Below are positions 1 to 64,000 of a DNA stretch of 64,000 bases, in pieces. Origin of the DNA: a virus (Duplodnaviria; Caudoviricetes). A model generated the notes under the pieces. It was not told where the DNA came from. It saw only the letters and a program-made list of their open reading frames with translations, and searched no databases. Made by a program: the position numbers and the translations under genes. The stretch lies in IMG/VR virus record IMGVR_UViG_3300025631_000005, positions 9,996 through 73,995 of that record. One strand, 5' to 3'. How positions within the stretch are numbered: position 1 is the first letter of the stretch; each line of letters begins with the position of its first letter.

Positions 1-213
1 AACACATCGTTAGACAAGGAGGAGTCCAATGCGCAGAAGAGCGCCGAAGAGACTGATACGACAGAAACGTGTTAGAGTCGATCCGTTGCTGCAGGCTGCT
101 TGCGAATTTCTGTTGCCGTACCCCTACTGCAACGAAATGGCAGAGAGACTTCAGAAGGAGATCGGCGATAGCAGGAGGCTTTGCGTCAACCCTGATTTTA
201 CAGTCAATCACCG

Positions 214-1092
214 ATGTCATCTGATAAATTTGGTTTATTGTTCGTAGACGTGAGCGACGACGGCAGCCTAGCCGTCGCCAGCGGTCATAATCTGGTCGCT
301 GTCTTTGATATAGTGTGCTACAGACATATCCAAACCCTGGACAGAAAGCTGTGCGCTGCCGTCTGCCATGCGGTATTCGACTCCGACGAGTCCAAAATCC
401 ACGTCGTAATGTACGACGGCAGGCTGCGTACTTGGGATTTCCTGAAGGATAAACTGGCCGAAAACGTCCGTCTACCCGTCGGACCCATCACCTCGACGGC
501 TGTCGCCAGCGACAGACAGTCGATCCTGCTCGGGGACGCCAAAGGTCGTTTGGCCGTTTTCCATCCTCGTCTTAAACGGGCGGAGCCGATCGGCCATTGC
601 CCGTTTCTGATCACGACGACCGCTTTGAGCGAGAGCGGACGCCTCGCCGCAGTCGGAGACATGGATCGGAATATCTACATTTGGGATACGAAGACCAAGC
701 AGGCCGTCGTCCAGTATCATTTGCCTTCCACTCCCCTCAGCGCGAATATCCGCGGCAGCAAGGCGATATTTGGCCTCAGTAACGGCAAGCTGGCTGTAGT
801 CGACTATGACGACTGCCAGTTGGTGCCTACTGTGCTGAAGAGAAAAAAGATCGTCGGTATGGACGCCGACGACCAGCGTGTAATTGCGGCAAGCGCCGGC
901 GGTTCAATCGCGGTCATGCACCGGCAGGACGGCCGATTCGAGTTGTCCAGACTGCTCAAATCACACATGATAAGGGCGATACGTCTGATCCGACCATGCA
1001 AGCTGGCCGCCATATCCGCCATCTACTCCGGAGACCTGCTGGTGTTCGACTTGGAGCAGGCGACGCTTAAGCGCCGTATTTGCGCTGGATAA
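214..1092 (+). CDS. WD40/beta-propeller repeat protein
   Basis: Repeated ~40-aa units ending VFD/TWD/IWD, e.g. RLAAVGDMDRNIYIWDTKT, LAVASGHNLVAVFD. Confidence 0.75.
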   Translation: MSSDKFGLLFVDVSDDGSLAVASGHNLVAVFDIVCYRHIQTLDRKLCAAVCHAVFDSDESKIHVVMYDGRLRTWDFLKDKLAENVRLPVGPITSTAVASDRQSILLGDAKGRLAVFHPRLKRAEPIGHCPFLITTTALSESGRLAAVGDMDRNIYIWDTKTKQAVVQYHLPSTPLSANIRGSKAIFGLSNGKLAVVDYDDCQLVPTVLKRKKIVGMDADDQRVIAASAGGSIAVMHRQDGRFELSRLLKSHMIRAIRLIRPCKLAAISAIYSGDLLVFDLEQATLKRRICAG

Positions 1093-1227
1093 CCTATCTG
1101 GTAGCCGATATTGCAGCCGGCTATCCGATGCAGACCATTACGGTTTTCGTGCGATAAAATGACACCGTATATAGCCCAGAGATCGCCAGTATGGGGCGGT
1201 TAATTCCAGAGAACGGCTAGAAAGGAG

Positions 1228-1434
1228 ATGTCTATGTGTAATGAGTTTATAGCAGAAACATTGTTGAGCGTGCCGATCGATAGCGGCGTCATCGAAAAGA
1301 TCCAAAGTGATGTAATCGAGATGTCAAAGCAGGTGAGCGACAATCTCAGCGTCGATGCGGTCGCTGAGAGTATCAGTTGGAAATGGAGAGGAGTTTTGAA
1401 TCCAGATTCAAAAAACGGAGGCGCTGAAGAATGA
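1228..1434 (+). CDS. small hypothetical protein
   Basis: AAGGAG just upstream; stop overlaps next ATG (ATGA); 3' end contains a palindrome copy. Confidence 0.55.
   Translation: MSMCNEFIAETLLSVPIDSGVIEKIQSDVIEMSKQVSDNLSVDAVAESISWKWRGVLNPDSKNGGAEE
1394..1413. repeat. 20-bp palindrome copy 1 (one mismatch, TCCAGA core)
   Basis: TTTTGAATCCAGATTCAAAA inside 3' end of 1228-1434. Confidence 0.85.
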
Positions 1435-1799
1435 AAAGAGAAAACCCGAAGCGGCACAAGGTCGTTCTTTTCAAGGACGAAGATGGAGAGATCAGCGGTG
1501 CGGCTTCTGACCTGCCGAGGGGCTCGATGGTCATTGTCGTCCCCTGCTACTGCGGTACGAAGCTCGACTGGCTGCATTACCAGCAGTTCCGTTTCCATCA
1601 TCCTATCGTGATTGTGAAGCGCAGCAGTCCGGATTCGGACTACGCGAAGTTCCTTGTGCTGCGCGACGACGGCTATGACAGTCACGTTGCGACCATACAA
1701 GGCCAGTTCTCATCGGAAGAACTTGCGCAGTACCTTCGAGATCTCGGTTTCACCAACGTCAAGATCGACGAAGACCGGGAAGTCGATTACGACGATTGA
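1431..1799 (+). CDS. hypothetical protein, weak paralog of 1845-2231
   Basis: C-terminal LRDLGFTNVKI vs LSELGFQNVEV. Confidence 0.65.
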   Translation: MKRENPKRHKVVLFKDEDGEISGAASDLPRGSMVIVVPCYCGTKLDWLHYQQFRFHHPIVIVKRSSPDSDYAKFLVLRDDGYDSHVATIQGQFSSEELAQYLRDLGFTNVKIDEDREVDYDD

Positions 1800-1844
1800 T
1801 GGAGTCGACCACGAAAAAGAGGACTACGAAAATAAAGGAGGACT

Positions 1845-2231
1845 ATGAGTTCGACAGCGAGGACGGAGCCGCGTCGTGAACAACACGACGACGGCCCGGC
1901 GGCTAAAAAGCGTATTGTGATCTTCGATTCCGGCAAATACGGCGTTTCAGTCGTGGCATTGGATAATCCGGAGGAGTTCGAAATCATACTGCTGACACAG
2001 CGTGGAGACGCTGTCACGAGGCTGAGCGCGACCGCGATTCGCTTCGACGCCCGGCTTCAAGTGGTAGAGATGCCTGAAAACGGCGGTAATTCCGTCTGTA
2101 TCAGACTCATTGAGCCTCCAGACGGAGAGATTCTGCACGCGGTCGGGAAAGTGACGGCTGGGGCTGTGGTCGACGAGCTTTCCGAGCTCGGCTTTCAGAA
2201 CGTCGAAGTCGTCGCTTTACGTAAGATCTGA
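1845..2231 (+). CDS. hypothetical protein, weak paralog of 1431-1799
   Basis: AAGGAG RBS; shared LGFxNV motif. Confidence 0.65.
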   Translation: MSSTARTEPRREQHDDGPAAKKRIVIFDSGKYGVSVVALDNPEEFEIILLTQRGDAVTRLSATAIRFDARLQVVEMPENGGNSVCIRLIEPPDGEILHAVGKVTAGAVVDELSELGFQNVEVVALRKI

Positions 2232-2274
2232 AGTCAAAAACTTCTGTTGATCGTTGAGTAGAAAGGAGATGCAA

Positions 2275-3543
2275 ATGCTCGGCTCATCGGTTCTGGGTAT
2301 GCTTTTGAAAGCGAAGTCGGACGATGTTGATGCCGTTGTGGAAAGAATCCGAAAGGATGTAAAGTCGCTGAAGACGCTGGCCGACGGCAGCCTTACAGAC
2401 GAAGAGCAAGCGCAGATCCGGCGATGGTTCTTCGCATTCGGCGACAAAGCTGACCCTACCAGTGTTTACGATTTTGTGTACCGGCTCAAAACGCAGCCGA
2501 GGTCGGTAAAATCGTTCGTCTCGCGGTGTCTTCGCAGCGAGTGCAGCGTCATCCGGGCGTTCGCCTGCCGTGCGGCGGCGCGTTTGTTGAGTACGGGGAG
2601 ATGTCCGTTCTCCAAGGCGGCTGTGGTGTCGGCGGCGAAATCGGTGCTGAAGAAGCTGCCTGGGGTTTATATAGAGACGTCGATGCTGAATTTGCTCTAC
2701 AGGCTTGCGCCTGACGAATATCGTACCGCCGCCAGGGCGCTTCTACGGCGTGCTGTGGCCGAAGCACATGCGAACGCGCCGTTGGTCCTAATCGAGTTCG
2801 GCAAGTTCTACGATCTTTTGCCGTATGCCGTCGATCTGATACTCAAGAACCTGGACCGGAGGTCTCCGGGTTACAGAGAGTCCCTTTTGTGCAATATCAT
2901 ATCTTTGGTCGTTCGCGCAGGCTGCGAGCTTCCACGCTCGACGGCTCGCAAGCTCGTCGTGAAGACGCTGGACTGCATGAAGGCGAATGTGTTCGCGTGC
3001 CGGACAGTTGTGCTGTACCTGTGGTCGCTCCTTGACGTTTGGCGCAAAAACCGCAATCTGATCAAGTCGATCAGCGAGGACGTTTTGCGGTATCCGTCCA
3101 ACGCGGTCAGGCCCGCCAATAATATCCTTCTCGCCATACTCAAAGCCAGATTGAAGCACGACGTCTATGGCAACTGCTCGATCAGCCTTCCCGAATTGAT
3201 CAGCAGCTGTCTCAATAACGAGTATTGCAAAGACAGTGATGTACGGCTCTGGACGTTGACCGCGCTTATTAGATTGGCCGCGCATGTCGTAGACATCCGC
3301 CAATGCGCCAAGCTGATCAGCCAGCTGCCGAATAGAGGGGCGGCGGAAAGCTATCAGTTCGTCTATCTGGACCTGCCGGCCGAGCGGTTTGTGGACCTGT
3401 TGAACCTTCTCCGTCCCAAAAGACGCGCCATTGTCCTGCGGTCTGTCGCCGGATTCTGGTCTACAGTCGACAAGGGTTTGGTGCACAAGCTGACGCCTGA
3501 CGTGGACCCGATGGAGGTGGAACAGGTTGTTCGGTTCATCTAA
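2275..3543 (+). CDS. alpha-helical (ARM/HEAT-like) hypothetical protein, paralog 1 of 3
   Basis: AAGGAG 2263-2268 favours ATG 2275; shares KSxVSRCLRS, GxCPFSKA, LPxxTARKLV, LLDxWRKN, LRYP with the next two genes. Confidence 0.75.
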   Translation: MLGSSVLGMLLKAKSDDVDAVVERIRKDVKSLKTLADGSLTDEEQAQIRRWFFAFGDKADPTSVYDFVYRLKTQPRSVKSFVSRCLRSECSVIRAFACRAAARLLSTGRCPFSKAAVVSAAKSVLKKLPGVYIETSMLNLLYRLAPDEYRTAARALLRRAVAEAHANAPLVLIEFGKFYDLLPYAVDLILKNLDRRSPGYRESLLCNIISLVVRAGCELPRSTARKLVVKTLDCMKANVFACRTVVLYLWSLLDVWRKNRNLIKSISEDVLRYPSNAVRPANNILLAILKARLKHDVYGNCSISLPELISSCLNNEYCKDSDVRLWTLTALIRLAAHVVDIRQCAKLISQLPNRGAAESYQFVYLDLPAERFVDLLNLLRPKRRAIVLRSVAGFWSTVDKGLVHKLTPDVDPMEVEQVVRFI

Positions 3544-3587
3544 CCGAGCGGCTTGAATACGAACGGCTGCCTGGTTATCGTCGATCT

Positions 3588-3617
3588 GGCGGGCGCTGCC
3601 GTCAAGCGGCGCCCGCC
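3588..3617 (+). terminator. GC-rich intergenic hairpin (possible terminator)
   Basis: 12-bp stem GGCGGGCGCTGC/GCGGCGCCCGCC, 6-nt loop, weak U tract. Confidence 0.4.
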
Positions 3618-3682
3618 CGACTTGTTGTGTGGCTGTTTTGACTGCTGTGAAATCTCGAAGTTTGATGGAAAGGAGAACGAGA

Positions 3683-4981
3683 GTGCCTAGTTTGCTCGGT
3701 ATAGATATGGCATGGGCGACGCGGCGGGTAGGCGCTTATATTTTCGAAAGGATCTCCAAAGATGCGCCGGCGATGCTGGAAATAGGCAAAAAGTGGCTCA
3801 AAGGGGGCAAGTTGTCCGATTATCAGCGCAGATTGCGTAAGTTTACCGACCAGGAGTATGGGGCGTCTGACAGCGTCGGAGCGCTCCTGTACTGGATCAA
3901 TAGGGATCCGAAGTCGGCGAAGTCGCTTGTCTCGCGGTGTCTCCGAAGCAAGCGTATGATTGTCAGAGCGTTCGGGTGCTACGCCGCGGAGCGGCTGTTG
4001 AAAACGGGAAAATGCCCGTTCTCTAAGGCTACTGTGGTGTCGGCGGCGAGGTCTGTGCTGCGGGAAGTTCGGAGCTATCCTGAGATCCAGCTGGCGGCTA
4101 AGATGCTGCAGCTGATTCAGAACCTTGAGCCGAAGGTCTACTGTGCGGCGGCCGAGTCATTTATACGCCGTATTACAGCCGACTGCGGTTTAACGTACGT
4201 GACCGATGCTGTTGAGCACTGCAAGCTCTACGATTTCGTCCCGCTCGCCACCGAGCTGATGCTCAAACAGCTCAATCGGGACAGACTGGTGCATAAAGCA
4301 GCCTGTTTACACCGTGTTTTGTTTTTCCTCGTGCGCGGGGAATACGAGCTGCCGGGAGCGACAGCCCGCAAACTCGTTACAACGACCCTGGATTGCATGG
4401 AGCTCGACGATTTCATGTTCCATGACGTTATGATGCTTCTGTGGCCGCTCCTCGATATTTGGCGTAAAAACCCTGAGCTGTCTGAGACGGTCAACAAAAC
4501 CATTCTGCGCTACCCCTACGACAACGTCGCCTCTGTCCATAAACCCCTTCTCGCCGCGCTCAAGGTGCGGGCGGAGTACGACATGACCGGCGCCTATACC
4601 CGTCTTGCTGAATTGGTTGGGTATTGTTGCGTCGACGGCGATTACCACGGTCTGGTATCTCCATCATTGCGGGCCGTTCTTCTCAAAGCGGCTGCGTATG
4701 TCGGAGATGTCGATCAATGCGCTATCACGCTTGCCGATCGAATGAGCGACGATGAAGTGTTGGACCAAGGATATATCGCCTACCTGGATATGACGATGGA
4801 GCAGTTCAAGCGGCTGCTGGATCGGCTCCCCGTCAGCAGACGTGAACTCGTCTTACAGTCTGTTTCGGAGTTCTTAAACTTGCTCGATTACGAGTTGATG
4901 TTCAAGGAGGTCAGAAAAGGCTTCGCAATTACGTTTGACAATGTCGATCAGGCTCTCGCTTCAGCCGAGCGGCCGGTCTAA
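3683..4981 (+). CDS. alpha-helical hypothetical protein, paralog 2 of 3
   Basis: AAGGAG before in-frame GTG 3683 (ORF track starts at 3629); same family motifs. Confidence 0.75.
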   Translation: MPSLLGIDMAWATRRVGAYIFERISKDAPAMLEIGKKWLKGGKLSDYQRRLRKFTDQEYGASDSVGALLYWINRDPKSAKSLVSRCLRSKRMIVRAFGCYAAERLLKTGKCPFSKATVVSAARSVLREVRSYPEIQLAAKMLQLIQNLEPKVYCAAAESFIRRITADCGLTYVTDAVEHCKLYDFVPLATELMLKQLNRDRLVHKAACLHRVLFFLVRGEYELPGATARKLVTTTLDCMELDDFMFHDVMMLLWPLLDIWRKNPELSETVNKTILRYPYDNVASVHKPLLAALKVRAEYDMTGAYTRLAELVGYCCVDGDYHGLVSPSLRAVLLKAAAYVGDVDQCAITLADRMSDDEVLDQGYIAYLDMTMEQFKRLLDRLPVSRRELVLQSVSEFLNLLDYELMFKEVRKGFAITFDNVDQALASAERPV

Positions 4982-5084
4982 GAAGAACCGACAGACGAGG
5001 CGATGTCGGTTGGTCGCGGATTCGGTTTACTGTTTGTTATGTGACTGTTTCAGTCGGTATGAAGTCTAAAGAAAGGAGATACCG

Positions 5085-6368
5085 ATGAACGGTTTGTATG
5101 ACATGGATATGCAGCGGGTGGCGGAATTTGCGAGCAGCGATGTCTTCGAAAGCGCTCACGGAGACGCGTCGACGATATGGGAGATGGTCAAGGACTGCTC
5201 TGAGGCTAGGGATCGACTCGACAGTAATCTCGGGCTGTCCTTGTTCGCCGACTGGATGTATGCGGCGTCTAATGACGCCTATGCGTTCCTGTACTGGATC
5301 AATAGGGACCCGGAGTTGGCGAAATCGCTCGTTTCGCACTGTCTTCGAAGCAAGAAGCTGCGTGTCAGACTGGATGCGTGCCTTGCCGCCGAGCGGTTGT
5401 TGAAGAAGGGAAAGTGCCCGTTCTCCAAGGCCGTTGTGGCGTCGGCGGCGAAGTCTGTGCTGCGGGAGGTCTCTGATCACTATCTGGCGGCTTCACTGTT
5501 GCGGCTGATCCAGAGACTTTCGCCGGAGGACTACTGTGCGACGGTCAAGTCGTTCCTGCGTCGTGCTGTAAACACCCGATACATAGGGTGTGTGATCGAC
5601 GTTATCGAGAGAGGCAGGCTCTATGCTTTTGTGCCGTTTGTCGTTGAGCTCGTTCTCAAGAAGTTGCATGAGAAGCGCCCGGCGGACAGCCTGTATGTCC
5701 TGCGTCATATCATGTCTCTCATTATGCGTGCGGAGTGCGACCTACCGGCGACGACGGCCAGAAAGCTCGTTGTGAGATTTCTGGATTGTCTGACCGACGA
5801 GTATGCGTTCTCGGAAGTCATGTTGCACCTGTGGCCCCTTCTTGACATCTGGCGTAAAAACCCTGATCTCACCAAGGCGGTCGGAAAGGCCATCCTGCGC
5901 TATCCCTATGGTAATGTCACCCCTGTCAATAAGCCCCTTCTCGCCGCGCTTAAAGTGCGGGCGAAGTACGACGCCACCGGCGATTCGGCCTCCCTTGCGA
6001 CGTTGGCCGACTACTGTTTCGGCGATGCCGACGGCGGCGACGGTCGCAGTCAAGCCCTGCAGCGCTCGTTGCGGGTCTTGTTCCTCAGAACGGCCGCATA
6101 CGTCGGGGCTGTCGGCCAATGCGCCGACACGCTTATCAACCGAATGAGCGACAGCAATGTGCTGGACTATGGCTATATCGTCTATCTGAGCATGGAGATC
6201 AACGGATTTATGCAGCTGTTGGACCGGCTCGATCGCGCTCCTGAGAAACGCAAGCTCCTCTTACGGTCCGTTGCGCGGTTCTTAGACGTGCTCGGCTATG
6301 AGGCGATAGCCAGAACAGCCATGACAAACAGCTACAATCGGTTGTTCTCGACAGTTGACGAAGATTAG
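5085..6368 (+). CDS. alpha-helical hypothetical protein, paralog 3 of 3
   Basis: AAGGAG RBS; long near-identical blocks with 3683-4981 (LWPLLDIWRKNP, KPLLAALKVRA). Confidence 0.75.
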   Translation: MNGLYDMDMQRVAEFASSDVFESAHGDASTIWEMVKDCSEARDRLDSNLGLSLFADWMYAASNDAYAFLYWINRDPELAKSLVSHCLRSKKLRVRLDACLAAERLLKKGKCPFSKAVVASAAKSVLREVSDHYLAASLLRLIQRLSPEDYCATVKSFLRRAVNTRYIGCVIDVIERGRLYAFVPFVVELVLKKLHEKRPADSLYVLRHIMSLIMRAECDLPATTARKLVVRFLDCLTDEYAFSEVMLHLWPLLDIWRKNPDLTKAVGKAILRYPYGNVTPVNKPLLAALKVRAKYDATGDSASLATLADYCFGDADGGDGRSQALQRSLRVLFLRTAAYVGAVGQCADTLINRMSDSNVLDYGYIVYLSMEINGFMQLLDRLDRAPEKRKLLLRSVARFLDVLGYEAIARTAMTNSYNRLFSTVDED

Positions 6369-6430
6369 ACTGAGAGGAACCGATAGGCAAGACGCCATCG
6401 GCTGACTGCTGGTTCGGCGTATTGCCAGGG

Positions 6431-6466
6431 CAGGTGGGCGCCGCCGAGCGGCGCCCACCTGTTTTT
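6431..6466 (+). terminator. intrinsic terminator abutting palindrome copy
   Basis: 13-bp perfect stem CAGGTGGGCGCCG/CGGCGCCCACCTG followed by TTTTT. Confidence 0.7.
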
Positions 6467-6482
6467 GAATCCGGATTCAAAA
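6463..6482. repeat. 20-bp palindrome copy 2 (extends to 28 bp, 6459-6486)
   Basis: Exact; intergenic. Confidence 0.95.
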
Positions 6483-6502
6483 ACAGAAATTTTTTGAACC
6501 GC

Positions 6503-6531
6503 TTGCAATCTTCGCCGGACCAAGGTAGATT
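6503..6531 (+). promoter_or_regulatory. putative sigma70-type promoter for the helicase/primase operon
   Basis: TTGCAA-17 nt-TAGATT; inverted repeat GCAATCT/AGATTGC overlaps both boxes. Confidence 0.45.
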
Positions 6532-6565
6532 GCCTTTTACCTGACGACCTGGCGGAGTTCAGCAG

Positions 6566-8110
6566 ATGATAAAACAAGCCCATATCGATCGTATCGACTC
6601 GCTGCTGGTCCTATCCTCAGACGGCGAGCGACCGATTGATGACAAGGAGCTCCTTTATGAGCTTACGCGAAAACTACAGTTTACTAAGGTCAATCTTAAG
6701 TTCGCTGGTAAGTTTTCCAGGGAATTCAAAACCTGCGCCCTGTACGCCTTGGACGACCAGAACAGGATCGTCTGTCAGGTCGGCTGGTTGGACGCAATCT
6801 GCCGCCTACTAAATAAGCACGGCTATGCTGTCGATTTGTGCGATAAGTCTTCGCCTCTACCTCGACCGGACTGCTACGAGGAAGACTGGGAAGGGCTGGA
6901 GCGGAATTTCCAGTTTCGACCTGCACAAAAAGAGTGCATTGTTGCTATTTCTGAGCGCATCAGCAAGCGATTAGGCGGCGTCGTCGAAGCTCCGACGGCT
7001 TTTGGTAAGACCAAAGTGATCTCCATGATCTGCACTCTATACCCAAAAGCCAAGATCGACGTCGTCACAAGCGGTCTTGAGCTTATCCACGACCTACGGC
7101 GACATCTGCTGACGGTTACTCCCGAAGTGGGGGTGATCGGTGGCGGCGGTAAAGACGAACGTCGGATTACGGTTGTGTCCGACAAAAGCATGGCTTACAG
7201 TAACTTCGAGGCGGACATCGTCCTGGTGGACGAGGTCCATAAAATGATGACCGATAGGTCCGCCGGGCTGTTGAGCCGCTACAAGCACGCCTGCATGTTC
7301 GGCTTTACGGCGACCAAAGAAACCCGGATCGACAACGCCCACCGTCGAATGGAAGGCATTTTCGGGCCGACCATCTTCAAGATCGACTGGAAAAAGGCTG
7401 TCGAGCTTGGTCTGATCGTACCAGTTCAGGTTATATGGATACCAGTCAATCTGGGGACTCTCGTTTCCCGGTATTACGAGTCTGTGATTCGCAGAAAGCG
7501 GTTCGGGTATTGGAGAAACTTGGAAAGAAACCAGGCTATCGCGAAAGTAGCCAGAGCTTTCTACCAGGAGGGTTTTCAGACCCTGATTCTTGTCGAAACC
7601 GTCGAGCATCTTCTTTACCTGCACGAGCTGCTGCCGGAATTCGCCATTTGCTACGGCAGCCTGGAGCTGAGCGGCAGAAAGCTGGAGATGTTCCGGCGCC
7701 GGGGTCTTCTCAAGGACGTCCATCCGCTCACTCAAAGGGATCGGATGCAGCTCAAAGCGAGGTTTGAACAGCAGGATCTGATGGGCGCTATCGCCACTCC
7801 GATCTGGACTCATGGGGTCAGCTTCGACGCCTTGCAGGTCCTGATCCGAGCCGACGGCGGCGACAGCATGACGAACAACTATCAGTGGCCCGGTCGGGTC
7901 ACAAGAATAGACCCGAAAACAGGAAAATCGTACGGTATTGTGGTGGATTTTGAAGACTTGTTCGATCCGTGGGCTTTGGCCAGAAGTCGGAGAAGGAGAC
8001 AAGCCTATGCCAAGGCGGCCTGGAATCAAAAAACTATTGGCAGACAAGCCGATCAAGCAGAAGACGACGAAAGCCGGTCCTACAGCGAAAATAGAACCTC
8101 CGGCGGATGA
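6566..8110 (+). CDS. superfamily 2 DExH helicase (UvsW-like)
   Basis: APTAFGKT, LVDEVH, FGFTAT, QWPGRVTR motifs. Confidence 0.9.
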   Translation: MIKQAHIDRIDSLLVLSSDGERPIDDKELLYELTRKLQFTKVNLKFAGKFSREFKTCALYALDDQNRIVCQVGWLDAICRLLNKHGYAVDLCDKSSPLPRPDCYEEDWEGLERNFQFRPAQKECIVAISERISKRLGGVVEAPTAFGKTKVISMICTLYPKAKIDVVTSGLELIHDLRRHLLTVTPEVGVIGGGGKDERRITVVSDKSMAYSNFEADIVLVDEVHKMMTDRSAGLLSRYKHACMFGFTATKETRIDNAHRRMEGIFGPTIFKIDWKKAVELGLIVPVQVIWIPVNLGTLVSRYYESVIRRKRFGYWRNLERNQAIAKVARAFYQEGFQTLILVETVEHLLYLHELLPEFAICYGSLELSGRKLEMFRRRGLLKDVHPLTQRDRMQLKARFEQQDLMGAIATPIWTHGVSFDALQVLIRADGGDSMTNNYQWPGRVTRIDPKTGKSYGIVVDFEDLFDPWALARSRRRRQAYAKAAWNQKTIGRQADQAEDDESRSYSENRTSGG

Positions 8111-8747
8111 ACAGTTGGCCGAGCTGGCTGCGCGTGTCCGCGCTGCGTATTTCAGAAATCGGAACTACGTTCAATGTCAGGCGAGATCCGATTACGGGAA
8201 AGGATATACTTATCCATGGGACCATAAGTCGTCCCACGGTAAGACGATATGGGAGAAAATCGCCGAGGGGCTTGTTCGACAGAACGTCACAGACCCGGAG
8301 CGATTCGTCCATGCACAGTTTGCCTACTCAAGTAGACCGGAAGGCTTATTGCCTCCGTATCTTCTCAGCGAAGACAGTCAGGAGAACTACCGAAAGTACT
8401 GTCTGTCGGCTGATACAGCGCTCCGCCGTTCGGCGGCGTCCCAGATAGCCAAGTTCAAGTGTCTTCAGGTCGAGTGCAGCCGCGTCCATCAGTCTAAAGA
8501 GGGCAGTTGCCGCGCCGTCCTTATGACCAGCACAAACGGATTGAGTCCGCTTTTCCGGTGGCTCGTGGCTGCCAGCGAGGACATGTTGGACGTGTGCAAT
8601 CACTGGGAAGAGGCTGCGGTGGTCCAGTATATGTTGGACCCGGAAGGGTATAAGAACGTTTGGTCCACGTTGTTTTCGCCGGTCTTCAGCAAATTCCTCA
8701 CGCATGTCGGACCTTACTTGATCGGCTATACGGAAGACTCAAAATAA
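8007..8747 (+). CDS. hypothetical protein in replication module
   Basis: AAGGAG 7993-7998 before in-frame ATG 8007; lies between two helicases. Confidence 0.65.
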   Translation: MPRRPGIKKLLADKPIKQKTTKAGPTAKIEPPADEQLAELAARVRAAYFRNRNYVQCQARSDYGKGYTYPWDHKSSHGKTIWEKIAEGLVRQNVTDPERFVHAQFAYSSRPEGLLPPYLLSEDSQENYRKYCLSADTALRRSAASQIAKFKCLQVECSRVHQSKEGSCRAVLMTSTNGLSPLFRWLVAASEDMLDVCNHWEEAAVVQYMLDPEGYKNVWSTLFSPVFSKFLTHVGPYLIGYTEDSK

Positions 8748-8764
8748 TCATAGAGGGTTGACTT

Positions 8765-10306
8765 ATGGCATCTATATTTGACGCTGTTTTGAGCTGCATT
8801 ATCGGTTGTGAACATGCTAGAGTCGCTGCGTTTGATCGGGTCGGCCAGGAGCATTTTCTGCCTGCCGAACAGCCGCACTATCTGATATTCGCAGCTTTAA
8901 AGCGTTATTACGATCGCTACAAGAAGATTCCGTCGAAAGAAGCGCTGCTACATATGATCGAGGCGGCGGCGCAGGCCAATCCGCTTTACTTTGCGCTGAT
9001 GCCGCAGGCCAAGGCTGTCGCGGAGGCGGCTTACTCTGGTCCGATATGCGACGAGGACTACGGGACGGAGCTTCTGCAGCAGTTCCTCATGGACAGAGAC
9101 ATCAAGCGGCCGCTGGCGGCCGCTGTGGCGGGTACTGCGGACAGCTCGGTTATGCTGCCGAATATCCTTCGGTCAGCCGAGGAAAAACTCCGCTCAGTCG
9201 AGATGTTGGACCGTCGGAATGTACCTGACGGGGCTATCCGACTTAGCCAATGGAAGGGCGATATTCTGATAGACCCCATTATGAGCGGCGTACAGTTCGT
9301 GGATGAGAATATGCCGACCGGGCCCAGGATGGTCAATGTTCTTCTTGGTCCTACCGGCGGCGGGAAGACGATCTTGGCCTGTCAGATACTTTGCGGCTGC
9401 GCCGGCGTGCAGCACGCCAACGACAAACTGGCGGGCAAGAGCCAGTCGGGTTGGTTCGGCTACTTCGGGTACGAGGGCTCGATCAAGCGGCCGCAGTCGA
9501 TCATCATCAGCCATTTGGCCAAGGTCCCGAGAAGCCGGCTGATGCAGATTACGAGTCTCAGCGAGCTGTCGACCACGGAGAAGCCGAGCCAAAGCGATAT
9601 CGACCTGTTCCGTCGAGGAGAAGTGACCAATGTCATCGGCGAACAGGAAAGGATCGAGGAGAAGAAGGAGATCATCGAAAACTACGTTCGGATCTTCAAT
9701 TTCTCCGGGGTAGACGAGGACGGTAGCGGCCACAGTTTCGGTTTCGGCGGCGTACCGGAGATCGCCGATCTGATATCCAGGGTCAACGATAAGCTGGGCG
9801 TCGGCGTCAGGTATGTAGTGATCGACTGGGCCGGAATGGTAGTGCAGAACTACTTGAGGTCCAGTAGACGACAGTTCGAGAGCAATTACACGCTGGAGCT
9901 GAGCCGATTCGTCTACGAGACCTATACGAAGATCGCTGTGCCGTTCAACTGCGCCGTCCTGGTGCTCCATCAGCTGAGAGGGGCCCTGGGCCGGACGAAA
10001 GGCTCCGTAGCATCCAGAGTGACCCACGCGGATGCAGAATGGTGCTCCAACTTCGCGGTGAACGCCTGGTATGCATTCTGCTTGGGTTACAAGGATGAAG
10101 AGACCAATATCTGCACCATATCGTGGACAAAGACCAGAGACCAACGTACCACCCCACCTGTGGTATGTCGATTGGACGGTGAGCTGTCCAGGTTCGTATC
10201 TGTGTCCGATCTCTATCAGATCGACTACGCCCTCGGCAAAATTGTTCCGCGTGAAGAAGTCAAGGCCGCAGCGACGCGCCCAACCATACGTGTAATGAGT
10301 TTCTAA
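8765..10306 (+). CDS. replicative DnaB-like (SF4) helicase
   Basis: Walker A LGPTGGGKT, Walker B VVIDWAG, LHQL motif; adjacent to primase. Confidence 0.85.
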   Translation: MASIFDAVLSCIIGCEHARVAAFDRVGQEHFLPAEQPHYLIFAALKRYYDRYKKIPSKEALLHMIEAAAQANPLYFALMPQAKAVAEAAYSGPICDEDYGTELLQQFLMDRDIKRPLAAAVAGTADSSVMLPNILRSAEEKLRSVEMLDRRNVPDGAIRLSQWKGDILIDPIMSGVQFVDENMPTGPRMVNVLLGPTGGGKTILACQILCGCAGVQHANDKLAGKSQSGWFGYFGYEGSIKRPQSIIISHLAKVPRSRLMQITSLSELSTTEKPSQSDIDLFRRGEVTNVIGEQERIEEKKEIIENYVRIFNFSGVDEDGSGHSFGFGGVPEIADLISRVNDKLGVGVRYVVIDWAGMVVQNYLRSSRRQFESNYTLELSRFVYETYTKIAVPFNCAVLVLHQLRGALGRTKGSVASRVTHADAEWCSNFAVNAWYAFCLGYKDEETNICTISWTKTRDQRTTPPVVCRLDGELSRFVSVSDLYQIDYALGKIVPREEVKAAATRPTIRVMSF

Positions 10307-10307
10307 A

Positions 10308-11348
10308 ATGCTGAACCCTGAGCTTTACGGTTTGCTTGCCGCCAGATTCGGCTCGGTACTCGTCGCCAAAGAGGGCGAACAGCTCCTGTGGAGGATAAAT
10401 AAACTCCCCGACGGTAAAACCCGCCTCGATATTATTGATTTCGGCGAAACCTATCGGGTGTGCTGCCCGTACTGCGCCCAGCGAGGCGATCCGGACAAGC
10501 GTTATCGTCTCTGGGTCAGCCATGCTTGGGGTACCTACGTCGGAAACGACTTCGTCGGCAAAGTGCCTGTTTGGCATACTGTGACCTGCTTCCATAACGA
10601 CTGTCTCGGGACGTACGACGCGAAAATGGACTTTCGCAATATGGTTCTAGGTCCATCTTACGATCCGAGACCGCCGATCTTGTACGACGGCGTCAACGTC
10701 GAGCAGCCCGCCGGCAAGACATATCCCACGCTGCCCGGAGAGTGCCGACCGATTTGCGAATTCAGCCAAGATCATCCGGCGGTCCAGTTCTTAGCCAAGC
10801 GTGGAATAGACCACAAAGAGGCGTACGACCGGCACAATCTCCATGTGTGTCTGCAATGCGACGAATTTCCGTATATTGCCGGTGGAATCATAATCCCGGT
10901 CATCATAGACGGCCGGCAGGTCGGCTGGCAGTGCAGAATGCTGCACAGCGATCGGAAATTCCGGTACTTCACACCGCCCGGAATGCAGCTGGCCCGGTTC
11001 GTATACAACTTCGACAGATGCTTGGAGCTGGACAGGGACTATATCGTGGTAGTGGAGGGGCCGTTCGATGCAATACGGCTTGAAAACGCGGTGGCCCTTT
11101 TCGGCAAGAATATCAGCATCCATCAGCAGTATCTCGTATCGAGATGGCGCCGGTGTGTGGTCTTCTTGGACCCGGACGCCGAAAAGGAGGCGAATGCAGT
11201 CGTTGCGAAGCTTCGGAATATCGGCCTGGCTGCAGCCTCGGTTCGCGGACATGAGGCCGATCCAGCCAAGCTGGACCGCAGCAGAGCGGATGAGCTGATC
11301 AGGCAAGCCCTGGTCGGCATCGACTCGGATGAAAGGAGAATCGTATGA
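10308..11348 (+). CDS. DNA primase (Zn ribbon + TOPRIM)
   Basis: CCPYC...CFHNDC, VVVEGPFDAIRL, FLDPDA. Confidence 0.88.
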   Translation: MLNPELYGLLAARFGSVLVAKEGEQLLWRINKLPDGKTRLDIIDFGETYRVCCPYCAQRGDPDKRYRLWVSHAWGTYVGNDFVGKVPVWHTVTCFHNDCLGTYDAKMDFRNMVLGPSYDPRPPILYDGVNVEQPAGKTYPTLPGECRPICEFSQDHPAVQFLAKRGIDHKEAYDRHNLHVCLQCDEFPYIAGGIIIPVIIDGRQVGWQCRMLHSDRKFRYFTPPGMQLARFVYNFDRCLELDRDYIVVVEGPFDAIRLENAVALFGKNISIHQQYLVSRWRRCVVFLDPDAEKEANAVVAKLRNIGLAAASVRGHEADPAKLDRSRADELIRQALVGIDSDERRIV

Positions 11349-11632
11349 AATGGCGTAGAATCGTCGACAAATCAGGTAGCAAGTCTGTCGTCAAATGGGT
11401 GGACGACGGTAATCGGTACGTGATCCTGGTTAGTGCGGAACTCGAAGGAGGAAAACTGTACGTGCCGGGAGTTTTCAGCAAGAACGGCGAGGCCGCTTTT
11501 CTCGGGTTTTTTACAAAAACTCTGTCGGACGCCAAAGAAATATGCCGCGTCCACAGCGAAGACCGTGCTGTCGGCCGCCTTTTAGAGCGGTGTGCGAAAG
11601 TGATGCTCGGTATTCTGACGCAGGGGCTGTAA
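11345..11632 (+). CDS. hypothetical protein
   Basis: AAGGAG RBS, ATGA overlap with primase stop. Confidence 0.6.
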   Translation: MKWRRIVDKSGSKSVVKWVDDGNRYVILVSAELEGGKLYVPGVFSKNGEAAFLGFFTKTLSDAKEICRVHSEDRAVGRLLERCAKVMLGILTQGL

Positions 11633-11645
11633 CTAGGCGGACGTA

Positions 11646-11674
11646 TTGACAAAGGATCCGTTAGAAGCTAAAAA
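11646..11674 (+). promoter_or_regulatory. putative sigma70-type promoter upstream of DNA polymerase
   Basis: Perfect TTGACA, 17-nt spacer, TAAAAA; palindrome copy ~30 nt downstream. Confidence 0.5.
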
Positions 11675-11705
11675 AGTAGCGAGGCGCATCTGAGTGCGAC
11701 TCTTA

Positions 11706-11725
11706 TTTTGAATCCGGATTCAAAA
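11706..11725. repeat. 20-bp palindrome copy 3
   Basis: Exact; upstream of polymerase. Confidence 0.95.
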
Positions 11726-11785
11726 ATCCGGTGTATTTGCGGCAAATGACAAGCATTATGATTGGAATGATAATGATTCAAGCGA

Positions 11786-14700
11786 ATGCTGGAGAGACGA
11801 ACGATGTTCGAGTGCTACGTGTCCGCGTTTGCCCCGGGTCTTCCACCTCCCGGCCAAGCTATACAGGACTGCGCCAAGCTATTGGCCAGTGCACACCCTG
11901 GAAAATCGGAAAGGTGGCTGATTGAGTATGTGCAGGGGCATGTCCTGTATTCCCGCGGCGGCTTTTTCTTGAGTCTGCCGCTCAATGGGAAACAGGTTAT
12001 CTACAATGTCCTTTCTGGTCATATCTGGGCCCGCCCTGATCTGATAGGCCCCAGGCTGGCAAAAGTCGCTGTTGTCGGCAAAAGGCCCGGATTAGAGGAA
12101 ATGACTCATCTGGCGAACTTCGTCGGGCCTAGCGGTAAACTGCTCCGTCAGGTACTGAAGGACAAGGGCATCCCGGAGACTGAACAGGACTCCTTCTACG
12201 TCACAAACCTCATCAAATGGTACGAGCCGGCTGTCGATAACATACCCCCCGAATGGAGGGCTGTCGCCGTCCCGATTCTTTTCCAGGAATTGGCTATCGT
12301 GAAGCCGGACTATATTCTGGCTCTTGGACTAGAGGCGGCGCAGGTTGTTCTGGGTCAGCGGATTAGTTTGAAGCTGGCTTCAAACAAGGTTCATACGATC
12401 CAGTTGCCTGTCGGCGACGGGACGAAGGAGGTCCTCGTTTTCGTGACCAGACACCCGGCTCAGGTCTGTCGGTCTCCGGAAGCACTACCCCTTCTGCAGA
12501 GCGAACTGGAGCTGTTCTGCAGTAAATTGGCCGATCGTAAGCCGGTTATCGTGAATGACCAGGTCCAAATCGACGTCATTGCGACAGAAGAAGATCTGGA
12601 GCGGGTCAGAAAAGAGGTCATGTCGTTGCCACCCGTTCGGAGGGTGTCCGTCGACCTCGAGTGGAACCAAGCCTTCCCGTGCCAAAAAGGGGCCTATGTC
12701 CGGACGGCTCAGATCGCTTGGAAACCGTACCATGCCGCTGTCATTGTCGTCCGACGCCAAGGCGGCGCTGAGGTCCGCCCGGGATGGCAGGAAAAATGCG
12801 CCCGAGTGCTGAAAGAGATTCTCCTGGACCCGCAGACGCAGGTCATAGGTGCTCATATCTCGGCCGACTATCCGTGGCTGAAGCACCTCGGCATCGACCT
12901 TCTGGCCGGTAGGAAGATCGTCCCGGACGATGCGAAAGATCCAGTCTACCCAGGTATCTTCGATATTGCGGTGGCCGAACACGCCATGAACGAGGTCGGT
13001 CCGTTCGATCTGGAGTCCTTGGCTATCGGGCGTTGCGGATTCCGACCCTGGTCACAGGACCTTGAACGATGGATTTCGGCGCATATCGCCGAGCTCGGGA
13101 TCAAAGTCAAGGAATTGCCTGGTTACGGCTCATGCCCGGATGAGGTGCTTTACCCCTACGCCGGCTTGGATGCAGCGGCTACCTGGATGACGGCAGACGC
13201 GCAGCAGCAGGCATTACGCCGAGGGGACAGATTCGGAAACGAGTGCATGACGCCGTTCCTGCGAAGCATGAGGGCTTTGGCTGCTTTGATCGAGATCCAT
13301 GATGTCGGGATCAAAATAGACCGACAGCAGGTGGATCGGCTCACAGCCTCCTATATGCAAGTAGGCCAGACGCTGCTGGAAGAACTGAGGAGCAAGGCGA
13401 ACTGGCCGGCATTCAACCCCAGAAGCCATCCTCAGTCGGTAGAGCTGCTGTTCGGCGAAAAGTACAACAACAAGCTGGACAAGGAAGGCAATCCGGTCAG
13501 GCTTCGACCGGAAGGCGCTATTTCCTTGGCGCTTCAACCTGTTCTGACCACAAGCGGCGACGTCTGGACCGGCGCGCCGACCGACAGACCCAGCACCAAC
13601 AAGGAAGTCTGCGGCCTTCTGGCGCCGCAGCATCCTATCGCCAAGCTGCTCCAGGACTGCCGGTTCATCGACCATATCTTGAAAAGCGTGCTGCGGCGCC
13701 CGTCCGAAGATAAAATCGCCAGCGACGGGTCCTGGGCGTACGACGGCGGTATCGGCTCCTTCATCTGCGACGACGGGCGGGTCCACAGCACCTTTGCGCC
13801 GCTGCAGGAGACAGGCCGCAGCAGCAGCTCCAGGCCGCCTCTGCAGAATATCGCCAAACAGCGTGAAGCCGTCTATCAGCAGATAGCCGGCCCGATGTAC
13901 GTAGCTCCGCTGCGCAGCATATTCACCGCAGAGCCGGGTTATGTTCTGGTGGAAGCGGATATTTGTTCGGCGGAGTTGGTCTGTCTGGCCGTAGCCGCCA
14001 CAGACAACCTGCTGCTTGAGCATTGCCGCAGATCAGCGCTGCCGGATAATGATCCCGATTACTATGATATTCATAGCAATATCGCTGTAATGGCGTTCGG
14101 TCTGAATTGTCCGCCGACGAAGAAAGGTTTAGCCTCTATAGGCGCCTCAAGACTGCGGACTGCGGCGAAATCGGTGGTCTACGGCGGTTGGTACGGCAGA
14201 GGGCTGCAAGCGATCGCCAGACAGTGCCAGCAGGAAGGAAACCAGATCACCGAGGAGGAGACCAAGCAGATCTTGGATGCACTGTTCACAACCTACCCGT
14301 TGTCTTACACGTTCATGCAGAAGGTACGCAAGCGCGTTACCGACCCCAGATGGTTGCGGAACTGCTGGGGCAGGGTCAGAAGATTCCCGGAGACGGACGA
14401 CCCTGCTACGATCTCGCAGTATGAGAGGGAGGCCCGCAGTTTCGTTCCGCAGTCGATGGTGGCTGACGCGATGAATGTAGCCCTCTATAACCTATACTAC
14501 CATCCGAGACGGCAGGAGCTGGGTTATCGAATAGTGTCCCAGATTCACGACGCTTGCCTATTGGAGGTGCCTGTCAAAGCGCTGGATATTGTTTACCATG
14601 AGGTTTTACCGGAATGTATGTGTCGAAACGTGCGGCTCCGAGCTTGCGACTTAGACGGAGTTCCGTACCCTGATCGCCCTGAATATAACTTCGACATTGA

Positions 14701-14791
14701 TCGCGGGGTATTTATCAGATGGGGCGTACCTCTGACCGTGGATCAGTGCAAATCTTTAGGTATCGATGTCTCCTACGCAAAGAAAGGATGA
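11786..14791 (+). CDS. family A DNA polymerase with N-terminal uracil-DNA-glycosylase-like domain and 3'-5' exonuclease
   Basis: UDG-like VVGKRPG..E..FVGPSGKLL, YVTNLIK, TRHPA; exo VDLEW, YAGLDA; Pol motifs EADICSAEL, RTAAKSVVYG, SQIHDA. Confidence 0.9.
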   Translation: MLERRTMFECYVSAFAPGLPPPGQAIQDCAKLLASAHPGKSERWLIEYVQGHVLYSRGGFFLSLPLNGKQVIYNVLSGHIWARPDLIGPRLAKVAVVGKRPGLEEMTHLANFVGPSGKLLRQVLKDKGIPETEQDSFYVTNLIKWYEPAVDNIPPEWRAVAVPILFQELAIVKPDYILALGLEAAQVVLGQRISLKLASNKVHTIQLPVGDGTKEVLVFVTRHPAQVCRSPEALPLLQSELELFCSKLADRKPVIVNDQVQIDVIATEEDLERVRKEVMSLPPVRRVSVDLEWNQAFPCQKGAYVRTAQIAWKPYHAAVIVVRRQGGAEVRPGWQEKCARVLKEILLDPQTQVIGAHISADYPWLKHLGIDLLAGRKIVPDDAKDPVYPGIFDIAVAEHAMNEVGPFDLESLAIGRCGFRPWSQDLERWISAHIAELGIKVKELPGYGSCPDEVLYPYAGLDAAATWMTADAQQQALRRGDRFGNECMTPFLRSMRALAALIEIHDVGIKIDRQQVDRLTASYMQVGQTLLEELRSKANWPAFNPRSHPQSVELLFGEKYNNKLDKEGNPVRLRPEGAISLALQPVLTTSGDVWTGAPTDRPSTNKEVCGLLAPQHPIAKLLQDCRFIDHILKSVLRRPSEDKIASDGSWAYDGGIGSFICDDGRVHSTFAPLQETGRSSSSRPPLQNIAKQREAVYQQIAGPMYVAPLRSIFTAEPGYVLVEADICSAELVCLAVAATDNLLLEHCRRSALPDNDPDYYDIHSNIAVMAFGLNCPPTKKGLASIGASRLRTAAKSVVYGGWYGRGLQAIARQCQQEGNQITEEETKQILDALFTTYPLSYTFMQKVRKRVTDPRWLRNCWGRVRRFPETDDPATISQYEREARSFVPQSMVADAMNVALYNLYYHPRRQELGYRIVSQIHDACLLEVPVKALDIVYHEVLPECMCRNVRLRACDLDGVPYPDRPEYNFDIDRGVFIRWGVPLTVDQCKSLGIDVSYAKKG

Positions 14792-15957
14792 ATGAAATGA
14801 GTGAACCGCATGAAACAGGTGGAATGCAGCATCGCATGAGCTTTGTGCCCGAATTGTACGGCGCCAGGCTGGTCAAACCGGAACTGGAAGACATTTACCC
14901 GGTCTTCTGGCCGAACTGGCCGGATGTCGACGGTACGTTTACTCGAAATATCTTTCGGTTCCTCCCGATCTCCAGCGATTGTCCAACTTTCTGGGAGGAC
15001 GGCAGAGTCGGGCCGTGGCTCTACGCCGGATACGGCGGCCAGATATTTACCGCGTCCACCAGAGTGGTTTTCCTTCTCGGGGACAGCAGAAAACACACCG
15101 AGTACGCTATTCGTCAATCGCCGTACTGGGTTTTGTACGACCGGGTCGTTCAAGCCGTCAGCGCCGGTTCTTATCCGCAATGGCGGGCGATGAACCTGGT
15201 GCGCCTGCGAAGCGACGACTTCGACCGGACCAAACCGCCCGTTCTTCAGAAACCGTCGATGCTGTTCCTGGCGCAAGTCCAGGTTGTAAGTCATAGTGAC
15301 TATCAGGAGACCGGAGGTAAGTATAACCCAAGGTCTCCAGTTTGCCTCCTTGCAATGAGAGGCAACATTGGATGGACGCTAATCAGCGCCATTCGCCAGT
15401 TCCGCAGGAACCCTGCCTACAAGGACATCCTGGATCCGGAACACGGCGTATTGATAGAATTCCGACCTGCGACAGGCGGGATTCCACCGAAACCGGGGTG
15501 TTTTACTTTCCCGGTGAATGTTGGTTATTGCATTGATATCCATACAGACACCGATGCGCCAGTTGCACGGGATATTCTTGAGCAGACGAAATGGTGGTTC
15601 GATCTGCTTCATTTTCCGTCTGAAGAGGAACAGGTCCGTTGGCTGACCAGTCTTCTGCCAACCGACGTGACCAATTATGCGTTCAGGCGTACCACTTATG
15701 AACAATTTATACCGGGAGGAACACCAGATGGTGGAGTTCTTACGAGAGATTATGCGCCTGATGGAGACCGTGGCGGAGTTCGTAGCAATGCTGATCGGTC
15801 AGCCGGATATACGCAACAGACTCCGGTAGCGTCGCCTAACATGAAAGCTGGCGCATTGCAGTCTGACGTCGACCTGGACAGCGCTTTGAATGAAGTGCTG
15901 AATCGTATCGAGGCTACATTGAATAAGCCCGAAAATCCAGGCGGCGAAAAGCAGTAG
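14788..15957 (+). CDS. hypothetical protein, possibly ssDNA-binding protein
   Basis: ATGA overlap with pol stop; position between pol and RecA; function from synteny only. Confidence 0.5.
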   Translation: MNEMSEPHETGGMQHRMSFVPELYGARLVKPELEDIYPVFWPNWPDVDGTFTRNIFRFLPISSDCPTFWEDGRVGPWLYAGYGGQIFTASTRVVFLLGDSRKHTEYAIRQSPYWVLYDRVVQAVSAGSYPQWRAMNLVRLRSDDFDRTKPPVLQKPSMLFLAQVQVVSHSDYQETGGKYNPRSPVCLLAMRGNIGWTLISAIRQFRRNPAYKDILDPEHGVLIEFRPATGGIPPKPGCFTFPVNVGYCIDIHTDTDAPVARDILEQTKWWFDLLHFPSEEEQVRWLTSLLPTDVTNYAFRRTTYEQFIPGGTPDGGVLTRDYAPDGDRGGVRSNADRSAGYTQQTPVASPNMKAGALQSDVDLDSALNEVLNRIEATLNKPENPGGEKQ

Positions 15958-16044
15958 TTGACGGTATTTCTGCGGGTTGGTTCGGCAGTCGGCCGAACCA
16001 ACCTGCTTTTTTCGTCTTGTTCCTTATTCACCGAGGACGCCTAT

Positions 16045-17355
16045 ATGAAGGAGCCAGAAGCGCCTGTGTCCAAGCAAAAGCGCGAAATTGATAACAGCTT
16101 GCTGGCGGCTATCGACTCTATAGCAAGAATGCAGTCGAAGAGAGACCAGCAGGAAGGCAACCTCCCAAGTCTGATCGCCGGTCTTCCTGTCCCGTCTTTG
16201 GCTTTCCGTTATCTGATACAGAATACCACCCTTCCGTTGGGTATGGTGTACCACCTGGTCGGCCCGCCGGCGTCGTTCAAGTCGCTGTTCGGCGCAGAGA
16301 TCGCCAGATGGCATCGTCTATGCGGCGGCGCCGCCATTATCTGCGAAGCGGAGACGAAACCTACCCCAATGTTGAGGGGTAGCGTACTGGACCACGACTT
16401 TTCACGGATTTATATTCGTGAGTGTCAGCACCTGGAGCAATGGCAGAAGACGATCACCGACTACCTGAAAGAGATCAGGAAAGTGATCGAAAACGACCCG
16501 GAATCAGCCGTGCCGGTGGCGTTCGTCATCGACAGCTACATGGGTAAAATGCCTCTATGCTTGCTGGAAGAAGTCAGACGGCGCGGGTACGCGGAACGGC
16601 ATTTCGGGATAGCCGCCATGCTGATAGGCGATTGGCTCAGTGCGGCTACATCGTTTCTGCAAGGACTGCCGGTGACGATTGTCGGTATCAACCATCTGAA
16701 ACAGACCACGCATCCGATCACACAGCGGCCTATCTATAGGACGCCTGGCGGGCAGTTCCTGCAGCACCAGAACGTTATTGAGATCCGAATCAGCCGTAGT
16801 AAGACTGTCTATAAGCGTCACGAGGATACGGAGTACCTGGAAACCATCGTCCAGCTGTACACGTCCAAAAACTCCCGCGGCGCTCAGGATAAGCAGATCC
16901 AGGTGCCTCTTCGGCAATGGAATGAGGTGATCGACGGTGAAGTGAAGCTGTTCAGCAACTTCGACTGGTGGGCGGCGACGACCTACATGCTGTATGACGG
17001 TACCGGCATGGGGTCGCAAGACAGGACCGCACTTCTGCCGAAGATAAAGAAGGTCGTCGATATCCAGAAAAGATCGAGAGGAGACCTGTACTGGTGCAAA
17101 AGCCTCGGCGTCTCGAAAGATAACGCCATCTCGGCGCATGAGATGGGTGTTCTGGTCGAAGAGAACACGGAGTTGCAGACGGAATTGTGTCTAGCGCTCG
17201 GTATCTGCAAACTACCTGTCTGGAATGAGCAGAGTCTCGCAACCGTCAAGCCGTACTACACCAGATCGCTTGTCGTCAACGGCGAGGAGGAAGATCGGTA
17301 TTCGGTCGAGATGGAAGCGATTGAGGTGCTCGAGGACGATGTAAGCCTTGCGTAA
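16045..17355 (+). CDS. RecA/UvsX-like recombinase
   Basis: GPPASFKS Walker A, FVIDS Walker B, INHLK, TPGG; GAGGA before ATG 16045. Confidence 0.85.
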   Translation: MKEPEAPVSKQKREIDNSLLAAIDSIARMQSKRDQQEGNLPSLIAGLPVPSLAFRYLIQNTTLPLGMVYHLVGPPASFKSLFGAEIARWHRLCGGAAIICEAETKPTPMLRGSVLDHDFSRIYIRECQHLEQWQKTITDYLKEIRKVIENDPESAVPVAFVIDSYMGKMPLCLLEEVRRRGYAERHFGIAAMLIGDWLSAATSFLQGLPVTIVGINHLKQTTHPITQRPIYRTPGGQFLQHQNVIEIRISRSKTVYKRHEDTEYLETIVQLYTSKNSRGAQDKQIQVPLRQWNEVIDGEVKLFSNFDWWAATTYMLYDGTGMGSQDRTALLPKIKKVVDIQKRSRGDLYWCKSLGVSKDNAISAHEMGVLVEENTELQTELCLALGICKLPVWNEQSLATVKPYYTRSLVVNGEEEDRYSVEMEAIEVLEDDVSLA

Positions 17356-18539
17356 TGGGGTGTTTTATGTCGCTTCCTAAGATTATTCAAGCCTGGCGCA
17401 AGAAAGGAGACAGCATCCTATGCATATTGGATGATACAAAGGTGCTGACGAAGCTGGTCGGCTTCGATGTCATTCATGTACCGTATGCTAACGCCGAAAA
17501 ACAACTCAAAAAGCTGGCGAAGCGGGCATTCGAGTGCGTCGTTATGTCGCCGCTTCGCGAAGAACTGTTACCGGCGGTTTGCGGCGTCGTCAAACCGAAC
17601 GGGCTGCTGATTCTTGAGTTCTTGGACAGGGAGGATTGGTTCGGACGTAGCAGTGAGCTGCTGCAGAAATTGAAGCAACTCGGGTTTTCATCGACCCAAG
17701 TCGTACCCTGTCGCAAGAAACGTAGAGGCGCTCAACTGCTGTGGTATGTCTTTATAGCCGAGTCTGCAAAAGGAGAAAAAATGACCGACTTAGTACCTTT
17801 CGAACGGGAATCGGATGATATTACAATCCCTGCGAAGGAAGCGTGGGAGCAGTTGGACGAGTTCGAGAAGGCCCGCGTCAACGAGCTGTCTAGCCTCATC
17901 AACAGCCGGATTCTGGAGGTTGTCAACTGGGGTTGGAAGGTCGGGACAATCGTGGCGCAAATCCAGCGACACAGCAGGTCGCAGGATCGACTTCAGCTCG
18001 TCGCCGCGGCTTTGGGCCTCAAAAGCACTCGCAGTCTGCACTACGCCGTCAGCGTCGTCGATCGTTGGGAGACCAAGGAACGCTTCGACAAACTTGTGCA
18101 AGCGGCCACTTACAACGGCAGAACGCTGTCATTTTCCCATCTGGTGGTTCTGAGCGACATCATCGATGACGATGAGGCGTTCGAATACGCCAGGGAGGCT
18201 ATCAAAAACGCCTACGACTATCGGACGCTCAAAAGCCTCATTCGCGGTGACGAGGAGCGGCAGCCCAGAGGGCCTGGGCGGCTGCCCGGCATACCGAAGA
18301 GTGTAGAAGCCTGCATACCGGCTATCCTGAGGGATGTTACTGCGATGCGTAATCGCTTGGAGCGTTCCTGGCTGGCGGACGAGTTCAACGTCATTGAAGA
18401 GCTCAGCCAGATGCCGGAGATACCTACCAACATGCTGAGGAGTCTCAAACAGCTGCTAGAGCACGCGAAATCTGTCAAAGAGCAGATTGGCTTGCTCATC
18501 GAAGGAATTCAAGGCATTGTAGGCAATCGCAAGCATTAG
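17355..18539 (+). CDS. two-part protein: degenerate methyltransferase-like N-terminus and putative DNA-binding C-terminus (DUF1016-N-like)
   Basis: FECVVMSP...VKPNGLLIL; WGWKVG...LSFSHLVVL; in-frame AGGAG-ATG at 17781. Confidence 0.5.
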   Translation: MGCFMSLPKIIQAWRKKGDSILCILDDTKVLTKLVGFDVIHVPYANAEKQLKKLAKRAFECVVMSPLREELLPAVCGVVKPNGLLILEFLDREDWFGRSSELLQKLKQLGFSSTQVVPCRKKRRGAQLLWYVFIAESAKGEKMTDLVPFERESDDITIPAKEAWEQLDEFEKARVNELSSLINSRILEVVNWGWKVGTIVAQIQRHSRSQDRLQLVAAALGLKSTRSLHYAVSVVDRWETKERFDKLVQAATYNGRTLSFSHLVVLSDIIDDDEAFEYAREAIKNAYDYRTLKSLIRGDEERQPRGPGRLPGIPKSVEACIPAILRDVTAMRNRLERSWLADEFNVIEELSQMPEIPTNMLRSLKQLLEHAKSVKEQIGLLIEGIQGIVGNRKH

Positions 18540-18594
18540 CGACGGTAAAGGGTGCAGTCTAGCACCCATATTTGTTTTTAGCTCGGCTGCATTT

Positions 18595-19329
18595 ATGTTG
18601 ATATTCAACGGTTATGTATGTCCGCCGTATCGGCTGAAACCGATACGTCAGAAGGCCAACAAGGTCTACTCGCTTCTGGTGAAGTTCCTGGACAGCAAGC
18701 TCGACGACGCCAACTATGAAGAGGTATGCCATCGAATAGCGGCTGGGCTCGATTGCGGCAAGGAAGTGGTACTGCTCTCCATGCAGCCGTTCCGCGGCGC
18801 GACCATGTCGAAGCCGTTTTTGGAGTCTTTGGCATGGAAGTTTGCGGCGTCCCAACGCAGTATGCAGCGAGGCGTACCGTTAATACCGACGCCGGTTCTT
18901 ATCCCGGGTTGGTCGTATTGCCAGATCATAAACGGCCGTAGTCTGGTGTCCGGGATGATCGAGCTGGTCTACTATGTATTGACCGGACCTGCAGTCGGCG
19001 GCCACGTGGTCGAGAAGCTGACTGTGCCGCAGTTCAACGCTATCCGATGGAAACTGACGCGCCGGATAGGCAAGAGCCACCAACTGCGGCCGGTCGATAT
19101 GCAGGGGATGCTGTTCGCCGCTTTTCTGCTCTCAGACGAAGGCCGTACCAGGATGGCATGGAAGTCCATAAGCACCACGCCGTTCATGTTCAAGCGGAAT
19201 CGTAAGATCATGTCCTGCATCTTCGATGCCAGACAGAGCAAATCCACGATCCGCCTTAAGAACGTCTTCTTCCTGCCTGTAGATATGGATGGCGTTGCGA
19301 CGCAGGATCTGATTCTCTACCCGGATTGA
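18595..19329 (+). CDS. hypothetical protein
   Basis: 244-codon ORF on the coding strand, TTG start. Confidence 0.55.
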   Translation: MLIFNGYVCPPYRLKPIRQKANKVYSLLVKFLDSKLDDANYEEVCHRIAAGLDCGKEVVLLSMQPFRGATMSKPFLESLAWKFAASQRSMQRGVPLIPTPVLIPGWSYCQIINGRSLVSGMIELVYYVLTGPAVGGHVVEKLTVPQFNAIRWKLTRRIGKSHQLRPVDMQGMLFAAFLLSDEGRTRMAWKSISTTPFMFKRNRKIMSCIFDARQSKSTIRLKNVFFLPVDMDGVATQDLILYPD

Positions 19330-19350
19330 CCCATTTTCAGGAGGTCGACT

Positions 19351-19695
19351 ATGATGGAGTCTGAGCAGTTTGTTGGGTTCGATCAGACCGGAAGGCTACG
19401 GAGCGGCGACGGGCCTATCGCTCAATATGTCCGTCGTCGTATGGCCCTTGCCGACCGGTATTGGGACGGGCTGCTGTCAGCCCTGCGACGCCTTGCGGCA
19501 GCCGTCTTTCTTTTTCCCGTCATCTGGCATGTCTGCTGGCTGGCGGCTCGTGAAGCATCTGTAGAGATCGAACGGCTGAGGTATGAGGTGAGACCGCGAC
19601 AGGCGGATGGCGGGAGCTACGACGCGGTAGAAAAACCGAGCCGTCCGAACAGGTTTAGACAGATAGGCGGCTTTTTGACTTTGGACCCGTTATGA
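19351..19695 (+). CDS. hypothetical protein
   Basis: GGAGG RBS. Confidence 0.5.
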   Translation: MMESEQFVGFDQTGRLRSGDGPIAQYVRRRMALADRYWDGLLSALRRLAAAVFLFPVIWHVCWLAAREASVEIERLRYEVRPRQADGGSYDAVEKPSRPNRFRQIGGFLTLDPL

Positions 19696-19730
19696 TACAA
19701 TACCAGAGCTAAACACTAGGAGGCTGCGAA

Positions 19731-20195
19731 ATGCTTCAACTTCGCCCTGCCGGTACAGACACCCTTTTCTACAGCCCCGACAGAGATCTGGCCATCGTCG
19801 GAATAGGGTTGTTAAGAGCTTCCGCTATTTTGATGGATTCCCAGAGGGAACCGTGGTTTCAAGCCTTCCTGAATCAGAACGGCGTCAGCGACCAGATGCT
19901 GGCTGACGGGATGCAGAAGGTAGCCGTCGCTTCCTCCTACTTTAAGGACAGACCGGGACAGGCGCTGAAAAAAGCCGGGTTCTACTCCCTGCCATGGGCT
20001 GTCCAGGCCGCTATTTTTATGAAAATGGGCCAGGTGCTCTACAGCGCCGTCCATACCAGCCGTAGATCCAGCTTCAGCGCGGATGCGGATAGATTGCCTG
20101 TCGGCTCTGACCCGATCGAGGAGCAGGCCAAGAGGTTAATGGAGCAAGCCAAGATCGAGATTTTGAATCCGGATTCAAAAAGTTCGACTACGTGA
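19731..20195 (+). CDS. hypothetical protein
   Basis: GGAGG RBS; palindrome copy near 3' end. Confidence 0.6.
   Translation: MLQLRPAGTDTLFYSPDRDLAIVGIGLLRASAILMDSQREPWFQAFLNQNGVSDQMLADGMQKVAVASSYFKDRPGQALKKAGFYSLPWAVQAAIFMKMGQVLYSAVHTSRRSSFSADADRLPVGSDPIEEQAKRLMEQAKIEILNPDSKSSTT
20161..20180. repeat. 20-bp palindrome copy 4
   Basis: Exact; in 3' end of 19731-20195 (ILNPDSK). Confidence 0.95.
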
Positions 20196-20196
20196 C

Positions 20197-21483
20197 GTGT
20201 ATATTCCAGGCCCATTTGCCAGCGATAAAGTTGTCCCGGTCCCTTGCCGGTTCGTATGCTCCCGCTGTGGGGGGGATGCTAGATTTTACGCCGCAGCGGC
20301 GGCGAACCCTTGGGTATTCTGCCGTGATTGTCGGTGGGCAGGTCCGGCGGACCGGTACTTCGGCGGTAAAGACCCTGTCGACGAACTAGGCGTCTACAGC
20401 CCTGTCTCCGGGTCGGATTACGCCAAGCTATTGCGGCTGATCCGCACCCGATTCCATGCGGTTGTTTCTGACACGGAGCCGGTCAGCAGACTGGCTCCGT
20501 TTTTTGCCAAAGTCAGGAATGAGTTCGCGATCAAAACGTTTGGTCTGCCGGGCTACTGCGGCGGCGTCTACCGGATCGGCAAAGAGTTCAAGTTCCAGCA
20601 GAGGCAGTGCCCATCGAAAGACGGCGCTCCAACTCTGTGGTGCCAGTTCTTGTTCACGGACCGCATGTTCTACGAGGACTGGCCGGAGCTTTTTATTCTG
20701 CCGCCCTATGACGCCGTCCGGTTCTGGACCATCTACTACATGCAGGACCAGCCGGACATACCCCCTGTTACGGGGGTGAGCATGTTCAAAGAGCTGATCC
20801 AGCGGCATCGGCCCCTCGGGAAGCCTCATAAGAACAACATGTCGCGCCGCATCCTCATCAATCTGCCAAGTACCACCAAGGTCTACTTCGCTATTCCGAG
20901 ATCGTGGCGCGGACAAGACGTAGAACAGGATATAGCTAGGCTGGCGTCTGTGTTCTATGCCAAAATGACCTACTACGAGCCGAAAGACCTAGGATCAGCC
21001 GACTTTTTGTCGGAACTGCGACAGAACGCCTTCAAGCCATATCCTAGTCGCTACACGCCGTCGTCCGATCCGTCGTCGTTTTGCCTACAGCCGATGAATC
21101 CGTTTGACTACAATGGCCGCAGGATGATGTTTCTGGGCGACGGAACCTGTATTGAAGAGAGGGGTAACTGTTGGGTCGATGCGGACACAGGGGCTGTACT
21201 GACCAACTTTGTGGTTCATTTGAAAGAGCGAGTCTCCAGCAGCTGTTTTATCGTCTGCCTGAAGACATCGACCGGCAAAAGCACCATTTTCCGTATCCTC
21301 TGGAGCAACCTCTTTTACCCGACAACGCTTATACGGCGTATCATGCGGCTTTGTATGGGTATGGGCCATATACCTGCTGTGTCGTGCAGCTTGACCACCC
21401 TAATCACTATCATCGCGTCATGGAGTAAGCCAGTGTGGCCAGACCGACAGCGGACATCAGAGAACTCATCGCCAAACACGTAG
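20197..21483 (+). CDS. hypothetical protein with N-terminal Zn-binding motif
   Basis: CSRCGG...FCRDCRW; GTG start. Confidence 0.6.
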   Translation: MYIPGPFASDKVVPVPCRFVCSRCGGDARFYAAAAANPWVFCRDCRWAGPADRYFGGKDPVDELGVYSPVSGSDYAKLLRLIRTRFHAVVSDTEPVSRLAPFFAKVRNEFAIKTFGLPGYCGGVYRIGKEFKFQQRQCPSKDGAPTLWCQFLFTDRMFYEDWPELFILPPYDAVRFWTIYYMQDQPDIPPVTGVSMFKELIQRHRPLGKPHKNNMSRRILINLPSTTKVYFAIPRSWRGQDVEQDIARLASVFYAKMTYYEPKDLGSADFLSELRQNAFKPYPSRYTPSSDPSSFCLQPMNPFDYNGRRMMFLGDGTCIEERGNCWVDADTGAVLTNFVVHLKERVSSSCFIVCLKTSTGKSTIFRILWSNLFYPTTLIRRIMRLCMGMGHIPAVSCSLTTLITIIASWSKPVWPDRQRTSENSSPNT

Positions 21484-23174
21484 ATATCTGCAACAAGCAC
21501 GGCTCAGCGTTGCCCATACTGGACCTGCTGTTCCGCCTCAAAGGCAAGCCTTACAGTCTGCGCGACCATTTTGTCTTTTTCCCGCTGTACGATCTGCAGC
21601 AGCCGAGATCGACCGTCCTAATGTGCGGCAGGCAGGTCGGCAAGACGACGAATCTGGCTATCCAATCGGTCTTACTGGCCGCTACAAGGCCGTTTTCTAC
21701 GATCCTGTTCGTTTCACCCCTCGGAGAGCAGATTTCACGCTTCAGCACCATCTATCTCAGCGAGATTCTCAGGCAGTCCGTCATAGGCAAGATGCTCAAA
21801 GGACCTGGCACCGTTGACCGGGTTCTCCAAAAGGACTTCTCCAACAACTCCCACATTATTCTTAGCTATGCCACGGATGACCCTGACCGCGTCCGCAACA
21901 TTTCAGCCAGCCGTCTGGTTGTTGACGAGACTCAGGACATGCTGCTCGACGCGATCAGTGTCATCAAAGAGACGCTCAGCCATTCTGAGCAAGGTGGCCA
22001 GATTTTGTACGCTGGAACCCCAAAAACGGGGGATAATACTCTAACCCAGTTATGGCTGGAGAGTAGCCAGGCTGAATGGTTTGTGCCATGCACCCATTGC
22101 ACGACAGACGGCCATCCGACGTGGAATATACCGTCTCCAAAATGGCATCTAGAGGAGATGATAGGTCCTTATCACAATAAAATCTCCGAAGAGTACCCAG
22201 CCACCCTATGTTACAAGTGTAAACAGCCAATATCGCCGAGACTGGGCCGCTGGGTTCATCTCTACCCGGATCGGACGGACTATGCTGGCTATCACGTCCC
22301 GCAGCTCCTCCTGCCGCACCATTATGCCAACCCGGCCAACTGGAAGGAACTGCTGAAAAAACGCCTCAATTTGCCGCCGTACCTGTTCTATAATGAGGTC
22401 CTTGGCTGGCCATATGACCTGGCTGCCGCTATTATCACGCTGGAGGACCTACAAAGAACAGCCGTCATGCCACCGAGAACCGACCCGTCTGTTGTGGACA
22501 GAGCCAAGAAATACACGCTGCTGGTTATGGGCATAGACTGGGGCGGTGGCGGCGAGGAGGAGAAGAGCTTTACAACTCTGGCGCTGGCCGGCCTGTCCAA
22601 TGACGGCAAGATCGACGTCATTTGGGGCAGGCGGCTGCTCACGCCGCACGACCACATCAAAGAAGCGATAGATATTGCAACGCATTGTGTTGAGTTCAGC
22701 CCCCACTACATTGCCCATGACTACGCCGGTGGCGGGGCCATACGGGAGACGATTCTGGTGCAGGCGGGAATGGCAGAGAGCAGGCTCATACCCTACATGT
22801 ACGCCACGGCCAGCATGTCCGGCCTGTGCGTCCGGTCGGAGCCTTCTCCGCTTAGACCAAGGCCGTTTTACCTTCTCAACAAGGCCAGATCGCTGCAGAT
22901 ACTATGCACAGCTATCCGTCTTGGCCATATTAGGTTCTTCGCAGACGATTACGTCTCGGCAATAGAACCTGGGTTGTTGAGAGACTTTCTGTCGCTAAAA
23001 GAGGAGACGGCCAGCTCCTCCACACGTGAGGCTTATCGTATCACCAAGAAGAAGGGGAGTATTGACGACTTCGCCCAGGCGGTAAACTACGCCTGTTGCA
23101 CAATATGGCAAATGACTAGCTGGCCAGACATCGCAAAAATGCTTGTGACCAATAGCAAAGACAAAAACGAGTAG
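21435..23174 (+). CDS. terminase large subunit (GpA-like)
   Basis: CGRQVGKTT Walker A, LVVDETQD Walker B, Zn ribbon WFVPCTHC...CYKC, nuclease MGIDWG and DDFAQA. Confidence 0.9.
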   Translation: MARPTADIRELIAKHVDICNKHGSALPILDLLFRLKGKPYSLRDHFVFFPLYDLQQPRSTVLMCGRQVGKTTNLAIQSVLLAATRPFSTILFVSPLGEQISRFSTIYLSEILRQSVIGKMLKGPGTVDRVLQKDFSNNSHIILSYATDDPDRVRNISASRLVVDETQDMLLDAISVIKETLSHSEQGGQILYAGTPKTGDNTLTQLWLESSQAEWFVPCTHCTTDGHPTWNIPSPKWHLEEMIGPYHNKISEEYPATLCYKCKQPISPRLGRWVHLYPDRTDYAGYHVPQLLLPHHYANPANWKELLKKRLNLPPYLFYNEVLGWPYDLAAAIITLEDLQRTAVMPPRTDPSVVDRAKKYTLLVMGIDWGGGGEEEKSFTTLALAGLSNDGKIDVIWGRRLLTPHDHIKEAIDIATHCVEFSPHYIAHDYAGGGAIRETILVQAGMAESRLIPYMYATASMSGLCVRSEPSPLRPRPFYLLNKARSLQILCTAIRLGHIRFFADDYVSAIEPGLLRDFLSLKEETASSSTREAYRITKKKGSIDDFAQAVNYACCTIWQMTSWPDIAKMLVTNSKDKNE

Positions 23175-23211
23175 AATAGAGCTGTGGGCTTCGTCTATTG
23201 GAGAAATAGAT

Positions 23212-24366
23212 ATGATCGACCAGCGAATAGACACTACCGGCAAACTCGCCAAACAATTGTTTTTTGTGTTTGACGCCCCAGAGTACGTGAAAACTGCCAG
23301 TTTGGGCCAAATACATGGCAAAAACGCCAAGTGTGCGATGGATTACGCCGATCCAGTCCGTAAGCAGTTCCCGATCTGCAATCGAGCTGCTATCTGGACC
23401 TCGGCAGCTTACCTGTATGCGAGCCAAAAAGACCCGGATCCGGCTATAGAGGCGCGTATCAAGGAGGCTGCCGACCTCTTTGAGATCACCAGCGATATTG
23501 AGACGCTCAAGCAGTCCATCAAGAAGGCCAAAGAGGTCAAACAGACCTATGTCGATGACTGTTTCGCCGTGGTGCTGGACATCGGAGGCTTGAAAGTCCG
23601 CCGCTACCCCCTCAGAAGTGGGGCCGAGGTCAAAGCCGCCGCCGCTTATTTCGAGCGGTATCGCCATGAGCTATCGCCCTGGGTTATCCGCAGGGAATTC
23701 GCAAGACGGGTGCTGGAAAAAGCCGCCGAGTATAAGGTCGATATCAGCGAGCACCTACCCATTCTGCGTCGAAGCGCCGGCTTGGGCTGCTCTATGCCGA
23801 CCGAACTCGTCGGTCTGATCGTAGACAGAGCCTCCAAGCTGGGTAGACGCGACAAGGAGCTGTCGCATACCATGCTGAAGGCGGCGTCGATAATGGCGGA
23901 TCTCGGCGATGTGTCTATGGAGGCCCATGATGCGGTTATGGACCTTATCGACCTCGTCGACCAGAAACTCAAACTGGCGACGAAATACGCACAAATCGGA
24001 TTCCCGGAGGACGTCGTCTACTCCACCAGCAAAGAGGCGGTGGCGTCGCTCGCAAGCGACGTTGTGGTCAACTCGAAGACGGGCAGAATCTATAGCCTGT
24101 CCGACGTGTTGGCCGTGTCGCCGAAAACGCTGTCCAAGTATCTCGGAGCCGGCTTCGTCAAGTTAGCCCATGACCCCGACGCCGGACAACCGGAGGCGGA
24201 GCGGCTCACGAAAGCGCTGTCTCGGCTGTCAGACGGCGACGCCAGGGTGTTCGATGCGCTGATGAATAGGGCCGGGGTCAAACCTATGGCCGTTCGTCCG
24301 ACCAGCATTGGGCTTTCGCAAGATGAATTGGAGTCGTTAAGTCAATTTGCAACTGAACGAGTATGA
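23212..24366 (+). CDS. putative head morphogenesis/virion protein
   Basis: GGAG RBS; between terminase and portal; function from synteny. Confidence 0.55.
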   Translation: MIDQRIDTTGKLAKQLFFVFDAPEYVKTASLGQIHGKNAKCAMDYADPVRKQFPICNRAAIWTSAAYLYASQKDPDPAIEARIKEAADLFEITSDIETLKQSIKKAKEVKQTYVDDCFAVVLDIGGLKVRRYPLRSGAEVKAAAAYFERYRHELSPWVIRREFARRVLEKAAEYKVDISEHLPILRRSAGLGCSMPTELVGLIVDRASKLGRRDKELSHTMLKAASIMADLGDVSMEAHDAVMDLIDLVDQKLKLATKYAQIGFPEDVVYSTSKEAVASLASDVVVNSKTGRIYSLSDVLAVSPKTLSKYLGAGFVKLAHDPDAGQPEAERLTKALSRLSDGDARVFDALMNRAGVKPMAVRPTSIGLSQDELESLSQFATERV

Positions 24367-24692
24367 GCGATTTTAGTAATATTCTGCGAGGTCTATCCAA
24401 CGCTTTGTCAGCGGCTGCTGACAACTTGGAGGGCATGAAGTACTACCTCGTTATTGCCCGAGAAACAGGCAAGCCGGAAGTCATAGAGGCGCCGACGCAT
24501 GAAGAATGCGTCCAGCGTCTGAACGATATTGTTGCTACGTCAAGTGGGACCCCGTGTTATGTGTTTATGTTCGAAGGTCGAAGATGGAAGGTTTACCGCA
24601 ATCCGGCGAGGCTCGTCTCGCCGGACGGCACTGTCAAGGTTTTGGAAGTGTGTAGCAATGTTTCGCCAGATGATAACGAGGACTGTCTATAA
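24363..24692 (+). CDS. hypothetical protein
   Basis: Overlap-coupled to both neighbours. Confidence 0.6.
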   Translation: MSDFSNILRGLSNALSAAADNLEGMKYYLVIARETGKPEVIEAPTHEECVQRLNDIVATSSGTPCYVFMFEGRRWKVYRNPARLVSPDGTVKVLEVCSNVSPDDNEDCL

Positions 24693-25435
24693 TGCGTTTA
24701 GACACTACGTACTTGGAGACTTGGCCGAAGCAGATCGACGCATGGGATGTAGTCGTTCCAGACGTAGTACAGGGCGGGTTTATTGTCCCGTGGTCGGAAG
24801 ACGGTCAAGTGACTAAAGAGTATGCCAATGGCGCACGTCGCGTCGTTCTAGTTAATCCAGATACGGAGCCTTATATGTTCGACCCAACTACAGGGACTCG
24901 TTACAAGTTAGGTTCGTCGCCGAACTCTTCGCCAGCCGTTGCCCCTAAGACGACGGCGTCGTCGGTGACTGAGATAATGCAAAAAATCCTGGCACAGCCT
25001 GTTCCGTCCGTGGCGCCTGTTGTTCAGACGCCGGCTGCGACGGCGGCTTCGTCGAACCCTCCAACCTTGCTCGGCAGACAGGAAACGGCTCAGCTGCCGA
25101 TCCAGTCTCAGCCTGCTATGCCGGCGGCTGGGAGTAAGCTGAAGAACGAGCTCAAGTTGCTCCTTGTCCCTGGAAACTCTCCCATAGCTGTCAACGCCAG
25201 GTTCTGCGACATCAAGGTGCTGCAATCAGGCGCCGGCCGCTACATAGCGCTGATCAAGGTGAATGAGGCGTCCGAGGACTCTATAGAACTCGCGCCGCAG
25301 GCGGGTTTGACGTTGCTGGTGGGCTCCGACAGCCTTCGCAAGGTTTACAAGCTGGACATGAGCGAAGTCATTCCTTTGGAGATCGACCAGTACCAAGTGA
25401 AGCTGATGAGACTTATCGAGGAGTTCGATATATGA
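24692..25435 (+). CDS. hypothetical protein with Pro/Ala-rich linker
   Basis: TAATG coupling with upstream gene. Confidence 0.6.
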   Translation: MRLDTTYLETWPKQIDAWDVVVPDVVQGGFIVPWSEDGQVTKEYANGARRVVLVNPDTEPYMFDPTTGTRYKLGSSPNSSPAVAPKTTASSVTEIMQKILAQPVPSVAPVVQTPAATAASSNPPTLLGRQETAQLPIQSQPAMPAAGSKLKNELKLLLVPGNSPIAVNARFCDIKVLQSGAGRYIALIKVNEASEDSIELAPQAGLTLLVGSDSLRKVYKLDMSEVIPLEIDQYQVKLMRLIEEFDI

Positions 25436-25617
25436 GCGGTGGCATGGTGAAATACGGCGTCATTGCCAAAGGACTCACGAATCCAGAGTCGAAGCACGCA
25501 CAGTTAGATGACTGCGCTGCTCATCGGATCGTGAAAGAGGCGAGGCTGCGAACCAGCAATAAGAAACAAGCTAAGACAAAGCAAAGAAACCATGCTGACA
25601 CCGGACGGCGCTCTTGA
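25432..25617 (+). CDS. small hypothetical protein
   Basis: GAGGAG RBS, ATGA coupling. Confidence 0.5.
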   Translation: MSGGMVKYGVIAKGLTNPESKHAQLDDCAAHRIVKEARLRTSNKKQAKTKQRNHADTGRRS

Positions 25618-27553
25618 GCTATCGGATGCAAGTTATTATCGCAGACGGCTGGCGGATTTCGCGCCGCCCTGGGCCGGCTTCTCAGCGCATGTCATGCCTG
25701 AGACGATGTGGCACGCGCTGCGCCTGTGCGAGTATGTTGTCACAACACAGCCCGCCTACAAGTCGGCCATCGAAAGGGTCGTCTCTTACTTTATCACGAG
25801 AATCGAGATCACAGGGACGGACAGGAGCGGCCAGCTCAAATACAGGGAGCTCTTAGAAGACGTTTTGGGCGTGTATCAGTGGCTCAAGTCTATCGCCATT
25901 GACTATCTCGTCTACGGCAACAGCTTCATTAGCATCTTGCCCGCTTTCACGAAATACGCCCGTTGCAAATCGACCACAATCAACAAAGACGGCAAGAAAA
26001 TAGCCTGCTCCTTTGAGGCTCCACTTCTAAAGCTGCTAGATAAGCCTGACCTGTATAAGCCGGCGTGGCGCGAAGGTGAACTAAGGGCGTACTGCCCAAG
26101 ATGCGGCAAAACAGGCTACTGGGACATCATCTCCAGAGAGAACGTGTCTGGTGGAGGGGTGCATCTGAAACGATGGTCTCCGTATGAGATCGAAATAGAG
26201 TGGTCCCCATTCACACATGAGGTCAGGCATATTTGGCGGATTCCGCAGGATTTGAAGGATGCTATCAGGCGGCACGACCCGTTCGTTATCGCTACTACGC
26301 CGGATGAGGTCATCAAATCCGCAATGAAAGACCTCAATATCAGGCTATACCCGTCGGAAATCTTCCATCTCAAGGAGCCGGCGCTAGCAGGTCATCCGGT
26401 CCGTGGTTGGGGTCTCAGCCCTGTTTTGACGCACTTCCGTCAAATATGGCTTGTAAGCATGTTCCATCGCTACAACGAGGCTATAGCGATGGACTACATC
26501 ATGCCTTTGCGGCTGATCTGCCCGGAGCCGAAAACGAGCCAGTTCGCAGACCCGCTTTTTGCGTCTGACAGCTCGCAACTGGTCTGGCAACTGCGGACGG
26601 CGATACAGGCCCGGCGTTACGACCCGACCACCTGGGCGGTGTTCCCGTTCCCTGTCCGATACCAGTTTGTCGGCGGGGAAGGGCCGAATCTGGCTTCGAA
26701 GGAGCTTATGGAGTATCACAGGAGCGAGCTATTGGAGTCTATTGGGATTCCTGTCGAGCTCTACCGAGGCAACTTGGCGATCAATAACGCCCCTGTCGCA
26801 GTTCGGCTGTTCGAAACAAGCTGGAGCCATCTAACGTACCTGTTGAACCGGGCTATCCAGTGGATTGTGGATAAACTGTCGATCTACTACGGGCTGGATC
26901 GTGTGAGAGCGGAAATCTTGAAGCCGTCTGTGGTTGACGACATCAATAAGCAGTCGCTTCGGCTGCAGCTCATGCAGAGCGGTATGCTGTCGAAGGCTAC
27001 GGCGCTCAAAGAACTCGGCGTTGAAGACTACATGGCAGAGCTCCGGCAGGCGATCCGCGAAGAGCGGGATGTTGCAGAGCTTATGGAGGAGTCCAAGACG
27101 ATCCTCCAAAAAGGCCAGGCTATGCGGCAGCTTATGTCGATGCCTGTCGGGGCCACAGAAGAGGCGCAGGCGGGAGCAGCACCGCCAGAAATGGGGGGTA
27201 TGGGTATGCCGATGGCTGGTGGTCCGCCGCCCGCCGGCGCTGCCCCTGGAGCTCCTATGCCGGGCGGAGCAGCGCCTGCCCCAGGTGGGGGGTCTCCTGT
27301 TGACCAAGCTATGGCCCAGATATCGCTCCGCCAAAACAACCTCACTATGGACGAAATCGAGCAGACGGCGAGTACTTTGGCCGGGCAGTTGGCGTCCATG
27401 CCGTTGGATCAGCGGATTAGCGAGCTGAGAAAGCTGAGGGCGCAGAACAAGACCATTCATGCTAGGACCAAAGAGATGATCGCTGAGATGGAGCGACAGG
27501 CGCAATCGCAAGCTGTCCGGCAGATGAGACAAGGTGGAGCCCCGCCGCAATGA
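25592..27553 (+). CDS. probable portal protein with Zn-finger insertion and Pro/Gly-rich C-terminus
   Basis: Size and position after terminase; IAIDYLVYGNSF, IFHLKEP, GWGLSPV, portal-like; C-x2-C motif YCPRCG. Confidence 0.65.
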   Translation: MLTPDGALELSDASYYRRRLADFAPPWAGFSAHVMPETMWHALRLCEYVVTTQPAYKSAIERVVSYFITRIEITGTDRSGQLKYRELLEDVLGVYQWLKSIAIDYLVYGNSFISILPAFTKYARCKSTTINKDGKKIACSFEAPLLKLLDKPDLYKPAWREGELRAYCPRCGKTGYWDIISRENVSGGGVHLKRWSPYEIEIEWSPFTHEVRHIWRIPQDLKDAIRRHDPFVIATTPDEVIKSAMKDLNIRLYPSEIFHLKEPALAGHPVRGWGLSPVLTHFRQIWLVSMFHRYNEAIAMDYIMPLRLICPEPKTSQFADPLFASDSSQLVWQLRTAIQARRYDPTTWAVFPFPVRYQFVGGEGPNLASKELMEYHRSELLESIGIPVELYRGNLAINNAPVAVRLFETSWSHLTYLLNRAIQWIVDKLSIYYGLDRVRAEILKPSVVDDINKQSLRLQLMQSGMLSKATALKELGVEDYMAELRQAIREERDVAELMEESKTILQKGQAMRQLMSMPVGATEEAQAGAAPPEMGGMGMPMAGGPPPAGAAPGAPMPGGAAPAPGGGSPVDQAMAQISLRQNNLTMDEIEQTASTLAGQLASMPLDQRISELRKLRAQNKTIHARTKEMIAEMERQAQSQAVRQMRQGGAPPQ

Positions 27554-27948
27554 CAAAGTTTGAATCCGGATTCAAAAATCGGTTCGGTCATAAAGGATCC
27601 GTAATACGCATCCCTGGTATGCCATCTCTGGCAGAACAGTACGGCATCAAGATTCCGTCCAATTTCGGTAAGGAGTTCGTCAAGGTTCTTGAGAACCTAA
27701 AATCCGAGCAGATTAGCCAGTCTCAACAGTTTGCACAACAGGACGGAATACAGACGATCGACCCGTCGCAGCTAAAACCGGTATTTTTAGGCGACTTTGA
27801 TGACAAACCTGCTATCGACCAAACCACGCAAAACCAGCAAGACGAGCAGAACAGGCAAGAATCCGCGCAAGAACCTCAAAAAGGCGTCGGGTTCCTGGGA
27901 GAGCTCGCAAAGCTTGCGGCTAAGTCTAAACCGGCTGATTCTCGGTAG
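27550..27948 (+). CDS. hypothetical Gln-rich protein
   Basis: ATGA coupling with portal; begins with a palindrome copy (FESGFK). Confidence 0.5.
   Translation: MTKFESGFKNRFGHKGSVIRIPGMPSLAEQYGIKIPSNFGKEFVKVLENLKSEQISQSQQFAQQDGIQTIDPSQLKPVFLGDFDDKPAIDQTTQNQQDEQNRQESAQEPQKGVGFLGELAKLAAKSKPADSR
27558..27577. repeat. 20-bp palindrome copy 5 (G at position 1)
   Basis: GTTTGAATCCGGATTCAAAA just after portal stop. Confidence 0.9.
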
Positions 27949-30430
27949 CTTCTTCAAGTCAGCCCAACAGACGCAGCCAGCTTTGACGCCTGGTACGACT
28001 CAGCCGGCCAAGCAACCTGTTCCGCAGTCGGCTCCTGCGTCGTCTGCGACGATTGCACCTACACCAACTGCGCCTGCACCGACTACGCCCACACCAGCCT
28101 CTACACCGTCTGCGACGACAGGAACGCCCAACGCAGCCGGAGAAGTTGCCAAGCCGACTGAACCGGCGTCGGCTACGACGGAAGAAGAACAGCTTCTTAG
28201 CGAAATACCGTTAGCGACTCTGGAAAAGAGGCCGATATATGAGCTGGCCACTACTGAACGCAGTGTAGGGCCGGCAAAGACTCTGGCCGAATTGCAGGTC
28301 GGCGGAAGTAAGAAACTACTCCGAGAGAGGTTTAGCGGTCCTGGGGCCTTTGAACGAGCTAAGAAATTCGTCGAAGGCTCCAGAGAAAGGGCGCAGTCAT
28401 ATCTCAAGGACGTCGCGGAGTACCAGCAGAAAGCGTTCGGCGTCTCCTCATTCTGGCAAGGAGCCAGGTCCTGGTCGGACTATGTGTTCGGTATCAGTCG
28501 CGGCGGGCTTATAGGCGATACGGCTCTATCGCTATGGAACAACACATTTGGAAAACTCTATGGCGGCTTTGGTTCAGTCGACGATCTTGTCACCTATGCA
28601 AAAAAGGAGTACGAGGCGGCCCTAGAATACTCCAATTTGAGCAGCCACTGGGCCGCTGAAAACCTCTCAAGCCTGATGGGTGGCGAAGAGGGGCTCGAAC
28701 TCAGTTCAATCGAAGCAGCGCTCAGGACAATGGGTGGTTATGTCGCTTATTCGGCTGTACCGCCGACTTTAAGCTGGGCTGCGAAGGGTCTTGCAACCAC
28801 TGCAAGCAAGGCTCTACAGGTGTCAGCCGGTAAAGCAGCTACTCTGGCCGCTGGCGCTGCTAGAGCCGCTAATGTTGTAGCGCTGGTGCCGTTCCTTATC
28901 TCGATGGGCGTACCTGTTTTCAGCTATATATCGAACAAATACTTCACCGACACAGAGGGTCTAACTCTCAGAAATACTGTGCTGCATTTAAGTTCGTGGC
29001 CAATTGCCAGGTCGGCTGTTTTCTCTTCTGTAGAGGAGGCAAGTCAGCTTGCGAAGCTCCATCAGGACCTGACGAAAAAGTACGGAAACTCTTCACCATT
29101 CACCGTCGCCAAACAATACAACGCTGCGCTGAGCGCTATGAGGGCTAACCCTAATGACCAGCGGCTGAAAGAGCAAGTCAGTACCACGTTCAGAGATTTA
29201 GAGCAGGCTATCAATACAGTAGCAGCTATCAGCCTCGGCACGACGCCTCAAGGCATCATAAAACTCAACGAACTCAAAAGCAAAAACAAAGAAGCCGGTA
29301 GGCTGTTGGAAGCATATACCAAGCTGCGGGAAAAAATGTACGACGAGGTGCTCAAGGCGACGAGCAGCGCCGATCCGTACGGGTTGGTCAAAATGGAAGC
29401 CACTGACGTCTATGCCGTTACGATGTCTTGCCCGCTTCTGGCTCATGGATTTGTCGGCTCCAGCTGGGATAAAGCCTTGGCTGACAGGATAAACGCCGAG
29501 TATAAGAAAACACAAGAGATCGACAAGCAATGGCTCAGCCGGATTGTCGGGCAGAAAAAGGCGGACGAGTTAGTGAACCAGCTCTACAAGCCGGAAAACA
29601 GAATAATGGCGCTTAGCGTGCATACGAACTTGGCGGAGGCCGAAGCGGCGACGACGTCGATGCTGTTGGAGTATGCTGATGCTCTTGAAAAGCATCCAGA
29701 AGCGGTTGATGCCGCGATAAGGGATATGGAGAGTAGCGGCCAGCAGTCCGCCGAGAAAGTGCGGAAGACTATGCAGGACATCAGGAGAACGATGTATTAC
29801 GCCGTAACTGGCAGAGATATATATGATCCGCTCGTCGACGTCCAGCCTAATAAAAAGGAGGCGTGGAATAAGTCTGTAGAGAGCCTCCCGGCTATGGTAA
29901 CCTATCTGCTCGCCTGCATGATTTACCACAATCGTCGCCAGGCCCTAATATCGCAAGGCAAAAAACCGACTATTCAGGGCATGAAACAGGCTATTTTGGA
30001 GCATTCCAAGACTGTAGGGCAGCAGGTCAAATCGAGTCTTAACATAGCTGAGGCCAATCCGAACGAGCTGCCTGCCAGCATGGCTGGGGTGTTGTCTCAG
30101 TTCATCGGCTCCAAGTATCTTTACAATACGGTATCGGAGTTAAGCAAAACAACCATAACTGCGTTGAAAGGCGCTAAAACGATAGCTGCTGGTGGCAATG
30201 CCGTCAAAACAGCCAAGATATTAGGGGCGCTGAGCAAAACGGCTGATGCTCTAAGAATACCCAGATGGCTTAGAAAAAGTAGCCCTATAATCCTGATGAT
30301 GGCGATTGTTATGAATGAAGGTCATATTTATTCCTTGCTTCCTGAGAAGTTACGTTCGTGGCTCACTCTACAGATCGGGGGGAACTCGCTGCTTGACACA
30401 CTAGCGCCGAAGAAGGAAAAAGCAAAATGA
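27914..30430 (+). CDS. large putative virion protein (internal head or tape-measure-like)
   Basis: ORF track 27797-30430; in-frame TTG 27914 follows GGGAGAG; Pro/Thr-rich N-terminus, helical body. Confidence 0.55.
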   Translation: MRLSLNRLILGSFFKSAQQTQPALTPGTTQPAKQPVPQSAPASSATIAPTPTAPAPTTPTPASTPSATTGTPNAAGEVAKPTEPASATTEEEQLLSEIPLATLEKRPIYELATTERSVGPAKTLAELQVGGSKKLLRERFSGPGAFERAKKFVEGSRERAQSYLKDVAEYQQKAFGVSSFWQGARSWSDYVFGISRGGLIGDTALSLWNNTFGKLYGGFGSVDDLVTYAKKEYEAALEYSNLSSHWAAENLSSLMGGEEGLELSSIEAALRTMGGYVAYSAVPPTLSWAAKGLATTASKALQVSAGKAATLAAGAARAANVVALVPFLISMGVPVFSYISNKYFTDTEGLTLRNTVLHLSSWPIARSAVFSSVEEASQLAKLHQDLTKKYGNSSPFTVAKQYNAALSAMRANPNDQRLKEQVSTTFRDLEQAINTVAAISLGTTPQGIIKLNELKSKNKEAGRLLEAYTKLREKMYDEVLKATSSADPYGLVKMEATDVYAVTMSCPLLAHGFVGSSWDKALADRINAEYKKTQEIDKQWLSRIVGQKKADELVNQLYKPENRIMALSVHTNLAEAEAATTSMLLEYADALEKHPEAVDAAIRDMESSGQQSAEKVRKTMQDIRRTMYYAVTGRDIYDPLVDVQPNKKEAWNKSVESLPAMVTYLLACMIYHNRRQALISQGKKPTIQGMKQAILEHSKTVGQQVKSSLNIAEANPNELPASMAGVLSQFIGSKYLYNTVSELSKTTITALKGAKTIAAGGNAVKTAKILGALSKTADALRIPRWLRKSSPIILMMAIVMNEGHIYSLLPEKLRSWLTLQIGGNSLLDTLAPKKEKAK

Positions 30431-31431
30431 TGAAGGTCAATTACGACATACTTACGCGGGCCGCTGTAGCAATTGCGAAAAACAGACCTGATCTTTTGCC
30501 GCCCTCTGTTAAGCTGGCTGCTATCAGCATAGGCGAGAATGCTCAGCATCTTTTGGTCAAACGGGCTCAGGATTTAGCGCATCTTAGCTGGGTGGAACCG
30601 TTCCTTGAGTTGCCAGACGACGTCAAAGGGCCGTACATCTCCCATATTTCTCCTGGCGTCCTGGCATACTACCAGCAGCAGAAGGAGCAGAGTCAACAGG
30701 CATTGCCGCAAGCGCCCGTAGCTGCTTCGAAGCCTGTCGGGTCCGGTTCTATTTTCGACTGGATCAAAAGCTATCTACAGCCAGCGTCTGGCAGAGCCGA
30801 TAGACCTGCGTCGGCTACGCCACGACCGCAAACCCAGGCTGCTGCACCGAAGCCGCCTGAACAACCGATATCGGTCGAGGAGCTGTTGACAGCCCCTGCC
30901 AAACCGGAAAACGAGGCGAGCAGTGCGGCGCCGCCGCCTCCCTCTGTGTTTGGCGGTGAAACGGCTTCGACAGACCAGCAGCAGAAAAAACCGACAGAAA
31001 AGACGCAAAAGAGAGAGGAGAAAAAGAAAGAGGACCCTCTGTCGGTAGAGAACCTTATTTCGGCTATCAATATGAAGATGGAACAGGCCGCAAAGAACTA
31101 TTCGCTGGATCAGGCTTCATTTTCCAGTGACAACGTGCAGACTCTGTTGCGCGGTGCGCGAGGCTGGATCTCGGACGTTGTAGCAAAGAAGCCGGCTCCA
31201 GAGGCGGCAGCACTGATCAGTGTCGTCGAAAAGCAGATGATAGATTTGATAAAAAGCCATGTAAAACTTGGCCTTGGGTTGTTGAGCGGCAGCTATGAAT
31301 TAGACGTTGAAGGGCTGCTGCGTGATCTGCCTCCGTTCGCAGAGAAAGTCATCGGCCGTAAACTGACTGAAGATGAGAAACGCAAGCTGTCTCAGGCGGT
31401 AACATGGATGCTATACAGGATGGCAAAGTAG
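30427..31431 (+). CDS. putative virion protein
   Basis: AAGGA RBS, coupled start, Pro/Ala-rich linker. Confidence 0.55.
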   Translation: MMKVNYDILTRAAVAIAKNRPDLLPPSVKLAAISIGENAQHLLVKRAQDLAHLSWVEPFLELPDDVKGPYISHISPGVLAYYQQQKEQSQQALPQAPVAASKPVGSGSIFDWIKSYLQPASGRADRPASATPRPQTQAAAPKPPEQPISVEELLTAPAKPENEASSAAPPPPSVFGGETASTDQQQKKPTEKTQKREEKKKEDPLSVENLISAINMKMEQAAKNYSLDQASFSSDNVQTLLRGARGWISDVVAKKPAPEAAALISVVEKQMIDLIKSHVKLGLGLLSGSYELDVEGLLRDLPPFAEKVIGRKLTEDEKRKLSQAVTWMLYRMAK

Positions 31432-31931
31432 AGAATCTGGTCAGGGCCCTGATGCGGTCTGTCGACCGCCTGGAGTCGGATCCGAACTTCGTCGAGACGA
31501 CCGACGTCCGGCAAGCGTGCTATCATGCTGCGGCCGGCACGATCGACCTGGACGACTTGTGCGACGCCGTCGTCTACTGCATAGCAATATACGGGGCGCC
31601 GGTGTTGCAAAACCTCGATGCACAGAGTTTGTATAGTCTTATTTTTGAAGGCGAACATAGCGACGACGCTTTTCCGATGCAAGCGATCATCGCAAACGAC
31701 ATCAGGAACCAGATTTTGGAGCAAAACAAGCCGGTCGATAGGATCGACGCATGGGAATTTATGACCCCATCGAAGAGGTTCCTGATCGCCGTCGGTTTGC
31801 CGTTTAATTTGTTTGTCTGCCTGTGCGAATACGCTGAGCCCGTTTCGGTTTTTCTACTGTTGTTTGCCCTGTCGCTACGGATACAGCACATATTAAGGAC
31901 CATTCTCGGAGTTGACAGTCGTGAGCCTTAG
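31404..31931 (+). CDS. hypothetical protein (start uncertain)
   Basis: Fills the gap on the coding strand. Confidence 0.45.
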   Translation: MDAIQDGKVENLVRALMRSVDRLESDPNFVETTDVRQACYHAAAGTIDLDDLCDAVVYCIAIYGAPVLQNLDAQSLYSLIFEGEHSDDAFPMQAIIANDIRNQILEQNKPVDRIDAWEFMTPSKRFLIAVGLPFNLFVCLCEYAEPVSVFLLLFALSLRIQHILRTILGVDSREP

Positions 31932-32157
31932 GATCGGTGTAGTCAAGTTCGTAAATGTCGAAAAAGGGTATGGTTTTATCACGCCGGACGGCGGAGGCGC
32001 GGATGTGTTCTTTCATATCACCAGATATTCTGGGCATATCCAGTTCAGCGAGCTGAAGCCGGGAATGCGGGTCAAGTACAACGACGAGCTCAACGGCGAT
32101 AGAGTAAGAGCGACGATCGTCAGATATGAGACGCCGCAAACCGAATCCGGCGGATGA
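31912..32157 (+). CDS. cold-shock domain protein
   Basis: GVVKFVNVEKGYGFITPDGGGADVFFHIT (RNP1/RNP2). Confidence 0.92.
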   Translation: MTVVSLRIGVVKFVNVEKGYGFITPDGGGADVFFHITRYSGHIQFSELKPGMRVKYNDELNGDRVRATIVRYETPQTESGG

Positions 32158-33866
32158 CGTCGAGAACCCGGGATTTTGAAATGAGCATCGACGAATCGCA
32201 GGGCCAAACGCCGGTCGATATACAGACGGCGGTCAGCTCAGGCCAGCTGCTTAACTCTGTGTTGGACCTTGTGAAAAGGCAGCTCATCTACTATGCCTAC
32301 CTGCACGGTTACAGGCCCAGAGCCGCTTCCACCTATCGCGCCAGGGAGCGGATGCTGTACGAAATGCAGACGCCGTACGCGGAGTCCGTGTCGAAGAAAG
32401 TCGATGCAGAGCTGGACCAGCTAGTGGATACGGTCGGCCAATGGCTCGGCTTTCCGAAAAATCAGCGGAAATCGCCTGAAAACAGGGCGCTGATCAAGAC
32501 GGTCCTGAAGCAGATAGAGAAGTACTTTCCAGGCACTTTGGACACGCTGCTGGCTCCGAACGGTTCGGCGTCCGAGCTGGCCGGGTTCGTGGCCGCTTCC
32601 CACGCCGCAACTGACCCGCAACTGTCCAGGAAAGCTCCCGACGGCAGGACACTGGCGGAATATCTGACGGACTACATCTACAAGCATTTTTACTCCGACC
32701 AAGACAAAGAAATCCGTCTGCAGAAAACGCGTGGGCTGACCGCCGGACAACTGGGCGGCGTTTTGTACCATCTGACGGAGAAAGGTGTAATCGACCCGGC
32801 GGTCGACACTCCGGACCAGATTGTCAAAAAGCTGGAGTATTTCGTTCCGGCTGTCGGAGAAGCACAGCGCTGGCTCCAAAAGACCAAACCGGACGCCGAT
32901 TTGCAGGATGCAGTGAATTTCACTGTGACATTCAATTCGATGCTGCCGCCGTCACCGTCCGGCTTTGTGGAGAAAGACTATCTTCTTAAGAATCTCTTAG
33001 CTGATATTCGGAAGAACGAGCTGTTAGCGCATCAGTTTTCGTCTGGAGCTCCTGGCGCCCTGCCTTCAGAGGAGGCAGTCAAACAACACAAGAAAAGAGT
33101 GCAACAGTTGCGACAGTCCGAGATGGGTGCTTACTATGGGGCCATACTAGCCGCTAAAAAGATGGGTCTCATAAAGTCCCGATCCAGGGCAGGCTACCTG
33201 GCGGAGAAGATAGAGAATGGCACGCCTGTCGTCTTCAGAAACAGCAGCGAGGTTGTCGACGCCTTGGTCAGAAGCGGTGTGGCGCCGAATATAGCCACGC
33301 AACTCGTGTCTAATCCAGAAATGACCTCCCAGTACCTGACAGGGGGCAATGTCGATCTGGCTATGACAGGCGCTCAGAGCGTACAGGCTCGTCGCAACAT
33401 GTGGCAGCTGTTTAAGACGTACCGCAAGGCGGGCCTTAAGGGTGGACCAAAAGCCGCTTTCAACCTCAGTCTGGCCCAGACGGCCGCCGCATACGGCTAT
33501 CCTGACGTTGAGCAGTTCAGGCAGATGGTGCTGATGATGCCGCCCGGGACGATGGCTATGCCGACGGAGAGCTGGACGCCGCAGCGGTCGTGGGTGGCGC
33601 GTACCCTCCCGCCAACCACCAACCCGATAACGGCCAAAACGCTGCCGACGCTCAGTACAATGGTTTCTGAGGAAATACAGTACCCAGAGCTGGCTCCAAG
33701 CGTCGGTTCGCTGCAGAGAATCATTGCGACGATGAAGGATATTGCGAAAGAACCGCCGGAATCGAAGTCGGAGACGTTGTCCTCTTTGATCAGCGGCGCG
33801 GTCGACCTTACCAAGTCTGAAAACAAGCCGCTCAAAGACGTCCCAACCACGGAGATGGTGTTCTGA
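32154..33866 (+). CDS. large hypothetical protein
   Basis: 570-codon ORF coupled to CSP stop. Confidence 0.6.
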   Translation: MTSRTRDFEMSIDESQGQTPVDIQTAVSSGQLLNSVLDLVKRQLIYYAYLHGYRPRAASTYRARERMLYEMQTPYAESVSKKVDAELDQLVDTVGQWLGFPKNQRKSPENRALIKTVLKQIEKYFPGTLDTLLAPNGSASELAGFVAASHAATDPQLSRKAPDGRTLAEYLTDYIYKHFYSDQDKEIRLQKTRGLTAGQLGGVLYHLTEKGVIDPAVDTPDQIVKKLEYFVPAVGEAQRWLQKTKPDADLQDAVNFTVTFNSMLPPSPSGFVEKDYLLKNLLADIRKNELLAHQFSSGAPGALPSEEAVKQHKKRVQQLRQSEMGAYYGAILAAKKMGLIKSRSRAGYLAEKIENGTPVVFRNSSEVVDALVRSGVAPNIATQLVSNPEMTSQYLTGGNVDLAMTGAQSVQARRNMWQLFKTYRKAGLKGGPKAAFNLSLAQTAAAYGYPDVEQFRQMVLMMPPGTMAMPTESWTPQRSWVARTLPPTTNPITAKTLPTLSTMVSEEIQYPELAPSVGSLQRIIATMKDIAKEPPESKSETLSSLISGAVDLTKSENKPLKDVPTTEMVF

Positions 33867-33867
33867 C

Positions 33868-36117
33868 ATGCCAAGCAACGTCCGCAATATAGAGCCAGGC
33901 GAGGAGGCGGTCGGTATCCCGTCGCGGAAGTACTACGGCTCCTTGGGATTGCGGCCGGGGGAGCTTCTGGACCTTATTGTCCAGGAGCATAAAGCCCATA
34001 GAGCCGGCAAACACTACGATATCCGCATAGGCGACCCGACAAGGGGGTTGTTCAGCTGGGCGTCGAGAAAACCTTGGCCGCAACCCGGCGAGAAACGGCT
34101 GGCTATCCAGCAGCCTGTCCATGCGTATTCGTACAAAGACTTCGAAGGGGTCATAGGCCAAGGTTACGGAAAGGGTGTGGTGCGGAAGGAAATGGAGAGG
34201 CGGATCGTCATTACAGCCGCCTCTCCGAATATGATCCATTTCACTACGGCGGATGAGCGTTTTCCGGAGCGGTTCGTTCTGATTCGTCAAAAAGGCGAAG
34301 GGAAAAACGCCAGATGGCTGCTCCTCAACGTGACCCAGTCCGACGGACCGGAATACGATAAACCGAAGATCAAAGAAGTTCCGGCAAAGGACGTCGATGA
34401 GTTCATTCGGCAGATGAAAGACGGCGACAGCCTCCAAGAGAAGATCGACGGTGCGCATGGACTAATTAAACTGCTGAATAACCATATCGAGGTCATCAGT
34501 ATCCGCAAATCAAAGAGCGGACGGTCGATCGTTCATACGGAACGCATCTTCCAAGGCGTCAGACCGAAAGTGGAGGATAAGGCGATCCAAGATACGGTGA
34601 TGGCCGGCGAGATCTGGGGTGAACGTGGGGGGAAGGCTATACCCCCACAGGAGTTAGGTGGGATACTCAACGCCGCCATCGAGAAAGCGATCCAGAAGCA
34701 GAAAGAACTGGGCGCCCAGTTGAAGGTCTCCCTCTTCGACCTTTACCGGCTGGCCGGCAAAGATGTCCGCGAGATGCCGTATCAGGAGAGGATCAAACTC
34801 ATCAAGGAGCAGGTGCTGCCGAAGCTGCCGGACCGTGTTTTCGATATTGTCGAGCAGGCCACAGACAGCGACAGCGCCAGAAAGCTCTGGAAGCAGATCG
34901 CCAGCGGCAAGCACAAGCGCACCCAAGAAGGCGTCATTCTGCGTCCGGCGGAGGGCCAGCCAGCCAAGGCCAAACTGTTCAGCGAACATGATGTTGTCAT
35001 CAGAAGGGTGTTTCCAGGGGAGGGGAAATACCGCGAAAGAGGGGTCGGCGGCTTCGAATACTCCTATGATGCGTCCGGACCGATTGTCGGACGGGTCGGC
35101 ACAGGGCTCTCAGATGAGCTTCGGGAGGATATGTTTAAGAACCCGCAGGCGTATATTGGTAGATGGGCGAGAGTTACCGCCCAGGGAAAATTCCCGTCTG
35201 GAGCGTTAAGGGCCCCGTCGCTCCTCTCCCTTCACGAAGATAAACCAGAGGTAGAGGTCCAAGAGCCCGAGATTTTGAATCCGGATTCAAAAACAATGAA
35301 AACAGCTCACGTCAATGTGCCTGATCGGCTGCGATGGGAAGACCTACCCACGGCCATCGAGCAGGTCTATCACCGTTACAAACCGAGGGTGATCCAGGAA
35401 ATCACCGCCAATCCGTTCGCAAACAGTTGGCAGGTTGAAACCCCATTAGGGGCTATCAAGGTGGCCAACTCGCACTGGTCGCCATTCTCCTTCGTGTACG
35501 ACGCCCTGGTAGAGCCAACAAAGCCGTTCGGCGGCCCGACGCCGCTGCTGCTTTCGCTTGTCGGCGGCGCCTACGGCGCTGGTCTGGGCGGCCTGGGAGG
35601 GCTAATTTACGGCAGTCTCGCAAACACACTGGGCGGGCGTATGGTGGAGACGCCGACAGCGGTTAGACGCCTAGCTATTCTGGGGGGGCTCCTTGGGGCT
35701 CTACCGGCCCTGACAGTAGGGCTGTCCAGGGCGCTGCACGGACGCGGGTTGAAAGGGTTTACAGAAAAATGGCCAGAGGAAAGCCAGAGCGGTATGGCCA
35801 AGGAAAGCCAGGCGGCTGTCCCGGTTTACGTTGTCAACGAACCCCATTGGAGGGATACCGTATTTGAAGATCGGTTCCTGACGGCGTCCGAAAAAGCGCT
35901 CGCTGCTTCCCCTGTCTACGCGTCGTCACTGGCTGCCGGGAGAAGCAATGTAACTCCTGGAGAAATAGGGTATACTACACTCAAAGCGGGCCTTGGTTCG
36001 CTTCTCGGATACATGATCGGCAACATCGCCGGAAGCGTTCTATCGCTGTCGCCCGATATGCGGGAAAAAGTCAGAAATACGGGTATGCTCGCCGCTATGT
36101 TGCGGAGCGTCTTCTAG
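33868..36117 (+). CDS. LigD-type 3'-phosphoesterase + ATP-dependent DNA ligase fused to a C-terminal Gly-rich hydrophobic domain
   Basis: QEHKAHRAGKHYDIR..VHAYSY; EKIDG, AGEIW, LFDLY, EGVILR, OB-fold GRVGTGLS; unrelated domain after a linker. Confidence 0.85.
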   Translation: MPSNVRNIEPGEEAVGIPSRKYYGSLGLRPGELLDLIVQEHKAHRAGKHYDIRIGDPTRGLFSWASRKPWPQPGEKRLAIQQPVHAYSYKDFEGVIGQGYGKGVVRKEMERRIVITAASPNMIHFTTADERFPERFVLIRQKGEGKNARWLLLNVTQSDGPEYDKPKIKEVPAKDVDEFIRQMKDGDSLQEKIDGAHGLIKLLNNHIEVISIRKSKSGRSIVHTERIFQGVRPKVEDKAIQDTVMAGEIWGERGGKAIPPQELGGILNAAIEKAIQKQKELGAQLKVSLFDLYRLAGKDVREMPYQERIKLIKEQVLPKLPDRVFDIVEQATDSDSARKLWKQIASGKHKRTQEGVILRPAEGQPAKAKLFSEHDVVIRRVFPGEGKYRERGVGGFEYSYDASGPIVGRVGTGLSDELREDMFKNPQAYIGRWARVTAQGKFPSGALRAPSLLSLHEDKPEVEVQEPEILNPDSKTMKTAHVNVPDRLRWEDLPTAIEQVYHRYKPRVIQEITANPFANSWQVETPLGAIKVANSHWSPFSFVYDALVEPTKPFGGPTPLLLSLVGGAYGAGLGGLGGLIYGSLANTLGGRMVETPTAVRRLAILGGLLGALPALTVGLSRALHGRGLKGFTEKWPEESQSGMAKESQAAVPVYVVNEPHWRDTVFEDRFLTASEKALAASPVYASSLAAGRSNVTPGEIGYTTLKAGLGSLLGYMIGNIAGSVLSLSPDMREKVRNTGMLAAMLRSVF
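35273..35292. repeat. 20-bp palindrome copy 6
   Basis: Exact; in the interdomain linker of the ligase fusion. Confidence 0.95.
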
Positions 36118-36127
36118 GAGATACGCT

Positions 36128-36958
36128 ATGCGTTCGGTTGTATTTTGGTTGTTCTGCTCAGCACTGATGCTTCTTGGTTGCACACAGGAGCCGCCTATGC
36201 CAGACCCTGCTCCAACACCTGATGTACAGAAGGAACTTGATCTCAGGATCGAAGGCGCCACTCAGATTTCTACTGAGGAAAACGCCATCTACACAGTGAA
36301 CGGGCTGCCGAAAGAGCGGCTCAACTGCGCTAAAGTCTATACTTGGCCGCGTGACAGCGTTTTTATCATGGCCGGTCAGACGTGGGAGAGTAAACCGTTT
36401 TTGCTGTTCAATGCCAAAAAACCGGGCAGCTACCTCATCTGGGTGGTTGTGTCTGCTTCTGACGTACGTGGCTACACTGAGTTGCCGGTCAATGTAGTCG
36501 CTAACGTACCTCCGAAACCGGACCCCAATCCCGGTCCGAACCCCGGCCCCAGCCCAGAGCCTAATCCCGGTCCGAACCCTGATCCTACACCCAAACCTTC
36601 TCCGAAACCGAACCCCGATCCCGAACCGAAGCCTACCCCCAAACCGACCAAGATTTGCCTTGTGGTCGTTGTCGACGAGAGTAGTAAACGCACCCCCTCT
36701 ATAGCCAGGGTGATGTTCGACAAAGACGTCGAGCAGTTCATCACTTCCAAGGGCTGGAGATACTATAAGCTGGATAAGGACACCGTAGACGCGGAGAATA
36801 AGCCTCCCGAACGGTTCGTAGGCTTTATTAGACGAGCCGAAGCCAAAGGTTTACCGTGGGTAATGGTTATTGATGAGGCCAGCGAAGTGGTGTCCGAGTT
36901 TGGGTTGCCGCAGACGGTCGAAGAATTCATCAACAAACTGAAGGAGTCGGCGGATTGA
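36128..36958 (+). CDS. putative lipoprotein with Pro-rich linker and thioredoxin-like C-terminus
   Basis: LMLLGC lipobox; PNPGP/PDP repeats; GLPWVMVID. Confidence 0.6.
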   Translation: MRSVVFWLFCSALMLLGCTQEPPMPDPAPTPDVQKELDLRIEGATQISTEENAIYTVNGLPKERLNCAKVYTWPRDSVFIMAGQTWESKPFLLFNAKKPGSYLIWVVVSASDVRGYTELPVNVVANVPPKPDPNPGPNPGPSPEPNPGPNPDPTPKPSPKPNPDPEPKPTPKPTKICLVVVVDESSKRTPSIARVMFDKDVEQFITSKGWRYYKLDKDTVDAENKPPERFVGFIRRAEAKGLPWVMVIDEASEVVSEFGLPQTVEEFINKLKESAD

Positions 36959-36959
36959 G

Positions 36960-37727
36960 ATGTTGTACCGCACAGGTCTGCACCCGAGAACTATTCCGTA
37001 TGGATCAATATGCCCAGTTTACTCGGAAGTTCACCCGTTGGTGCCTCGCCAGCGGTGGCAAGCGATCTCTTTAAGACATTATGTCGATTATGTCCTAGAC
37101 CAAAACGGCTATAACAGTTGCGTCGGTGCAGCCGGCGTAGCCGCCGTCATGGCCGCCAGACGACAGCTGGGGCTCAGCCCGATTGAGCTGTCGATCGGCA
37201 GCCTATACGGCCAGATCAACGGCGGCGTTGATCGCGGCTGTGAACTGCACGCCTCTGTCATGGCGTTGAAAACGATCGGTTGTTGTCCGGTGGATGTCAT
37301 TCAACACTGCAACTGGCAACAAAAGTACTGGCCGAAAGGCTGGAAAAAGATCGCTAAACAGTATCGCATTGTCGAGGCATACGATTGTCAGACGTTCGAC
37401 GAGATAGCCTCCGCCTTGCAGTGCGGCTATGTTGTTTGTTACGGGATATTCATCCCATCGTCCTTTATGGACGTAAAGTCGGACGGGATTGTTCCATCCC
37501 GAGTACGATACAAGGACATCATCGGCGCTCATGCGATGCTGGCTATCGGGATGAAGAAAATACGGCGTCGGTGGTATCTAGAAACCCAGAACTCCTGGGG
37601 CGTCAAATGGGGGAACAACGGTTTCTGTTACATTCCTGAAAGCTATCTCGACGTTCCGCAAGTCGATGCGTGGGCGTTGAGAGTCACTACTTTTTGCGGT
37701 AATGGTGAGGGGAAAAAAGATGAGTGA
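36960..37727 (+). CDS. papain-like (C1) cysteine peptidase
   Basis: DQNGYNSC, GAHAML, QNSWG. Confidence 0.9.
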   Translation: MLYRTGLHPRTIPYGSICPVYSEVHPLVPRQRWQAISLRHYVDYVLDQNGYNSCVGAAGVAAVMAARRQLGLSPIELSIGSLYGQINGGVDRGCELHASVMALKTIGCCPVDVIQHCNWQQKYWPKGWKKIAKQYRIVEAYDCQTFDEIASALQCGYVVCYGIFIPSSFMDVKSDGIVPSRVRYKDIIGAHAMLAIGMKKIRRRWYLETQNSWGVKWGNNGFCYIPESYLDVPQVDAWALRVTTFCGNGEGKKDE

Positions 37728-38535
37728 ACAACTATCGTTTGGGGAGTTTTTCTTTGGGTTGAAGCCACGCGACGTCTCCTATGGTGAGGTCGCGCCTATC
37801 TATTCAGAGCGGCAGCCGGTCGTTCCTAGGGCACAATGGCAGGAAATCTCGTTGAAGCATTACGTACCGCGGATTCTTGACCAGGATGGGCAGGGAAGCT
37901 GCGTAGGAGCCTCCGGAGTGGCCGCTGTCATGGCAGCCAGACGCCAGATGGGCTTGGAGGACGTAGAGCTATCCATCGGCAGCCTTTACGGTCAGATCAA
38001 CGATGGCGTCGACGAGGGGTCTACGCTCAGCCGGTCGATCCAGGCTCTGACGAACGTCGGGTGCTGTCCCGTCTCTCTTATTCCGCACTACACCTGGCAG
38101 CAGAGCAAGTGGCCTAGGAACTGGATAGATACCGCCAGGCTCTATCGCATAACAGAGGCTTACGACTGCACCAACTTCGATGAAATCGCCTCTGCTATCC
38201 AGTCCGGATTCGTCGTAAGCTACGGAATTCCGGTGACGAAAGGCTTTGTCGAGAACGTGAGCAAGGACGGGTACGTGCCGGTGAATGTAGTCAACATCGT
38301 CGGACTTCACGCCCTGCTCGGGATCGGGCTGCATAAGCACGACAACAGATGGTGGATCGAGACGCAGAACTCCTGGGGTACAAGATGGGGAAAGGGCGGC
38401 TTCGGCTACATTCCTGAGACGTATTTTACGACAAGATATGCTGTGGACGCTTGGGCGCTGCGGGTGACAGTATGCTCCGCCAAAGACAACGGCTATCTCG
38501 AGGAACCGTTCAATGGGAAAAAGCAGACCAGGTGA
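37720..38535 (+). CDS. papain-like (C1) cysteine peptidase, tandem paralog
   Basis: DQDGQGSC, GLHALL, QNSWG; in-frame ATG 37720. Confidence 0.9.
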   Translation: MSEQLSFGEFFFGLKPRDVSYGEVAPIYSERQPVVPRAQWQEISLKHYVPRILDQDGQGSCVGASGVAAVMAARRQMGLEDVELSIGSLYGQINDGVDEGSTLSRSIQALTNVGCCPVSLIPHYTWQQSKWPRNWIDTARLYRITEAYDCTNFDEIASAIQSGFVVSYGIPVTKGFVENVSKDGYVPVNVVNIVGLHALLGIGLHKHDNRWWIETQNSWGTRWGKGGFGYIPETYFTTRYAVDAWALRVTVCSAKDNGYLEEPFNGKKQTR

Positions 38536-38962
38536 CATCCCAACCACGCTCGACACCTGCCAGGCGTACATGATCGGTTTCTTCTCCTACAGGGAGAAGA
38601 TCGACGAAGCCGACAACCCATATATGTTCGGGGACGAAAGCTACTGGCAGTGGAGAAGAGGGTGGTACGCGGCCAAAAAAGAAGCGAAGCCGCCTTGGTG
38701 GAAAGATTATGAGCTGCTCGCCGTCGTCATTTTGGGGGTCTACGCGTTGACGCTGGCCGTTGTGAATATAGTCGGAGTACAGGTCGGTGCGTTGGAGATG
38801 TTACTTGTCGCCATTTATTCCGCAGCGTCAGTCATGTTCAGGCTTGCCAACAAACCAGTTCCGTCTTATATGCCGGCTCCGTTATTAAAGAGGATGGCCA
38901 ATGTGCGAAGAGAATCAGAACAACCAGAACCGGCCCGACAAGCCGAAAGACCAGCCGAGTAA
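38513..38962 (+). CDS. membrane protein with two predicted TM segments
   Basis: NPY..YWQWRRGW then two hydrophobic stretches. Confidence 0.55.
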   Translation: MGKSRPGDIPTTLDTCQAYMIGFFSYREKIDEADNPYMFGDESYWQWRRGWYAAKKEAKPPWWKDYELLAVVILGVYALTLAVVNIVGVQVGALEMLLVAIYSAASVMFRLANKPVPSYMPAPLLKRMANVRRESEQPEPARQAERPAE

Positions 38963-39629
38963 CACAGGGCTGGCGGTTCCAGGCATTCTCAGCGCTATCG
39001 CAACCGTTATTGCGGTTGTGCTCAAAATACTCGGAGAGGCTGTCTTTATCGTCTGGACCGTGTTGAAGTTCCTGTTCGACCAGGTGGCTTACATCGTGCA
39101 GCAGTATCCGAAAGAAAGTCTTGGATTCCTGCTGGGTTCGGCCCTAGTCGCCTCCGTTTGGCTGTTCGGATGGATCGGATGCAGTACCAGCGAGCCGGAG
39201 TTCGTAGAGGTTTACTACGCCGACGTTGCTAAAGTTCCGGAAGGTGGAATAATCGCTATTCGGTCCGGCCCGCTCGGCCTAAAGAAGAAGCTGGTATACC
39301 TGGCGGATGTCGGCGTGCCGTCCTTGACGGAACCGTTCGGGTCTGACGCTCAGAAGTTCGTCCAGTCTATGGTCGCCGGTCGCCGGATCTGCGTCAAAAG
39401 GAAAGCATACCAGCCTGAAGGCTCCGGTATCGTGTTTCTGCTTAACGGCGACTGTGTCCAGCAAAGGCTCGTCCGTATGGGTTATGCCTACTGTCGAGGT
39501 AAGCTGTGGCGGGACGAAGAGAAACAAGCCAAAAGCGAGAAGCTGGGTATATGGAGCGTCAGAGGATTCACGGGGCAAGAGGACGAACCGCAACCAAGTG
39601 AAAACAAGCAGCCAAGCAGCGGCATTTAG
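38901..39629 (+). CDS. membrane-anchored SNase/thermonuclease-fold protein, catalytic residues apparently lost
   Basis: EPFGSDA, LVRMGYA, AKSEKLGIW retained; DGDT, RLxGIDAPE and DxYGR replaced. Confidence 0.7.
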   Translation: MCEENQNNQNRPDKPKDQPSNTGLAVPGILSAIATVIAVVLKILGEAVFIVWTVLKFLFDQVAYIVQQYPKESLGFLLGSALVASVWLFGWIGCSTSEPEFVEVYYADVAKVPEGGIIAIRSGPLGLKKKLVYLADVGVPSLTEPFGSDAQKFVQSMVAGRRICVKRKAYQPEGSGIVFLLNGDCVQQRLVRMGYAYCRGKLWRDEEKQAKSEKLGIWSVRGFTGQEDEPQPSENKQPSSGI

Positions 39630-39666
39630 AATTGGGAAGGCGCACGCCTTCCTGTACTTTAGCTAC

Positions 39667-39758
39667 AAGCACCTGGCCAAAGCGGCGTAGTTCTTCTTTT
39701 CAAGACCTGATAGTCAGGTTTTCTGAAGAAGTACGTCGTTTTGGCCAGGTGCTTTTTT
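39667..39758 (+). other. 88-nt long hairpin followed by T6
   Basis: 15-bp perfect outer stem AAGCACCTGGCCAAA/TTTGGCCAGGTGCTT extended to ~38 pairs with G-U, loop TAG 39711-39713. Confidence 0.85.
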
Positions 39759-39792
39759 ACGTTTAGGGTTGCTTGTTTTTACTTAACCGTAA

Positions 39793-39869
39793 CCGTCATG
39801 GCGCAGCAGGCAGGAGCCTGCAAGGTCTCTGGGCGGTTTGATTCGCTGGCGCTCACAAACGCATGACGG
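39793..39869 (+). ncRNA. retron-like msr/msd ncRNA cognate to the RT (copy R0)
   Basis: Closing IR CCGTCATG/CATGACGG, unpaired G39801, hairpin GCAGGC-AGGA-GCCTGC; ends 6 nt before RT ATG. Confidence 0.65.
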
Positions 39870-39875
39870 GGTGTT

Positions 39876-40844
39876 ATGGCTGAAACCATTATCGATGTGC
39901 CGGCAGCGAATGTGCTGATACCGACGTTCCGCGGTCGTATGCCCTGCAGGATTAGGTGGAAAGAGAAAGAGCTGCCGTCCGCCAAAGTCAAAATCATTGA
40001 CTTGCCAAAACCGGACGGAGGAACCAGGCGAATCTATTCGCCGGACAGGCACCTGCGATTTCATCTTCGCTACATGGCTAGAGCGTTCAATCGGCTGTTC
40101 GAGCTTATCAAAAGCAACCAGGTGAAAGGGAGCCTGGAGCGCATCGTATTCGAAGCTGTCTGCGCTTTCGTGCGACGAGGCGACCCGGTCTCTGCGGCTT
40201 TAAGACACTCGCCGTATGTCTACACAATCCAAATAGATATCCGACGATGCTTCGATTCGATCACTCCGGATATCCTATCCGCCGGGGTGCACACGTGCCC
40301 GGTTGTCTCCAACTACGCCGGCCCTCTCAGCAGTAACAAGACCGGCTTGTTTATAGACGGCCATCTGCCGCAAGGGTACTCGACCAGCCCGATGCTTTGC
40401 AACTTCGCGCTGCTCGGAGCGGATTACTTCGCCGTCTCGGCGCTGAAAAGCAAGGAATCGAGATTCGTCTACACCAGATACGCCGACGATATTACTGTAT
40501 CGGTGAATAATAAAGATCTTGTAGACTATGCCATCGGCGCTGTTGTAGGGGCGTTGGGCATCTACGGCTTGAGCACAGCAGAAGACAAACTCAAAGTGCA
40601 GTGCGGCCGGTCGAACAGGAGACGGATACTCGGCGTATCCGTAGACGATATGGGCGTTTACCCGACAAGGGAGACGGTCCGTAGACTTCAGCGATTGCAG
40701 CGGGTCGACGCCCGTCGAGGCTATAAAAGCAGTCAAACGCTGGGCCTTGAAGCCTGGGTAAAACACATAACAGATGTCAGGGACCAGTTCCAAATGGAAC
40801 TGCAAGACAAGATTATGCGGGATCTGAGGAGAAATAATGACTAA
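39876..40844 (+). CDS. retron-type reverse transcriptase
   Basis: LPKPDGGTRRIYSP, AALRH (NAxxH-like), IDIRRCFDSI, LPQGYSTSP, YADD at 40479-40490, RILGVSV (VTG-like); 322 aa with no maturase or nuclease domain. Confidence 0.88.
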   Translation: MAETIIDVPAANVLIPTFRGRMPCRIRWKEKELPSAKVKIIDLPKPDGGTRRIYSPDRHLRFHLRYMARAFNRLFELIKSNQVKGSLERIVFEAVCAFVRRGDPVSAALRHSPYVYTIQIDIRRCFDSITPDILSAGVHTCPVVSNYAGPLSSNKTGLFIDGHLPQGYSTSPMLCNFALLGADYFAVSALKSKESRFVYTRYADDITVSVNNKDLVDYAIGAVVGALGIYGLSTAEDKLKVQCGRSNRRRILGVSVDDMGVYPTRETVRRLQRLQRVDARRGYKSSQTLGLEAWVKHITDVRDQFQMELQDKIMRDLRRNND

Positions 40845-41061
40845 AAACAATGTGAAGGTCGAGAAAATCACCCTCTCGCAAGGGCGTACCACCGTAATAA
40901 AAGTCGGCGGCCAAGAGGTCGCCATTACCCCGGTGAAGCTGAGAGGCAACCGGGCATCGCTTCGCGTCAAATGTTCAGAAGGCGTCACTGTGAGCCATCT
41001 TGACGACGATGATGAACCTTACAACGGAGAGTCTTACAACAATGATGACAACAATGGGTAA
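40837..41061 (+). CDS. CsrA-like small protein
   Basis: ITLSQGRTTVIKVGGQEVAITPVKLRGNRASLRVKCSEGVTV resembles the CsrA beta pattern; overlaps RT stop. Confidence 0.5.
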   Translation: MTKNNVKVEKITLSQGRTTVIKVGGQEVAITPVKLRGNRASLRVKCSEGVTVSHLDDDDEPYNGESYNNDDNNG

Positions 41062-41203
41062 AGGACGATTGCTCGTTTTGTCCATGAATGGAGAACGTGT
41101 CTCCATTCGCATTCTAGACATTATTAAAAAGGTTCCCAATTCGCAGAAAGCGGAGTGGAACAAGAACAAGGTCGTAGTGCAGGTTGAACGCGAGAAAGAA
41201 TGA
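41054..41203 (+). CDS. small basic protein
   Basis: In-frame ATG 41054 overlapping upstream stop. Confidence 0.4.
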   Translation: MGKGRLLVLSMNGERVSIRILDIIKKVPNSQKAEWNKNKVVVQVEREKE

Positions 41204-41239
41204 CTCTACACCACAATTGACCCTGGATAGGAGGACTCA

Positions 41240-42409
41240 ATGGGGGAGTTCGGCGCTATTGAGCTTGCAAGTATATTGATGCAAGCTAAATACGGTCGCA
41301 ATGATAAGTCGCGGTTGGTTCCTTATATTGTCGGAGACCCCGGCGTCGGGAAGACCAGCACCATTGAGCAGTTGGGAAAGTCGTTCGAGGCCGTCTATGG
41401 TACTGAGGTGCCTGTGATCACGATTAACCCACACATGTACGACCCGTTCGAAGTGTGCGGGTTGCCTGCGATCGTGAATGACAGCTACAAAATCACAGCG
41501 CCGCCGTGGTTTACGGATATTCGGGACTATGACGGGCCGGCGATTCTTCTACTGGATGAGATATCATCCTTGTCGACGGCTTTGCAATCGAAGCTGTTGA
41601 GATTGCTCGCACACGGCGAGCTGAATTACAAGTTGGGTTTGCCGGCTACGACGATGGTGATTGCGGCCGGCAACCCGTCACAGACGGCGACGGATGCATT
41701 CCTGTTCGATCCGGCATTCTCAGCCCGGTTGTGCTTTATAAAATGGGATGCGCAATCCAGCTTCGATTACTGGATGAGAGGCATGATCTCTGGATGCCAG
41801 TTCGAGCCGCCGACCATTCCTGTACTGCCGGCCGACTGGAAGAAACTGCTGCCGATCTGGGGCGCCTGCATCGCGGGGTTCGTCCGAAGCCATATGGAGT
41901 TTGAATGCCATCCGAGTGAAGGCAACGAACCCTGGCCGACCAGACGGACCTGGACCTACGGTGCGGTCGCCTGCGCCGCTGTTGAAGCCTGCGGGGGCAG
42001 CAACGAAGAGATCGGTATGGTGCTGACCGGCTGCGTCGGGCAAAAGGCCGCGGGAGCGCTTATGAGCTGGAAAGAGGTGCAATCGGTCGTCGACGTGGAA
42101 GAGCTGCTGCAGGACGCTGTCCGCAGGGTACAGAATGGCAAAAAGGTCTTGTTGCCGGAAGCCGCCGTCAGACGATTGGACATCGTTTTCGCCATCGTCG
42201 CGGCTCTTCTGAGCTGCCTGTATCGCGATACGACTGATGATCGCTATAATGCTGTCTGCGCGCTGCTGACGGCGATGTGTGACGCCGGCTTTTCCGAGGC
42301 TGCGACTTACGGCGCCATTGCGCTGTTCGAGCAGCACCGTCGCAAACTGCCTGCCGACCTGCTTAAACGGTTGCAGACGGTTCACAGTTACATACCGTTC
42401 AAGTCTTAG
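41240..42409 (+). CDS. MoxR-like AAA+ ATPase
   Basis: GDPGVGKT, LLLDEI, AAGNP, DPAFSARL, PTRRTW; GGAGG RBS. Confidence 0.88.
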   Translation: MGEFGAIELASILMQAKYGRNDKSRLVPYIVGDPGVGKTSTIEQLGKSFEAVYGTEVPVITINPHMYDPFEVCGLPAIVNDSYKITAPPWFTDIRDYDGPAILLLDEISSLSTALQSKLLRLLAHGELNYKLGLPATTMVIAAGNPSQTATDAFLFDPAFSARLCFIKWDAQSSFDYWMRGMISGCQFEPPTIPVLPADWKKLLPIWGACIAGFVRSHMEFECHPSEGNEPWPTRRTWTYGAVACAAVEACGGSNEEIGMVLTGCVGQKAAGALMSWKEVQSVVDVEELLQDAVRRVQNGKKVLLPEAAVRRLDIVFAIVAALLSCLYRDTTDDRYNAVCALLTAMCDAGFSEAATYGAIALFEQHRRKLPADLLKRLQTVHSYIPFKS

Positions 42410-42423
42410 ATTATGGAGCAGTT

Positions 42424-43752
42424 ATGGAGAGTAAGGAGTACCATTTCGCAATAGCCGGAGCGAAGCAATGGCTCATACGGAAGCTGCCGGCCCTAGGCTG
42501 GTTCATTGAAACGCTTCCGTGCGTCGTCACCAAATCGTGCCCAGGCGTAGCCGCGTCAAAAAACGGGGTGGTGTATGTCCATCCGATCGTCATCGACGAG
42601 CATGTCGCCATTCTGCCTTTCCTTTTGATGAGGGAGATGGCTCAGATACTTCTGAATCACAGTAAAAGAAGGGCTTTCTCAGGCATACCGCCGACGGTAT
42701 GGACTCCGGCAGCCAGAATGGCGATCTATTGTCTGCTCGGCTCGGCTTGTATGCTACCGGCTCGTACGAAGGCGGAGCAGATCGGCCTGTTGGATCCGAG
42801 CGATTTCAATATGCCGACCGGCTGTAATGCGGAGCATTACGCCGACCTCATAATGAGCAACTCGCTGTCTTTCGACTTCGCTGGGCCCGGCGAAAACGAC
42901 AAATCCGAAGGAACGGATACTGGCGAGAAAGAAAGCGGCTCTGCAGGGAGCAGTAAAAACGCCGATGCTGAAGACGACCAAGACGGCGGGACGGCTGAAA
43001 TCGACCTGAAGGCCGGCGGCAGCGCTGAGGACGGCTTGCGACGGCCGTGGGAGACGCAAGAGGACCGGGCGCGGCCTGCGTTCTGTATGCAGCTCTCCAT
43101 CGAGGAAGCCCAACAAGCTATGCGAGGCGCGATCGGCGCCGGCTTCGACCGGCTGCTGGGCCAGTACGCCGGGAAAGTGGAGGGAGCTTCCAAGTTGCTC
43201 CAGCTGATCAAGCCCGACGTCGAGTTCGGTCGTGGGCAGACGCAGGAGTACAACTATTCGAAAATCGCGAGGCGGTCGCAGCTCGGGTACGGTTATGCGG
43301 TCGGCAGACCGAGAGCGCTCCTACCCCGTATGGACACGCGCAGCTACAAGGCGGCGATACTGATTGATACATCCGGCAGTATGTCGGAAGAGCAAGAGCT
43401 GGCAAAAGTCGCCAAGCTGGTATGGGCGATGGCGTCCTTGAGAGCTGGGCTGTTTCACGTGTTCGTCGGAGACACAGAAGTAAAGGCAAGCACTGTGCTC
43501 CGTACGGCCAAGGAAAAGCTCAAGTTCAAAGGAGGCGGCGGAACCTCTCTGGACCAGATAATCAATCAAGTGCTTCAGACGATTCCGGAACGCCCGATCC
43601 AGCTGATCATATTCACGGACGGCTGGACGCCGTGGCCAGCCCAACGACCGTCCGGCGTGTTCGCGAAAGTCGTACTGACCAAAGACCCCTCCAGTTACTA
43701 TCCGGTCCCGGACTGGATGGAGACATACAAACTGGAGGAATTCATAGCGTGA
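42424..43752 (+). CDS. vWA-domain protein with N-terminal metallopeptidase-like domain (DUF2201 type), HExxH degenerate
   Basis: IDTSGSMS, GGGGT, IFTDG; LMREMAQILLNHSKRR where HExxH is expected. Confidence 0.85.
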   Translation: MESKEYHFAIAGAKQWLIRKLPALGWFIETLPCVVTKSCPGVAASKNGVVYVHPIVIDEHVAILPFLLMREMAQILLNHSKRRAFSGIPPTVWTPAARMAIYCLLGSACMLPARTKAEQIGLLDPSDFNMPTGCNAEHYADLIMSNSLSFDFAGPGENDKSEGTDTGEKESGSAGSSKNADAEDDQDGGTAEIDLKAGGSAEDGLRRPWETQEDRARPAFCMQLSIEEAQQAMRGAIGAGFDRLLGQYAGKVEGASKLLQLIKPDVEFGRGQTQEYNYSKIARRSQLGYGYAVGRPRALLPRMDTRSYKAAILIDTSGSMSEEQELAKVAKLVWAMASLRAGLFHVFVGDTEVKASTVLRTAKEKLKFKGGGGTSLDQIINQVLQTIPERPIQLIIFTDGWTPWPAQRPSGVFAKVVLTKDPSSYYPVPDWMETYKLEEFIA

Positions 43753-43753
43753 G

Positions 43754-43801
43754 CCGTACAGCAAGCAGGCAGTCCGGTCTGCTGGTATCCTTCATGTATG
43801 G
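43754..43801 (+). ncRNA. minimal retron-like element (copy R1)
   Basis: IR CCGTACA/TGTATGG, AGC with G43761, hairpin GCAGGC-AGTCCG-GTCTGC, only ~12 nt of body. Confidence 0.5.
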
Positions 43802-43821
43802 AGTGTGACATCGGAGAATAC

Positions 43822-43968
43822 TCGACCATGCAGCGTGGCGGGCAGTCGAGCCCGCCGGTAAAGGATCGAAACTGCATTCAGTTGCAGCCTGCGCTCGGGG
43901 CGAAAGCTCCACACTGGTTTCGCTTTCGCCCCTCGCTCCGCCCAACTGAGCAGCTTGTGCATGGTTGA
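43822..43968 (+). ncRNA. retron-like msr/msd ncRNA (copy R2)
   Basis: IR TCGACCATGCA/TGCATGGTTGA, AGC with G43833, hairpin GGCGGGC-AGTCGA-GCCCGCC, 11-bp body hairpin GGGGCGAAAGC/GCTTTCGCCCC. Confidence 0.75.
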
Positions 43969-43970
43969 TG

Positions 43971-44010
43971 AGTCGGCCGGCGCTGAACCGCGCCGGCCGA
44001 CTTCTTTTTT
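43971..44010 (+). terminator. intrinsic terminator directly after R2
   Basis: 13-bp perfect stem AGTCGGCCGGCGC/GCGCCGGCCGACT + TCTTTTTT. Confidence 0.85.
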
Positions 44011-44059
44011 ATAGTGACTGAGGTTCGAATGCGGTCCAGAGATGTCTTAGGAGGCGACA

Positions 44060-45223
44060 ATGAGGTTCTATCTGAGATCCGCCAAATACTACCCGCAATT
44101 CGTTGCAGCGTTGAGCGGATATAGACAGGCCGAATCAGAAGGGCCGTACATGGCCATTATGAGGAGTTTTGTAAAAGCGGAATCTCGGGAAGAGTTCCTG
44201 AAACGCTGTGCGAATTACAATGGGCTTCGAACCAAGGTCAATAAGGTTATTGCCCATGTCTTTCCTTCTATCGTCCCGACACAGCATACGAAATTCGGGG
44301 TGATCGAGCTTCAAGATTGCTACGCAGCGCTCAGTAAGTCGGCTATAGACAAGTTCGCAAAGATGATACCGGAGCGGTATCTGATCGAATCGGCTTTGGC
44401 GAACTGCATCGACTACGTTCCAGAGCCGCTTATGGAGTGTATACATACCTGCCGACCGATACCCGATGAGGCGATCAGATCTGTAGAATCCGACGGCAAA
44501 CTCCGTGCGGAGATCAGGCAGCGCGTTCTGGAGACATTTGCTTCCGGCGGGGCGGTGCGTCTGAATTTCTCGGTTGTCGGCCGTGTTATTCCTTGGGAAG
44601 AGCTGGCTGTCGCAACAGTGCTGGCCATGAGAGATATCGACTTCGTCCCGCCCTCGCACTGGTATTTCCTCCTGTCTGATCTGCCGCCGCACTGCAGTTT
44701 CGGTTGGGCGATCGTCAAACTGTTCCCGGAGCTCAGGCTGGATTTCTCGGCGATATCGCAGATCTGCTGCTGCAATAACTTTCCGAGTATATTGCGGCGA
44801 TTGGATCTGGCCGGCTTCTACCAGGCTGCGTTTTTCATCGACCGGCGCAACTATATGGACAGCCAAGGCTCGGACTCAAGTGAGACTGTCGGACTCGCGG
44901 GAGCTGAAGACGTGATCGAGAAGGCGGCTTACTACTACGGATTGAGCTGCGCCTGCCGCCATCGGGACATAATCGTTATGGAAGCTCTGGAGCGAGGACT
45001 GATCGAAACGGCGGCCAGAGCCGCCTTCCACTATGCGGACATATTGTCAGCGAAGGCGATAGCCGCTCTGCGGGACTGCAAGGCTACAAGGCCTGTCGCC
45101 GACATGGTGGAGAAGTTGCAGTCTTGGCAGCCGCGGCGAGGGAATAACGTGCCAGCCGTCAAATTCCAGAGCCATCTGTCATCGTCAAGATCGAAGGAAA
45201 CTGTCGATGAAGCCAGTTCTTGA
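44060..45223 (+). CDS. hypothetical protein, cassette gene A1
   Basis: AGGAGG RBS; MRFYLRSAKYY, SDLPPHCSFGW, ICCCNNF, SCACR shared with 46633-47817. Confidence 0.8.
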   Translation: MRFYLRSAKYYPQFVAALSGYRQAESEGPYMAIMRSFVKAESREEFLKRCANYNGLRTKVNKVIAHVFPSIVPTQHTKFGVIELQDCYAALSKSAIDKFAKMIPERYLIESALANCIDYVPEPLMECIHTCRPIPDEAIRSVESDGKLRAEIRQRVLETFASGGAVRLNFSVVGRVIPWEELAVATVLAMRDIDFVPPSHWYFLLSDLPPHCSFGWAIVKLFPELRLDFSAISQICCCNNFPSILRRLDLAGFYQAAFFIDRRNYMDSQGSDSSETVGLAGAEDVIEKAAYYYGLSCACRHRDIIVMEALERGLIETAARAAFHYADILSAKAIAALRDCKATRPVADMVEKLQSWQPRRGNNVPAVKFQSHLSSSRSKETVDEASS

Positions 45224-46379
45224 CACGCTCTATGAGTCGCCTGGTGAGGTAAAGTTTGCGGACGCGCCGGATACGCCCCTTGTGGCCGCCTGGTTTGCGC
45301 CGAAGACTGTTGAGGATGTCGTCTACAAGAGCAGACAGCACCCATATTTCGGTATTGTTAACTATTTCAGGCTGTTGCCCGAAGAAGTCCGACTGGAGTT
45401 CATTAGGAACTACCCGACGACCTTATTGGTGACGGAGTCGTCGTTTATGACGAAAGAAGAGCTGCTGATGGCGGCCAGGCTGTCGCCTGTGACGGCTCTA
45501 CAGACTGTTCCGCACCGATTCAGTCCGGAAGAGGCTGCAGAGTTGCTTGAGATAGTGGCTAAATTCGGCAAAACAGCGCTGGTCAGAGGTACGTATTGCA
45601 ACCCGTACATAGCGGCTGTACTGCTGGGCTTGTCGCGTGTTCGGAAGAACGAAAGCCTGGCAAAACGCTTGACCGACCAGTATCCGCTGTTGGCCGCAAT
45701 AGCAGCTATCGCGGATCCGGAATGGAAGGTCGATCCGAAGTTCCCGAAAGAGGATTTTACGGAATATATATCGCATCTTGACAGGCAGCAACTCTTCGAA
45801 AGAGATGAATATCTTACCGACTGCCTTTATGCATTCCGTAACGCCGAAATCCATCGGTATACATGGTGCGAACGTCACTCTGGTTTGTACCGAAGACTGT
45901 GGGGTAAACCAAGTACGATATTCGAGCCGTTCAACATCTGGGTCGACTTGCCCAGGCTTGTGTTGGACTCCCATGATATCGGAGAGTATCTGACGGATGA
46001 CGAGTTCTATCATTGGTGTGTGCGTGTGAAATCTGTGTATGAGTCGGTGGACTGGAGAACGGACGCTTCCGTCCGTTACGACCACTTTCCGGACTACAGA
46101 CACTGCCCAAGCTCCAGTTTTCCGAGCCATACTAGCATGTTAGTCAGTTCTCCCCTTTTCCTGGTACCGCCGCAAGATCCGCAAAAGCTGAATGAGTTGT
46201 TGTCCCAGGCGGTCAACCTTATTAAGTCTGCTAGACCTGACTACATTCTATCGCAAGCGGAGTCGTACCTTATTACCAACCCCAAGCTGCTGGATATGTT
46301 ACGTCCTCTGTTGGATGAAGATGACTATGACACTATCAATACGGCGCTTGTCATCCTGCGATTAAAACGCGGCGGGTAG
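45207..46379 (+). CDS. hypothetical protein, cassette gene B1
   Basis: AAWF..VVYKSRQ.PYFG, AARLSPV, RYDHFP shared with 48017-49147. Confidence 0.8.
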   Translation: MKPVLDTLYESPGEVKFADAPDTPLVAAWFAPKTVEDVVYKSRQHPYFGIVNYFRLLPEEVRLEFIRNYPTTLLVTESSFMTKEELLMAARLSPVTALQTVPHRFSPEEAAELLEIVAKFGKTALVRGTYCNPYIAAVLLGLSRVRKNESLAKRLTDQYPLLAAIAAIADPEWKVDPKFPKEDFTEYISHLDRQQLFERDEYLTDCLYAFRNAEIHRYTWCERHSGLYRRLWGKPSTIFEPFNIWVDLPRLVLDSHDIGEYLTDDEFYHWCVRVKSVYESVDWRTDASVRYDHFPDYRHCPSSSFPSHTSMLVSSPLFLVPPQDPQKLNELLSQAVNLIKSARPDYILSQAESYLITNPKLLDMLRPLLDEDDYDTINTALVILRLKRGG

Positions 46380-46412
46380 CATCGTCGGACCGCAAAGCAA
46401 AATAATAACATC

Positions 46413-46557
46413 GACCATGCAGCGTGGCGGGCAGTCCAGCCCGCAAGGAGAGGGATGAATTCAAGGAATCAGACCCCTCGGCGACAGCAAGACTCCGGAG
46501 GGTCCTCCTCCGCTTGGACTGTCGCCTCGGGGTCTTCTCCGTATCTTGTGCATGGTC
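46413..46557 (+). ncRNA. retron-like msr/msd ncRNA (copy R3)
   Basis: IR GACCATGCA/TGCATGGTC, AGC with G46422, hairpin GCGGGC-AGTCCA-GCCCGC, long body hairpin AGACCCC..GGCGACAG/CTGTCGCC..GGGGTCT. Confidence 0.78.
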
Positions 46558-46559
46558 TA

Positions 46560-46600
46560 AGACCGGTCGGCTGGGTTATCAGCCGACCGGTCTCTTTTTC
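46560..46600 (+). terminator. intrinsic terminator directly after R3
   Basis: 14-bp perfect stem AGACCGGTCGGCTG/CAGCCGACCGGTCT + CTTTTT. Confidence 0.85.
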
Positions 46601-46632
46601 TAGCTGCTGTTGCCCGTAAAAAGGAGTCGGCT

Positions 46633-47817
46633 GTGAGATTCTACCTTAGAGCAACCAAGTACTACCAATATCTCGTTGCAGCGATTGAGGGGTATAACGG
46701 ACTCGGGATGAGCAATCAGTATGCGGACGTCATGCTGGCTTTCGTCAGAAGCAAATCTCGTAAAGAGTTCTTAGAGAGCTGCACAAAAATAGGCGGGATG
46801 CGGAGCATAGCCAACAGTATCATTTTTCATATATTCCCGTCTATAATGCCGTCTCAGTCTACGGCTCTTACAGAGACCGCGATTGTCGATTGCTACGCGG
46901 CGCTCAGCTTGTCGTCTATGGACAAGGCGGCGGAGGATGCTCCGGAGCATGAAATACTCCGCGAAGCCCTTGCAAACTGCGTGGATTGCTACACTCCGAG
47001 GACCCTAATGCCGTACCTACATGTCTGTCAACCGATCTCGGAGGATGTAATCCGTTCGGTGGAGTCGGACGCCTCGTTTCGAGCCGAGATCAAACGGCAG
47101 ATTATTGAGGCGTTCGTGTCCAACGGGGCTAAACAGTTGAATTTCGAGTTCGCCTATGACACGATTCCGGCGGAATATCTGGCTGTCGCGACGGCGATGG
47201 CGTTGAAAGAAATAGACTGGATCTGCCCGTCGCATTGGTTCTTTATTCTGAGCGACCTACCGCCGCATTGCAGCTTCGGCTGGGCGCTGACTCAACTGTA
47301 CCCGGAGCTCAAAATGAACTTTTCAGCCGTATCCCAGATATGCTGTTGCAACAACTTCCCTGCTATGGTGAAACAGCTGGATATGGCCAGTTTCTACCAG
47401 ACGCGGCCGTTTATACATCACCATCAACTGCAAGGCACAAAGATGCGGGTCATAAAAACCCGTCAGGAACGAAAGATTCCGAAGAATGTGCCGACCGATA
47501 AAGAGCTGGTTTTCAGCGGCGATATGACCGAATACAGCCACTATTACGCTTGGAGCTGCGCTTGCCGCGGGCGGAACCTGCTTGTTCTGAGAGCCTTGGA
47601 GCAGGGTATGTTCGAGACCGCCGGCAGAGCTGCTTTCCACTATGCGGATATATTGTCCAAAGAAGCGATCACCGCTTTGCGAGACTGCACGACGACCAGA
47701 CCGATCTCTGAGCTGGTGGAGAAGTTGCAGTCCTGGCAACCGCAAAGCGGGAAACAGGTGCCGGCTGTCATGGTTTACGAGAAAAAGCGTTCCGAGTCGA
47801 AAGAGCAGTCCGTATGA
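46633..47817 (+). CDS. hypothetical protein, cassette gene A2
   Basis: AAGGAG RBS, GTG start; paralog of 44060-45223. Confidence 0.8.
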   Translation: MRFYLRATKYYQYLVAAIEGYNGLGMSNQYADVMLAFVRSKSRKEFLESCTKIGGMRSIANSIIFHIFPSIMPSQSTALTETAIVDCYAALSLSSMDKAAEDAPEHEILREALANCVDCYTPRTLMPYLHVCQPISEDVIRSVESDASFRAEIKRQIIEAFVSNGAKQLNFEFAYDTIPAEYLAVATAMALKEIDWICPSHWFFILSDLPPHCSFGWALTQLYPELKMNFSAVSQICCCNNFPAMVKQLDMASFYQTRPFIHHHQLQGTKMRVIKTRQERKIPKNVPTDKELVFSGDMTEYSHYYAWSCACRGRNLLVLRALEQGMFETAGRAAFHYADILSKEAITALRDCTTTRPISELVEKLQSWQPQSGKQVPAVMVYEKKRSESKEQSV

Positions 47818-48017
47818 CAGCGTCACTTTTGGGGCAGTCGTATGAGCTGAAAGCTCATATCGAGGCGCGCGATTCGTCGAACAGCTCTCTGACAGCCGCT
47901 TGGTTCGAGCCGGCGGTCCTGGGCGACGTTGTGTACAAGAGCAGGCAAAGCCCATATTTCGGGGCCTGTTATTATTTCAGAATACTGTCCGCTGTTTCAG
48001 GCGAGAGGGATAAATAA
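47814..48017 (+). pseudogene. truncated N-terminal duplicate of gene B
   Basis: AAWFEPAVLGDVVYKSRQSPYFGACYYF matches B N-terminus, then stops at 67 aa. Confidence 0.65.
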
Positions 48018-49147
48018 TGAGCTTCAAGAGTTTGCTGACAGCCAAGTTCTATAATCTGAACGATTATATCAGAACAGACACGTCGCCGAACAGCCCTCTA
48101 ATGGCCGCCTGGTTCGAGCCGGAGACGCTGGACGACGTCGTGTACAAGAGCAGGCAGAGCCCATGTTTCGGGATTTGCTACTACTTCACAGTGCTTCCGG
48201 CCGACGTAAGAATGGAGCTCATTAGGAGCTACCCTACGACGGTACTGTCTGTACGGGCCAGGGATATGACCAGGAGCGAGCTGATGACGGCGGCAAGGCT
48301 GTCGCCTGTTTTCGCTCTTAGTACGGCGCCGTACCGCTTTCGACCGGAGGAGGCCGCCGAGCTGCTGCGATGCATTCTGAGGAGCGGGAAGGCGGTGCTG
48401 ACCTGTCGTGCGGAATCTTACCTGTTGGCCATAATGTACGGGCTCGCGTGCGCGAGAAAGAACAAGGAGATGGCGGAGAGCCTTGTCAACAGCAGTCCTG
48501 TGTTAGCTGCAGTGGTTTCTGTTGCGGACCCGGAATGGCGCATCGAGCCTGATCCTTCTGTGCGGGAATTTCGTGCTGAGTTTATCGAGTGCCTCGCCGG
48601 CTTACGGTCCTCTGCTATCCGTTCCAACAAATACTCCAAACCTGTTGGATATCTTGCGAGCGCCGATCTGCGTAAGGAAAGCCGGTATAACGCCTGGTGG
48701 GAAACACCTATTCTGGTGTTCGAGCCGTTCCATATCTGGATCGACTTCCCGTCGGTTGCCGACCCGTCGATGAAATACGATGTCAGCGGGAATATAGGCA
48801 ACAACGGATTCGTCAACACGCTGGATATACTCGACCCGCGCGTAGCGACCGGCTACAAGACGAAGTATAACTGGCGGTACGATCATTTCCCTTCCGAAAA
48901 GAGCTTTGTTTATGCCTCGTTGGCGTCGCTTCCTCCGATGGATTCGAGCCGGCTGCGCGATCTGCTTATGTGGTTACTCGACCCGTCGGACCGATCTGCG
49001 AGAAAAGCGAAGATCAAGGTTAGGCATAATAGGTTCTTCTCCGAAAGCACGAAGTTTTTGAGACTACTGCGGCCGATTATGACCAAAGACGACTACGAGA
49101 CGGTCGTTACCGCAATCACGATAGCGAAACTGGAAGGCACGGTGTGA
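48017..49147 (+). CDS. hypothetical protein, cassette gene B2
   Basis: Paralog of 45207-46379. Confidence 0.8.
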   Translation: MSFKSLLTAKFYNLNDYIRTDTSPNSPLMAAWFEPETLDDVVYKSRQSPCFGICYYFTVLPADVRMELIRSYPTTVLSVRARDMTRSELMTAARLSPVFALSTAPYRFRPEEAAELLRCILRSGKAVLTCRAESYLLAIMYGLACARKNKEMAESLVNSSPVLAAVVSVADPEWRIEPDPSVREFRAEFIECLAGLRSSAIRSNKYSKPVGYLASADLRKESRYNAWWETPILVFEPFHIWIDFPSVADPSMKYDVSGNIGNNGFVNTLDILDPRVATGYKTKYNWRYDHFPSEKSFVYASLASLPPMDSSRLRDLLMWLLDPSDRSARKAKIKVRHNRFFSESTKFLRLLRPIMTKDDYETVVTAITIAKLEGTV

Positions 49148-49154
49148 AACAAAC

Positions 49155-49255
49155 CGGGCGCTGATGTTCCGCGCCTCACCTCGCCAGGTTGTTTCGAGGC
49201 GTGCGCCTCGGCCTGGTCCGGCATCCCCACAAAGAGGGGTGCTCGTCAGCGCCCG
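49155..49255. ncRNA. structured element, second family (copy S1)
   Basis: 12-bp closing IR CGGGCGCTGATG/CGTCAGCGCCCG enclosing CCAGG..CGAGGC-GTGC-GCCTCG..CCTGG; homologous to 51420-51518. Confidence 0.6.
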
Positions 49256-49286
49256 TTTGATTATATTATCGCCGAGGAACGATTCG

Positions 49287-49397
49287 ATATCGCATAGCAC
49301 GGCGGGCAGAAGCCCGCTAGACCGAGGACCGGGTTCGCTGGCACCGACCGTGCTTCGCGCACTTCGCCGCTCGGGTGCCCGTTCACGTATGCGATAT
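49287..49397 (+). ncRNA. retron-like msr/msd ncRNA (copy R4)
   Basis: Perfect 10-bp IR ATATCGCATA/TATGCGATAT, AGC with G49297, hairpin GCGGGC-AGAA-GCCCGC, body hairpin GGCACC/GGTGCC. Confidence 0.75.
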
Positions 49398-49409
49398 GCA
49401 GTCTGCAAA

Positions 49410-49437
49410 GCACAGCATGCAGTCGAGCCTGCTGTGT
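49410..49437 (+). other. degenerate msr-like hairpin right after R4
   Basis: GCACAGCATGC-AGTCGA-GCCTGCTGTGT, same AGTCGA loop as R2. Confidence 0.35.
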
Positions 49438-49508
49438 ACGTAGCCTTAGGATTGTCCATCTTTTCGCAAGAGGAAGTCGGACGGCTGGAGATAAGAAAGG
49501 ACAGAAGA

Positions 49509-50369
49509 ATGAAAGTAGCGAAGACTACCAGTTATCTTGTGACTTTCGATGACGGCAGGTGCTTTGAATTAGAGCACGAGCCTTGCAAATGCTGCATCAC
49601 CCGGTACGACTGCAACAACGACGTGACCGTTATCGGTTATTTGAGCCATGATCCGTATATGGAAAATCCGTTGGACACCACCGACGTGCTTGGAAAAATC
49701 TACGACGGCAGATGTAAGAGCTTGGATAGATGTCATTATTTGAGCGCTCTCGGATACAATGCCGACGGCGACAAAATCGGTGATGGCAACCCGTATGCGG
49801 TGCTCCTGAGCGTCTACTCCCATAGTGGGGAGGTGTGGGCCGTCGCCGGTTCGTCTGAAGAGTCAATGTTCCCGGATCCACAATGGGATGTCAGTTTCAG
49901 CGCCGGTGTTTGGGTTCCCACGGAGGAGTTGATGGAAAACATCGAGTATAACGTCTGGGCATCGCTGCTTCCTGAGAGAATAGACGTGCATTGGGCGAAC
50001 GGCGATGTCGAGCTGACAATGCCGGACGGCAAACGTCGTAAGGGGTATAAGTCGTTCGTGTCGGCGGCAAAGGCCGCTGCTCGGCGGCTCGGTATAAAGC
50101 CGGACCGAAAAATGCTCGAGGCAAAGATACGAAAGGAGTGCGTCGAGGCGGCCGGACACGCAGTCGATGTCCTCAATAAATGGCTCATGGGGGATTGCTG
50201 GGGCGTCTGCGTGGAGGCGTTCAAAGGCGAGGATTCCTTCTACGCCGACGACAGCTGGGGCTTTATTGACCATGCCGACTGCGAAAGGTTGATGAAAAGC
50301 AACGTGGAAAGCCTTCTGAATTTTCTGAAGAAGGACGGCACGATAAACAGCTACAAGAAGGTGCAGTAG
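49509..50369 (+). CDS. hypothetical protein, paralog of 53338-54162
   Basis: AAGGA before in-frame ATG 49509 (ORF-track extension to 49164 overlaps ncRNAs); IGYL, GxIYDGR, GNPYAV, GVWVP shared. Confidence 0.7.
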   Translation: MKVAKTTSYLVTFDDGRCFELEHEPCKCCITRYDCNNDVTVIGYLSHDPYMENPLDTTDVLGKIYDGRCKSLDRCHYLSALGYNADGDKIGDGNPYAVLLSVYSHSGEVWAVAGSSEESMFPDPQWDVSFSAGVWVPTEELMENIEYNVWASLLPERIDVHWANGDVELTMPDGKRRKGYKSFVSAAKAAARRLGIKPDRKMLEAKIRKECVEAAGHAVDVLNKWLMGDCWGVCVEAFKGEDSFYADDSWGFIDHADCERLMKSNVESLLNFLKKDGTINSYKKVQ

Positions 50370-50372
50370 GCG

Positions 50373-50392
50373 GTTTGAATCCGGATTCAAAA
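50373..50392. repeat. 20-bp palindrome copy 7 (G at position 1)
   Basis: Intergenic. Confidence 0.9.
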
Positions 50393-50419
50393 ACACAACG
50401 GTAAGACAGGAGCCGAAGG

Positions 50420-50908
50420 ATGTTTATCATTTCAGCTTCGCTCGAATACAAGAACAGCGAAGACTATGAGAACGCAAAAAGGCAGATTGCCGAGATTGCC
50501 GGTTGGACGATCGGCGGCGTTAAAAACGGCCAAATCGCAGACTATGTCTACGTAGATGATTGCAGTAACCGACTCATTATTGAGTATGGGACATACTGCA
50601 AAATAGGATGGTTATTCGACTCGGAGATCTGCAGTCGGGAAGGCTGGGTGCCGTTGCAGCGCGGCTCCAAAGGATATGCCGTCTGCGCGTGTACGGACTG
50701 CAACAAAGTCGTCGTTATCGTCAACGGCGAGATCAAGGAAGAATTGCCGCTGGATGACTTCTACGATCGCACCTTGCAGCCTCCACAGGACGATGAAACC
50801 GACGAATTCGCCGTCTGGTTGGAGTTCGCATTGGAGCGACGCATCCAAGATCTGCGGGAGAAACACTACCCTCTGTTGCCGAAAAAAGCAGTAATTGATG
50901 CAGACTGA
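50420..50908 (+). CDS. acidic hypothetical protein, family with 50895-51410 and 52799-53302
   Basis: LEYKNSEDYENAK / LMYPDRSDYEGVK / LKYKKQEDYENAK. Confidence 0.7.
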   Translation: MFIISASLEYKNSEDYENAKRQIAEIAGWTIGGVKNGQIADYVYVDDCSNRLIIEYGTYCKIGWLFDSEICSREGWVPLQRGSKGYAVCACTDCNKVVVIVNGEIKEELPLDDFYDRTLQPPQDDETDEFAVWLEFALERRIQDLREKHYPLLPKKAVIDAD

Positions 50909-51410
50909 TAAAGTAGTAGTTGTTGTCGCAGCCGATCTCATGTATCCTGATCGGTCTGATTACGAGGGCGTCAAAAAGCGGATCATCGACAGTGGCTTTA
51001 GCGTGCGAGATATGGACGCCGCAATAGCGACCAAAAACGCCGGTGAAAAATGCGACGCAACCGGCCTGGCGCGTGATAATTGCGTCTGGGTAAAAGACGC
51101 CAACGCAAGACTCATCGTCCCTTACGGAGAGTACCGGGGCGTCGAACATCTATTCATCCAGTCGGATTCTTCCACACCGATATGGCATAGAGCGTTCGGT
51201 TTCGTTTTCCTCGTGTGCTTCGATGATCAGAAGCAGCGGGGCGATGTCATGTTCATCACCGACGGGGGTATCGTGGAGAAGACGACCATGTACAAACTCG
51301 TCCGATCCAGTGTCGCACAGCACCCAGAGATTCTGGACGAGTTCAAAAGAGCGATGTTCGAGAAGCATTGTATTTGCCTGCCTGAGAACAGAGGATACCC
51401 AGTCGAGTAG
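50895..51410 (+). CDS. hypothetical protein, same family (start uncertain)
   Basis: Shared YxxxxDYExxK and xDGxIVE motifs. Confidence 0.65.
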   Translation: MMQTDKVVVVVAADLMYPDRSDYEGVKKRIIDSGFSVRDMDAAIATKNAGEKCDATGLARDNCVWVKDANARLIVPYGEYRGVEHLFIQSDSSTPIWHRAFGFVFLVCFDDQKQRGDVMFITDGGIVEKTTMYKLVRSSVAQHPEILDEFKRAMFEKHCICLPENRGYPVE

Positions 51411-51419
51411 GATCACCAT

Positions 51420-51518
51420 ACCAGGCGCCGGCGCGTCTAGGTGTCCAAGTGGTTCTGAGGCGTGCGCTTCGGCTTGGGCCGTCTTCCCACACCAACTGGA
51501 TGTCTGCCGGCGCCTGGT
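51420..51518. ncRNA. structured element, second family (copy S2)
   Basis: Perfect 13-bp IR ACCAGGCGCCGGC/GCCGGCGCCTGGT enclosing CCAAG..GAGGC-GTGC-GCTTC..CTTGG. Confidence 0.6.
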
Positions 51519-51648
51519 TTGTTTATGTCGAAATGAGGGGTTAGAATGGTCAGGGTATATGTTATCGAAAGTCGTCTGACGTACAAGGTTTAAGGGTACG
51601 GGCGGAGGTCGCCGCCCGTGTTCGTTTTGTCTTTAAGGAGTCCGTCGA

Positions 51649-51906
51649 ATGAAGAGACAAATGGCCGAACGGCTGAAAGATTATATCCCCATTGTGGCGA
51701 AAATGCATCGTATAAGGGCCGACGTGAAAACGATCGAGAGCGATAAAGGCGACTGCGGCGTAAAGATCGCCGTGCGTGTCGGCAAGCACAGCGCGGCTAA
51801 AGAGATATTCGATGAGGCAGCGCTTGACGTCGATCAGACGAGTCGGCTGCTGTTTGATCTCGTTGCAACTGCGGCGGCCGCTATCGAGAAGGACGACCAG
51901 CTATGA
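51649..51906 (+). CDS. small hypothetical protein, family of three
   Basis: AAGGAG RBS; GVKIAV..HSAAKEIFD shared with next two ORFs. Confidence 0.65.
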   Translation: MKRQMAERLKDYIPIVAKMHRIRADVKTIESDKGDCGVKIAVRVGKHSAAKEIFDEAALDVDQTSRLLFDLVATAAAAIEKDDQL

Positions 51907-52349
51907 GAGAAAAGACCGCGGATGACTTGGCCTTTGTCGTCAAACACGGATGTTTTCTGGCGAACGACAAACCTGAAGCGGAGGTAGTAAAGAAGGTCGA
52001 TGCTCCAAGTGAGACAGACGCATACGGCATAAGAATCACTGTCCGGGCTGATGGGTGCAGTGCCTCTGAAGAGTTCTATGAGGAGGTCGGCCCTTCTCTC
52101 GATGAGACCATCGAAACCCTGGAAAAATGGGTAAGTAAGGTCTGTGACAAGGCTTATCGTATGGCGCACAAACACCCGGACAACGAAGGCCAGAAAAGCA
52201 ACGAAGAGACGTCCGACGCGGAGGACGCCTCCGCCTGTACTGAACGTCATAAGCCGCCGGAAGACCACGGGAAGCGTACTCCAGACCCCGCTGTCTATAT
52301 CTACGTGAAAGCGAAGATAAAGTGGAAAAAAGAGTCGCAGAAGAATTAG
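51903..52349 (+). CDS. hypothetical protein, same family
   Basis: YGIRITV..CSASEEFYE. Confidence 0.65.
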   Translation: MREKTADDLAFVVKHGCFLANDKPEAEVVKKVDAPSETDAYGIRITVRADGCSASEEFYEEVGPSLDETIETLEKWVSKVCDKAYRMAHKHPDNEGQKSNEETSDAEDASACTERHKPPEDHGKRTPDPAVYIYVKAKIKWKKESQKN

Positions 52350-52741
52350 CCTGTTTCATTCCCTGCGCGGCCAAGTTCTACTATATGAATGCCGAAGCAG
52401 AGGTGATAAGAAGGAGCGCAAGAGCTGTCAGCAATTCGCGGTGTCAGCTGCTTGCGTTGCTGAAACTGGTCAGGGAGAGATTCGGCGATCCAGACTTGAA
52501 ATCGGCTGACCGCAGCAGGTTGCTGAGTATGCTGCCTGAAGTGTACGGCGTAAAAATCACTGTCTACGACACGGAGCACGGCAGCGAGCACAGCGCGTCC
52601 ACAGAGGTCTTCGACGATATCGACCTTTCAGATGAATCCAGCCTCGAAAAGGTCGACTGTTGGCTGAGAAGGACGTACTATAAAGCACTTAAAAAAGCAA
52701 ACCAGAAAAGCGACCAGAGACCCAGTCGGTCTCAGCCTTAG
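52322..52741 (+). CDS. hypothetical protein, same family
   Basis: YGVKITV..HSASTEVFD. Confidence 0.6.
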   Translation: MEKRVAEELACFIPCAAKFYYMNAEAEVIRRSARAVSNSRCQLLALLKLVRERFGDPDLKSADRSRLLSMLPEVYGVKITVYDTEHGSEHSASTEVFDDIDLSDESSLEKVDCWLRRTYYKALKKANQKSDQRPSRSQP

Positions 52742-52752
52742 TTCATCCGGCA

Positions 52753-52772
52753 TTTTGAATCCGGATTCAAAA
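52753..52772. repeat. 20-bp palindrome copy 8
   Basis: Exact; intergenic. Confidence 0.95.
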
Positions 52773-52798
52773 CCCGACAACAAGGAGACGAACGCAGC

Positions 52799-53302
52799 AT
52801 GAGCCAGATATTCATTCTTGAGGGCTTTTTGAAGTATAAAAAGCAAGAGGACTACGAAAACGCCAAGAAGACGCTGATCGACGGCGGTTGGCCGGTACGG
52901 GTCGTGGATGCCCCTGCAGAGGGGGGTAAAGACGACGGCGACTATATCCTGGTCAATGACACCAATAGGGAGATCCGCATACCCTATTCTGGTTATAGAA
53001 ACCTCGGCCGGCTGCTCAGCCCGACCCTTTCCAGTATGATGGGCTGCAAGCCGCTTCAACACGGGTCCGAAGGATTCGTATTCTTTGCCAGTTTTGATGG
53101 TTGCACAGATGGCGGTATCATCGTGGACGGCGAAATCGTGGAAGAGGTCGATCTGGTCGACTTAGCTACAACCGAAGGAAAGGGTCCGCCGGAGATAAAG
53201 GATGACAACTACGACGACTACTTTGATTGGGAAAATGAAACACTGGAGTGGTACAAGCAGAGGGTTTATGACCGATATGTGCGTGACGAGTACCTTCGAT
53301 AG
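52799..53302 (+). CDS. acidic hypothetical protein, family with 50420-50908
   Basis: AAGGAG RBS; shared motifs. Confidence 0.7.
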   Translation: MSQIFILEGFLKYKKQEDYENAKKTLIDGGWPVRVVDAPAEGGKDDGDYILVNDTNREIRIPYSGYRNLGRLLSPTLSSMMGCKPLQHGSEGFVFFASFDGCTDGGIIVDGEIVEEVDLVDLATTEGKGPPEIKDDNYDDYFDWENETLEWYKQRVYDRYVRDEYLR

Positions 53303-53337
53303 CGTCCCTGCCACAACTCTACTGAAAGGAGAGATTT

Positions 53338-54162
53338 ATGTTGGAACCGAATGAAATCGAGCCCGTAGACCAGGAACCTGAGACAGGCAATGAGATTGAG
53401 AAGCGTCTGACCCGCACCGGCGGGGTGGAAAGGGTCCTATCTCTGTCTCCGATAACGGAGATCAGAGCGTATTGCGGGAACAGCTCGAAGATATCCATTG
53501 GCTACTTGGCTGAATACTATCTAAAAGACCCGACCGATTGCTTAGATCTCGGACATATCTACGAAGGGCGCGATTCTTCTCCGACGCGGGAGTTGTACCT
53601 TGCCGCCGCCGGGCGGCTGACCGGCCAAGGCCGAGTCGGAGGCAACCCGTACGCCGTGTTCCTGGATTGGGTCCCCAGTATCCCCGGCTGGGAAGTGGCT
53701 GGAACCCAGGAGCCGGCCCGGCATACCGGCGAAGACGACCACAAACAGATCGGCGTCTGGGTGCCGTCGGAACGGCAGATCCTCCAGATTATGTCGCTGC
53801 TGTTCAACATGACGGGTATTCCGATAATGAAGCGCCTGTCGGACGATAAATACATCGCCGTCAAGGGTAAACGATGGCTCGGAGAGTACTCGACGATCCA
53901 TGAAGCCGTCAAAGAGTTCGTCAGGCCTCCTCGCTCCAAGCGCGACGTCGAGCTGCGCACGGCCGCCATACCGCTGCTGGCTATGCGTGTCGCTGAAGGG
54001 GTGGTGGCTGCCCTTCGTAAAAATGCTTTCTTGGCTGTGGCCGACTTGTTCGAACTGGAGAGCAGATACCCCATGCTGACGCTCACGAAGCCGTGCTTGG
54101 GCAAGGAGCAGGCCGAGGTAGCCATCGATGACCTGATGTGGCAGACGCTGGTCTTCGCATAA
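53338..54162 (+). CDS. hypothetical protein, paralog of 49509-50369
   Basis: AAGGAG RBS; shared motifs. Confidence 0.7.
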   Translation: MLEPNEIEPVDQEPETGNEIEKRLTRTGGVERVLSLSPITEIRAYCGNSSKISIGYLAEYYLKDPTDCLDLGHIYEGRDSSPTRELYLAAAGRLTGQGRVGGNPYAVFLDWVPSIPGWEVAGTQEPARHTGEDDHKQIGVWVPSERQILQIMSLLFNMTGIPIMKRLSDDKYIAVKGKRWLGEYSTIHEAVKEFVRPPRSKRDVELRTAAIPLLAMRVAEGVVAALRKNAFLAVADLFELESRYPMLTLTKPCLGKEQAEVAIDDLMWQTLVFA

Positions 54163-54205
54163 GTCGGATAACCCTCCCCTTCTTAAGAAGACCAGCCATG
54201 CCGAG

Positions 54206-54243
54206 GCGCAGCCGGGATCGCCCAGTCCCGGCTGCGTTTTTTT
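54206..54243 (+). terminator. intrinsic terminator
   Basis: 11-bp stem CGCAGCCGGGA/TCCCGGCTGCG + T7. Confidence 0.8.
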
Positions 54244-54258
54244 AGTTTTTGCACAACA

Positions 54259-54278
54259 TTTTGAATCCGGATTCAAAA
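54259..54278. repeat. 20-bp palindrome copy 9
   Basis: Exact; intergenic after terminator. Confidence 0.95.
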
Positions 54279-54364
54279 TATCCAGCCTTTCTCGGCCGCA
54301 TCGAAAGACTTTAGAATAGAGTTGTGCCGGTCTGTCTTTTTCCACCCCTGTAAGGAGCCAGATT

Positions 54365-55273
54365 ATGCGTATGGTTGTCTGTTCGACGGTAGCATGGTGT
54401 TTGGCGGCTGCATTGGTGGCGGCGGAGATTCCTCCGGAGTCGGCGAAGAAGCATGAGCAGATCCTTTACCCGGTAGCCCGGGTCACTGTCGGGAATTCGG
54501 GCGGCAGCGGCACGGTCATCTACAGCGAGGATCGTGGAGACGGCTGCCAGACTTATGTTTTGACCAACTACCACGTGATCGCCGAGGCGATCAAGGTCAA
54601 GACGGAGTGGTCCAGCCTGCTGCAATTGGATGTAAAGAAGGAGGTCAACGACGAGGTCACTGTGGAGATATTCCGCTACGATAACGGGAGCCGCCAGGAC
54701 TTCACCGACGCCTGCAAGGCGGAGATCGTCGCTCACGACAGAGGGCATGATCTGGCCCTGCTGAGGCTTAAAACCAGCCGGAAGATACCTCATGTGGCTA
54801 AGTTGTTGCCGGAAAATGTCGGTATCCGTATTTTCGACCGTATTTGGGCCTGTGGTTGCAGTCTGCTCCACCCGCCGGTAGTAACCGAAGGCATGATCAA
54901 CTACCTGGATGACGTCATCGACAACAAGGTCTATTGGATGGGCTCCGCCCAGATCATCTTCGGTAATTCCGGCGGCGCTGTCTTCTATCAGCATCAGGGG
55001 GACTACTACTTTATCGGGGTGCCAAGCAGGGTAGCCGGTACGTGGGGGCAGGTAGTAACCCACATGGGGTGGTTTGTGCCGATAACACGCATCCGGCAGT
55101 GGGCCAAGGACGAGCATCTCGACTTCCTGTTCGACTCGAAGTCGAAGCCCTCAGAATGCTTCCAATTGCGCGATAAGCTGCGTAAGGAGGCGGAGCAGCG
55201 TAAACCGGCTAGCCGGCCGGAGGAGCCCACGCTAGCCCCGCAGCCGAGACCTGATAGAACGGCAGGCCCATAA
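54365..55273 (+). CDS. secreted trypsin-like serine protease
   Basis: Signal-like N-terminus; LTNYHVI, HDLALL, GNSGGA triad. Confidence 0.92.
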   Translation: MRMVVCSTVAWCLAAALVAAEIPPESAKKHEQILYPVARVTVGNSGGSGTVIYSEDRGDGCQTYVLTNYHVIAEAIKVKTEWSSLLQLDVKKEVNDEVTVEIFRYDNGSRQDFTDACKAEIVAHDRGHDLALLRLKTSRKIPHVAKLLPENVGIRIFDRIWACGCSLLHPPVVTEGMINYLDDVIDNKVYWMGSAQIIFGNSGGAVFYQHQGDYYFIGVPSRVAGTWGQVVTHMGWFVPITRIRQWAKDEHLDFLFDSKSKPSECFQLRDKLRKEAEQRKPASRPEEPTLAPQPRPDRTAGP

Positions 55274-55288
55274 AATGAAAGGGTTACA

Positions 55289-55552
55289 ATGATCAAAGCG
55301 GCAATCTATCTGGGGGCTGTTATCCCCGCTATATTGGGGTACTGGCTTTGGGGCCAAGTAGGCATCTACGCCTTTATGTTCGGCGGTCGTATTTTCGCCG
55401 CCTTTTTGAGCCTGTTGCCGGGCAGCGTCAGCTCGGAGCTGGAGGCTCTGGGTTTTCTTGTTTGCTTCTTGTTCTACTATGCGTTTCTGGGTGTCTGCGT
55501 TTTGGTGCCGGTGTTGATATGGTTTGCAGTCTGGGACAATTTCGGGTTCTAG
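55289..55552 (+). CDS. small membrane protein
   Basis: Almost wholly hydrophobic. Confidence 0.55.
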   Translation: MIKAAIYLGAVIPAILGYWLWGQVGIYAFMFGGRIFAAFLSLLPGSVSSELEALGFLVCFLFYYAFLGVCVLVPVLIWFAVWDNFGF

Positions 55553-55571
55553 TCTGCTGTAGTTTCACGGG

Positions 55572-55591
55572 TTTTGAATCCGGATTCAAAA
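55572..55591. repeat. 20-bp palindrome copy 10
   Basis: Exact; intergenic. Confidence 0.95.
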
Positions 55592-55675
55592 TCGCGAACC
55601 CGTTCTGGTTATGCGTCGGGTAGTCCGTGCTGTGGAAACATCGCTTTAACTCATAGATAGAAGGGAACCAGACAT

Positions 55676-56116
55676 ATGGCCAGTCTTGTCTACAACGAAT
55701 TCAAGTACCGGAACGCTATCGCGGAGATTGACCTCGATGGTGATACTATTAAAGCCCGTTTGTTAATGACGAACACCACCTGCGACACAGAAAACGATGG
55801 CATCGTTACTCTCAGCAATTTCACTACGATTGACGCCTCCGACGCTACAGGTTACGCTGATGTAACCCTGTCGAACAAGGCCGTCACCAAAGAGGATGCT
55901 AACGACCGAGCCAAGTTCAGCTCGGACAACATTGTCTTCAGCGGATTGGGCGGCAACGCCTCTCGCGACTATCAAGGTGTTTTGCTCTATAAGTCCATTG
56001 GTATAGACAGCCAAAATATACCCATTGCGTACATCGAGTTTACTAGCGCCGTAACAAGGTACGCCACCCAGGTCACCGTAAACTGCCCGACGGACGGCTG
56101 GATGTATCTGAGTTAA
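55676..56116 (+). CDS. putative tail-associated structural protein
   Basis: MASLVYNEFK..IDLDGDTIKARLL pattern resembles phage tail proteins; context. Confidence 0.55.
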   Translation: MASLVYNEFKYRNAIAEIDLDGDTIKARLLMTNTTCDTENDGIVTLSNFTTIDASDATGYADVTLSNKAVTKEDANDRAKFSSDNIVFSGLGGNASRDYQGVLLYKSIGIDSQNIPIAYIEFTSAVTRYATQVTVNCPTDGWMYLS

Positions 56117-56150
56117 CAGCTTTTCTGACAACCAAAAGCGAGGCGATAGT

Positions 56151-56816
56151 ATGCCTAAGCGACGTCAACAGAGGCTGGTTATGGTTATTGGTGAAGAACG
56201 CCCAGGGTCTTCAGCGTACGCGGGCGAAGTTATTCATATCGCTTCGCCGGATCATAAATGGGGACGAGAGGAGAAGCCTCCACGCTTTCAGTTTGTAAAT
56301 GAGGAACTGTCTATCGAAGAAGAGAGAGACCTCTATTCGAGTCTCTGGAAGCGGGATTTCGAAAAGAATAACTTCGTCTCCAAAATAGAATCTGAATTCT
56401 ATTGGGACAAGGATCAGGTCTTTGCGTACGATGATCCCCCCTCTCGTGGGGGTGATCTAGAAGAAGCCGCCCGCATTATCGGAGGCCCTGAAGCCAAGCC
56501 GGAGGACGTGATTCTTAAGCCGTTTGCTACGAAACATGGCTTCAAAGATATGTTTGATCCAATGACTTTGTACAAATATAAGATGGAAATCTTGAAGTTG
56601 GAACATAAGTTGAGAGCCGTTGTTAAGCGAGACACACCGGCCCTAGATGCAGTTCGGAAGTTGCTGTTTTTTGTCGTTCATCAGGATTTGAAGTGGCTTG
56701 GGGGTGTGGTCATTGAAGGTCGGGATAGGGGCAAGTCTCACAGGCAGCAGATGTTACACTTGGTTGAGAACCCTGATGTTAAAGCGTGGCTATCTGAATT
56801 GTGGGGAATGGACTAA
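56151..56816 (+). CDS. hypothetical protein
   Basis: GAGG RBS; 221 codons. Confidence 0.6.
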   Translation: MPKRRQQRLVMVIGEERPGSSAYAGEVIHIASPDHKWGREEKPPRFQFVNEELSIEEERDLYSSLWKRDFEKNNFVSKIESEFYWDKDQVFAYDDPPSRGGDLEEAARIIGGPEAKPEDVILKPFATKHGFKDMFDPMTLYKYKMEILKLEHKLRAVVKRDTPALDAVRKLLFFVVHQDLKWLGGVVIEGRDRGKSHRQQMLHLVENPDVKAWLSELWGMD

Positions 56817-56897
56817 ATGGTTACTACGGTAGTAAAAACCATCGGCTCCGTCAGCGACTACAGTACCCTGCACACATGCTGGGTGTATTTCGATTAG
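56817..56897 (+). pseudogene. orphan N-terminal fragment of a fibre/beta-helix gene
   Basis: ATG right after upstream TAA reads MVTTVVKTIGSVSDYSTL then stops at 26 aa. Confidence 0.4.
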
Positions 56898-57045
56898 GTC
56901 AAGTCGACTGTTTCGGCAAAAGATGGCCGTATTTCTGGTTGGAGGTGCTGAGTGATCCATGAGGAATGAAGAATGCGGAAGCCTGCCAGAAAATATCGGT
57001 TGTGAAGTCTCTTGTGAATGTTGGAATCAAGCCGCTTAGCAAATC

Positions 57046-58923
57046 ATGGCTAATATTAGCATTTATAACTGCACATTTTATAACGCAGGTACTTATGGTA
57101 TTACTGCCACGGGGAACGAACCATTTATTTATTGCTACAATACAGCAATTTGTGATAGTAGTGTATGTTTCGATGCTACCAATCCCACCATTGATGGTGA
57201 CTATAATGCTTCCTCAGATTCTACTGCTCCAGGCAGTCATTCGCTTCATAGTATCAACGCTAGTAACCAATTTCTTGATCTGACCTCTGGTCAATTTGAC
57301 TGCCATCTTAAAGAAACTAGTGATCTAGTTGATGCTGGAACCGACCTATCTTGGACAGGCTTTGACGACGACATCGACGGAGACACCCGCCCGTCCGGCT
57401 CATGGGATATAGGCGCGGACGAGTATACAGAGACTGGAGTAGAAGTAACAGCAAATTGTTCTCCAGGATATGCGTCTTGGACTGCAACTACCGCGTCAGC
57501 GACCAGCGTAGATGAGGCCCAGCCCGGTTATTATGTAGGTCATCTACAGTGGACCGCATCGCAAGCGGCTGCAAGTTATCAGACCCAACCGGAGATCAGT
57601 GTCCTTTCTGCATCAGCCCAATGGACGGCTAATCTAGCTATAGCAAGTTTTAGCGGGCAGTTTCAGGCCAATGCTACTTCCGCTTTTACTCAATGGACTG
57701 CTATTTCGGCTTCTACAGCAGTCCAAAGCCAGTCGGTAGCCAATGCTACTTCCGCTTTTACTCAATGGACTGCTATTTCGGCTTCTACAGCAGTCCAAAG
57801 CCAGTCGGTAGCCAATGCTGGTTCCGCTGCTGCTCAATGGGCTGCTAGCTTAGCTGCGGCAAACTCCAGCGGACAGTTCCAAACCGATGCCAATTCAGCT
57901 GCTGCTCAATGGACGGCTAATTTGGCTTCTATAGCGGTCCAAAGCCAGTCGGTAGCCAATGCTACTTCCGCTTTTACTCAATGGACTGCTATTTCGGCTT
58001 CTATAGCGGTCCAAAGCCAGGCGGTAGCCGATGCTGGTTCCGCTGCTGCTCAATGGGCTGCTATTTCGGCTTCTATAGCGGTCCAAAGCCAGGCGGTAGC
58101 CGATGCTGGTTCCGCTGCTGCTCAATGGGCTGCTAGCTTAGCTGCAACGAGCTCCAGCGGACAGTTCCAAACCGATGCCAATTCAGCGGCTGCCCAATGG
58201 ACCGCCAATTCGGCTACAGTAGATTCTGGCGGGCAATTTCAGACTGACGCCAGTCCAGCTTCAGCCCAATGGACGGCTGGCTCGGCCTCTGCGACAGCTC
58301 AGAGCCAGCTGACAGCCGGTGCAAGCTCCGCTTCCGCTCAATGGGTTGCCGGTATCGTCGAGACATCGGTAGAAAGCCAAACCACAGCGGAGTGCTCGAC
58401 AGCTTCAGCCCAATGGACTGCAAGCCAGTCAGCTGTATCCTCCGGCGTCCAACTGCAAGCAGAGATCCACTCCGCTTCCAGCCAATGGACGGCGGCTCAA
58501 GCGTCGGTCGGCTACCAGCTCCAGGTGCAGACTGCTGCAGAGCCGGCCGCCGCCCAATGGGTCGCAAGTTCTGCCGACGCTACTGGCGTTATTCATTCTC
58601 AGGCCGCCGCTGGTTCAGCTTCCGCCCGATGGACGGTCGATGATGCGGAGCCTGTTTATGTTGTTTCTGCAGTCATTACCGGGCTTTCGGCTGCGTCCCA
58701 ATGGCTGAATCCGGCGGCCAGTGCGAGCTACAATAGTTATCAACAGGCGGAGGCCGATGCCGCCGATTGCCTGTGGCGGGCGTCCGACGGCGTCGCCGAA
58801 TGGGCCAGTCTGCACCAGGCGGAAACTTCGGCTTCAGCCTGCTCTTGGACCACCGAGTCGGCCGATACAAGCTATCTGGCCGGCAGGGTCCCTTGGCATC
58901 TGGTACACAACGTAGCTCTTTAG
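57046..58923 (+). CDS. tail fibre/spike-like protein with beta-helix remnant and 24-aa QW repeats
   Basis: IYNCTFYN, DIDGDTRPSGSWDIGADE, then ~20 S-A-x-x-Q-W-T-A units. Confidence 0.65.
   Translation: MANISIYNCTFYNAGTYGITATGNEPFIYCYNTAICDSSVCFDATNPTIDGDYNASSDSTAPGSHSLHSINASNQFLDLTSGQFDCHLKETSDLVDAGTDLSWTGFDDDIDGDTRPSGSWDIGADEYTETGVEVTANCSPGYASWTATTASATSVDEAQPGYYVGHLQWTASQAAASYQTQPEISVLSASAQWTANLAIASFSGQFQANATSAFTQWTAISASTAVQSQSVANATSAFTQWTAISASTAVQSQSVANAGSAAAQWAASLAAANSSGQFQTDANSAAAQWTANLASIAVQSQSVANATSAFTQWTAISASIAVQSQAVADAGSAAAQWAAISASIAVQSQAVADAGSAAAQWAASLAATSSSGQFQTDANSAAAQWTANSATVDSGGQFQTDASPASAQWTAGSASATAQSQLTAGASSASAQWVAGIVETSVESQTTAECSTASAQWTASQSAVSSGVQLQAEIHSASSQWTAAQASVGYQLQVQTAAEPAAAQWVASSADATGVIHSQAAAGSASARWTVDDAEPVYVVSAVITGLSAASQWLNPAASASYNSYQQAEADAADCLWRASDGVAEWASLHQAETSASACSWTTESADTSYLAGRVPWHLVHNVAL
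57667..58243 (+). repeat. 72-bp tandem repeat (24 aa) with near-identical copies
   Basis: Unit starts at 57667, 57739, 57811; 144-bp block at 57811 recurs at 58099. Confidence 0.9.
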
Positions 58924-58932
58924 GAAAACGGT

Positions 58933-59730
58933 ATGGCAATCTACGGACAACCCATTACGGTTCAATACGTCGCTTGGAACACGCTGTCCAACTCCGGGCA
59001 GACCGGAGACGCCGACAACCATACCCTTCGCTGGGTTAAAGATGGGGTAGCGGCTGCACCTACGAACTCCCCGACTGAACTGGACCCGACCAACTGCGCC
59101 GGGGTCTATACCGTTTCTCTCACCGAAGAGGAGACTTCCTGTTGGGTGGGCACTCTTTGCGGTAGGTCCAGCACCCCCCATGTGGTTATTATGCCGGTGA
59201 CTTTCGCATTCGAGCGGTTGTCCGCATGGGAACTGGCGGCGATCGAGGCGGGCGTGTGGGACGCAGCGATTGCGGACCATCTGCAATCGGGCTCTGCCGG
59301 GAAGACGCTCTACGACAGCTTACAGATGGTCTTCGGTATAAGCGGCGGAGTAGTTCAGGTCATTTCACCCGTCTCCATCGACGGCAGGACGATCGAGCTC
59401 ATCCAAGGCGATGACTTCACGGACGGCACCAAGAGACCCCTCATTTGGAGGAGTTACAACTGGCCCGATCTCACCGGTGCGACCGTCACCTTCACAATGA
59501 AGGAGGTCGAAGGCGATGGTGTCCTGGACGTTTCCGGTGAAGTAGTGCAATCGGGGGACCAGTTGCAGATCGTAAAGGTCGAGCTCACCAACAATGACAC
59601 CAGCGACCTTGTTACTGGCGTCTACACCTATGACTATGACTTAAGAGCTGTTCTGGCCTCAGCGGAAGTATCGACTCTGGTCATGGGTCGAGTCGGTGTG
59701 AAGGCCCCGGCCTCCCAAATGGGGGGTTGA
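58933..59730 (+). CDS. putative tail/baseplate-associated protein
   Basis: C-terminal LTGATVTFTM..YDYDLRAV..TLVMGRV, BppU-like pattern. Confidence 0.5.
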   Translation: MAIYGQPITVQYVAWNTLSNSGQTGDADNHTLRWVKDGVAAAPTNSPTELDPTNCAGVYTVSLTEEETSCWVGTLCGRSSTPHVVIMPVTFAFERLSAWELAAIEAGVWDAAIADHLQSGSAGKTLYDSLQMVFGISGGVVQVISPVSIDGRTIELIQGDDFTDGTKRPLIWRSYNWPDLTGATVTFTMKEVEGDGVLDVSGEVVQSGDQLQIVKVELTNNDTSDLVTGVYTYDYDLRAVLASAEVSTLVMGRVGVKAPASQMGG

Positions 59731-59750
59731 TTTTGAATCCGGATTCAAAA
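59731..59750. repeat. 20-bp palindrome copy 11
   Basis: Exact; begins on the base after the stop of 58933-59730, at the strand switch. Confidence 0.95.
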
Positions 59751-59764
59751 ATCCTCGGATAGCT

Positions 59765-59797
59765 AAAAAAACCGGCCGGCAGAATAAGCCGACCGGT
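59765..59797 (-). terminator. intrinsic terminator of the minus-strand operon
   Basis: 10-bp stem with one G-U on the minus strand, followed by T6. Confidence 0.75.
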
Positions 59798-59814
59798 CTC
59801 TGGCTCTCTTAAAC

Positions 59815-60876
59815 TCAGACGCCTACTTCCAAGGACCTCGTTGTCGCCGTTCCAGCACAAAACCGGATATAGCTATCGCAGCTTTCACGGTTTGCGTAAC
59901 GTACCGCCGCCGTTAAGGCGCCCCAGGCTTGATATTTCCTGGCCAGCTCGAACAAGAGCGACCACCGTTCCGGCGCCGCTACGGCAAGAGCCGTAATCAA
60001 GCATAAATGGTGCTTATGGTTGCGAACAGCTTTGAAGAAGCTGTCGAACATCTCGTCCGTGATTCTATGCAGCGGGCCGCTTCCGATAGCCTTTGCCAGG
60101 ACCGGGACGTGTTTGTTCCGAGCTATCCACTCACCGATCCTCGGATCGTATCGTTCGTCAGGCCAGTCACAAAAAGCACAGAGCATACTATAAGGGCCGT
60201 CGAAGGTGAGGCCAGCCCGCTCCATCATTTTGTCTACGACAGCGCTGCTCCATAAATGGTCCGGCGTACACAGTCCCAGGGCGAAAAGGTTCTCGATCAG
60301 CGGAGTCGTCAGCAGCCAGTTGAAAGTCGCTCTTTGCCAGATGTCGCTGCCGTAATTGACAATCGACAGCGCAGTGTTGACGATCTCCGTATGTGTGAGG
60401 CCGTAACGGCTTTTACGGGACCAGTCTTCCACCAGCTTACTGGGCGGTTCCAGATAGCGGCTTCGATCGAATGATCGCTGCCCGCGCGTGAGGTGATCGA
60501 ATTGGCGGCGAAAGACCTCAAGATCAGGCTGTACCTGTACATAGTCCTTCTTTTTCGACCGATTGTAGTCGGCAGTGTCGTCATGCTGCTCCGGCCACAC
60601 GTTGCACAGCTTGAGTACCTTGAGCCACCTATCAGGGTATCGGTCAGCCCATCTCAGTATAGCGGTTATTATGGCTTCGTAGTGCTCTGGGTGCTTGTAG
60701 TTTGCTACGGCTTCTATAAACTCGTCTTGCCATCTATCTGCCGTTTTTACCAGAAGCTCAAGCGAGATTTCGTCGAGCTTCTCGTTCGCTCTCAGTTTAC
60801 TCAACAGATTCATTGGAACTCGCAGTCTTGAGAATAATCGCTGTCCGCCAAACGTCAGTCGCTCCAATCCAGCCAT
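59815..60876 (-). CDS. helical hypothetical protein
   Basis: ORF track to 60924; AAGGA before in-frame ATG 60876. Confidence 0.6.
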   Translation of the reverse strand: MAGLERLTFGGQRLFSRLRVPMNLLSKLRANEKLDEISLELLVKTADRWQDEFIEAVANYKHPEHYEAIITAILRWADRYPDRWLKVLKLCNVWPEQHDDTADYNRSKKKDYVQVQPDLEVFRRQFDHLTRGQRSFDRSRYLEPPSKLVEDWSRKSRYGLTHTEIVNTALSIVNYGSDIWQRATFNWLLTTPLIENLFALGLCTPDHLWSSAVVDKMMERAGLTFDGPYSMLCAFCDWPDERYDPRIGEWIARNKHVPVLAKAIGSGPLHRITDEMFDSFFKAVRNHKHHLCLITALAVAAPERWSLLFELARKYQAWGALTAAVRYANRESCDSYIRFCAGTATTRSLEVGV

Positions 60877-61739
60877 TTCATCCTTTTGGCGATCTGCTTG
60901 CCGATAAGGTCCGCACCTTGGCATAAGACAGACGTCTTGATCGTAGCCAGCGCGAAATGCACTGCGTCAGACAAACCCACCCGTCTGCATCGCTCCAGGA
61001 CGTCCATGAGCCGCTCCCAGTCCGTTACAATGCTGAACAGCCGGGACAGCTCATCGACCACGGGTGATTGCTGGAGATTTTGATAGCAGCTGCTCTCCTC
61101 CGCAGCGTATTTGAGCTGGGAGTAGTACCGCTCTTCGAACGAGCGTAGCCTTCTGGAGTCGTCGGACGACGCCACGATTATTCTGAGCGCGCTTACGACC
61201 GACGACGCGCACAGCCGTTTCTCCAGCACAGGCCCGATATATTCTTTGGGCCAATGCAACCATATCTCGGCCAGAGTCTTTATTCGATCGTTCGTCGGCT
61301 GGTGGTCGGTCCAGGCGACTGCGAACTCTTGCAATTCCATAGGGTCGAACGCCCCAGTAGACGGCATTTTAAGCAGATCGTTCCGTCCGATGCTTTTCAT
61401 AAGACGATTTTCCAGAGCGTCTTTCCAAAGACCGTCCGGAAGATCGAAGTACAGCAGCAATTCACCGGCCGCCCTCGGATGCTTCGAATACTTCTCAGGG
61501 TCGAGCAGCTTGTTGTTTTCCAGCGGTACAGGCCAGTCCTGCATGATCTGAACGAGGCTGTCCCACTCTTTCAGGACGCCCGCTTTGCCGATCAGCGCTG
61601 CGACGATCCGTTTACACTCCGTCGGATCGTCCTCGTACGACACGGTTTTAATCGCCGCTATGCTGGCTCTCGGCCACACGTAACGGCTGACGGAACTTTC
61701 TATATGATCTGCTATCTGTTGAGGAGTTCTTTTTCTCAT
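60855..61739 (-). CDS. helical hypothetical protein
   Basis: GAGG before in-frame ATG 61739. Confidence 0.6.
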   Translation of the reverse strand: MRKRTPQQIADHIESSVSRYVWPRASIAAIKTVSYEDDPTECKRIVAALIGKAGVLKEWDSLVQIMQDWPVPLENNKLLDPEKYSKHPRAAGELLLYFDLPDGLWKDALENRLMKSIGRNDLLKMPSTGAFDPMELQEFAVAWTDHQPTNDRIKTLAEIWLHWPKEYIGPVLEKRLCASSVVSALRIIVASSDDSRRLRSFEERYYSQLKYAAEESSCYQNLQQSPVVDELSRLFSIVTDWERLMDVLERCRRVGLSDAVHFALATIKTSVLCQGADLIGKQIAKRMKWLDWSD

Positions 61740-62169
61740 TTCTGTTCTTCCTCTTCTGAGGCGGCTGTCCTGTTTTGGCAGCCGTAATCGCATCAGCGAT
61801 CTCTTGGAGGTATAGGCGATAACCTCCACTTACCGCCTCATAGAAGCCGCCGTATCCAAATGACTCGACTGCTTCGTCGATGTCATCCGGGGCGTACGGG
61901 TATCCATCAACCCATTTCAGCAGATCGCTTTCCGTCGCTTGGTCGGCTATACGGCTGACGGCCTCTTCGGGTGATTCTCCTTCTGCGATCAGCTCTAGCA
62001 GCTCGTACACCGACCGAAAAACGGCGTCGTTCGGGAGCAGGCCCCCATGCGCCCGATCGACCGCCTCACGAAGCCATTGGGGTGGAGTCCGTTCGAGAGT
62101 GAAAAGGACACGCCCGTTGACCTCGCATAAGTACGTCAGCGCCTCTTGTGCTTTTTCTTGGATAGACAT
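61648..62169 (-). CDS. acidic protein, possibly Ocr-like DNA mimic
   Basis: AAGGAG RBS; D/E-rich helical core AHGGLLPND..IADQATESDLLKWV. Confidence 0.4.
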   Translation of the reverse strand: MSIQEKAQEALTYLCEVNGRVLFTLERTPPQWLREAVDRAHGGLLPNDAVFRSVYELLELIAEGESPEEAVSRIADQATESDLLKWVDGYPYAPDDIDEAVESFGYGGFYEAVSGGYRLYLQEIADAITAAKTGQPPQKRKNRNEKKNSSTDSRSYRKFRQPLRVAESQHSGD

Positions 62170-62267
62170 ACCACGCTCCTTTCGGGGGATACCTTAACCC
62201 GCCCGGCCAGCCGCCCCCCATACGGCTAGCCGGGTTATTCTACAAACCCCCGGCCTAGGGTGCGAGA

Positions 62268-62462
62268 TTACACTGCGCAGACGCCCTCATCCCAGAGGAC
62301 CATCTCCCCAAGCCCCTCATCGTAATACAGCTGCCACCGGACCTGTGCCGGCCGATTTTTCACTAGATCGGCAGCACAGGTCCGGATCATGGCCGGAGTA
62401 GGAGGGGCAGCGTAAAACTCGACCCGATCCGAATCGCCATGCTTAACAACCAGATACCACAT
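62268..62462 (-). CDS. small hypothetical protein
   Basis: AAGGAGA before in-frame ATG 62462. Confidence 0.55.
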   Translation of the reverse strand: MWYLVVKHGDSDRVEFYAAPPTPAMIRTCAADLVKNRPAQVRWQLYYDEGLGEMVLWDEGVCAV

Positions 62463-62607
62463 GTTTTTCTCCTTTGAGAACAGAATCCACTTGCCCGATC
62501 GTCCCACACGACCGGGCAAGGAATCAAATGGTTTACTTATAAACGGAAACCGAATCCCCGGTCTGGGTGCGACCACCGAATAGCGCACTTCCGGGGTAAG
62601 AGGGTGG

Positions 62608-62910
62608 TTATTCTTCCGATGGGGTCGGAAAGTCCTTCAGGCCCCACTTTTCGGCTAGTTTGGACGCCTCCTCGTAGGTTATCTGGCGGGGAGGCTCGTA
62701 TCTCTCCCGATGAATGCTGTCGAAACAGGTTCGGGGGATATATCCGATGCGGCCGCCGTTGAGAGTAGCGAGATACCACGTATCGTCGCGCGTATGAATC
62801 AGATACCGAGTCTGAACATCTTCTTGGAATTTCCAAGATGCTTCGGCTTCTTTGAGCATGGTCTGGACTTTCTCCAGGCCGACATGCCGTACAAGGGGGA
62901 CCGTCCGCAC
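62608..62910 (-). CDS. small hypothetical protein
   Basis: GGAGAG 6 nt before in-frame GTG 62910, immediately after the IS end. Confidence 0.5.
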   Translation of the reverse strand: MRTVPLVRHVGLEKVQTMLKEAEASWKFQEDVQTRYLIHTRDDTWYLATLNGGRIGYIPRTCFDSIHRERYEPPRQITYEEASKLAEKWGLKDFPTPSEE

Positions 62911-62922
62911 AAAGGTCTCTCC

Positions 62923-64000
62923 GTGACGCTCCGCTAGGGCTAAAGCCCTGCGGCTTCTTGGGCAACCCCCGCCGCCGCAGAGGTTAACGCCCAACGGCTG
63001 CGTCCCAGCCGAAGAATGTTAATGGCGGCGTTAATATCACGATCTAGCTCCAGACCACAAGCGCATCGCACAGTCCTAACGGACAAACTTATCTTTTCGG
63101 GAAAAAGCTGTCCGCAGGAAGAGCAAGTCTGCGAAGTGTTCGCCGGGTTAACTTCTACAACCATTCTCCCAGCCTCTGCCGCTTTGGAGAATAGCCGTTC
63201 TTTGAAGTATCCCCAGCCGGTGTCCATGATGCTCTTGGACAGCCTGCGGTTCTTAACCATCCCTTGGATGTTCAAGTCCTCAACCGCGATGAAGTCGTAT
63301 TCTTGGATAAGCTTGTAGATGATCTTGTTCAGCGCATCCTGCCGTTGCCTTGATACGTGCAGGTGGTGCCTTGCGACAGCCTGCCTTGCCTTTTCTCGGT
63401 TCTTCCCACCTAGTTGCTTGCGGGAAAGACTACGCTGGAGCCGATGTAGTTTCTTTTGCCCAGCAAGATACCATTTGGGGTTGGCAAATTTCTCACCCCC
63501 CGAGGTTGTGACCAAAGAAGCCACGCCTACGTCGATACCCGCTTCTCTGCCAGTAGAAGGCAATACTTGCGGCTCTACTTCGCACGTGAACATGGCGTAC
63601 CAGCCATCCGCCTTACGAACGATTCGGACGGTCTTGGGAGTACAGGGAAGCGGCCTGTGCCAGCGTACGGGAATCCTGCCGATCCCATGCAGCCGGAGCC
63701 TCCGTCCATCGATCTTGAAGCCGTTGCCGTACTCCTTGAAACCGAATGACGAGAAACGGTTTTTGCCCTTGAACCGAGGGTACCCAGGTTTCTCGCCAGA
63801 CTTTACACGCCGGAAGAAGGCTTGAAATGCGCGGTCCAGATCGGCGACGACCACTTGGAGAACGTGACTATGGATATTCCTTGCATACGGGTTGGTCGCT
63901 TTTAGTTCCTTGACCTTACGGAGTTGCTCGACCTTGGAGACCGACCGTTGCTCGTTAGCCCACGCATCCCGGCGCTCTTCCAGGAGGTCGTTGTAGAACT
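62923..64000 (-). mobile_element. IS200/IS605-family element, right end at ~62923, left part outside window
   Basis: Subterminal hairpin CCGCAGGGC-TTTA-GCCCTAGCGG ending GCGTCAC on minus strand, overlapping the tnpB stop. Confidence 0.75.
62940..64000 (-). CDS. tnpB: RNA-guided nuclease TnpB (5' truncated by window edge)
   Basis: GIDVG, AVEDL, CSSCG..CACG, DRDINAAINI; frame stays open to the window edge (FYNDLLEERRDAW). Confidence 0.93.
   Translation of the reverse strand, partial: FYNDLLEERRDAWANEQRSVSKVEQLRKVKELKATNPYARNIHSHVLQVVVADLDRAFQAFFRRVKSGEKPGYPRFKGKNRFSSFGFKEYGNGFKIDGRRLRLHGIGRIPVRWHRPLPCTPKTVRIVRKADGWYAMFTCEVEPQVLPSTGREAGIDVGVASLVTTSGGEKFANPKWYLAGQKKLHRLQRSLSRKQLGGKNREKARQAVARHHLHVSRQRQDALNKIIYKLIQEYDFIAVEDLNIQGMVKNRRLSKSIMDTGWGYFKERLFSKAAEAGRMVVEVNPANTSQTCSSCGQLFPEKISLSVRTVRCACGLELDRDINAAINILRLGRSRWALTSAAAGVAQEAAGL

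Follow-up and report, generated by a model that had tools for sequence, protein, structure and literature searches.

A 20-bp perfect palindrome recurs along the genome of an uncultured phage and is probably a docking site for a protein on double-stranded DNA. In the window, the 64,000-nucleotide stretch that was analysed (bases 9996-73995 of a 73,995-bp IMG/VR viral contig, CheckV completeness 51%), a sequence scan recovered 11 copies, eight exact and three with a single mismatch, at the same positions as in a preliminary description (Table 1). The product of the ORF at 17355-18539 may be the reader of the palindrome, a tentative assignment that leans on structural modelling, and we regard the combination of a docking site with a dimeric reader encoded by the phage as an even call. 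We infer the binding of a protein, the identity of that protein and the effect of its binding. The phage is a member of a large uncultured clade with genomes of ~150-210 kb and an RNA polymerase of its own (see also PMC10585845); beta/beta' subunits are encoded in the clade, and a sigma factor was found in the relative G004 and in phage Arash.

Table 1. Copies of the 20-bp palindrome and the gene for the candidate reader, in window coordinates
Feature	Position	Strand	Context
Palindrome, one mismatch (central G to A, G11A)	1394..1413		Intergenic; 17 nt upstream of ATG 1431, with a GGAGG ribosome-binding site between
Palindrome, exact	6463..6482		Strong GC hairpin 3 nt upstream (left flank, -33.7 kcal/mol); helicase gene at 6566 begins 83 nt downstream
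Palindrome, exact	11706..11725		Intergenic; DNA polymerase gene (11786-14791) begins 60 nt downstream
Palindrome, exact	20161..20180		Within the last 12 codons of ORF 19731-20195 (reads ...ILNPDSK...); 16 nt before GTG 20197
Palindrome, one mismatch (T1G)	27558..27577		4 nt past the stop of the portal gene (25592-27553, matches the portal of phage Arash)
Palindrome, exact	35273..35292		In frame at a domain/gene border of a LigD-like ligase ORF (residues 469-475; ligase OB domain ends near residue 453); in-frame ATG 35296 lies 3 nt downstream
Palindrome, one mismatch (T1G)	50373..50392		3 nt past the stop of 49164-50369; 27 nt before ATG 50420
Palindrome, exact	52753..52772		11 nt past stop 52741; 26 nt before ATG 52799
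Palindrome, exact	54259..54278		18 nt past terminator-like hairpin 54203-54240; 86 nt before ATG 54365
Palindrome, exact	55572..55591		19 nt past the stop of 55289-55552; 84 nt before ATG 55676
Palindrome, exact	59731..59750		Convergent gene junction; begins at the base after the stop of 58933-59730; next comes a hairpin with A/T runs, at which the converging minus-strand genes end
Candidate reader, 394-aa protein	17355..18539	+	Predicted ParB/Noc/KorB-type HTH DNA-binding domain; predicted dimer

None of 100 dinucleotide-preserving shuffles produced a copy, compared with 11 in the window. When the count was extended to the whole contig, two further copies were found at contig positions 212 and 5644, giving 13, or one per 5.7 kb. 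The distribution of mismatches was all-or-none, with these 13 copies at 0-1 mismatches, none at 2-4 and background from at least five, and the contig contained no isolated half-sites. The palindrome is the sole enriched intergenic word of the contig. All copies lie at gene or domain borders, mostly in intergenic sequence, with the next start 2-183 nt away, and the earlier observation that the coding copies occupy gene ends, a gene start and an interdomain linker holds. The flanks, described previously as unrelated, indeed shared no common sequence, no conserved -35/-10 partner element and no target-site duplications. Two GANTC sites around TCCGGA are present as reported, and GANTC in general shows no enrichment, with 268 occurrences against the ~284 predicted by base composition. 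The coefficient of variation of the spacing in the contig was 0.645 (P 0.07-0.09). The stem is AT-rich, and the RNA fold of the palindrome is weak (-3.4 kcal/mol, z -0.77); in native context, the minimum-free-energy structure is a different one.

The palindrome is neither an assembly artefact nor a host repeat, two concerns raised in the preliminary description. When 185,579 species genomes were searched, single chance-level matches were returned from only five, and none was found in other IMG/VR contigs. Further copies, about 10 in all, lie on metagenome contigs; the word occurs in 12 such contigs, which come from several samples. Of these 12, eight (L031, L033, L035, L037-L040 and L042) fall into two groups of near-identical contigs, with group members matching the RNA-polymerase region of a 208-kb relative. 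Most of the palindrome-bearing metagenome contigs seem to represent the half of this phage's genome that the IMG/VR contig lacks. Contigs L032, L034, L036 and L041 also carry the palindrome and were not linked to the phage.

Several relatives carry dyad words of their own. In G001 and G002, the word is GTTAATATTAAC, found at gene borders at 4-5 copies per 15 kb. The G004 word, TAGAAACTGGMWTYTA, is present in ~18 copies and has the form TAGAA-N6-TTCTA, compared with TTGAA-N6-TTCAA in the phage described here. Its asymmetric centre takes either orientation relative to transcription (11 versus 5), and it has barely any RNA fold (-0.1 to -1.3 kcal/mol), with both orientations found on the same coding strand. 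Hairpins adjoin nine of 18 G004 sites but only 8% of other junctions (P 5e-4). There are 30 copies of the G005 word CAAAGATATCTTTG (WAGATATCTW), with none in the control, and 20 of the 30 are inside ORFs, in all three frames. Spacing was under-dispersed in G004 (coefficient of variation 0.535, P 0.003), G005 (0.689, P 0.019) and G006 (0.509, P 0.023). Comparison of G005 with G006, where the flanks are 67-92% identical, revealed that six of seven G005 sites are intact at the orthologous place, and that gains and losses involve 2-3 substitutions with a gap of at most one base in the aligned site. The sites in this pair are conserved above background. The portal orthologue in L005 also precedes that phage's own, different palindrome; of two comparable junctions in G000 and L005, only the one after the portal gene has a palindrome in both, which is within chance. 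Most of the relatives examined, as 20-kb pieces, lack a recurring palindrome. Arash has no dyad array of the same kind, only five inverted cassettes carrying the quasi-palindromic AAACGTTGTAAC, and lacks the candidate-reader family.

The preliminary description had offered several readings of the palindrome, and the one that is best supported is a binding site for a dimeric protein, of the parS, matS or operator type, because the word is a perfect dyad with a weak RNA fold, related lineages have their own dyads, spacing is under-dispersed and conservation in the G005/G006 pair is at the DNA level. A REP-like mobile element was not supported, and nothing specific spoke for a packaging or recombination site.

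The 17781-18539 segment suggested previously as a candidate binder is part of the ORF 17355-18539, and modelling of the whole product gave both a ParB/Noc/KorB-type domain and a predicted dimer. Residues ~192-303 model as an HTH domain of this type (pLDDT 93.1), flanked by long helices that are predicted to dimerise. In structural comparison, DNA-binding domains of ParB, Noc and Spo0J fill the first 12 places (Z 8.2-10.4 over 92-100 residues, rmsd 2.5-3.7), ahead of the KorB DNA-binding domain (Z 6.6). The domain is helical, however, Z is below 13, and a shared arrangement of helices can give such a match. In a profile search of the PDB, the six leading hits are ParB/Spo0J chains, with marginal E values of 0.0017-0.019. 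Family searches returned a weak match to DUF1016_N and 93 homologues were found; the N-terminal 150 residues have no assigned family. A ParB_N CTPase domain (PF02195) was not detected in G000-G008 at E ≤0.1, while controls were positive. The homodimer score was 0.74 against 0.00 for the best control, with runs sharing at least 86% of contacts and pLDDT of at least 80; among proteins of solved structure, 20 of 30 homodimers and one of 23 monomers attain this mark. As ParB-family dimers have already been solved, likeness to known structures may explain part of the pass. A syntenic homologue is present in G004, the relative with the TAGAA-N6-TTCTA word (hhalign probability 98.2%), and the joint occurrence of reader and array is based on three genomes. 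In G005, an array is present and no homologue was detected. The G005 contig breaks off within the replication module, the expected place of the gene, so this absence is uninformative rather than contrary.

In the mechanism we propose, the palindrome would be recognised on double-stranded DNA by a sequence-specific homodimer encoded by the phage, each half of which would read one TTTTGAATCC arm, and one site would be maintained per ~5 kb along the genome. The 17355-18539 product would contribute the HTH DNA-binding domain and dimerise via its long helices, with no ParB CTPase clamp domain. Because the palindrome is long and contains TGA in one frame on either strand, it would be tolerated only at gene and domain borders. 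The array may act genome-wide, in global transcription control or insulation at operon borders, or in organising or marking phage DNA, for which KorB-OB, Noc-NBS and MatP-matS are possible models. Alternatively, the sites that abut stops or ribosome-binding sites, together with the G004 hairpins, could point to a role in punctuating transcription units. A wider version, which we consider rather doubtful, is a clade-wide system in which a CTPase-less, coiled-coil-dimerised ParB-fold protein and a lineage-specific palindrome lattice with a site every 4-6 kb would mark or organise the DNA, site and reader co-evolving (TTGAA-N6-TTCAA versus TAGAA-N6-TTCTA). If true, such a system could distinguish or arrange phage DNA in infection, or punctuate transcription by the phage polymerase, and the mechanism would be new among ParB relatives as described.

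As the clade encodes its own RNA polymerase, the palindrome might instead be a signal for the phage holoenzyme, either a promoter or a protein-assisted terminator or pause site at operon borders. It is the only enriched intergenic word, its density resembles that of the promoter-like word GGTATAAGTA of Arash (~30 per 181 kb), and several copies adjoin terminator-like hairpins, before or after. However, the real promoters of Arash are asymmetric, co-directed with genes and 12-25 nt before the ribosome-binding site, whereas the word here is a perfect palindrome at widely varying distances from the next start and has no -35/-10 partner. One copy is at a convergent junction with no gene to serve, the asymmetric centre in G004 points in either direction, and two thirds of G005 sites are inside genes. 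A transcription signal is unlikely. A phage-specific promoter of the Arash type, asymmetric, co-oriented and at a fixed short distance, was rejected, as was an intrinsic terminator, since the weak fold is followed by an A run and variable sequence and not by a stable GC-rich stem with a U tract. An RNA hairpin in polycistronic mRNA, acting as a processing site, stabiliser or translational operator ahead of ribosome-binding sites, would suit at least four junctions where a copy lies between a stop and the next ribosome-binding site (1394, 50373 and 52753; 5669 on L035). This is very unlikely indeed, as neither this word nor that of G004 folds well, G004 has both orientations on one coding strand, G005 sites occur inside ORFs in all frames, and one copy is located past the final gene on its strand.

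Identical copies with sharp edges that resemble 20-bp additions to short junctions, in frame in two ORFs, could also reflect a selfish or recombination-driven element, whether REP/MITE-like or a module-boundary linker, spreading by copy-paste or promoting gene exchange between co-infecting relatives. An IS605-family TnpB gene is present at 62940-63854, and recombination between such repeats has been documented for Cluster O phages (PMC4351075). We consider this origin improbable. For the REP-like mobile element of the preliminary description, there is no Y1/RAYT transposase in the contig (Y1_Tnp search) and no target duplication, and sites in G005 and G006 arise and decay by point substitution, with no element-sized indels. 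IS ends are unlike the word, which has no further match in the contig at ≤4 mismatches, even spacing would not be expected, and the species genomes are free of the word save for the five single matches. REP/REPIN elements with RAYT are imperfect GC-rich hairpins with a conserved 5' tetranucleotide, many copies in the host chromosome and a cognate Y1 transposase; this class was rejected on the missing Y1_Tnp, the mere single matches in five species genomes and the AT-rich stem. A host reader of the sites, such as a nucleoid-associated, division or regulatory protein that the phage exploits or titrates, is quite improbable. The reader on the phage side is a candidate only, the word is similar in style to the sites of Noc, SlmA and ParB-type proteins, and relatives with other hosts carry other words. 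However, the word is not enriched in any of the species genomes (the host may be unsampled), and the phage has a fitting candidate of its own, a predicted dimeric DNA-binding protein of which G004 encodes a diverged, syntenic homologue.

Genome-wide palindromes have been reported in Cluster O phages, with their function unexplained. The docking-site proposal made here is directly testable, because the site is short and exact, its candidate reader is concrete, and a relative provides a diverged reader-site pair. Should the pairing be correct, the range of the ParB DNA-binding fold would come to include a phage-wide docking system that works without a clamp, and there would be a way into the question of how giant phages that encode a transcription machinery organise or control 150-200 kb of DNA.

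The stoperators of Cluster A mycobacteriophages (PMC9283540) likewise are many copies of one short site in short intergenic gaps, where one phage protein binds and stops transcription. They are asymmetric 13-mers, oriented with transcription and bound by a monomeric immunity repressor in temperate phages, whereas the site here is a perfect dyad, and PHROGs and Pfam searches of the 74 kb at hand, half of the genome, gave no repressor or integrase; membership of this class was therefore rejected. Noc-NBS, ParB-parS and MatP-matS pair 13-16 bp palindromes, scattered over large regions in and between genes, with dimeric readers, and the candidate's model comes closest to the DNA-binding domains of Noc and ParB. 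These are cellular systems, Noc and ParB have a CTPase domain, and nothing in a giant phage of lytic type obviously corresponds to their roles in division-site control and segregation. Of the features that define the ParB/KorB/Noc group, a dispersed palindrome of ~13-20 bp is present (13 copies per 74 kb, perfect 20-bp symmetry), a ParB-type HTH reader on the same replicon is present at fold level only, and the N-terminal ParB_N CTPase domain was not found in the searches above.

KorB of the IncP plasmid RK2 (PMC11790492), a member of the ParB superfamily, binds OB, which has the palindromic core TTTAGCGGCTAAA (DNA-binding domain with operator, PDB 1r71). A dispersed palindromic operator, a dimeric reader with a ParB-type HTH and genome-wide action are the points of likeness. 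KorB differs in that it needs its N-terminal CTP-binding domain to clamp and slide, it belongs to a plasmid and not a phage, and no KorA-like partner is known here. In the Cluster O mycobacteriophages (Cresawn et al. 2015, PMC4351075), the 17-bp dyad repeat TGTTCGG-N3-CCGAACA is one invariant palindrome with tens of copies throughout a ~70-kb phage genome, absent from the host, with many copies in short intergenic gaps, an orientation independent of transcription and no fixed relation to promoters. Its authors propose that a dimeric protein binds the repeat, whose function they leave unknown. The palindrome described here has the properties of such a dyad repeat, and as the sequences are unrelated the likeness is one of kind, not homology. 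Cluster O phages are siphoviruses of Mycobacterium, from another phage group. One third of their copies are clearly inside genes, whereas the gapless 20-mer is confined to borders, and three generic DNA-binding proteins have been proposed as their reader, compared with a specific ParB-fold candidate here. By analogy, the palindrome array is of a kind already known from the Cluster O dyad repeats and the KorB operators.

A pattern search recovered all 11 positions listed for the 20 bp palindrome TTTTGAATCCGGATTCAAAA in the preliminary description, eight of them exact and three with one mismatch, and 100 dinucleotide-preserving shuffles of the window yielded none. The window covers bases 9996–73995 of a 73 995 bp IMG/VR contig, which is rated 51% complete and carries 13 copies in full. 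These are kept all-or-none, with 13 copies at 0–1 mismatches, none at 2–4 and the background starting from 5, and no isolated half-sites were found on the contig. Most copies have a sharp edge at 20 bp and, as previously described, their flanks have nothing in common. The palindrome is the sole enriched intergenic word on the contig, and the remaining high-count 12-mers are all explained by a 72 bp tandem repeat (see Table). GANTC is not enriched, and a link to CcrM methylation was dropped.

Using simple ORF calls and family matches, we found every copy at a gene or domain border (see Table). Several stop 2–27 nt short of the next start codon, with the ribosome-binding site in between. As non-coding DNA makes up only approximately 9.5% of the contig, this placement is far from random. 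The earlier description of copies at gene ends, gene starts and between domains was upheld, including for the copies at 20161 and 35273.

Matches to PHROGs and Pfam identified genes for helicases, a primase, a DNA polymerase, a UvsX-like recombinase, the large terminase, SbcCD-like proteins, a ligase, a retron-type reverse transcriptase and TnpB, and the portal gene was identified by its match to Salmonella phage Arash. The nearest cultured phages, at just 22–30% identity, are Vibrio phages D69, D148 and D181 and Arash, whose virions contain RNA polymerase beta and beta' together with a sigma factor (PMC10585845). No close relative at the DNA level was present in public phage records, and searching IMG/VR with a terminase profile returned >430 relatives, the longest contig reaching 226 kb.

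Features of the contig and of the related phage G004 (window coordinates unless stated)
Position	Strand	Feature	Details
contig 5644; 27558; 50373; 52753; 59731		Palindrome, five copies	0–11 nt past a stop codon
6463		Palindrome	Follows a strong hairpin
20161		Palindrome	Within the final 12 codons of an ORF
35273		Palindrome	In frame in LigD-like ligase ORF; directly past OB domain, 3 nt before in-frame ATG
54259		Palindrome	Follows a terminator-like hairpin
59731		Palindrome	Convergent junction closing a plus-strand gene block
50373–55591		Palindrome, four copies	Densest part of the array
12366–12385		Near-palindrome GTTTGAAGCTGGCTTCAAAC	Inside DNA polymerase gene; 5 mismatches to the 20-mer; centre resembles the G004 word (GAAACTGGCTTC)
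31912–32157	+	81 aa protein	Cold-shock-domain-like (VVKFVNVEKGYGFITP...), judged by eye only
33868–36117	+	LigD-like ORF	Phosphoesterase, ligase adenylation and OB domains, palindrome, then a further 273 residues of no assigned family from in-frame ATG 35296; either a fusion or two genes without an intervening stop
39876–40844	+	Reverse-transcriptase-like gene	PHROG polymerase/RT matches
50420–53302		Two small paralogous gene families	Three genes of 162–171 aa with common EDYENAK motif; three genes of 85–148 aa
57650–58100		72 bp tandem repeat in gene 57046–58923	Five or more units; translates into a protein repeat of 24 residues
62940–63854	-	TnpB gene, IS605 family	OrfB_IS605 and Cas12f1-like TNB, without Y1 transposase; 123 bp in 3' part 100% identical on metagenome contigs L033 and L040; ~96 bp of 3' end occurs three times on L032, where the copies may be omega-RNA-derived repeats
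contig 1865–2575		Conserved 236 aa protein	Other candidate reader; poor model (pLDDT 50.5)
contig 2583–5643		SbcD/Mre11-like and SbcC/Rad50-like gene pair (locus L132, outside window)	A palindrome copy begins on the base right after the Rad50-like stop codon
G004 44.3–47.3 kb (L008 8162–11371)		Terminase large-subunit homologue	Split by a ~1.9 kb insert, all inside one long ORF; the insert may be an intein or homing element

When the exact palindrome was used to query IMG/VR, no other contig contained it, and its 16-base core returned only single, chance-level matches. Twelve metagenome contigs carry the palindrome, each with 1–3 copies. Eight of these fall into two groups (L031, L033, L038, L040 and L042; L035, L037 and L039), within which identity is mostly approximately 99% (lowest pairs 97.5% and 94%). 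Beyond short TnpB-related segments and the palindrome itself, these eight contigs do not align with the contig studied here. Five of them (L031, L035, L037, L038 and L042) match the 130–147 kb region of G004, a 208 kb relative, which encodes RNA polymerase beta-like proteins. As the matches are to this region and not to our contig, the eight are most simply read as the half of this phage type that our contig lacks, with an equal density of sites. The remaining four (L032, L034, L036 and L041) were not tied to the phage.

Other dyads were found in relatives. G001 and G002 (terminase 54% identical) carry the word GTTAATATTAAC, extended to 16–20 bp and present in 4–5 copies in 15–16 kb, all at gene borders. 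In the 153.7 kb G005, WAGATATCTW (consensus CAAAGATATCTTTG) occurs 30 times versus none for the reversed control, with 20 of the 30 copies within ORFs, where each of the three frames and every relative position is represented; its density is the same in G006, G007 and G008. In G004 the word is TAGAAACTGGMWTYTA, present approximately 18 times; this quasi-dyad, TAGAA-N6-TTCTA, has 11 of 16 positions in common with the palindrome core, TTGAA-N6-TTCAA. Its terminal TAG often doubles as the upstream gene's stop codon. No recurring perfect palindrome was seen in most other relatives, for which only pieces of approximately 20 kb were available. Repeated words in other relatives were not analogous: those in L121 are the starts (initiation codons) of small paralogues, those in L069 belong to a tandem repeat and those in L114 to small cassettes. 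A palindrome follows the portal gene in both our contig and L005, which is within chance (one of two comparable junctions).

Sites are spaced more evenly than random junctions or random positions, with a pooled mode of 3–6 kb. The coefficient of variation was 0.535 in G004 (P 0.003), 0.689 in G005 (P 0.019), 0.509 in G006 (P 0.023) and 0.645 in this contig (P 0.07–0.09), the left 45 kb of which is very even (0.21, P 0.00025), a subset chosen post hoc. G005 and G006 are collinear with 65–88% DNA identity, and of the seven G005 sites that fall in aligned blocks six are preserved in G006, whereas survival of the 8-base core at approximately 75% identity is estimated from the identities of this pair at about 1 in 10. 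Four sites found only in G006 and one only in G005 are at least two substitutions apart, with a gap of at most one base in the aligned site. The sites in this pair thus evolve in place under constraint, not via insertion.

Several other explanations had to be weighed. The preliminary description considered an assembly or adapter artefact, which is ruled out because assemblies made independently from several samples contain the word with differing flanks. The metagenome contigs also argue against a common host repeat, and only five single matches, in unrelated taxa, were found among 185 579 species genomes. In G004, strong hairpins adjoin 9 of 18 sites but 8% of other junctions (P 5e-4); for sites on this contig no significant association with flanking hairpins was seen. 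The 20-mer itself folds weakly as RNA (-3.4 kcal/mol, z -0.77), and the minimum-free-energy fold of its native context does not include this structure; the G004 word reaches only -0.1 to -1.3 kcal/mol.

Arash (OQ632216.1, L133–L140) instead has promoter-like words, with approximately 30 copies of the asymmetric, gene-oriented GGTATAAGTA(aagtgtaa), and their position 12–25 nt upstream of ribosome-binding sites, nearly all on the gene strand, suggests that they are phage promoters. The repeated cassettes of Arash also contain inverted AAACGTTGTAAC words in five pairs, the members of a pair lying 144 bp apart. The asymmetric centre of the G004 word lies in both orientations relative to transcription (11 versus 5). 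Taking the palindrome for a promoter, an RNA hairpin, a mobile element or the target of a host factor explains fewer of the observations, in each case, than taking it for a site where a dimeric protein docks on double-stranded DNA. Such a site fits a perfect dyad with sharp bounds that is kept all-or-none, folds weakly as RNA, is replaced by other dyads in relatives, is evenly spaced and, where testable, is conserved in place.

Pfam, PHROGs and NCBIfam scans of approximately 70 ORFs revealed no classical HTH, HU or ParB_N proteins. An HTH_ParB search gave one weak match in G004, to a gene close to the recombinase, and the gene in the equivalent position on our contig is 17355–18539 (+), the candidate reader. 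The G004 protein is encoded at 8059–9036 of its contig (minus strand), and DUF1016_N matched both proteins weakly. A profile built without the G004 protein matched it with 98.2% probability (E 4.8e-14, 246 columns, 15% identity), and thus the two are diverged homologues with similar gene neighbourhoods. Word-index homology, phmmer (against PDB) and ESM Atlas searches gave no relatives, nothing and no usable lead, respectively. Exhaustive searching with HMMER returned 93 homologues covering residues ~150–390, and the best six PDB matches to their profile were ParB/Spo0J chains (E 0.0017–0.019). The family is absent from Arash, and the G005 contig breaks off at the expected location of the gene.

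The AlphaFold model of the candidate (pLDDT 93.1) had the DNA-binding domains of Noc, ParB, Spo0J and SopB as top Foldseek matches, with probabilities of ~1.0, weak E-values and a TM-score of 0.70 on that of Noc. The top 12 VIA-align matches were ParB, Noc and Spo0J chains (Z 8.2–10.4, 92–100 residues aligned, rmsd 2.5–3.7), and the KorB–operator structure gave Z 6.6. As the domain is helical, Z values of this size are suggestive but not conclusive. Homodimer prediction scored 0.74 versus 0.00 for the best control, though solved ParB-family dimers may contribute to this result; among solved structures, 20 of 30 homodimers and 1 of 23 monomers attained the same mark. At least 86% of contacts were common to the three runs, and pLDDT was at least 80. 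The long helices at the two termini form the predicted interface, with most of the ParB-like domain left free. The candidate proposed earlier, 17781–18539, lies within a longer gene whose product has a predicted ParB-type fold and is predicted to dimerize.

This predicted dimeric, clamp-less ParB-fold protein is the best candidate reader of the palindrome. Mechanistically, the nearest systems are KorB–OB, Noc–NBS and ParB–parS. The CTPase domain that defines their readers was searched for in this phage and not found, and hence the palindrome and its candidate, which may work like a ParB/KorB system, are not filed as one. The nearest described case to the array is the 17 bp dyad of Cluster O mycobacteriophages, for which a dimeric binder was inferred and the function left open. 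The palindrome array brings in a phage clade that is new to such dyads, and its candidate reader is of a new type.

Follow-up and report, generated by a model that had tools for sequence, protein, structure and literature searches.

Retrons are known as bacterial anti-phage systems in which one reverse transcriptase (RT) is paired with one adjacent template. A bacterial retron consists of an msr-msd non-coding RNA (ncRNA), an RT, and an effector, and 13 types have been distinguished (Mestre et al. 2020, PMC7736814). The hallmarks of a retron RT are an NAxxH motif, whose H is the most conserved residue, and a VTG triplet, whose G is the most conserved (PMC7736814). Neither AAA nor vWA partners are mentioned in that paper, and MoxR and VWA are not among its listed effectors. 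A retron template RNA can also control a downstream gene in cis. In the type VI Retron-Vpa2, the template and the effector coding sequence share a transcript, and translation is derepressed by the msDNA (bioRxiv 10.1101/2025.10.22.683967).

The locus described here is carried by a large, uncultured phage. The window, that is, the whole stretch of 64,000 nt that was analysed, is part of an IMG/VR phage record (IMGVR_UViG_3300025631_000005, positions 9,996 to 73,995) that is 74 kb long and ~51% complete. All genes of the record are on the + strand and include those for a helicase, DnaB, PolA, TerL, and a ligase; no tRNAs were found. The RT is the single RVT_1 match across the 74 kb, although more RTs or RNAs could exist in the phage because the record is only about half complete. 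By its profile and solved-structure matches, the RT is placed in the retron clade. The top PADLOC matches are the retron RT models RT_III-A (9e-24) and RT_II-A (4e-23), and the top NCBIfam match is retron_St85_RT (2.4e-27), at 96 bits below the 235-bit cut-off. The best ten matches to solved structures are all retron RTs, Kva2, Ec83, Ec86, and Ec78 among them, and group II intron RTs rank behind. The RT motifs deviate from the expected ones: NAxxH appears as AALRH and VTG as ILG, with the H and the G retained; the consensus of the six closest relatives has NAxxH and ITG. The retron-like locus runs from an ncRNA (R1) through the RT, two small ORFs, and a MoxR ATPase to a VWA/DUF2201 protein (Table 1). 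A CsrA-like character of the small ORFs found no support in Pfam and was dropped.

Table 1. Positions in the window of the retron-like locus and of the duplicated cassettes downstream of it.
Feature	Position	Strand	Remarks
R1	39793-39869	+	77-nt ncRNA of the R1-R4 class; directly upstream of the RT
Reverse transcriptase	39876-40844	+	retron type; sole RT in the record
MoxR-type AAA+ ATPase	41240-42409	+	context
DUF2201/VWA metallopeptidase-like protein	42424-43752	+	context
R2	43822-43968	+	retron-type ncRNA; MFE -73.2, z -5.0; 11-bp closing stem; CM 41 bits
Intrinsic terminator after R2	43970-44010	+	14-bp stem, 11 GC pairs, T-tract; hairpin and T-tract at 43970-44003
Gene A1	44060-45223	+	387 aa; soluble, predicted all-alpha, 12 Cys; matches no known family
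Gene B1	45207-46379	+	390 aa; N-terminal ~150 aa modelled as helical repeat; matches no known family
R3	46411-46557	+	second ncRNA copy; z -3.9; 9-bp closing stem; CM 43.5 bits
Intrinsic terminator after R3	46560-46599	+	15-bp stem; hairpin and T-tract at 46560-46593
Gene A2	46633-47817	+	394 aa; GTG start; A1 paralog
67-aa ORF	47814-48017	+	209-nt tandem partial duplicate of the B2 5' end
Gene B2	48017-49147	+	376 aa; B1 paralog
R4	49287-49397	+	fourth ncRNA of the class; perfect 10-bp a1/a2 stem

Directly downstream of this locus, positions 43822-49147 are an old tandem duplication of an ncRNA, an intrinsic terminator, gene A, and gene B. The ~2.6 kb period proposed for this unit in an earlier, sequence-only reading is real. 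Direct repeats are spaced by 2573-2610 nt over the ncRNA and gene A and by 2798-2819 nt over gene B. The spacing is wider in gene B because B carries an additional 209 nt that arose when the 5' end of B2 was partially duplicated in tandem. The resulting ORF is 59% identical to the B2 N-terminus and coupled both ways, via ATGA with A2 and via TAATG with B2. The A and B proteins of the two copies are diverged paralogs, again as first read, with 49% identity between A1 and A2 (E 6e-146) and 36% between B1 and B2 (E 4e-78). Synonymous sites in A and B are saturated (dS ~1.7, pS 0.67), dN/dS is 0.24 for A and 0.36 for B, and both are real genes under purifying selection. A 17-nt overlap of B1 with A1 suggests that the two genes are translationally coupled.

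The ncRNAs of the two copies, R2 and R3, share their ends, and their central bodies cannot be aligned. Thirty-three of the first 34 nt match, the sole mismatch being a loop base, and all of the last 12 nt match (12/12), both RNAs ending in CTTGTGCATGGT. The chance expectation of the 22-nt 5' motif that they share is 0.00 in the window. In R2, the 5' arm (a1, TCGACCATGCA) is followed by G43833, CGTG, and the hairpin GCGGGC-AGTCGA-GCCCGC; the 3' part consists of a long imperfect msd-like hairpin and then the a2 arm TGCATGGTTGA. The long hairpin body of R3 is unrelated, and the two 85-nt bodies align no better than shuffled sequences (p=0.16 global, p=0.6 local). Both RNAs fold more stably than shuffles (z-scores in Table 1). 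The 15 metagenome copies of the phage are all near-identical, too alike to show covariation in the fold. A GC-rich hairpin of 14-15 bp with a T-tract begins 2-3 nt past each RNA, and terminators placed directly 3' of a2 in this way would release R2 and R3 as discrete RNAs.

R2 and R3 belong to a class of four. R1 to R4, all on the + strand, have a common layout in which an a1/a2 stem of 8-11 bp (8, 11, 9, and 10 bp in R1, R2, R3, and R4) encloses a G right after a1, then 4 nt, then a hairpin of the form GCRGGC-AG..-GCCYGC. The motif GCRGGCAG-N1-4-GCCYGC occurs four times on the forward strand, never on the reverse strand, and never in a control. The 5' arm ends exactly at the G, 5 nt ahead of the hairpin, in 4/4 elements. 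About 8% of random positions reach an 8-bp stem, which gives ~4e-5 for 4/4. The a1/a2 arms have three different sequences among R1-R4, with complementarity kept in all. The a2 arm of R1 ends 6 nt ahead of the RT start codon, and R1 alone adjoins the RT. R2 and R3 lie further downstream, beginning 3.0 and 5.6 kb past the RT stop (~4 and 6.5 kb from the RT start) with other genes in between, and both end at a terminator of their own. R4 closes the second cassette and is followed by an unrelated 311-aa gene (49434-50369). R2 and R3 are thus built like retron RNAs and have a core, resembling an RT-recognition element, in common with R1 and R4 beside the sole RT of the record, which makes "RT-sharing" a fair description. 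No Rfam family matches any R element. IMG/VR scans for the msr-core motif returned 39 single matches, all of which lacked both an RT and a convincing closing stem and were judged to have arisen by chance. Other boundaries are marked by elements of a second class, which are closed and structured and have T-tracts (49156-49254, 51421-51518).

How might one RT relate to four RNAs? The reading that we favor, at a probability of about one half, is an ancient tandem duplication in a locus where one RT serves several stand-alone templates in trans, with A and B copied along. In other words, each copy would consist of a stand-alone template-RNA gene with its own strong terminator and of a translationally coupled A and B. 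The single RT would recognize the msr core common to R1-R4, namely the a1/a2 stem, a priming G, 4 nt, and the hairpin. It would reverse-transcribe R2 and R3 in trans, yielding small hairpin DNAs of roughly 85-90 nt, a different one from each RNA. Selection would keep the RT handle (33/34 nt) and the shape of the hairpin, but not the sequence of the body. A and B belong to the RT-MoxR-VWA neighbourhood and were duplicated together with the RNA. We infer synthesis of msDNA, the branched 2'-5' RNA-DNA of retrons, from the anatomy of R1-R4. That it proceeds in trans, and whatever role its products may have, are likewise inferences.

The sequence-only reading held that the msd-like body had been replaced, but replacement is not demonstrated and is indistinguishable from divergence in place. 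With synonymous sites in A and B saturated (pS 0.67), divergence in place would put a body that is neutral, or constrained in shape only, beyond alignment. The terminators of the two copies have likewise lost all similarity in sequence, though their place and shape are kept. For the identity of the a1/a2 arms in R2 and R3, recognition by the RT is insufficient by itself, as the arms of R1 and R4 are different; gene conversion may account for it, or a further binder that the two cassettes share.

A shared cassette factor of this kind would fit a different model, in which each ncRNA or msDNA works with the A/B pair encoded after it, for example as scaffold, antitoxin, or guide, giving two specificities with one RT. 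A single block containing the RNA, A, and B was duplicated, and none of the three parts has been lost over a long time. The arms are identical in R2 and R3 and different in R1 and R4, and A and B are translationally coupled both here and in a sister phage. The sister phage (contig L016), however, holds the only relative of A and B that was found. Its A and B follow directly after MoxR-VWA in the same gene order and with the same 17-nt overlap, with identities of 59% for MoxR, 43% for VWA, 37% for A, and 34% for B. No ncRNA lies upstream of its A gene; the 81-nt spacer there holds a terminator only. This result speaks against the expectation that A/B homologs would be linked to such ncRNAs elsewhere. 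A co-evolution of each ncRNA with its own A/B pair, as first suggested, likewise finds no support, as neither R1 nor R4 has A/B after it. R1 precedes the RT and R4 an unrelated gene, so the RNA class is not specific to A/B. Furthermore, a strong terminator comes between each RNA and the A gene after it, no protein feature points to nucleic-acid binding by A or B, and two cassettes (n=2) give no statistical power. These results make the model unlikely, and A and B probably do not need the RNA as a cognate partner. A bolder version is distinctly doubtful. In it, the locus would be a small-DNA factory with one RT and interchangeable templates, where each cassette pairs a hairpin DNA with its own A/B, and where duplication and change of the msd body, with the RT handle kept, diversify the module, for example as decoys or sensors against host defences.

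What are A and B? Neither protein has a match in Pfam, PADLOC, NCBIfam, or PHROGs, and a PDB profile search returned nothing. AlphaFold2 models are poor (pLDDT 41 and 46 for A and B). Foldseek of these models against the PDB gave nothing at E<=0.001, VIA-align reached a best Z of 7.6 with helical-repeat proteins, which is within noise for repeats, and scores in the ESM Atlas were all below 0.85. A and B are predicted to be soluble and alpha-helical, B with a repeat-type N-terminal domain. A word-indexed search of 5.8 billion proteins recovered only the proteins themselves and their paralogs, a HMMER profile search of 1.84 billion representatives added one further relative (P0017), and scans of IMG/VR and of metagenomes with the A alignment were negative. 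Both A copies carry the Cys motifs that had been singled out in A, CCCNNF (A1 residues 236-241) and SCACR (296-300), but the sister phage has ICWNNL and SVLCR instead.

The terminators and the positions of the RNAs raise a second alternative. The R elements could be regulatory RNAs acting in cis or in trans without reverse transcription, as an attenuator, an antitermination (nut/put-like) element, a processing signal, or a stable 3' end dividing the + strand operon. All R elements are intergenic and sit at operon boundaries, and the strong terminators directly follow R2 and R3. The ribosome-binding sites of the A genes lie 40-50 nt past the terminators, outside the RNA fold, and no sigma-70-like promoter turned up in the stretch from either terminator to the A gene after it; expression of A and B therefore probably depends on read-through. 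The structured T-tract elements at other boundaries fit this alternative as well. A conserved small hairpin ahead of terminators recalls boxB-type sites. On the other hand, an a1/a2 stem with a G in fixed register and a hairpin 5 nt further on is a retron signature, here found four times beside a retron-type RT, and R1 is in the canonical place ahead of that RT. No alternative pairing of an R body with its terminator was found. A purely regulatory role thus appears quite unlikely. By analogy, regulation and reverse transcription are nevertheless compatible, because the hybrid RNA (hyRNA) of the type VI retron does both (bioRxiv 10.1101/2025.10.22.683967).

The bracketing of the A-B pairs invites a third alternative. 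R2 and R3 enclose the first pair and R3 and R4 the second, so that ncRNAs marking cassette boundaries, an idea of the sequence-only reading, is a fair description. Elements with conserved inverted ends and a variable centre at such boundaries could be attC-like sites of recombination or retro-mobility that drive cassette duplication and shuffling. The region around the duplication is accessory and rich in paralogs, with five paralog families, and degenerate msr-like copies are present at 43753-43787 and 49402-49437. But no recombinase was found in the neighbourhood, the other downstream paralog cassettes have no R elements at their boundaries, and no variation of cassette number or order was seen at R sites among the 15 near-identical contigs. 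One unequal crossover suffices for one duplication and calls for no dedicated site. This alternative is highly improbable.

A second locus also speaks for the favored reading, one RT with several templates. Another phage contig (L012) encodes an RT 34% identical to the one described here, bpMoxR, and a 456-aa gene. It carries at least two tandem units of 124-128 nt that are closed by a stem, have a G after the 5' arm, and share a core hairpin while their terminal hairpins differ. The combination of RT, MoxR, and a VWA/zincin-like protein with several core-sharing RNA units is present in this contig and partly in three more (L062, L067, and L083). An IMG/VR scan with MoxR found nothing, and a metagenome scan with a MoxR alignment found 13 distant MoxR(-VWA) loci without RT, A, or B.

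Of the known systems, diversity-generating retroelements (DGRs) resemble the locus in that a phage-encoded RT lies near diverged paralogous genes. This candidate was rejected. No TR/VR pair was found, and a blastn-short search with R1-R4 against the 74-kb record (about half a genome) returned only the elements themselves and the shared R2/R3 ends. The differences between A1 and A2 and between B1 and B2 run over the full length and are not confined to one variable region, and the RT scores higher with retron models than with those of group II or others. The type VI hyRNA is similar in the placement of a retron template RNA immediately ahead of a protein gene. It differs in that here a terminator of 14-15 bp stands between the RNA and A, whose ribosome-binding site is outside the RNA fold and not sequestered in it as in a hyRNA. 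The RNA units of the phage are dispersed with A/B pairs between them, and the whole block of RNA plus genes is duplicated.

The closest likeness is to bacterial retrons. The phage RT falls in the retron clade, and R1 is directly upstream of it. Besides an a1/a2 stem and the G after a1, the ncRNAs have both an msr hairpin and a long, msd-like one. The differences are as follows. The locus is carried by a phage, and one RT is accompanied by four (perhaps five) ncRNAs, three of them 4-9.5 kb away. A canonical msr-msd-RT operon is contiguous and co-transcribed, which here is true of R1 only, whereas R2 and R3 form genes of their own, each ended by a terminator. The surrounding genes encode MoxR-VWA and two orphan proteins, A and B, and the RT has the variant signatures AALRH and ILG. 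Proximity does not by itself show an orphan gene to be an effector, and joint action of A and B with the RNAs is a possibility only. The template-plus-genes block has nonetheless been duplicated and maintained as a whole in a phage. These comparisons suggest a phage retron-type RT that has several templates, dispersed and bounded by terminators, with nothing in common but the part that the RT should read. If the RT acts on the R RNAs in trans, the locus would be a natural multi-template retron, which would matter for retron biology and for multiplexed editing tools, and the phage would be using reverse-transcribed DNA for its own ends.

The ncRNA-terminator-gene A-gene B unit is a real tandem duplication, which bears out the sequence-only reading of paralogous A and B pairs repeating at ~2.6 kb. 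Direct repeats recur every 2573-2610 nt in the part that covers the RNA and gene A; over gene B the spacing is 2798-2819 nt. The jump to 2.8 kb is due to a partial tandem duplication (209 nt) at the B2 start, which forms a 67-aa ORF translationally coupled to both A2 and B2. A1 and A2 are 49% identical and B1 and B2 36%. Synonymous sites are saturated (pS 0.67, dS ~1.7), with dN/dS values of 0.24 (A) and 0.36 (B); A and B are therefore old, real genes under selection. Five paralog families lie within 43.8-54.2 kb (A, B, C311/g274, g162/g171/g167, and g85/g148/g139), indicating that tandem duplication is common there and that the A/B cassette is one instance. The paralogs downstream of the cassettes comprise a pair of proteins of 311 and 274 aa (40% over 117 aa), 162-, 171-, and 167-aa proteins (27-34%), and 85-, 148-, and 139-aa proteins with weak similarity; none has a known family.

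Features of the cassette region and its surroundings
Feature	Position	Strand	Remark
SNase-like gene	38901-39629		staphylococcal nuclease, E 2e-6; directly upstream of R1/RT
Terminator hairpin	39665-39755		long; end of SNase-like gene
R1	39793-39869	+	ends 6 nt before RT start
RT	39876-40844		only RT in record
Two small ORFs	40837-41203		74 and 53 aa; 74-aa ORF overlaps RT stop codon
MoxR	41240-42409		
VWA/DUF2201	42424-43752		
Degenerate fifth unit	43753-43803		directly after VWA stop codon; 15 bits (core match 43753-43787)
R2	43822-43968	+	
A1	44060-45223		
B1	45207-46379		
R3	46411-46557	+	
A2	46633-47817		
67-aa ORF	47814-48017	+	59% aa identity to B2 N-terminus
B2	48017-49147		
Second-class element	49156-49254		inner hairpin 49184-49227; closing stem 9 bp; z -4.5
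R4	49287-49397	+	
Weak msr-core look-alike	49402-49437		directly after R4 3' arm; 17 bits
Downstream paralogs	49434-54162		
Second-class element	51421-51518		inner hairpin 51445-51488; closing stem 13 bp; z -4.25

The explanation that we favor, at a probability of about one half, is that a stand-alone retron template gene and two coupled orphan genes were duplicated in tandem long ago, in a phage multi-template retron-like locus whose RT would act in trans. A single RT would then serve at least four templates, R2 and R3 among them, with reverse transcription itself a presumed step. The IMG/VR virus record, of which the window covers bases 9996-73995, is 73,995 bp, classed as linear, with a CheckV completeness of ~51%. 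Its + strand carries nearly all long ORFs, including those of two helicases (one of them DnaB-like), a family-A DNA polymerase, a large terminase, and a DNA ligase; a tRNA search found none. Near base-for-base copies of the phage occur on ~15 contigs from several metagenomes.

Evidence for a template family comes from the motif GCRGGCAG-N1-4-GCCYGC, which occurs four times in the record, always intergenic, on the + strand, and within 10 kb, and not at all in the reversed control. All four sites (R1-R4) show a 5' arm (8, 11, 9, or 10 nt), a G, 4 nt, and the hairpin, and all have the arm complement, preceded by a G, 77-147 nt downstream. About 8% of random record positions give an 8-bp stem in that register, which puts the chance of four out of four at ~4e-5. 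Three different arm sequences are used, all still complementary. R1 occupies the canonical retron place just before the RT. Scored with a small covariance model of the core, the four sites reach 40-43 bits and two weak intergenic copies 15-17 bits. The first of these reads CCGTACA, G, CAA, hairpin GCAGGC-AGTCCG-GTCTGC, 12 nt, and TGTATGG, and folds as a 50-nt msr-only mini-unit with a 7-bp closing stem, at an energy no better than shuffles. For the second, a competing 7-bp hairpin (CACAGCA/TGCTGTG) suits the sequence better, and a search for closing arms around it found none. A second class of structured elements, each with a long closing stem and a T-tract, delimits the next paralog cassettes; their inner hairpins are 80% identical. 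A weak Rfam miRNA match upstream of R1 was spurious, raised by the terminator hairpin of the SNase-like gene.

Why do the middles of R2 and R3 differ so much? The near-identical starts and common end reported earlier hold up: 33 of the first 34 nt are identical, as are the final 12 nt (CTTGTGCATGGT), and the 85-nt bodies between them align no better than shuffles. The RNAs are of near-equal length (147 nt vs 145-147 nt). Replacement of the body, as further proposed, is not required, since with synonymous sites saturated, sequence that is unconstrained or constrained only in shape would become unalignable by divergence in place. The strong intrinsic terminators 2-3 nt past each RNA illustrate this, having kept position and shape but not sequence. 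They also suggest that R2 and R3 are made as discrete RNAs, since each has its own. What needs explanation is instead the identity at the 5' end and in the 3' arm. RT recognition can account for the conserved hairpin and G context but not for the identical arms, because R1 and R4 use others. The arms could have been kept alike by gene conversion between the two RNAs or by a reader that the two cassettes share. As for other roles of the R elements, a purely regulatory one is unlikely and one as recombination sites very improbable.

The RT itself is most similar to retron RTs, by profile (PADLOC RT_III-A, 9e-24; NCBIfam retron_St85, 2.4e-27, below the curated cut-off) and among solved relatives (Kva2, Ec83, Ec86, and Ec78, with a group II intron RT ranking lower). 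It carries YADD, with AALRH where NAxxH is expected and ILG where VTG is expected; its closest relatives show NAxxH and ITG. Neither small ORF after it matches Pfam. The 74-aa ORF is likely a conserved small partner of the RT: on a 1.45-kb contig (L014) from run SRR28530381, a sister-phage RT (38% identical) is followed in the same way by a 35% identical homolog (1220-1414).

A and B match no family in Pfam, PADLOC, NCBIfam, or PHROG, and among 5.8 billion proteins neither returns a match beyond the query and its paralog. Profile searching with full HMMER over 1.84 billion representatives brought in one more protein, the gene A relative P0017 (37% identity). Both proteins are soluble, and A is Cys-rich (12-13 Cys). 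AlphaFold2 gave poor models (pLDDT 41 and 46), in which A is all-alpha and B has helical repeats in its N-terminal part with the remainder unresolved; no match from fold or language-model searches rose above noise. P0017 has ICWNNL and SVLCR in place of CCCNNF and SCACR, which are therefore unlikely to form an essential metal site.

P0017 lies on a 4.2-kb sister-phage contig (L016) from the same run, in the order MoxR (59% identical), VWA/DUF2201 (43%), A (37%), and B (34%, truncated at the contig edge); as in the window, A and B overlap by 17 nt. Because A1 and A2 resemble each other more than either resembles P0017, the duplication is younger than the phage split. The possibility that each ncRNA forms a cognate module with its own A/B pair is weakened to a rather doubtful one, because the L016 VWA-A spacer is 81 nt with a terminator hairpin only, whereas the window has 307 nt with R2. 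A/B homologs that generally occur without the ncRNA or RT and show no genetic interaction had been named as grounds for rejecting such a module. The missing RNA goes part of that way, for a single relative on the part of its phage that these contigs cover. A/B thus seem, from this one short contig, to belong to the RT-MoxR-VWA neighborhood and to manage without an RNA ahead of them.

A more distant phage-like contig (L012) has an RT (34% identical), bpMoxR, a 456-aa gene, and a heavily structured spacer (folding z ~-6) in which two or more units of 124-128 nt stand in tandem (8988-9115, ~9121-9244). In these a stem closes the unit, a G follows the 5' arm, and there is a common core hairpin but different terminal hairpins; the core hairpin (CCGG..ATCYGCCGC..GCGGG..CCGGG) occurs three times in the 8557-9335 spacers. 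MoxR is also found in 3 of the nearest 80 bacterial RT loci. One of these three, a bacterial MAG locus (L062) with an RT and a MoxR homolog, carries, ~400 nt upstream of the RT, a 103-nt tandem repeat (2436-2667; 83% identity, spacing 129 nt) that may be a two-unit ncRNA array. Many phage contigs carry the MoxR-VWA pair without any RT, and these partners are absent from the retron classification paper (PMC7736814). The locus is of interest less for A and B than for being phage-borne and multi-template in its arrangement; the closing arms, G, and hairpin of R1-R4 are the features by which retron msr-msd RNAs are defined (PMC7736814).
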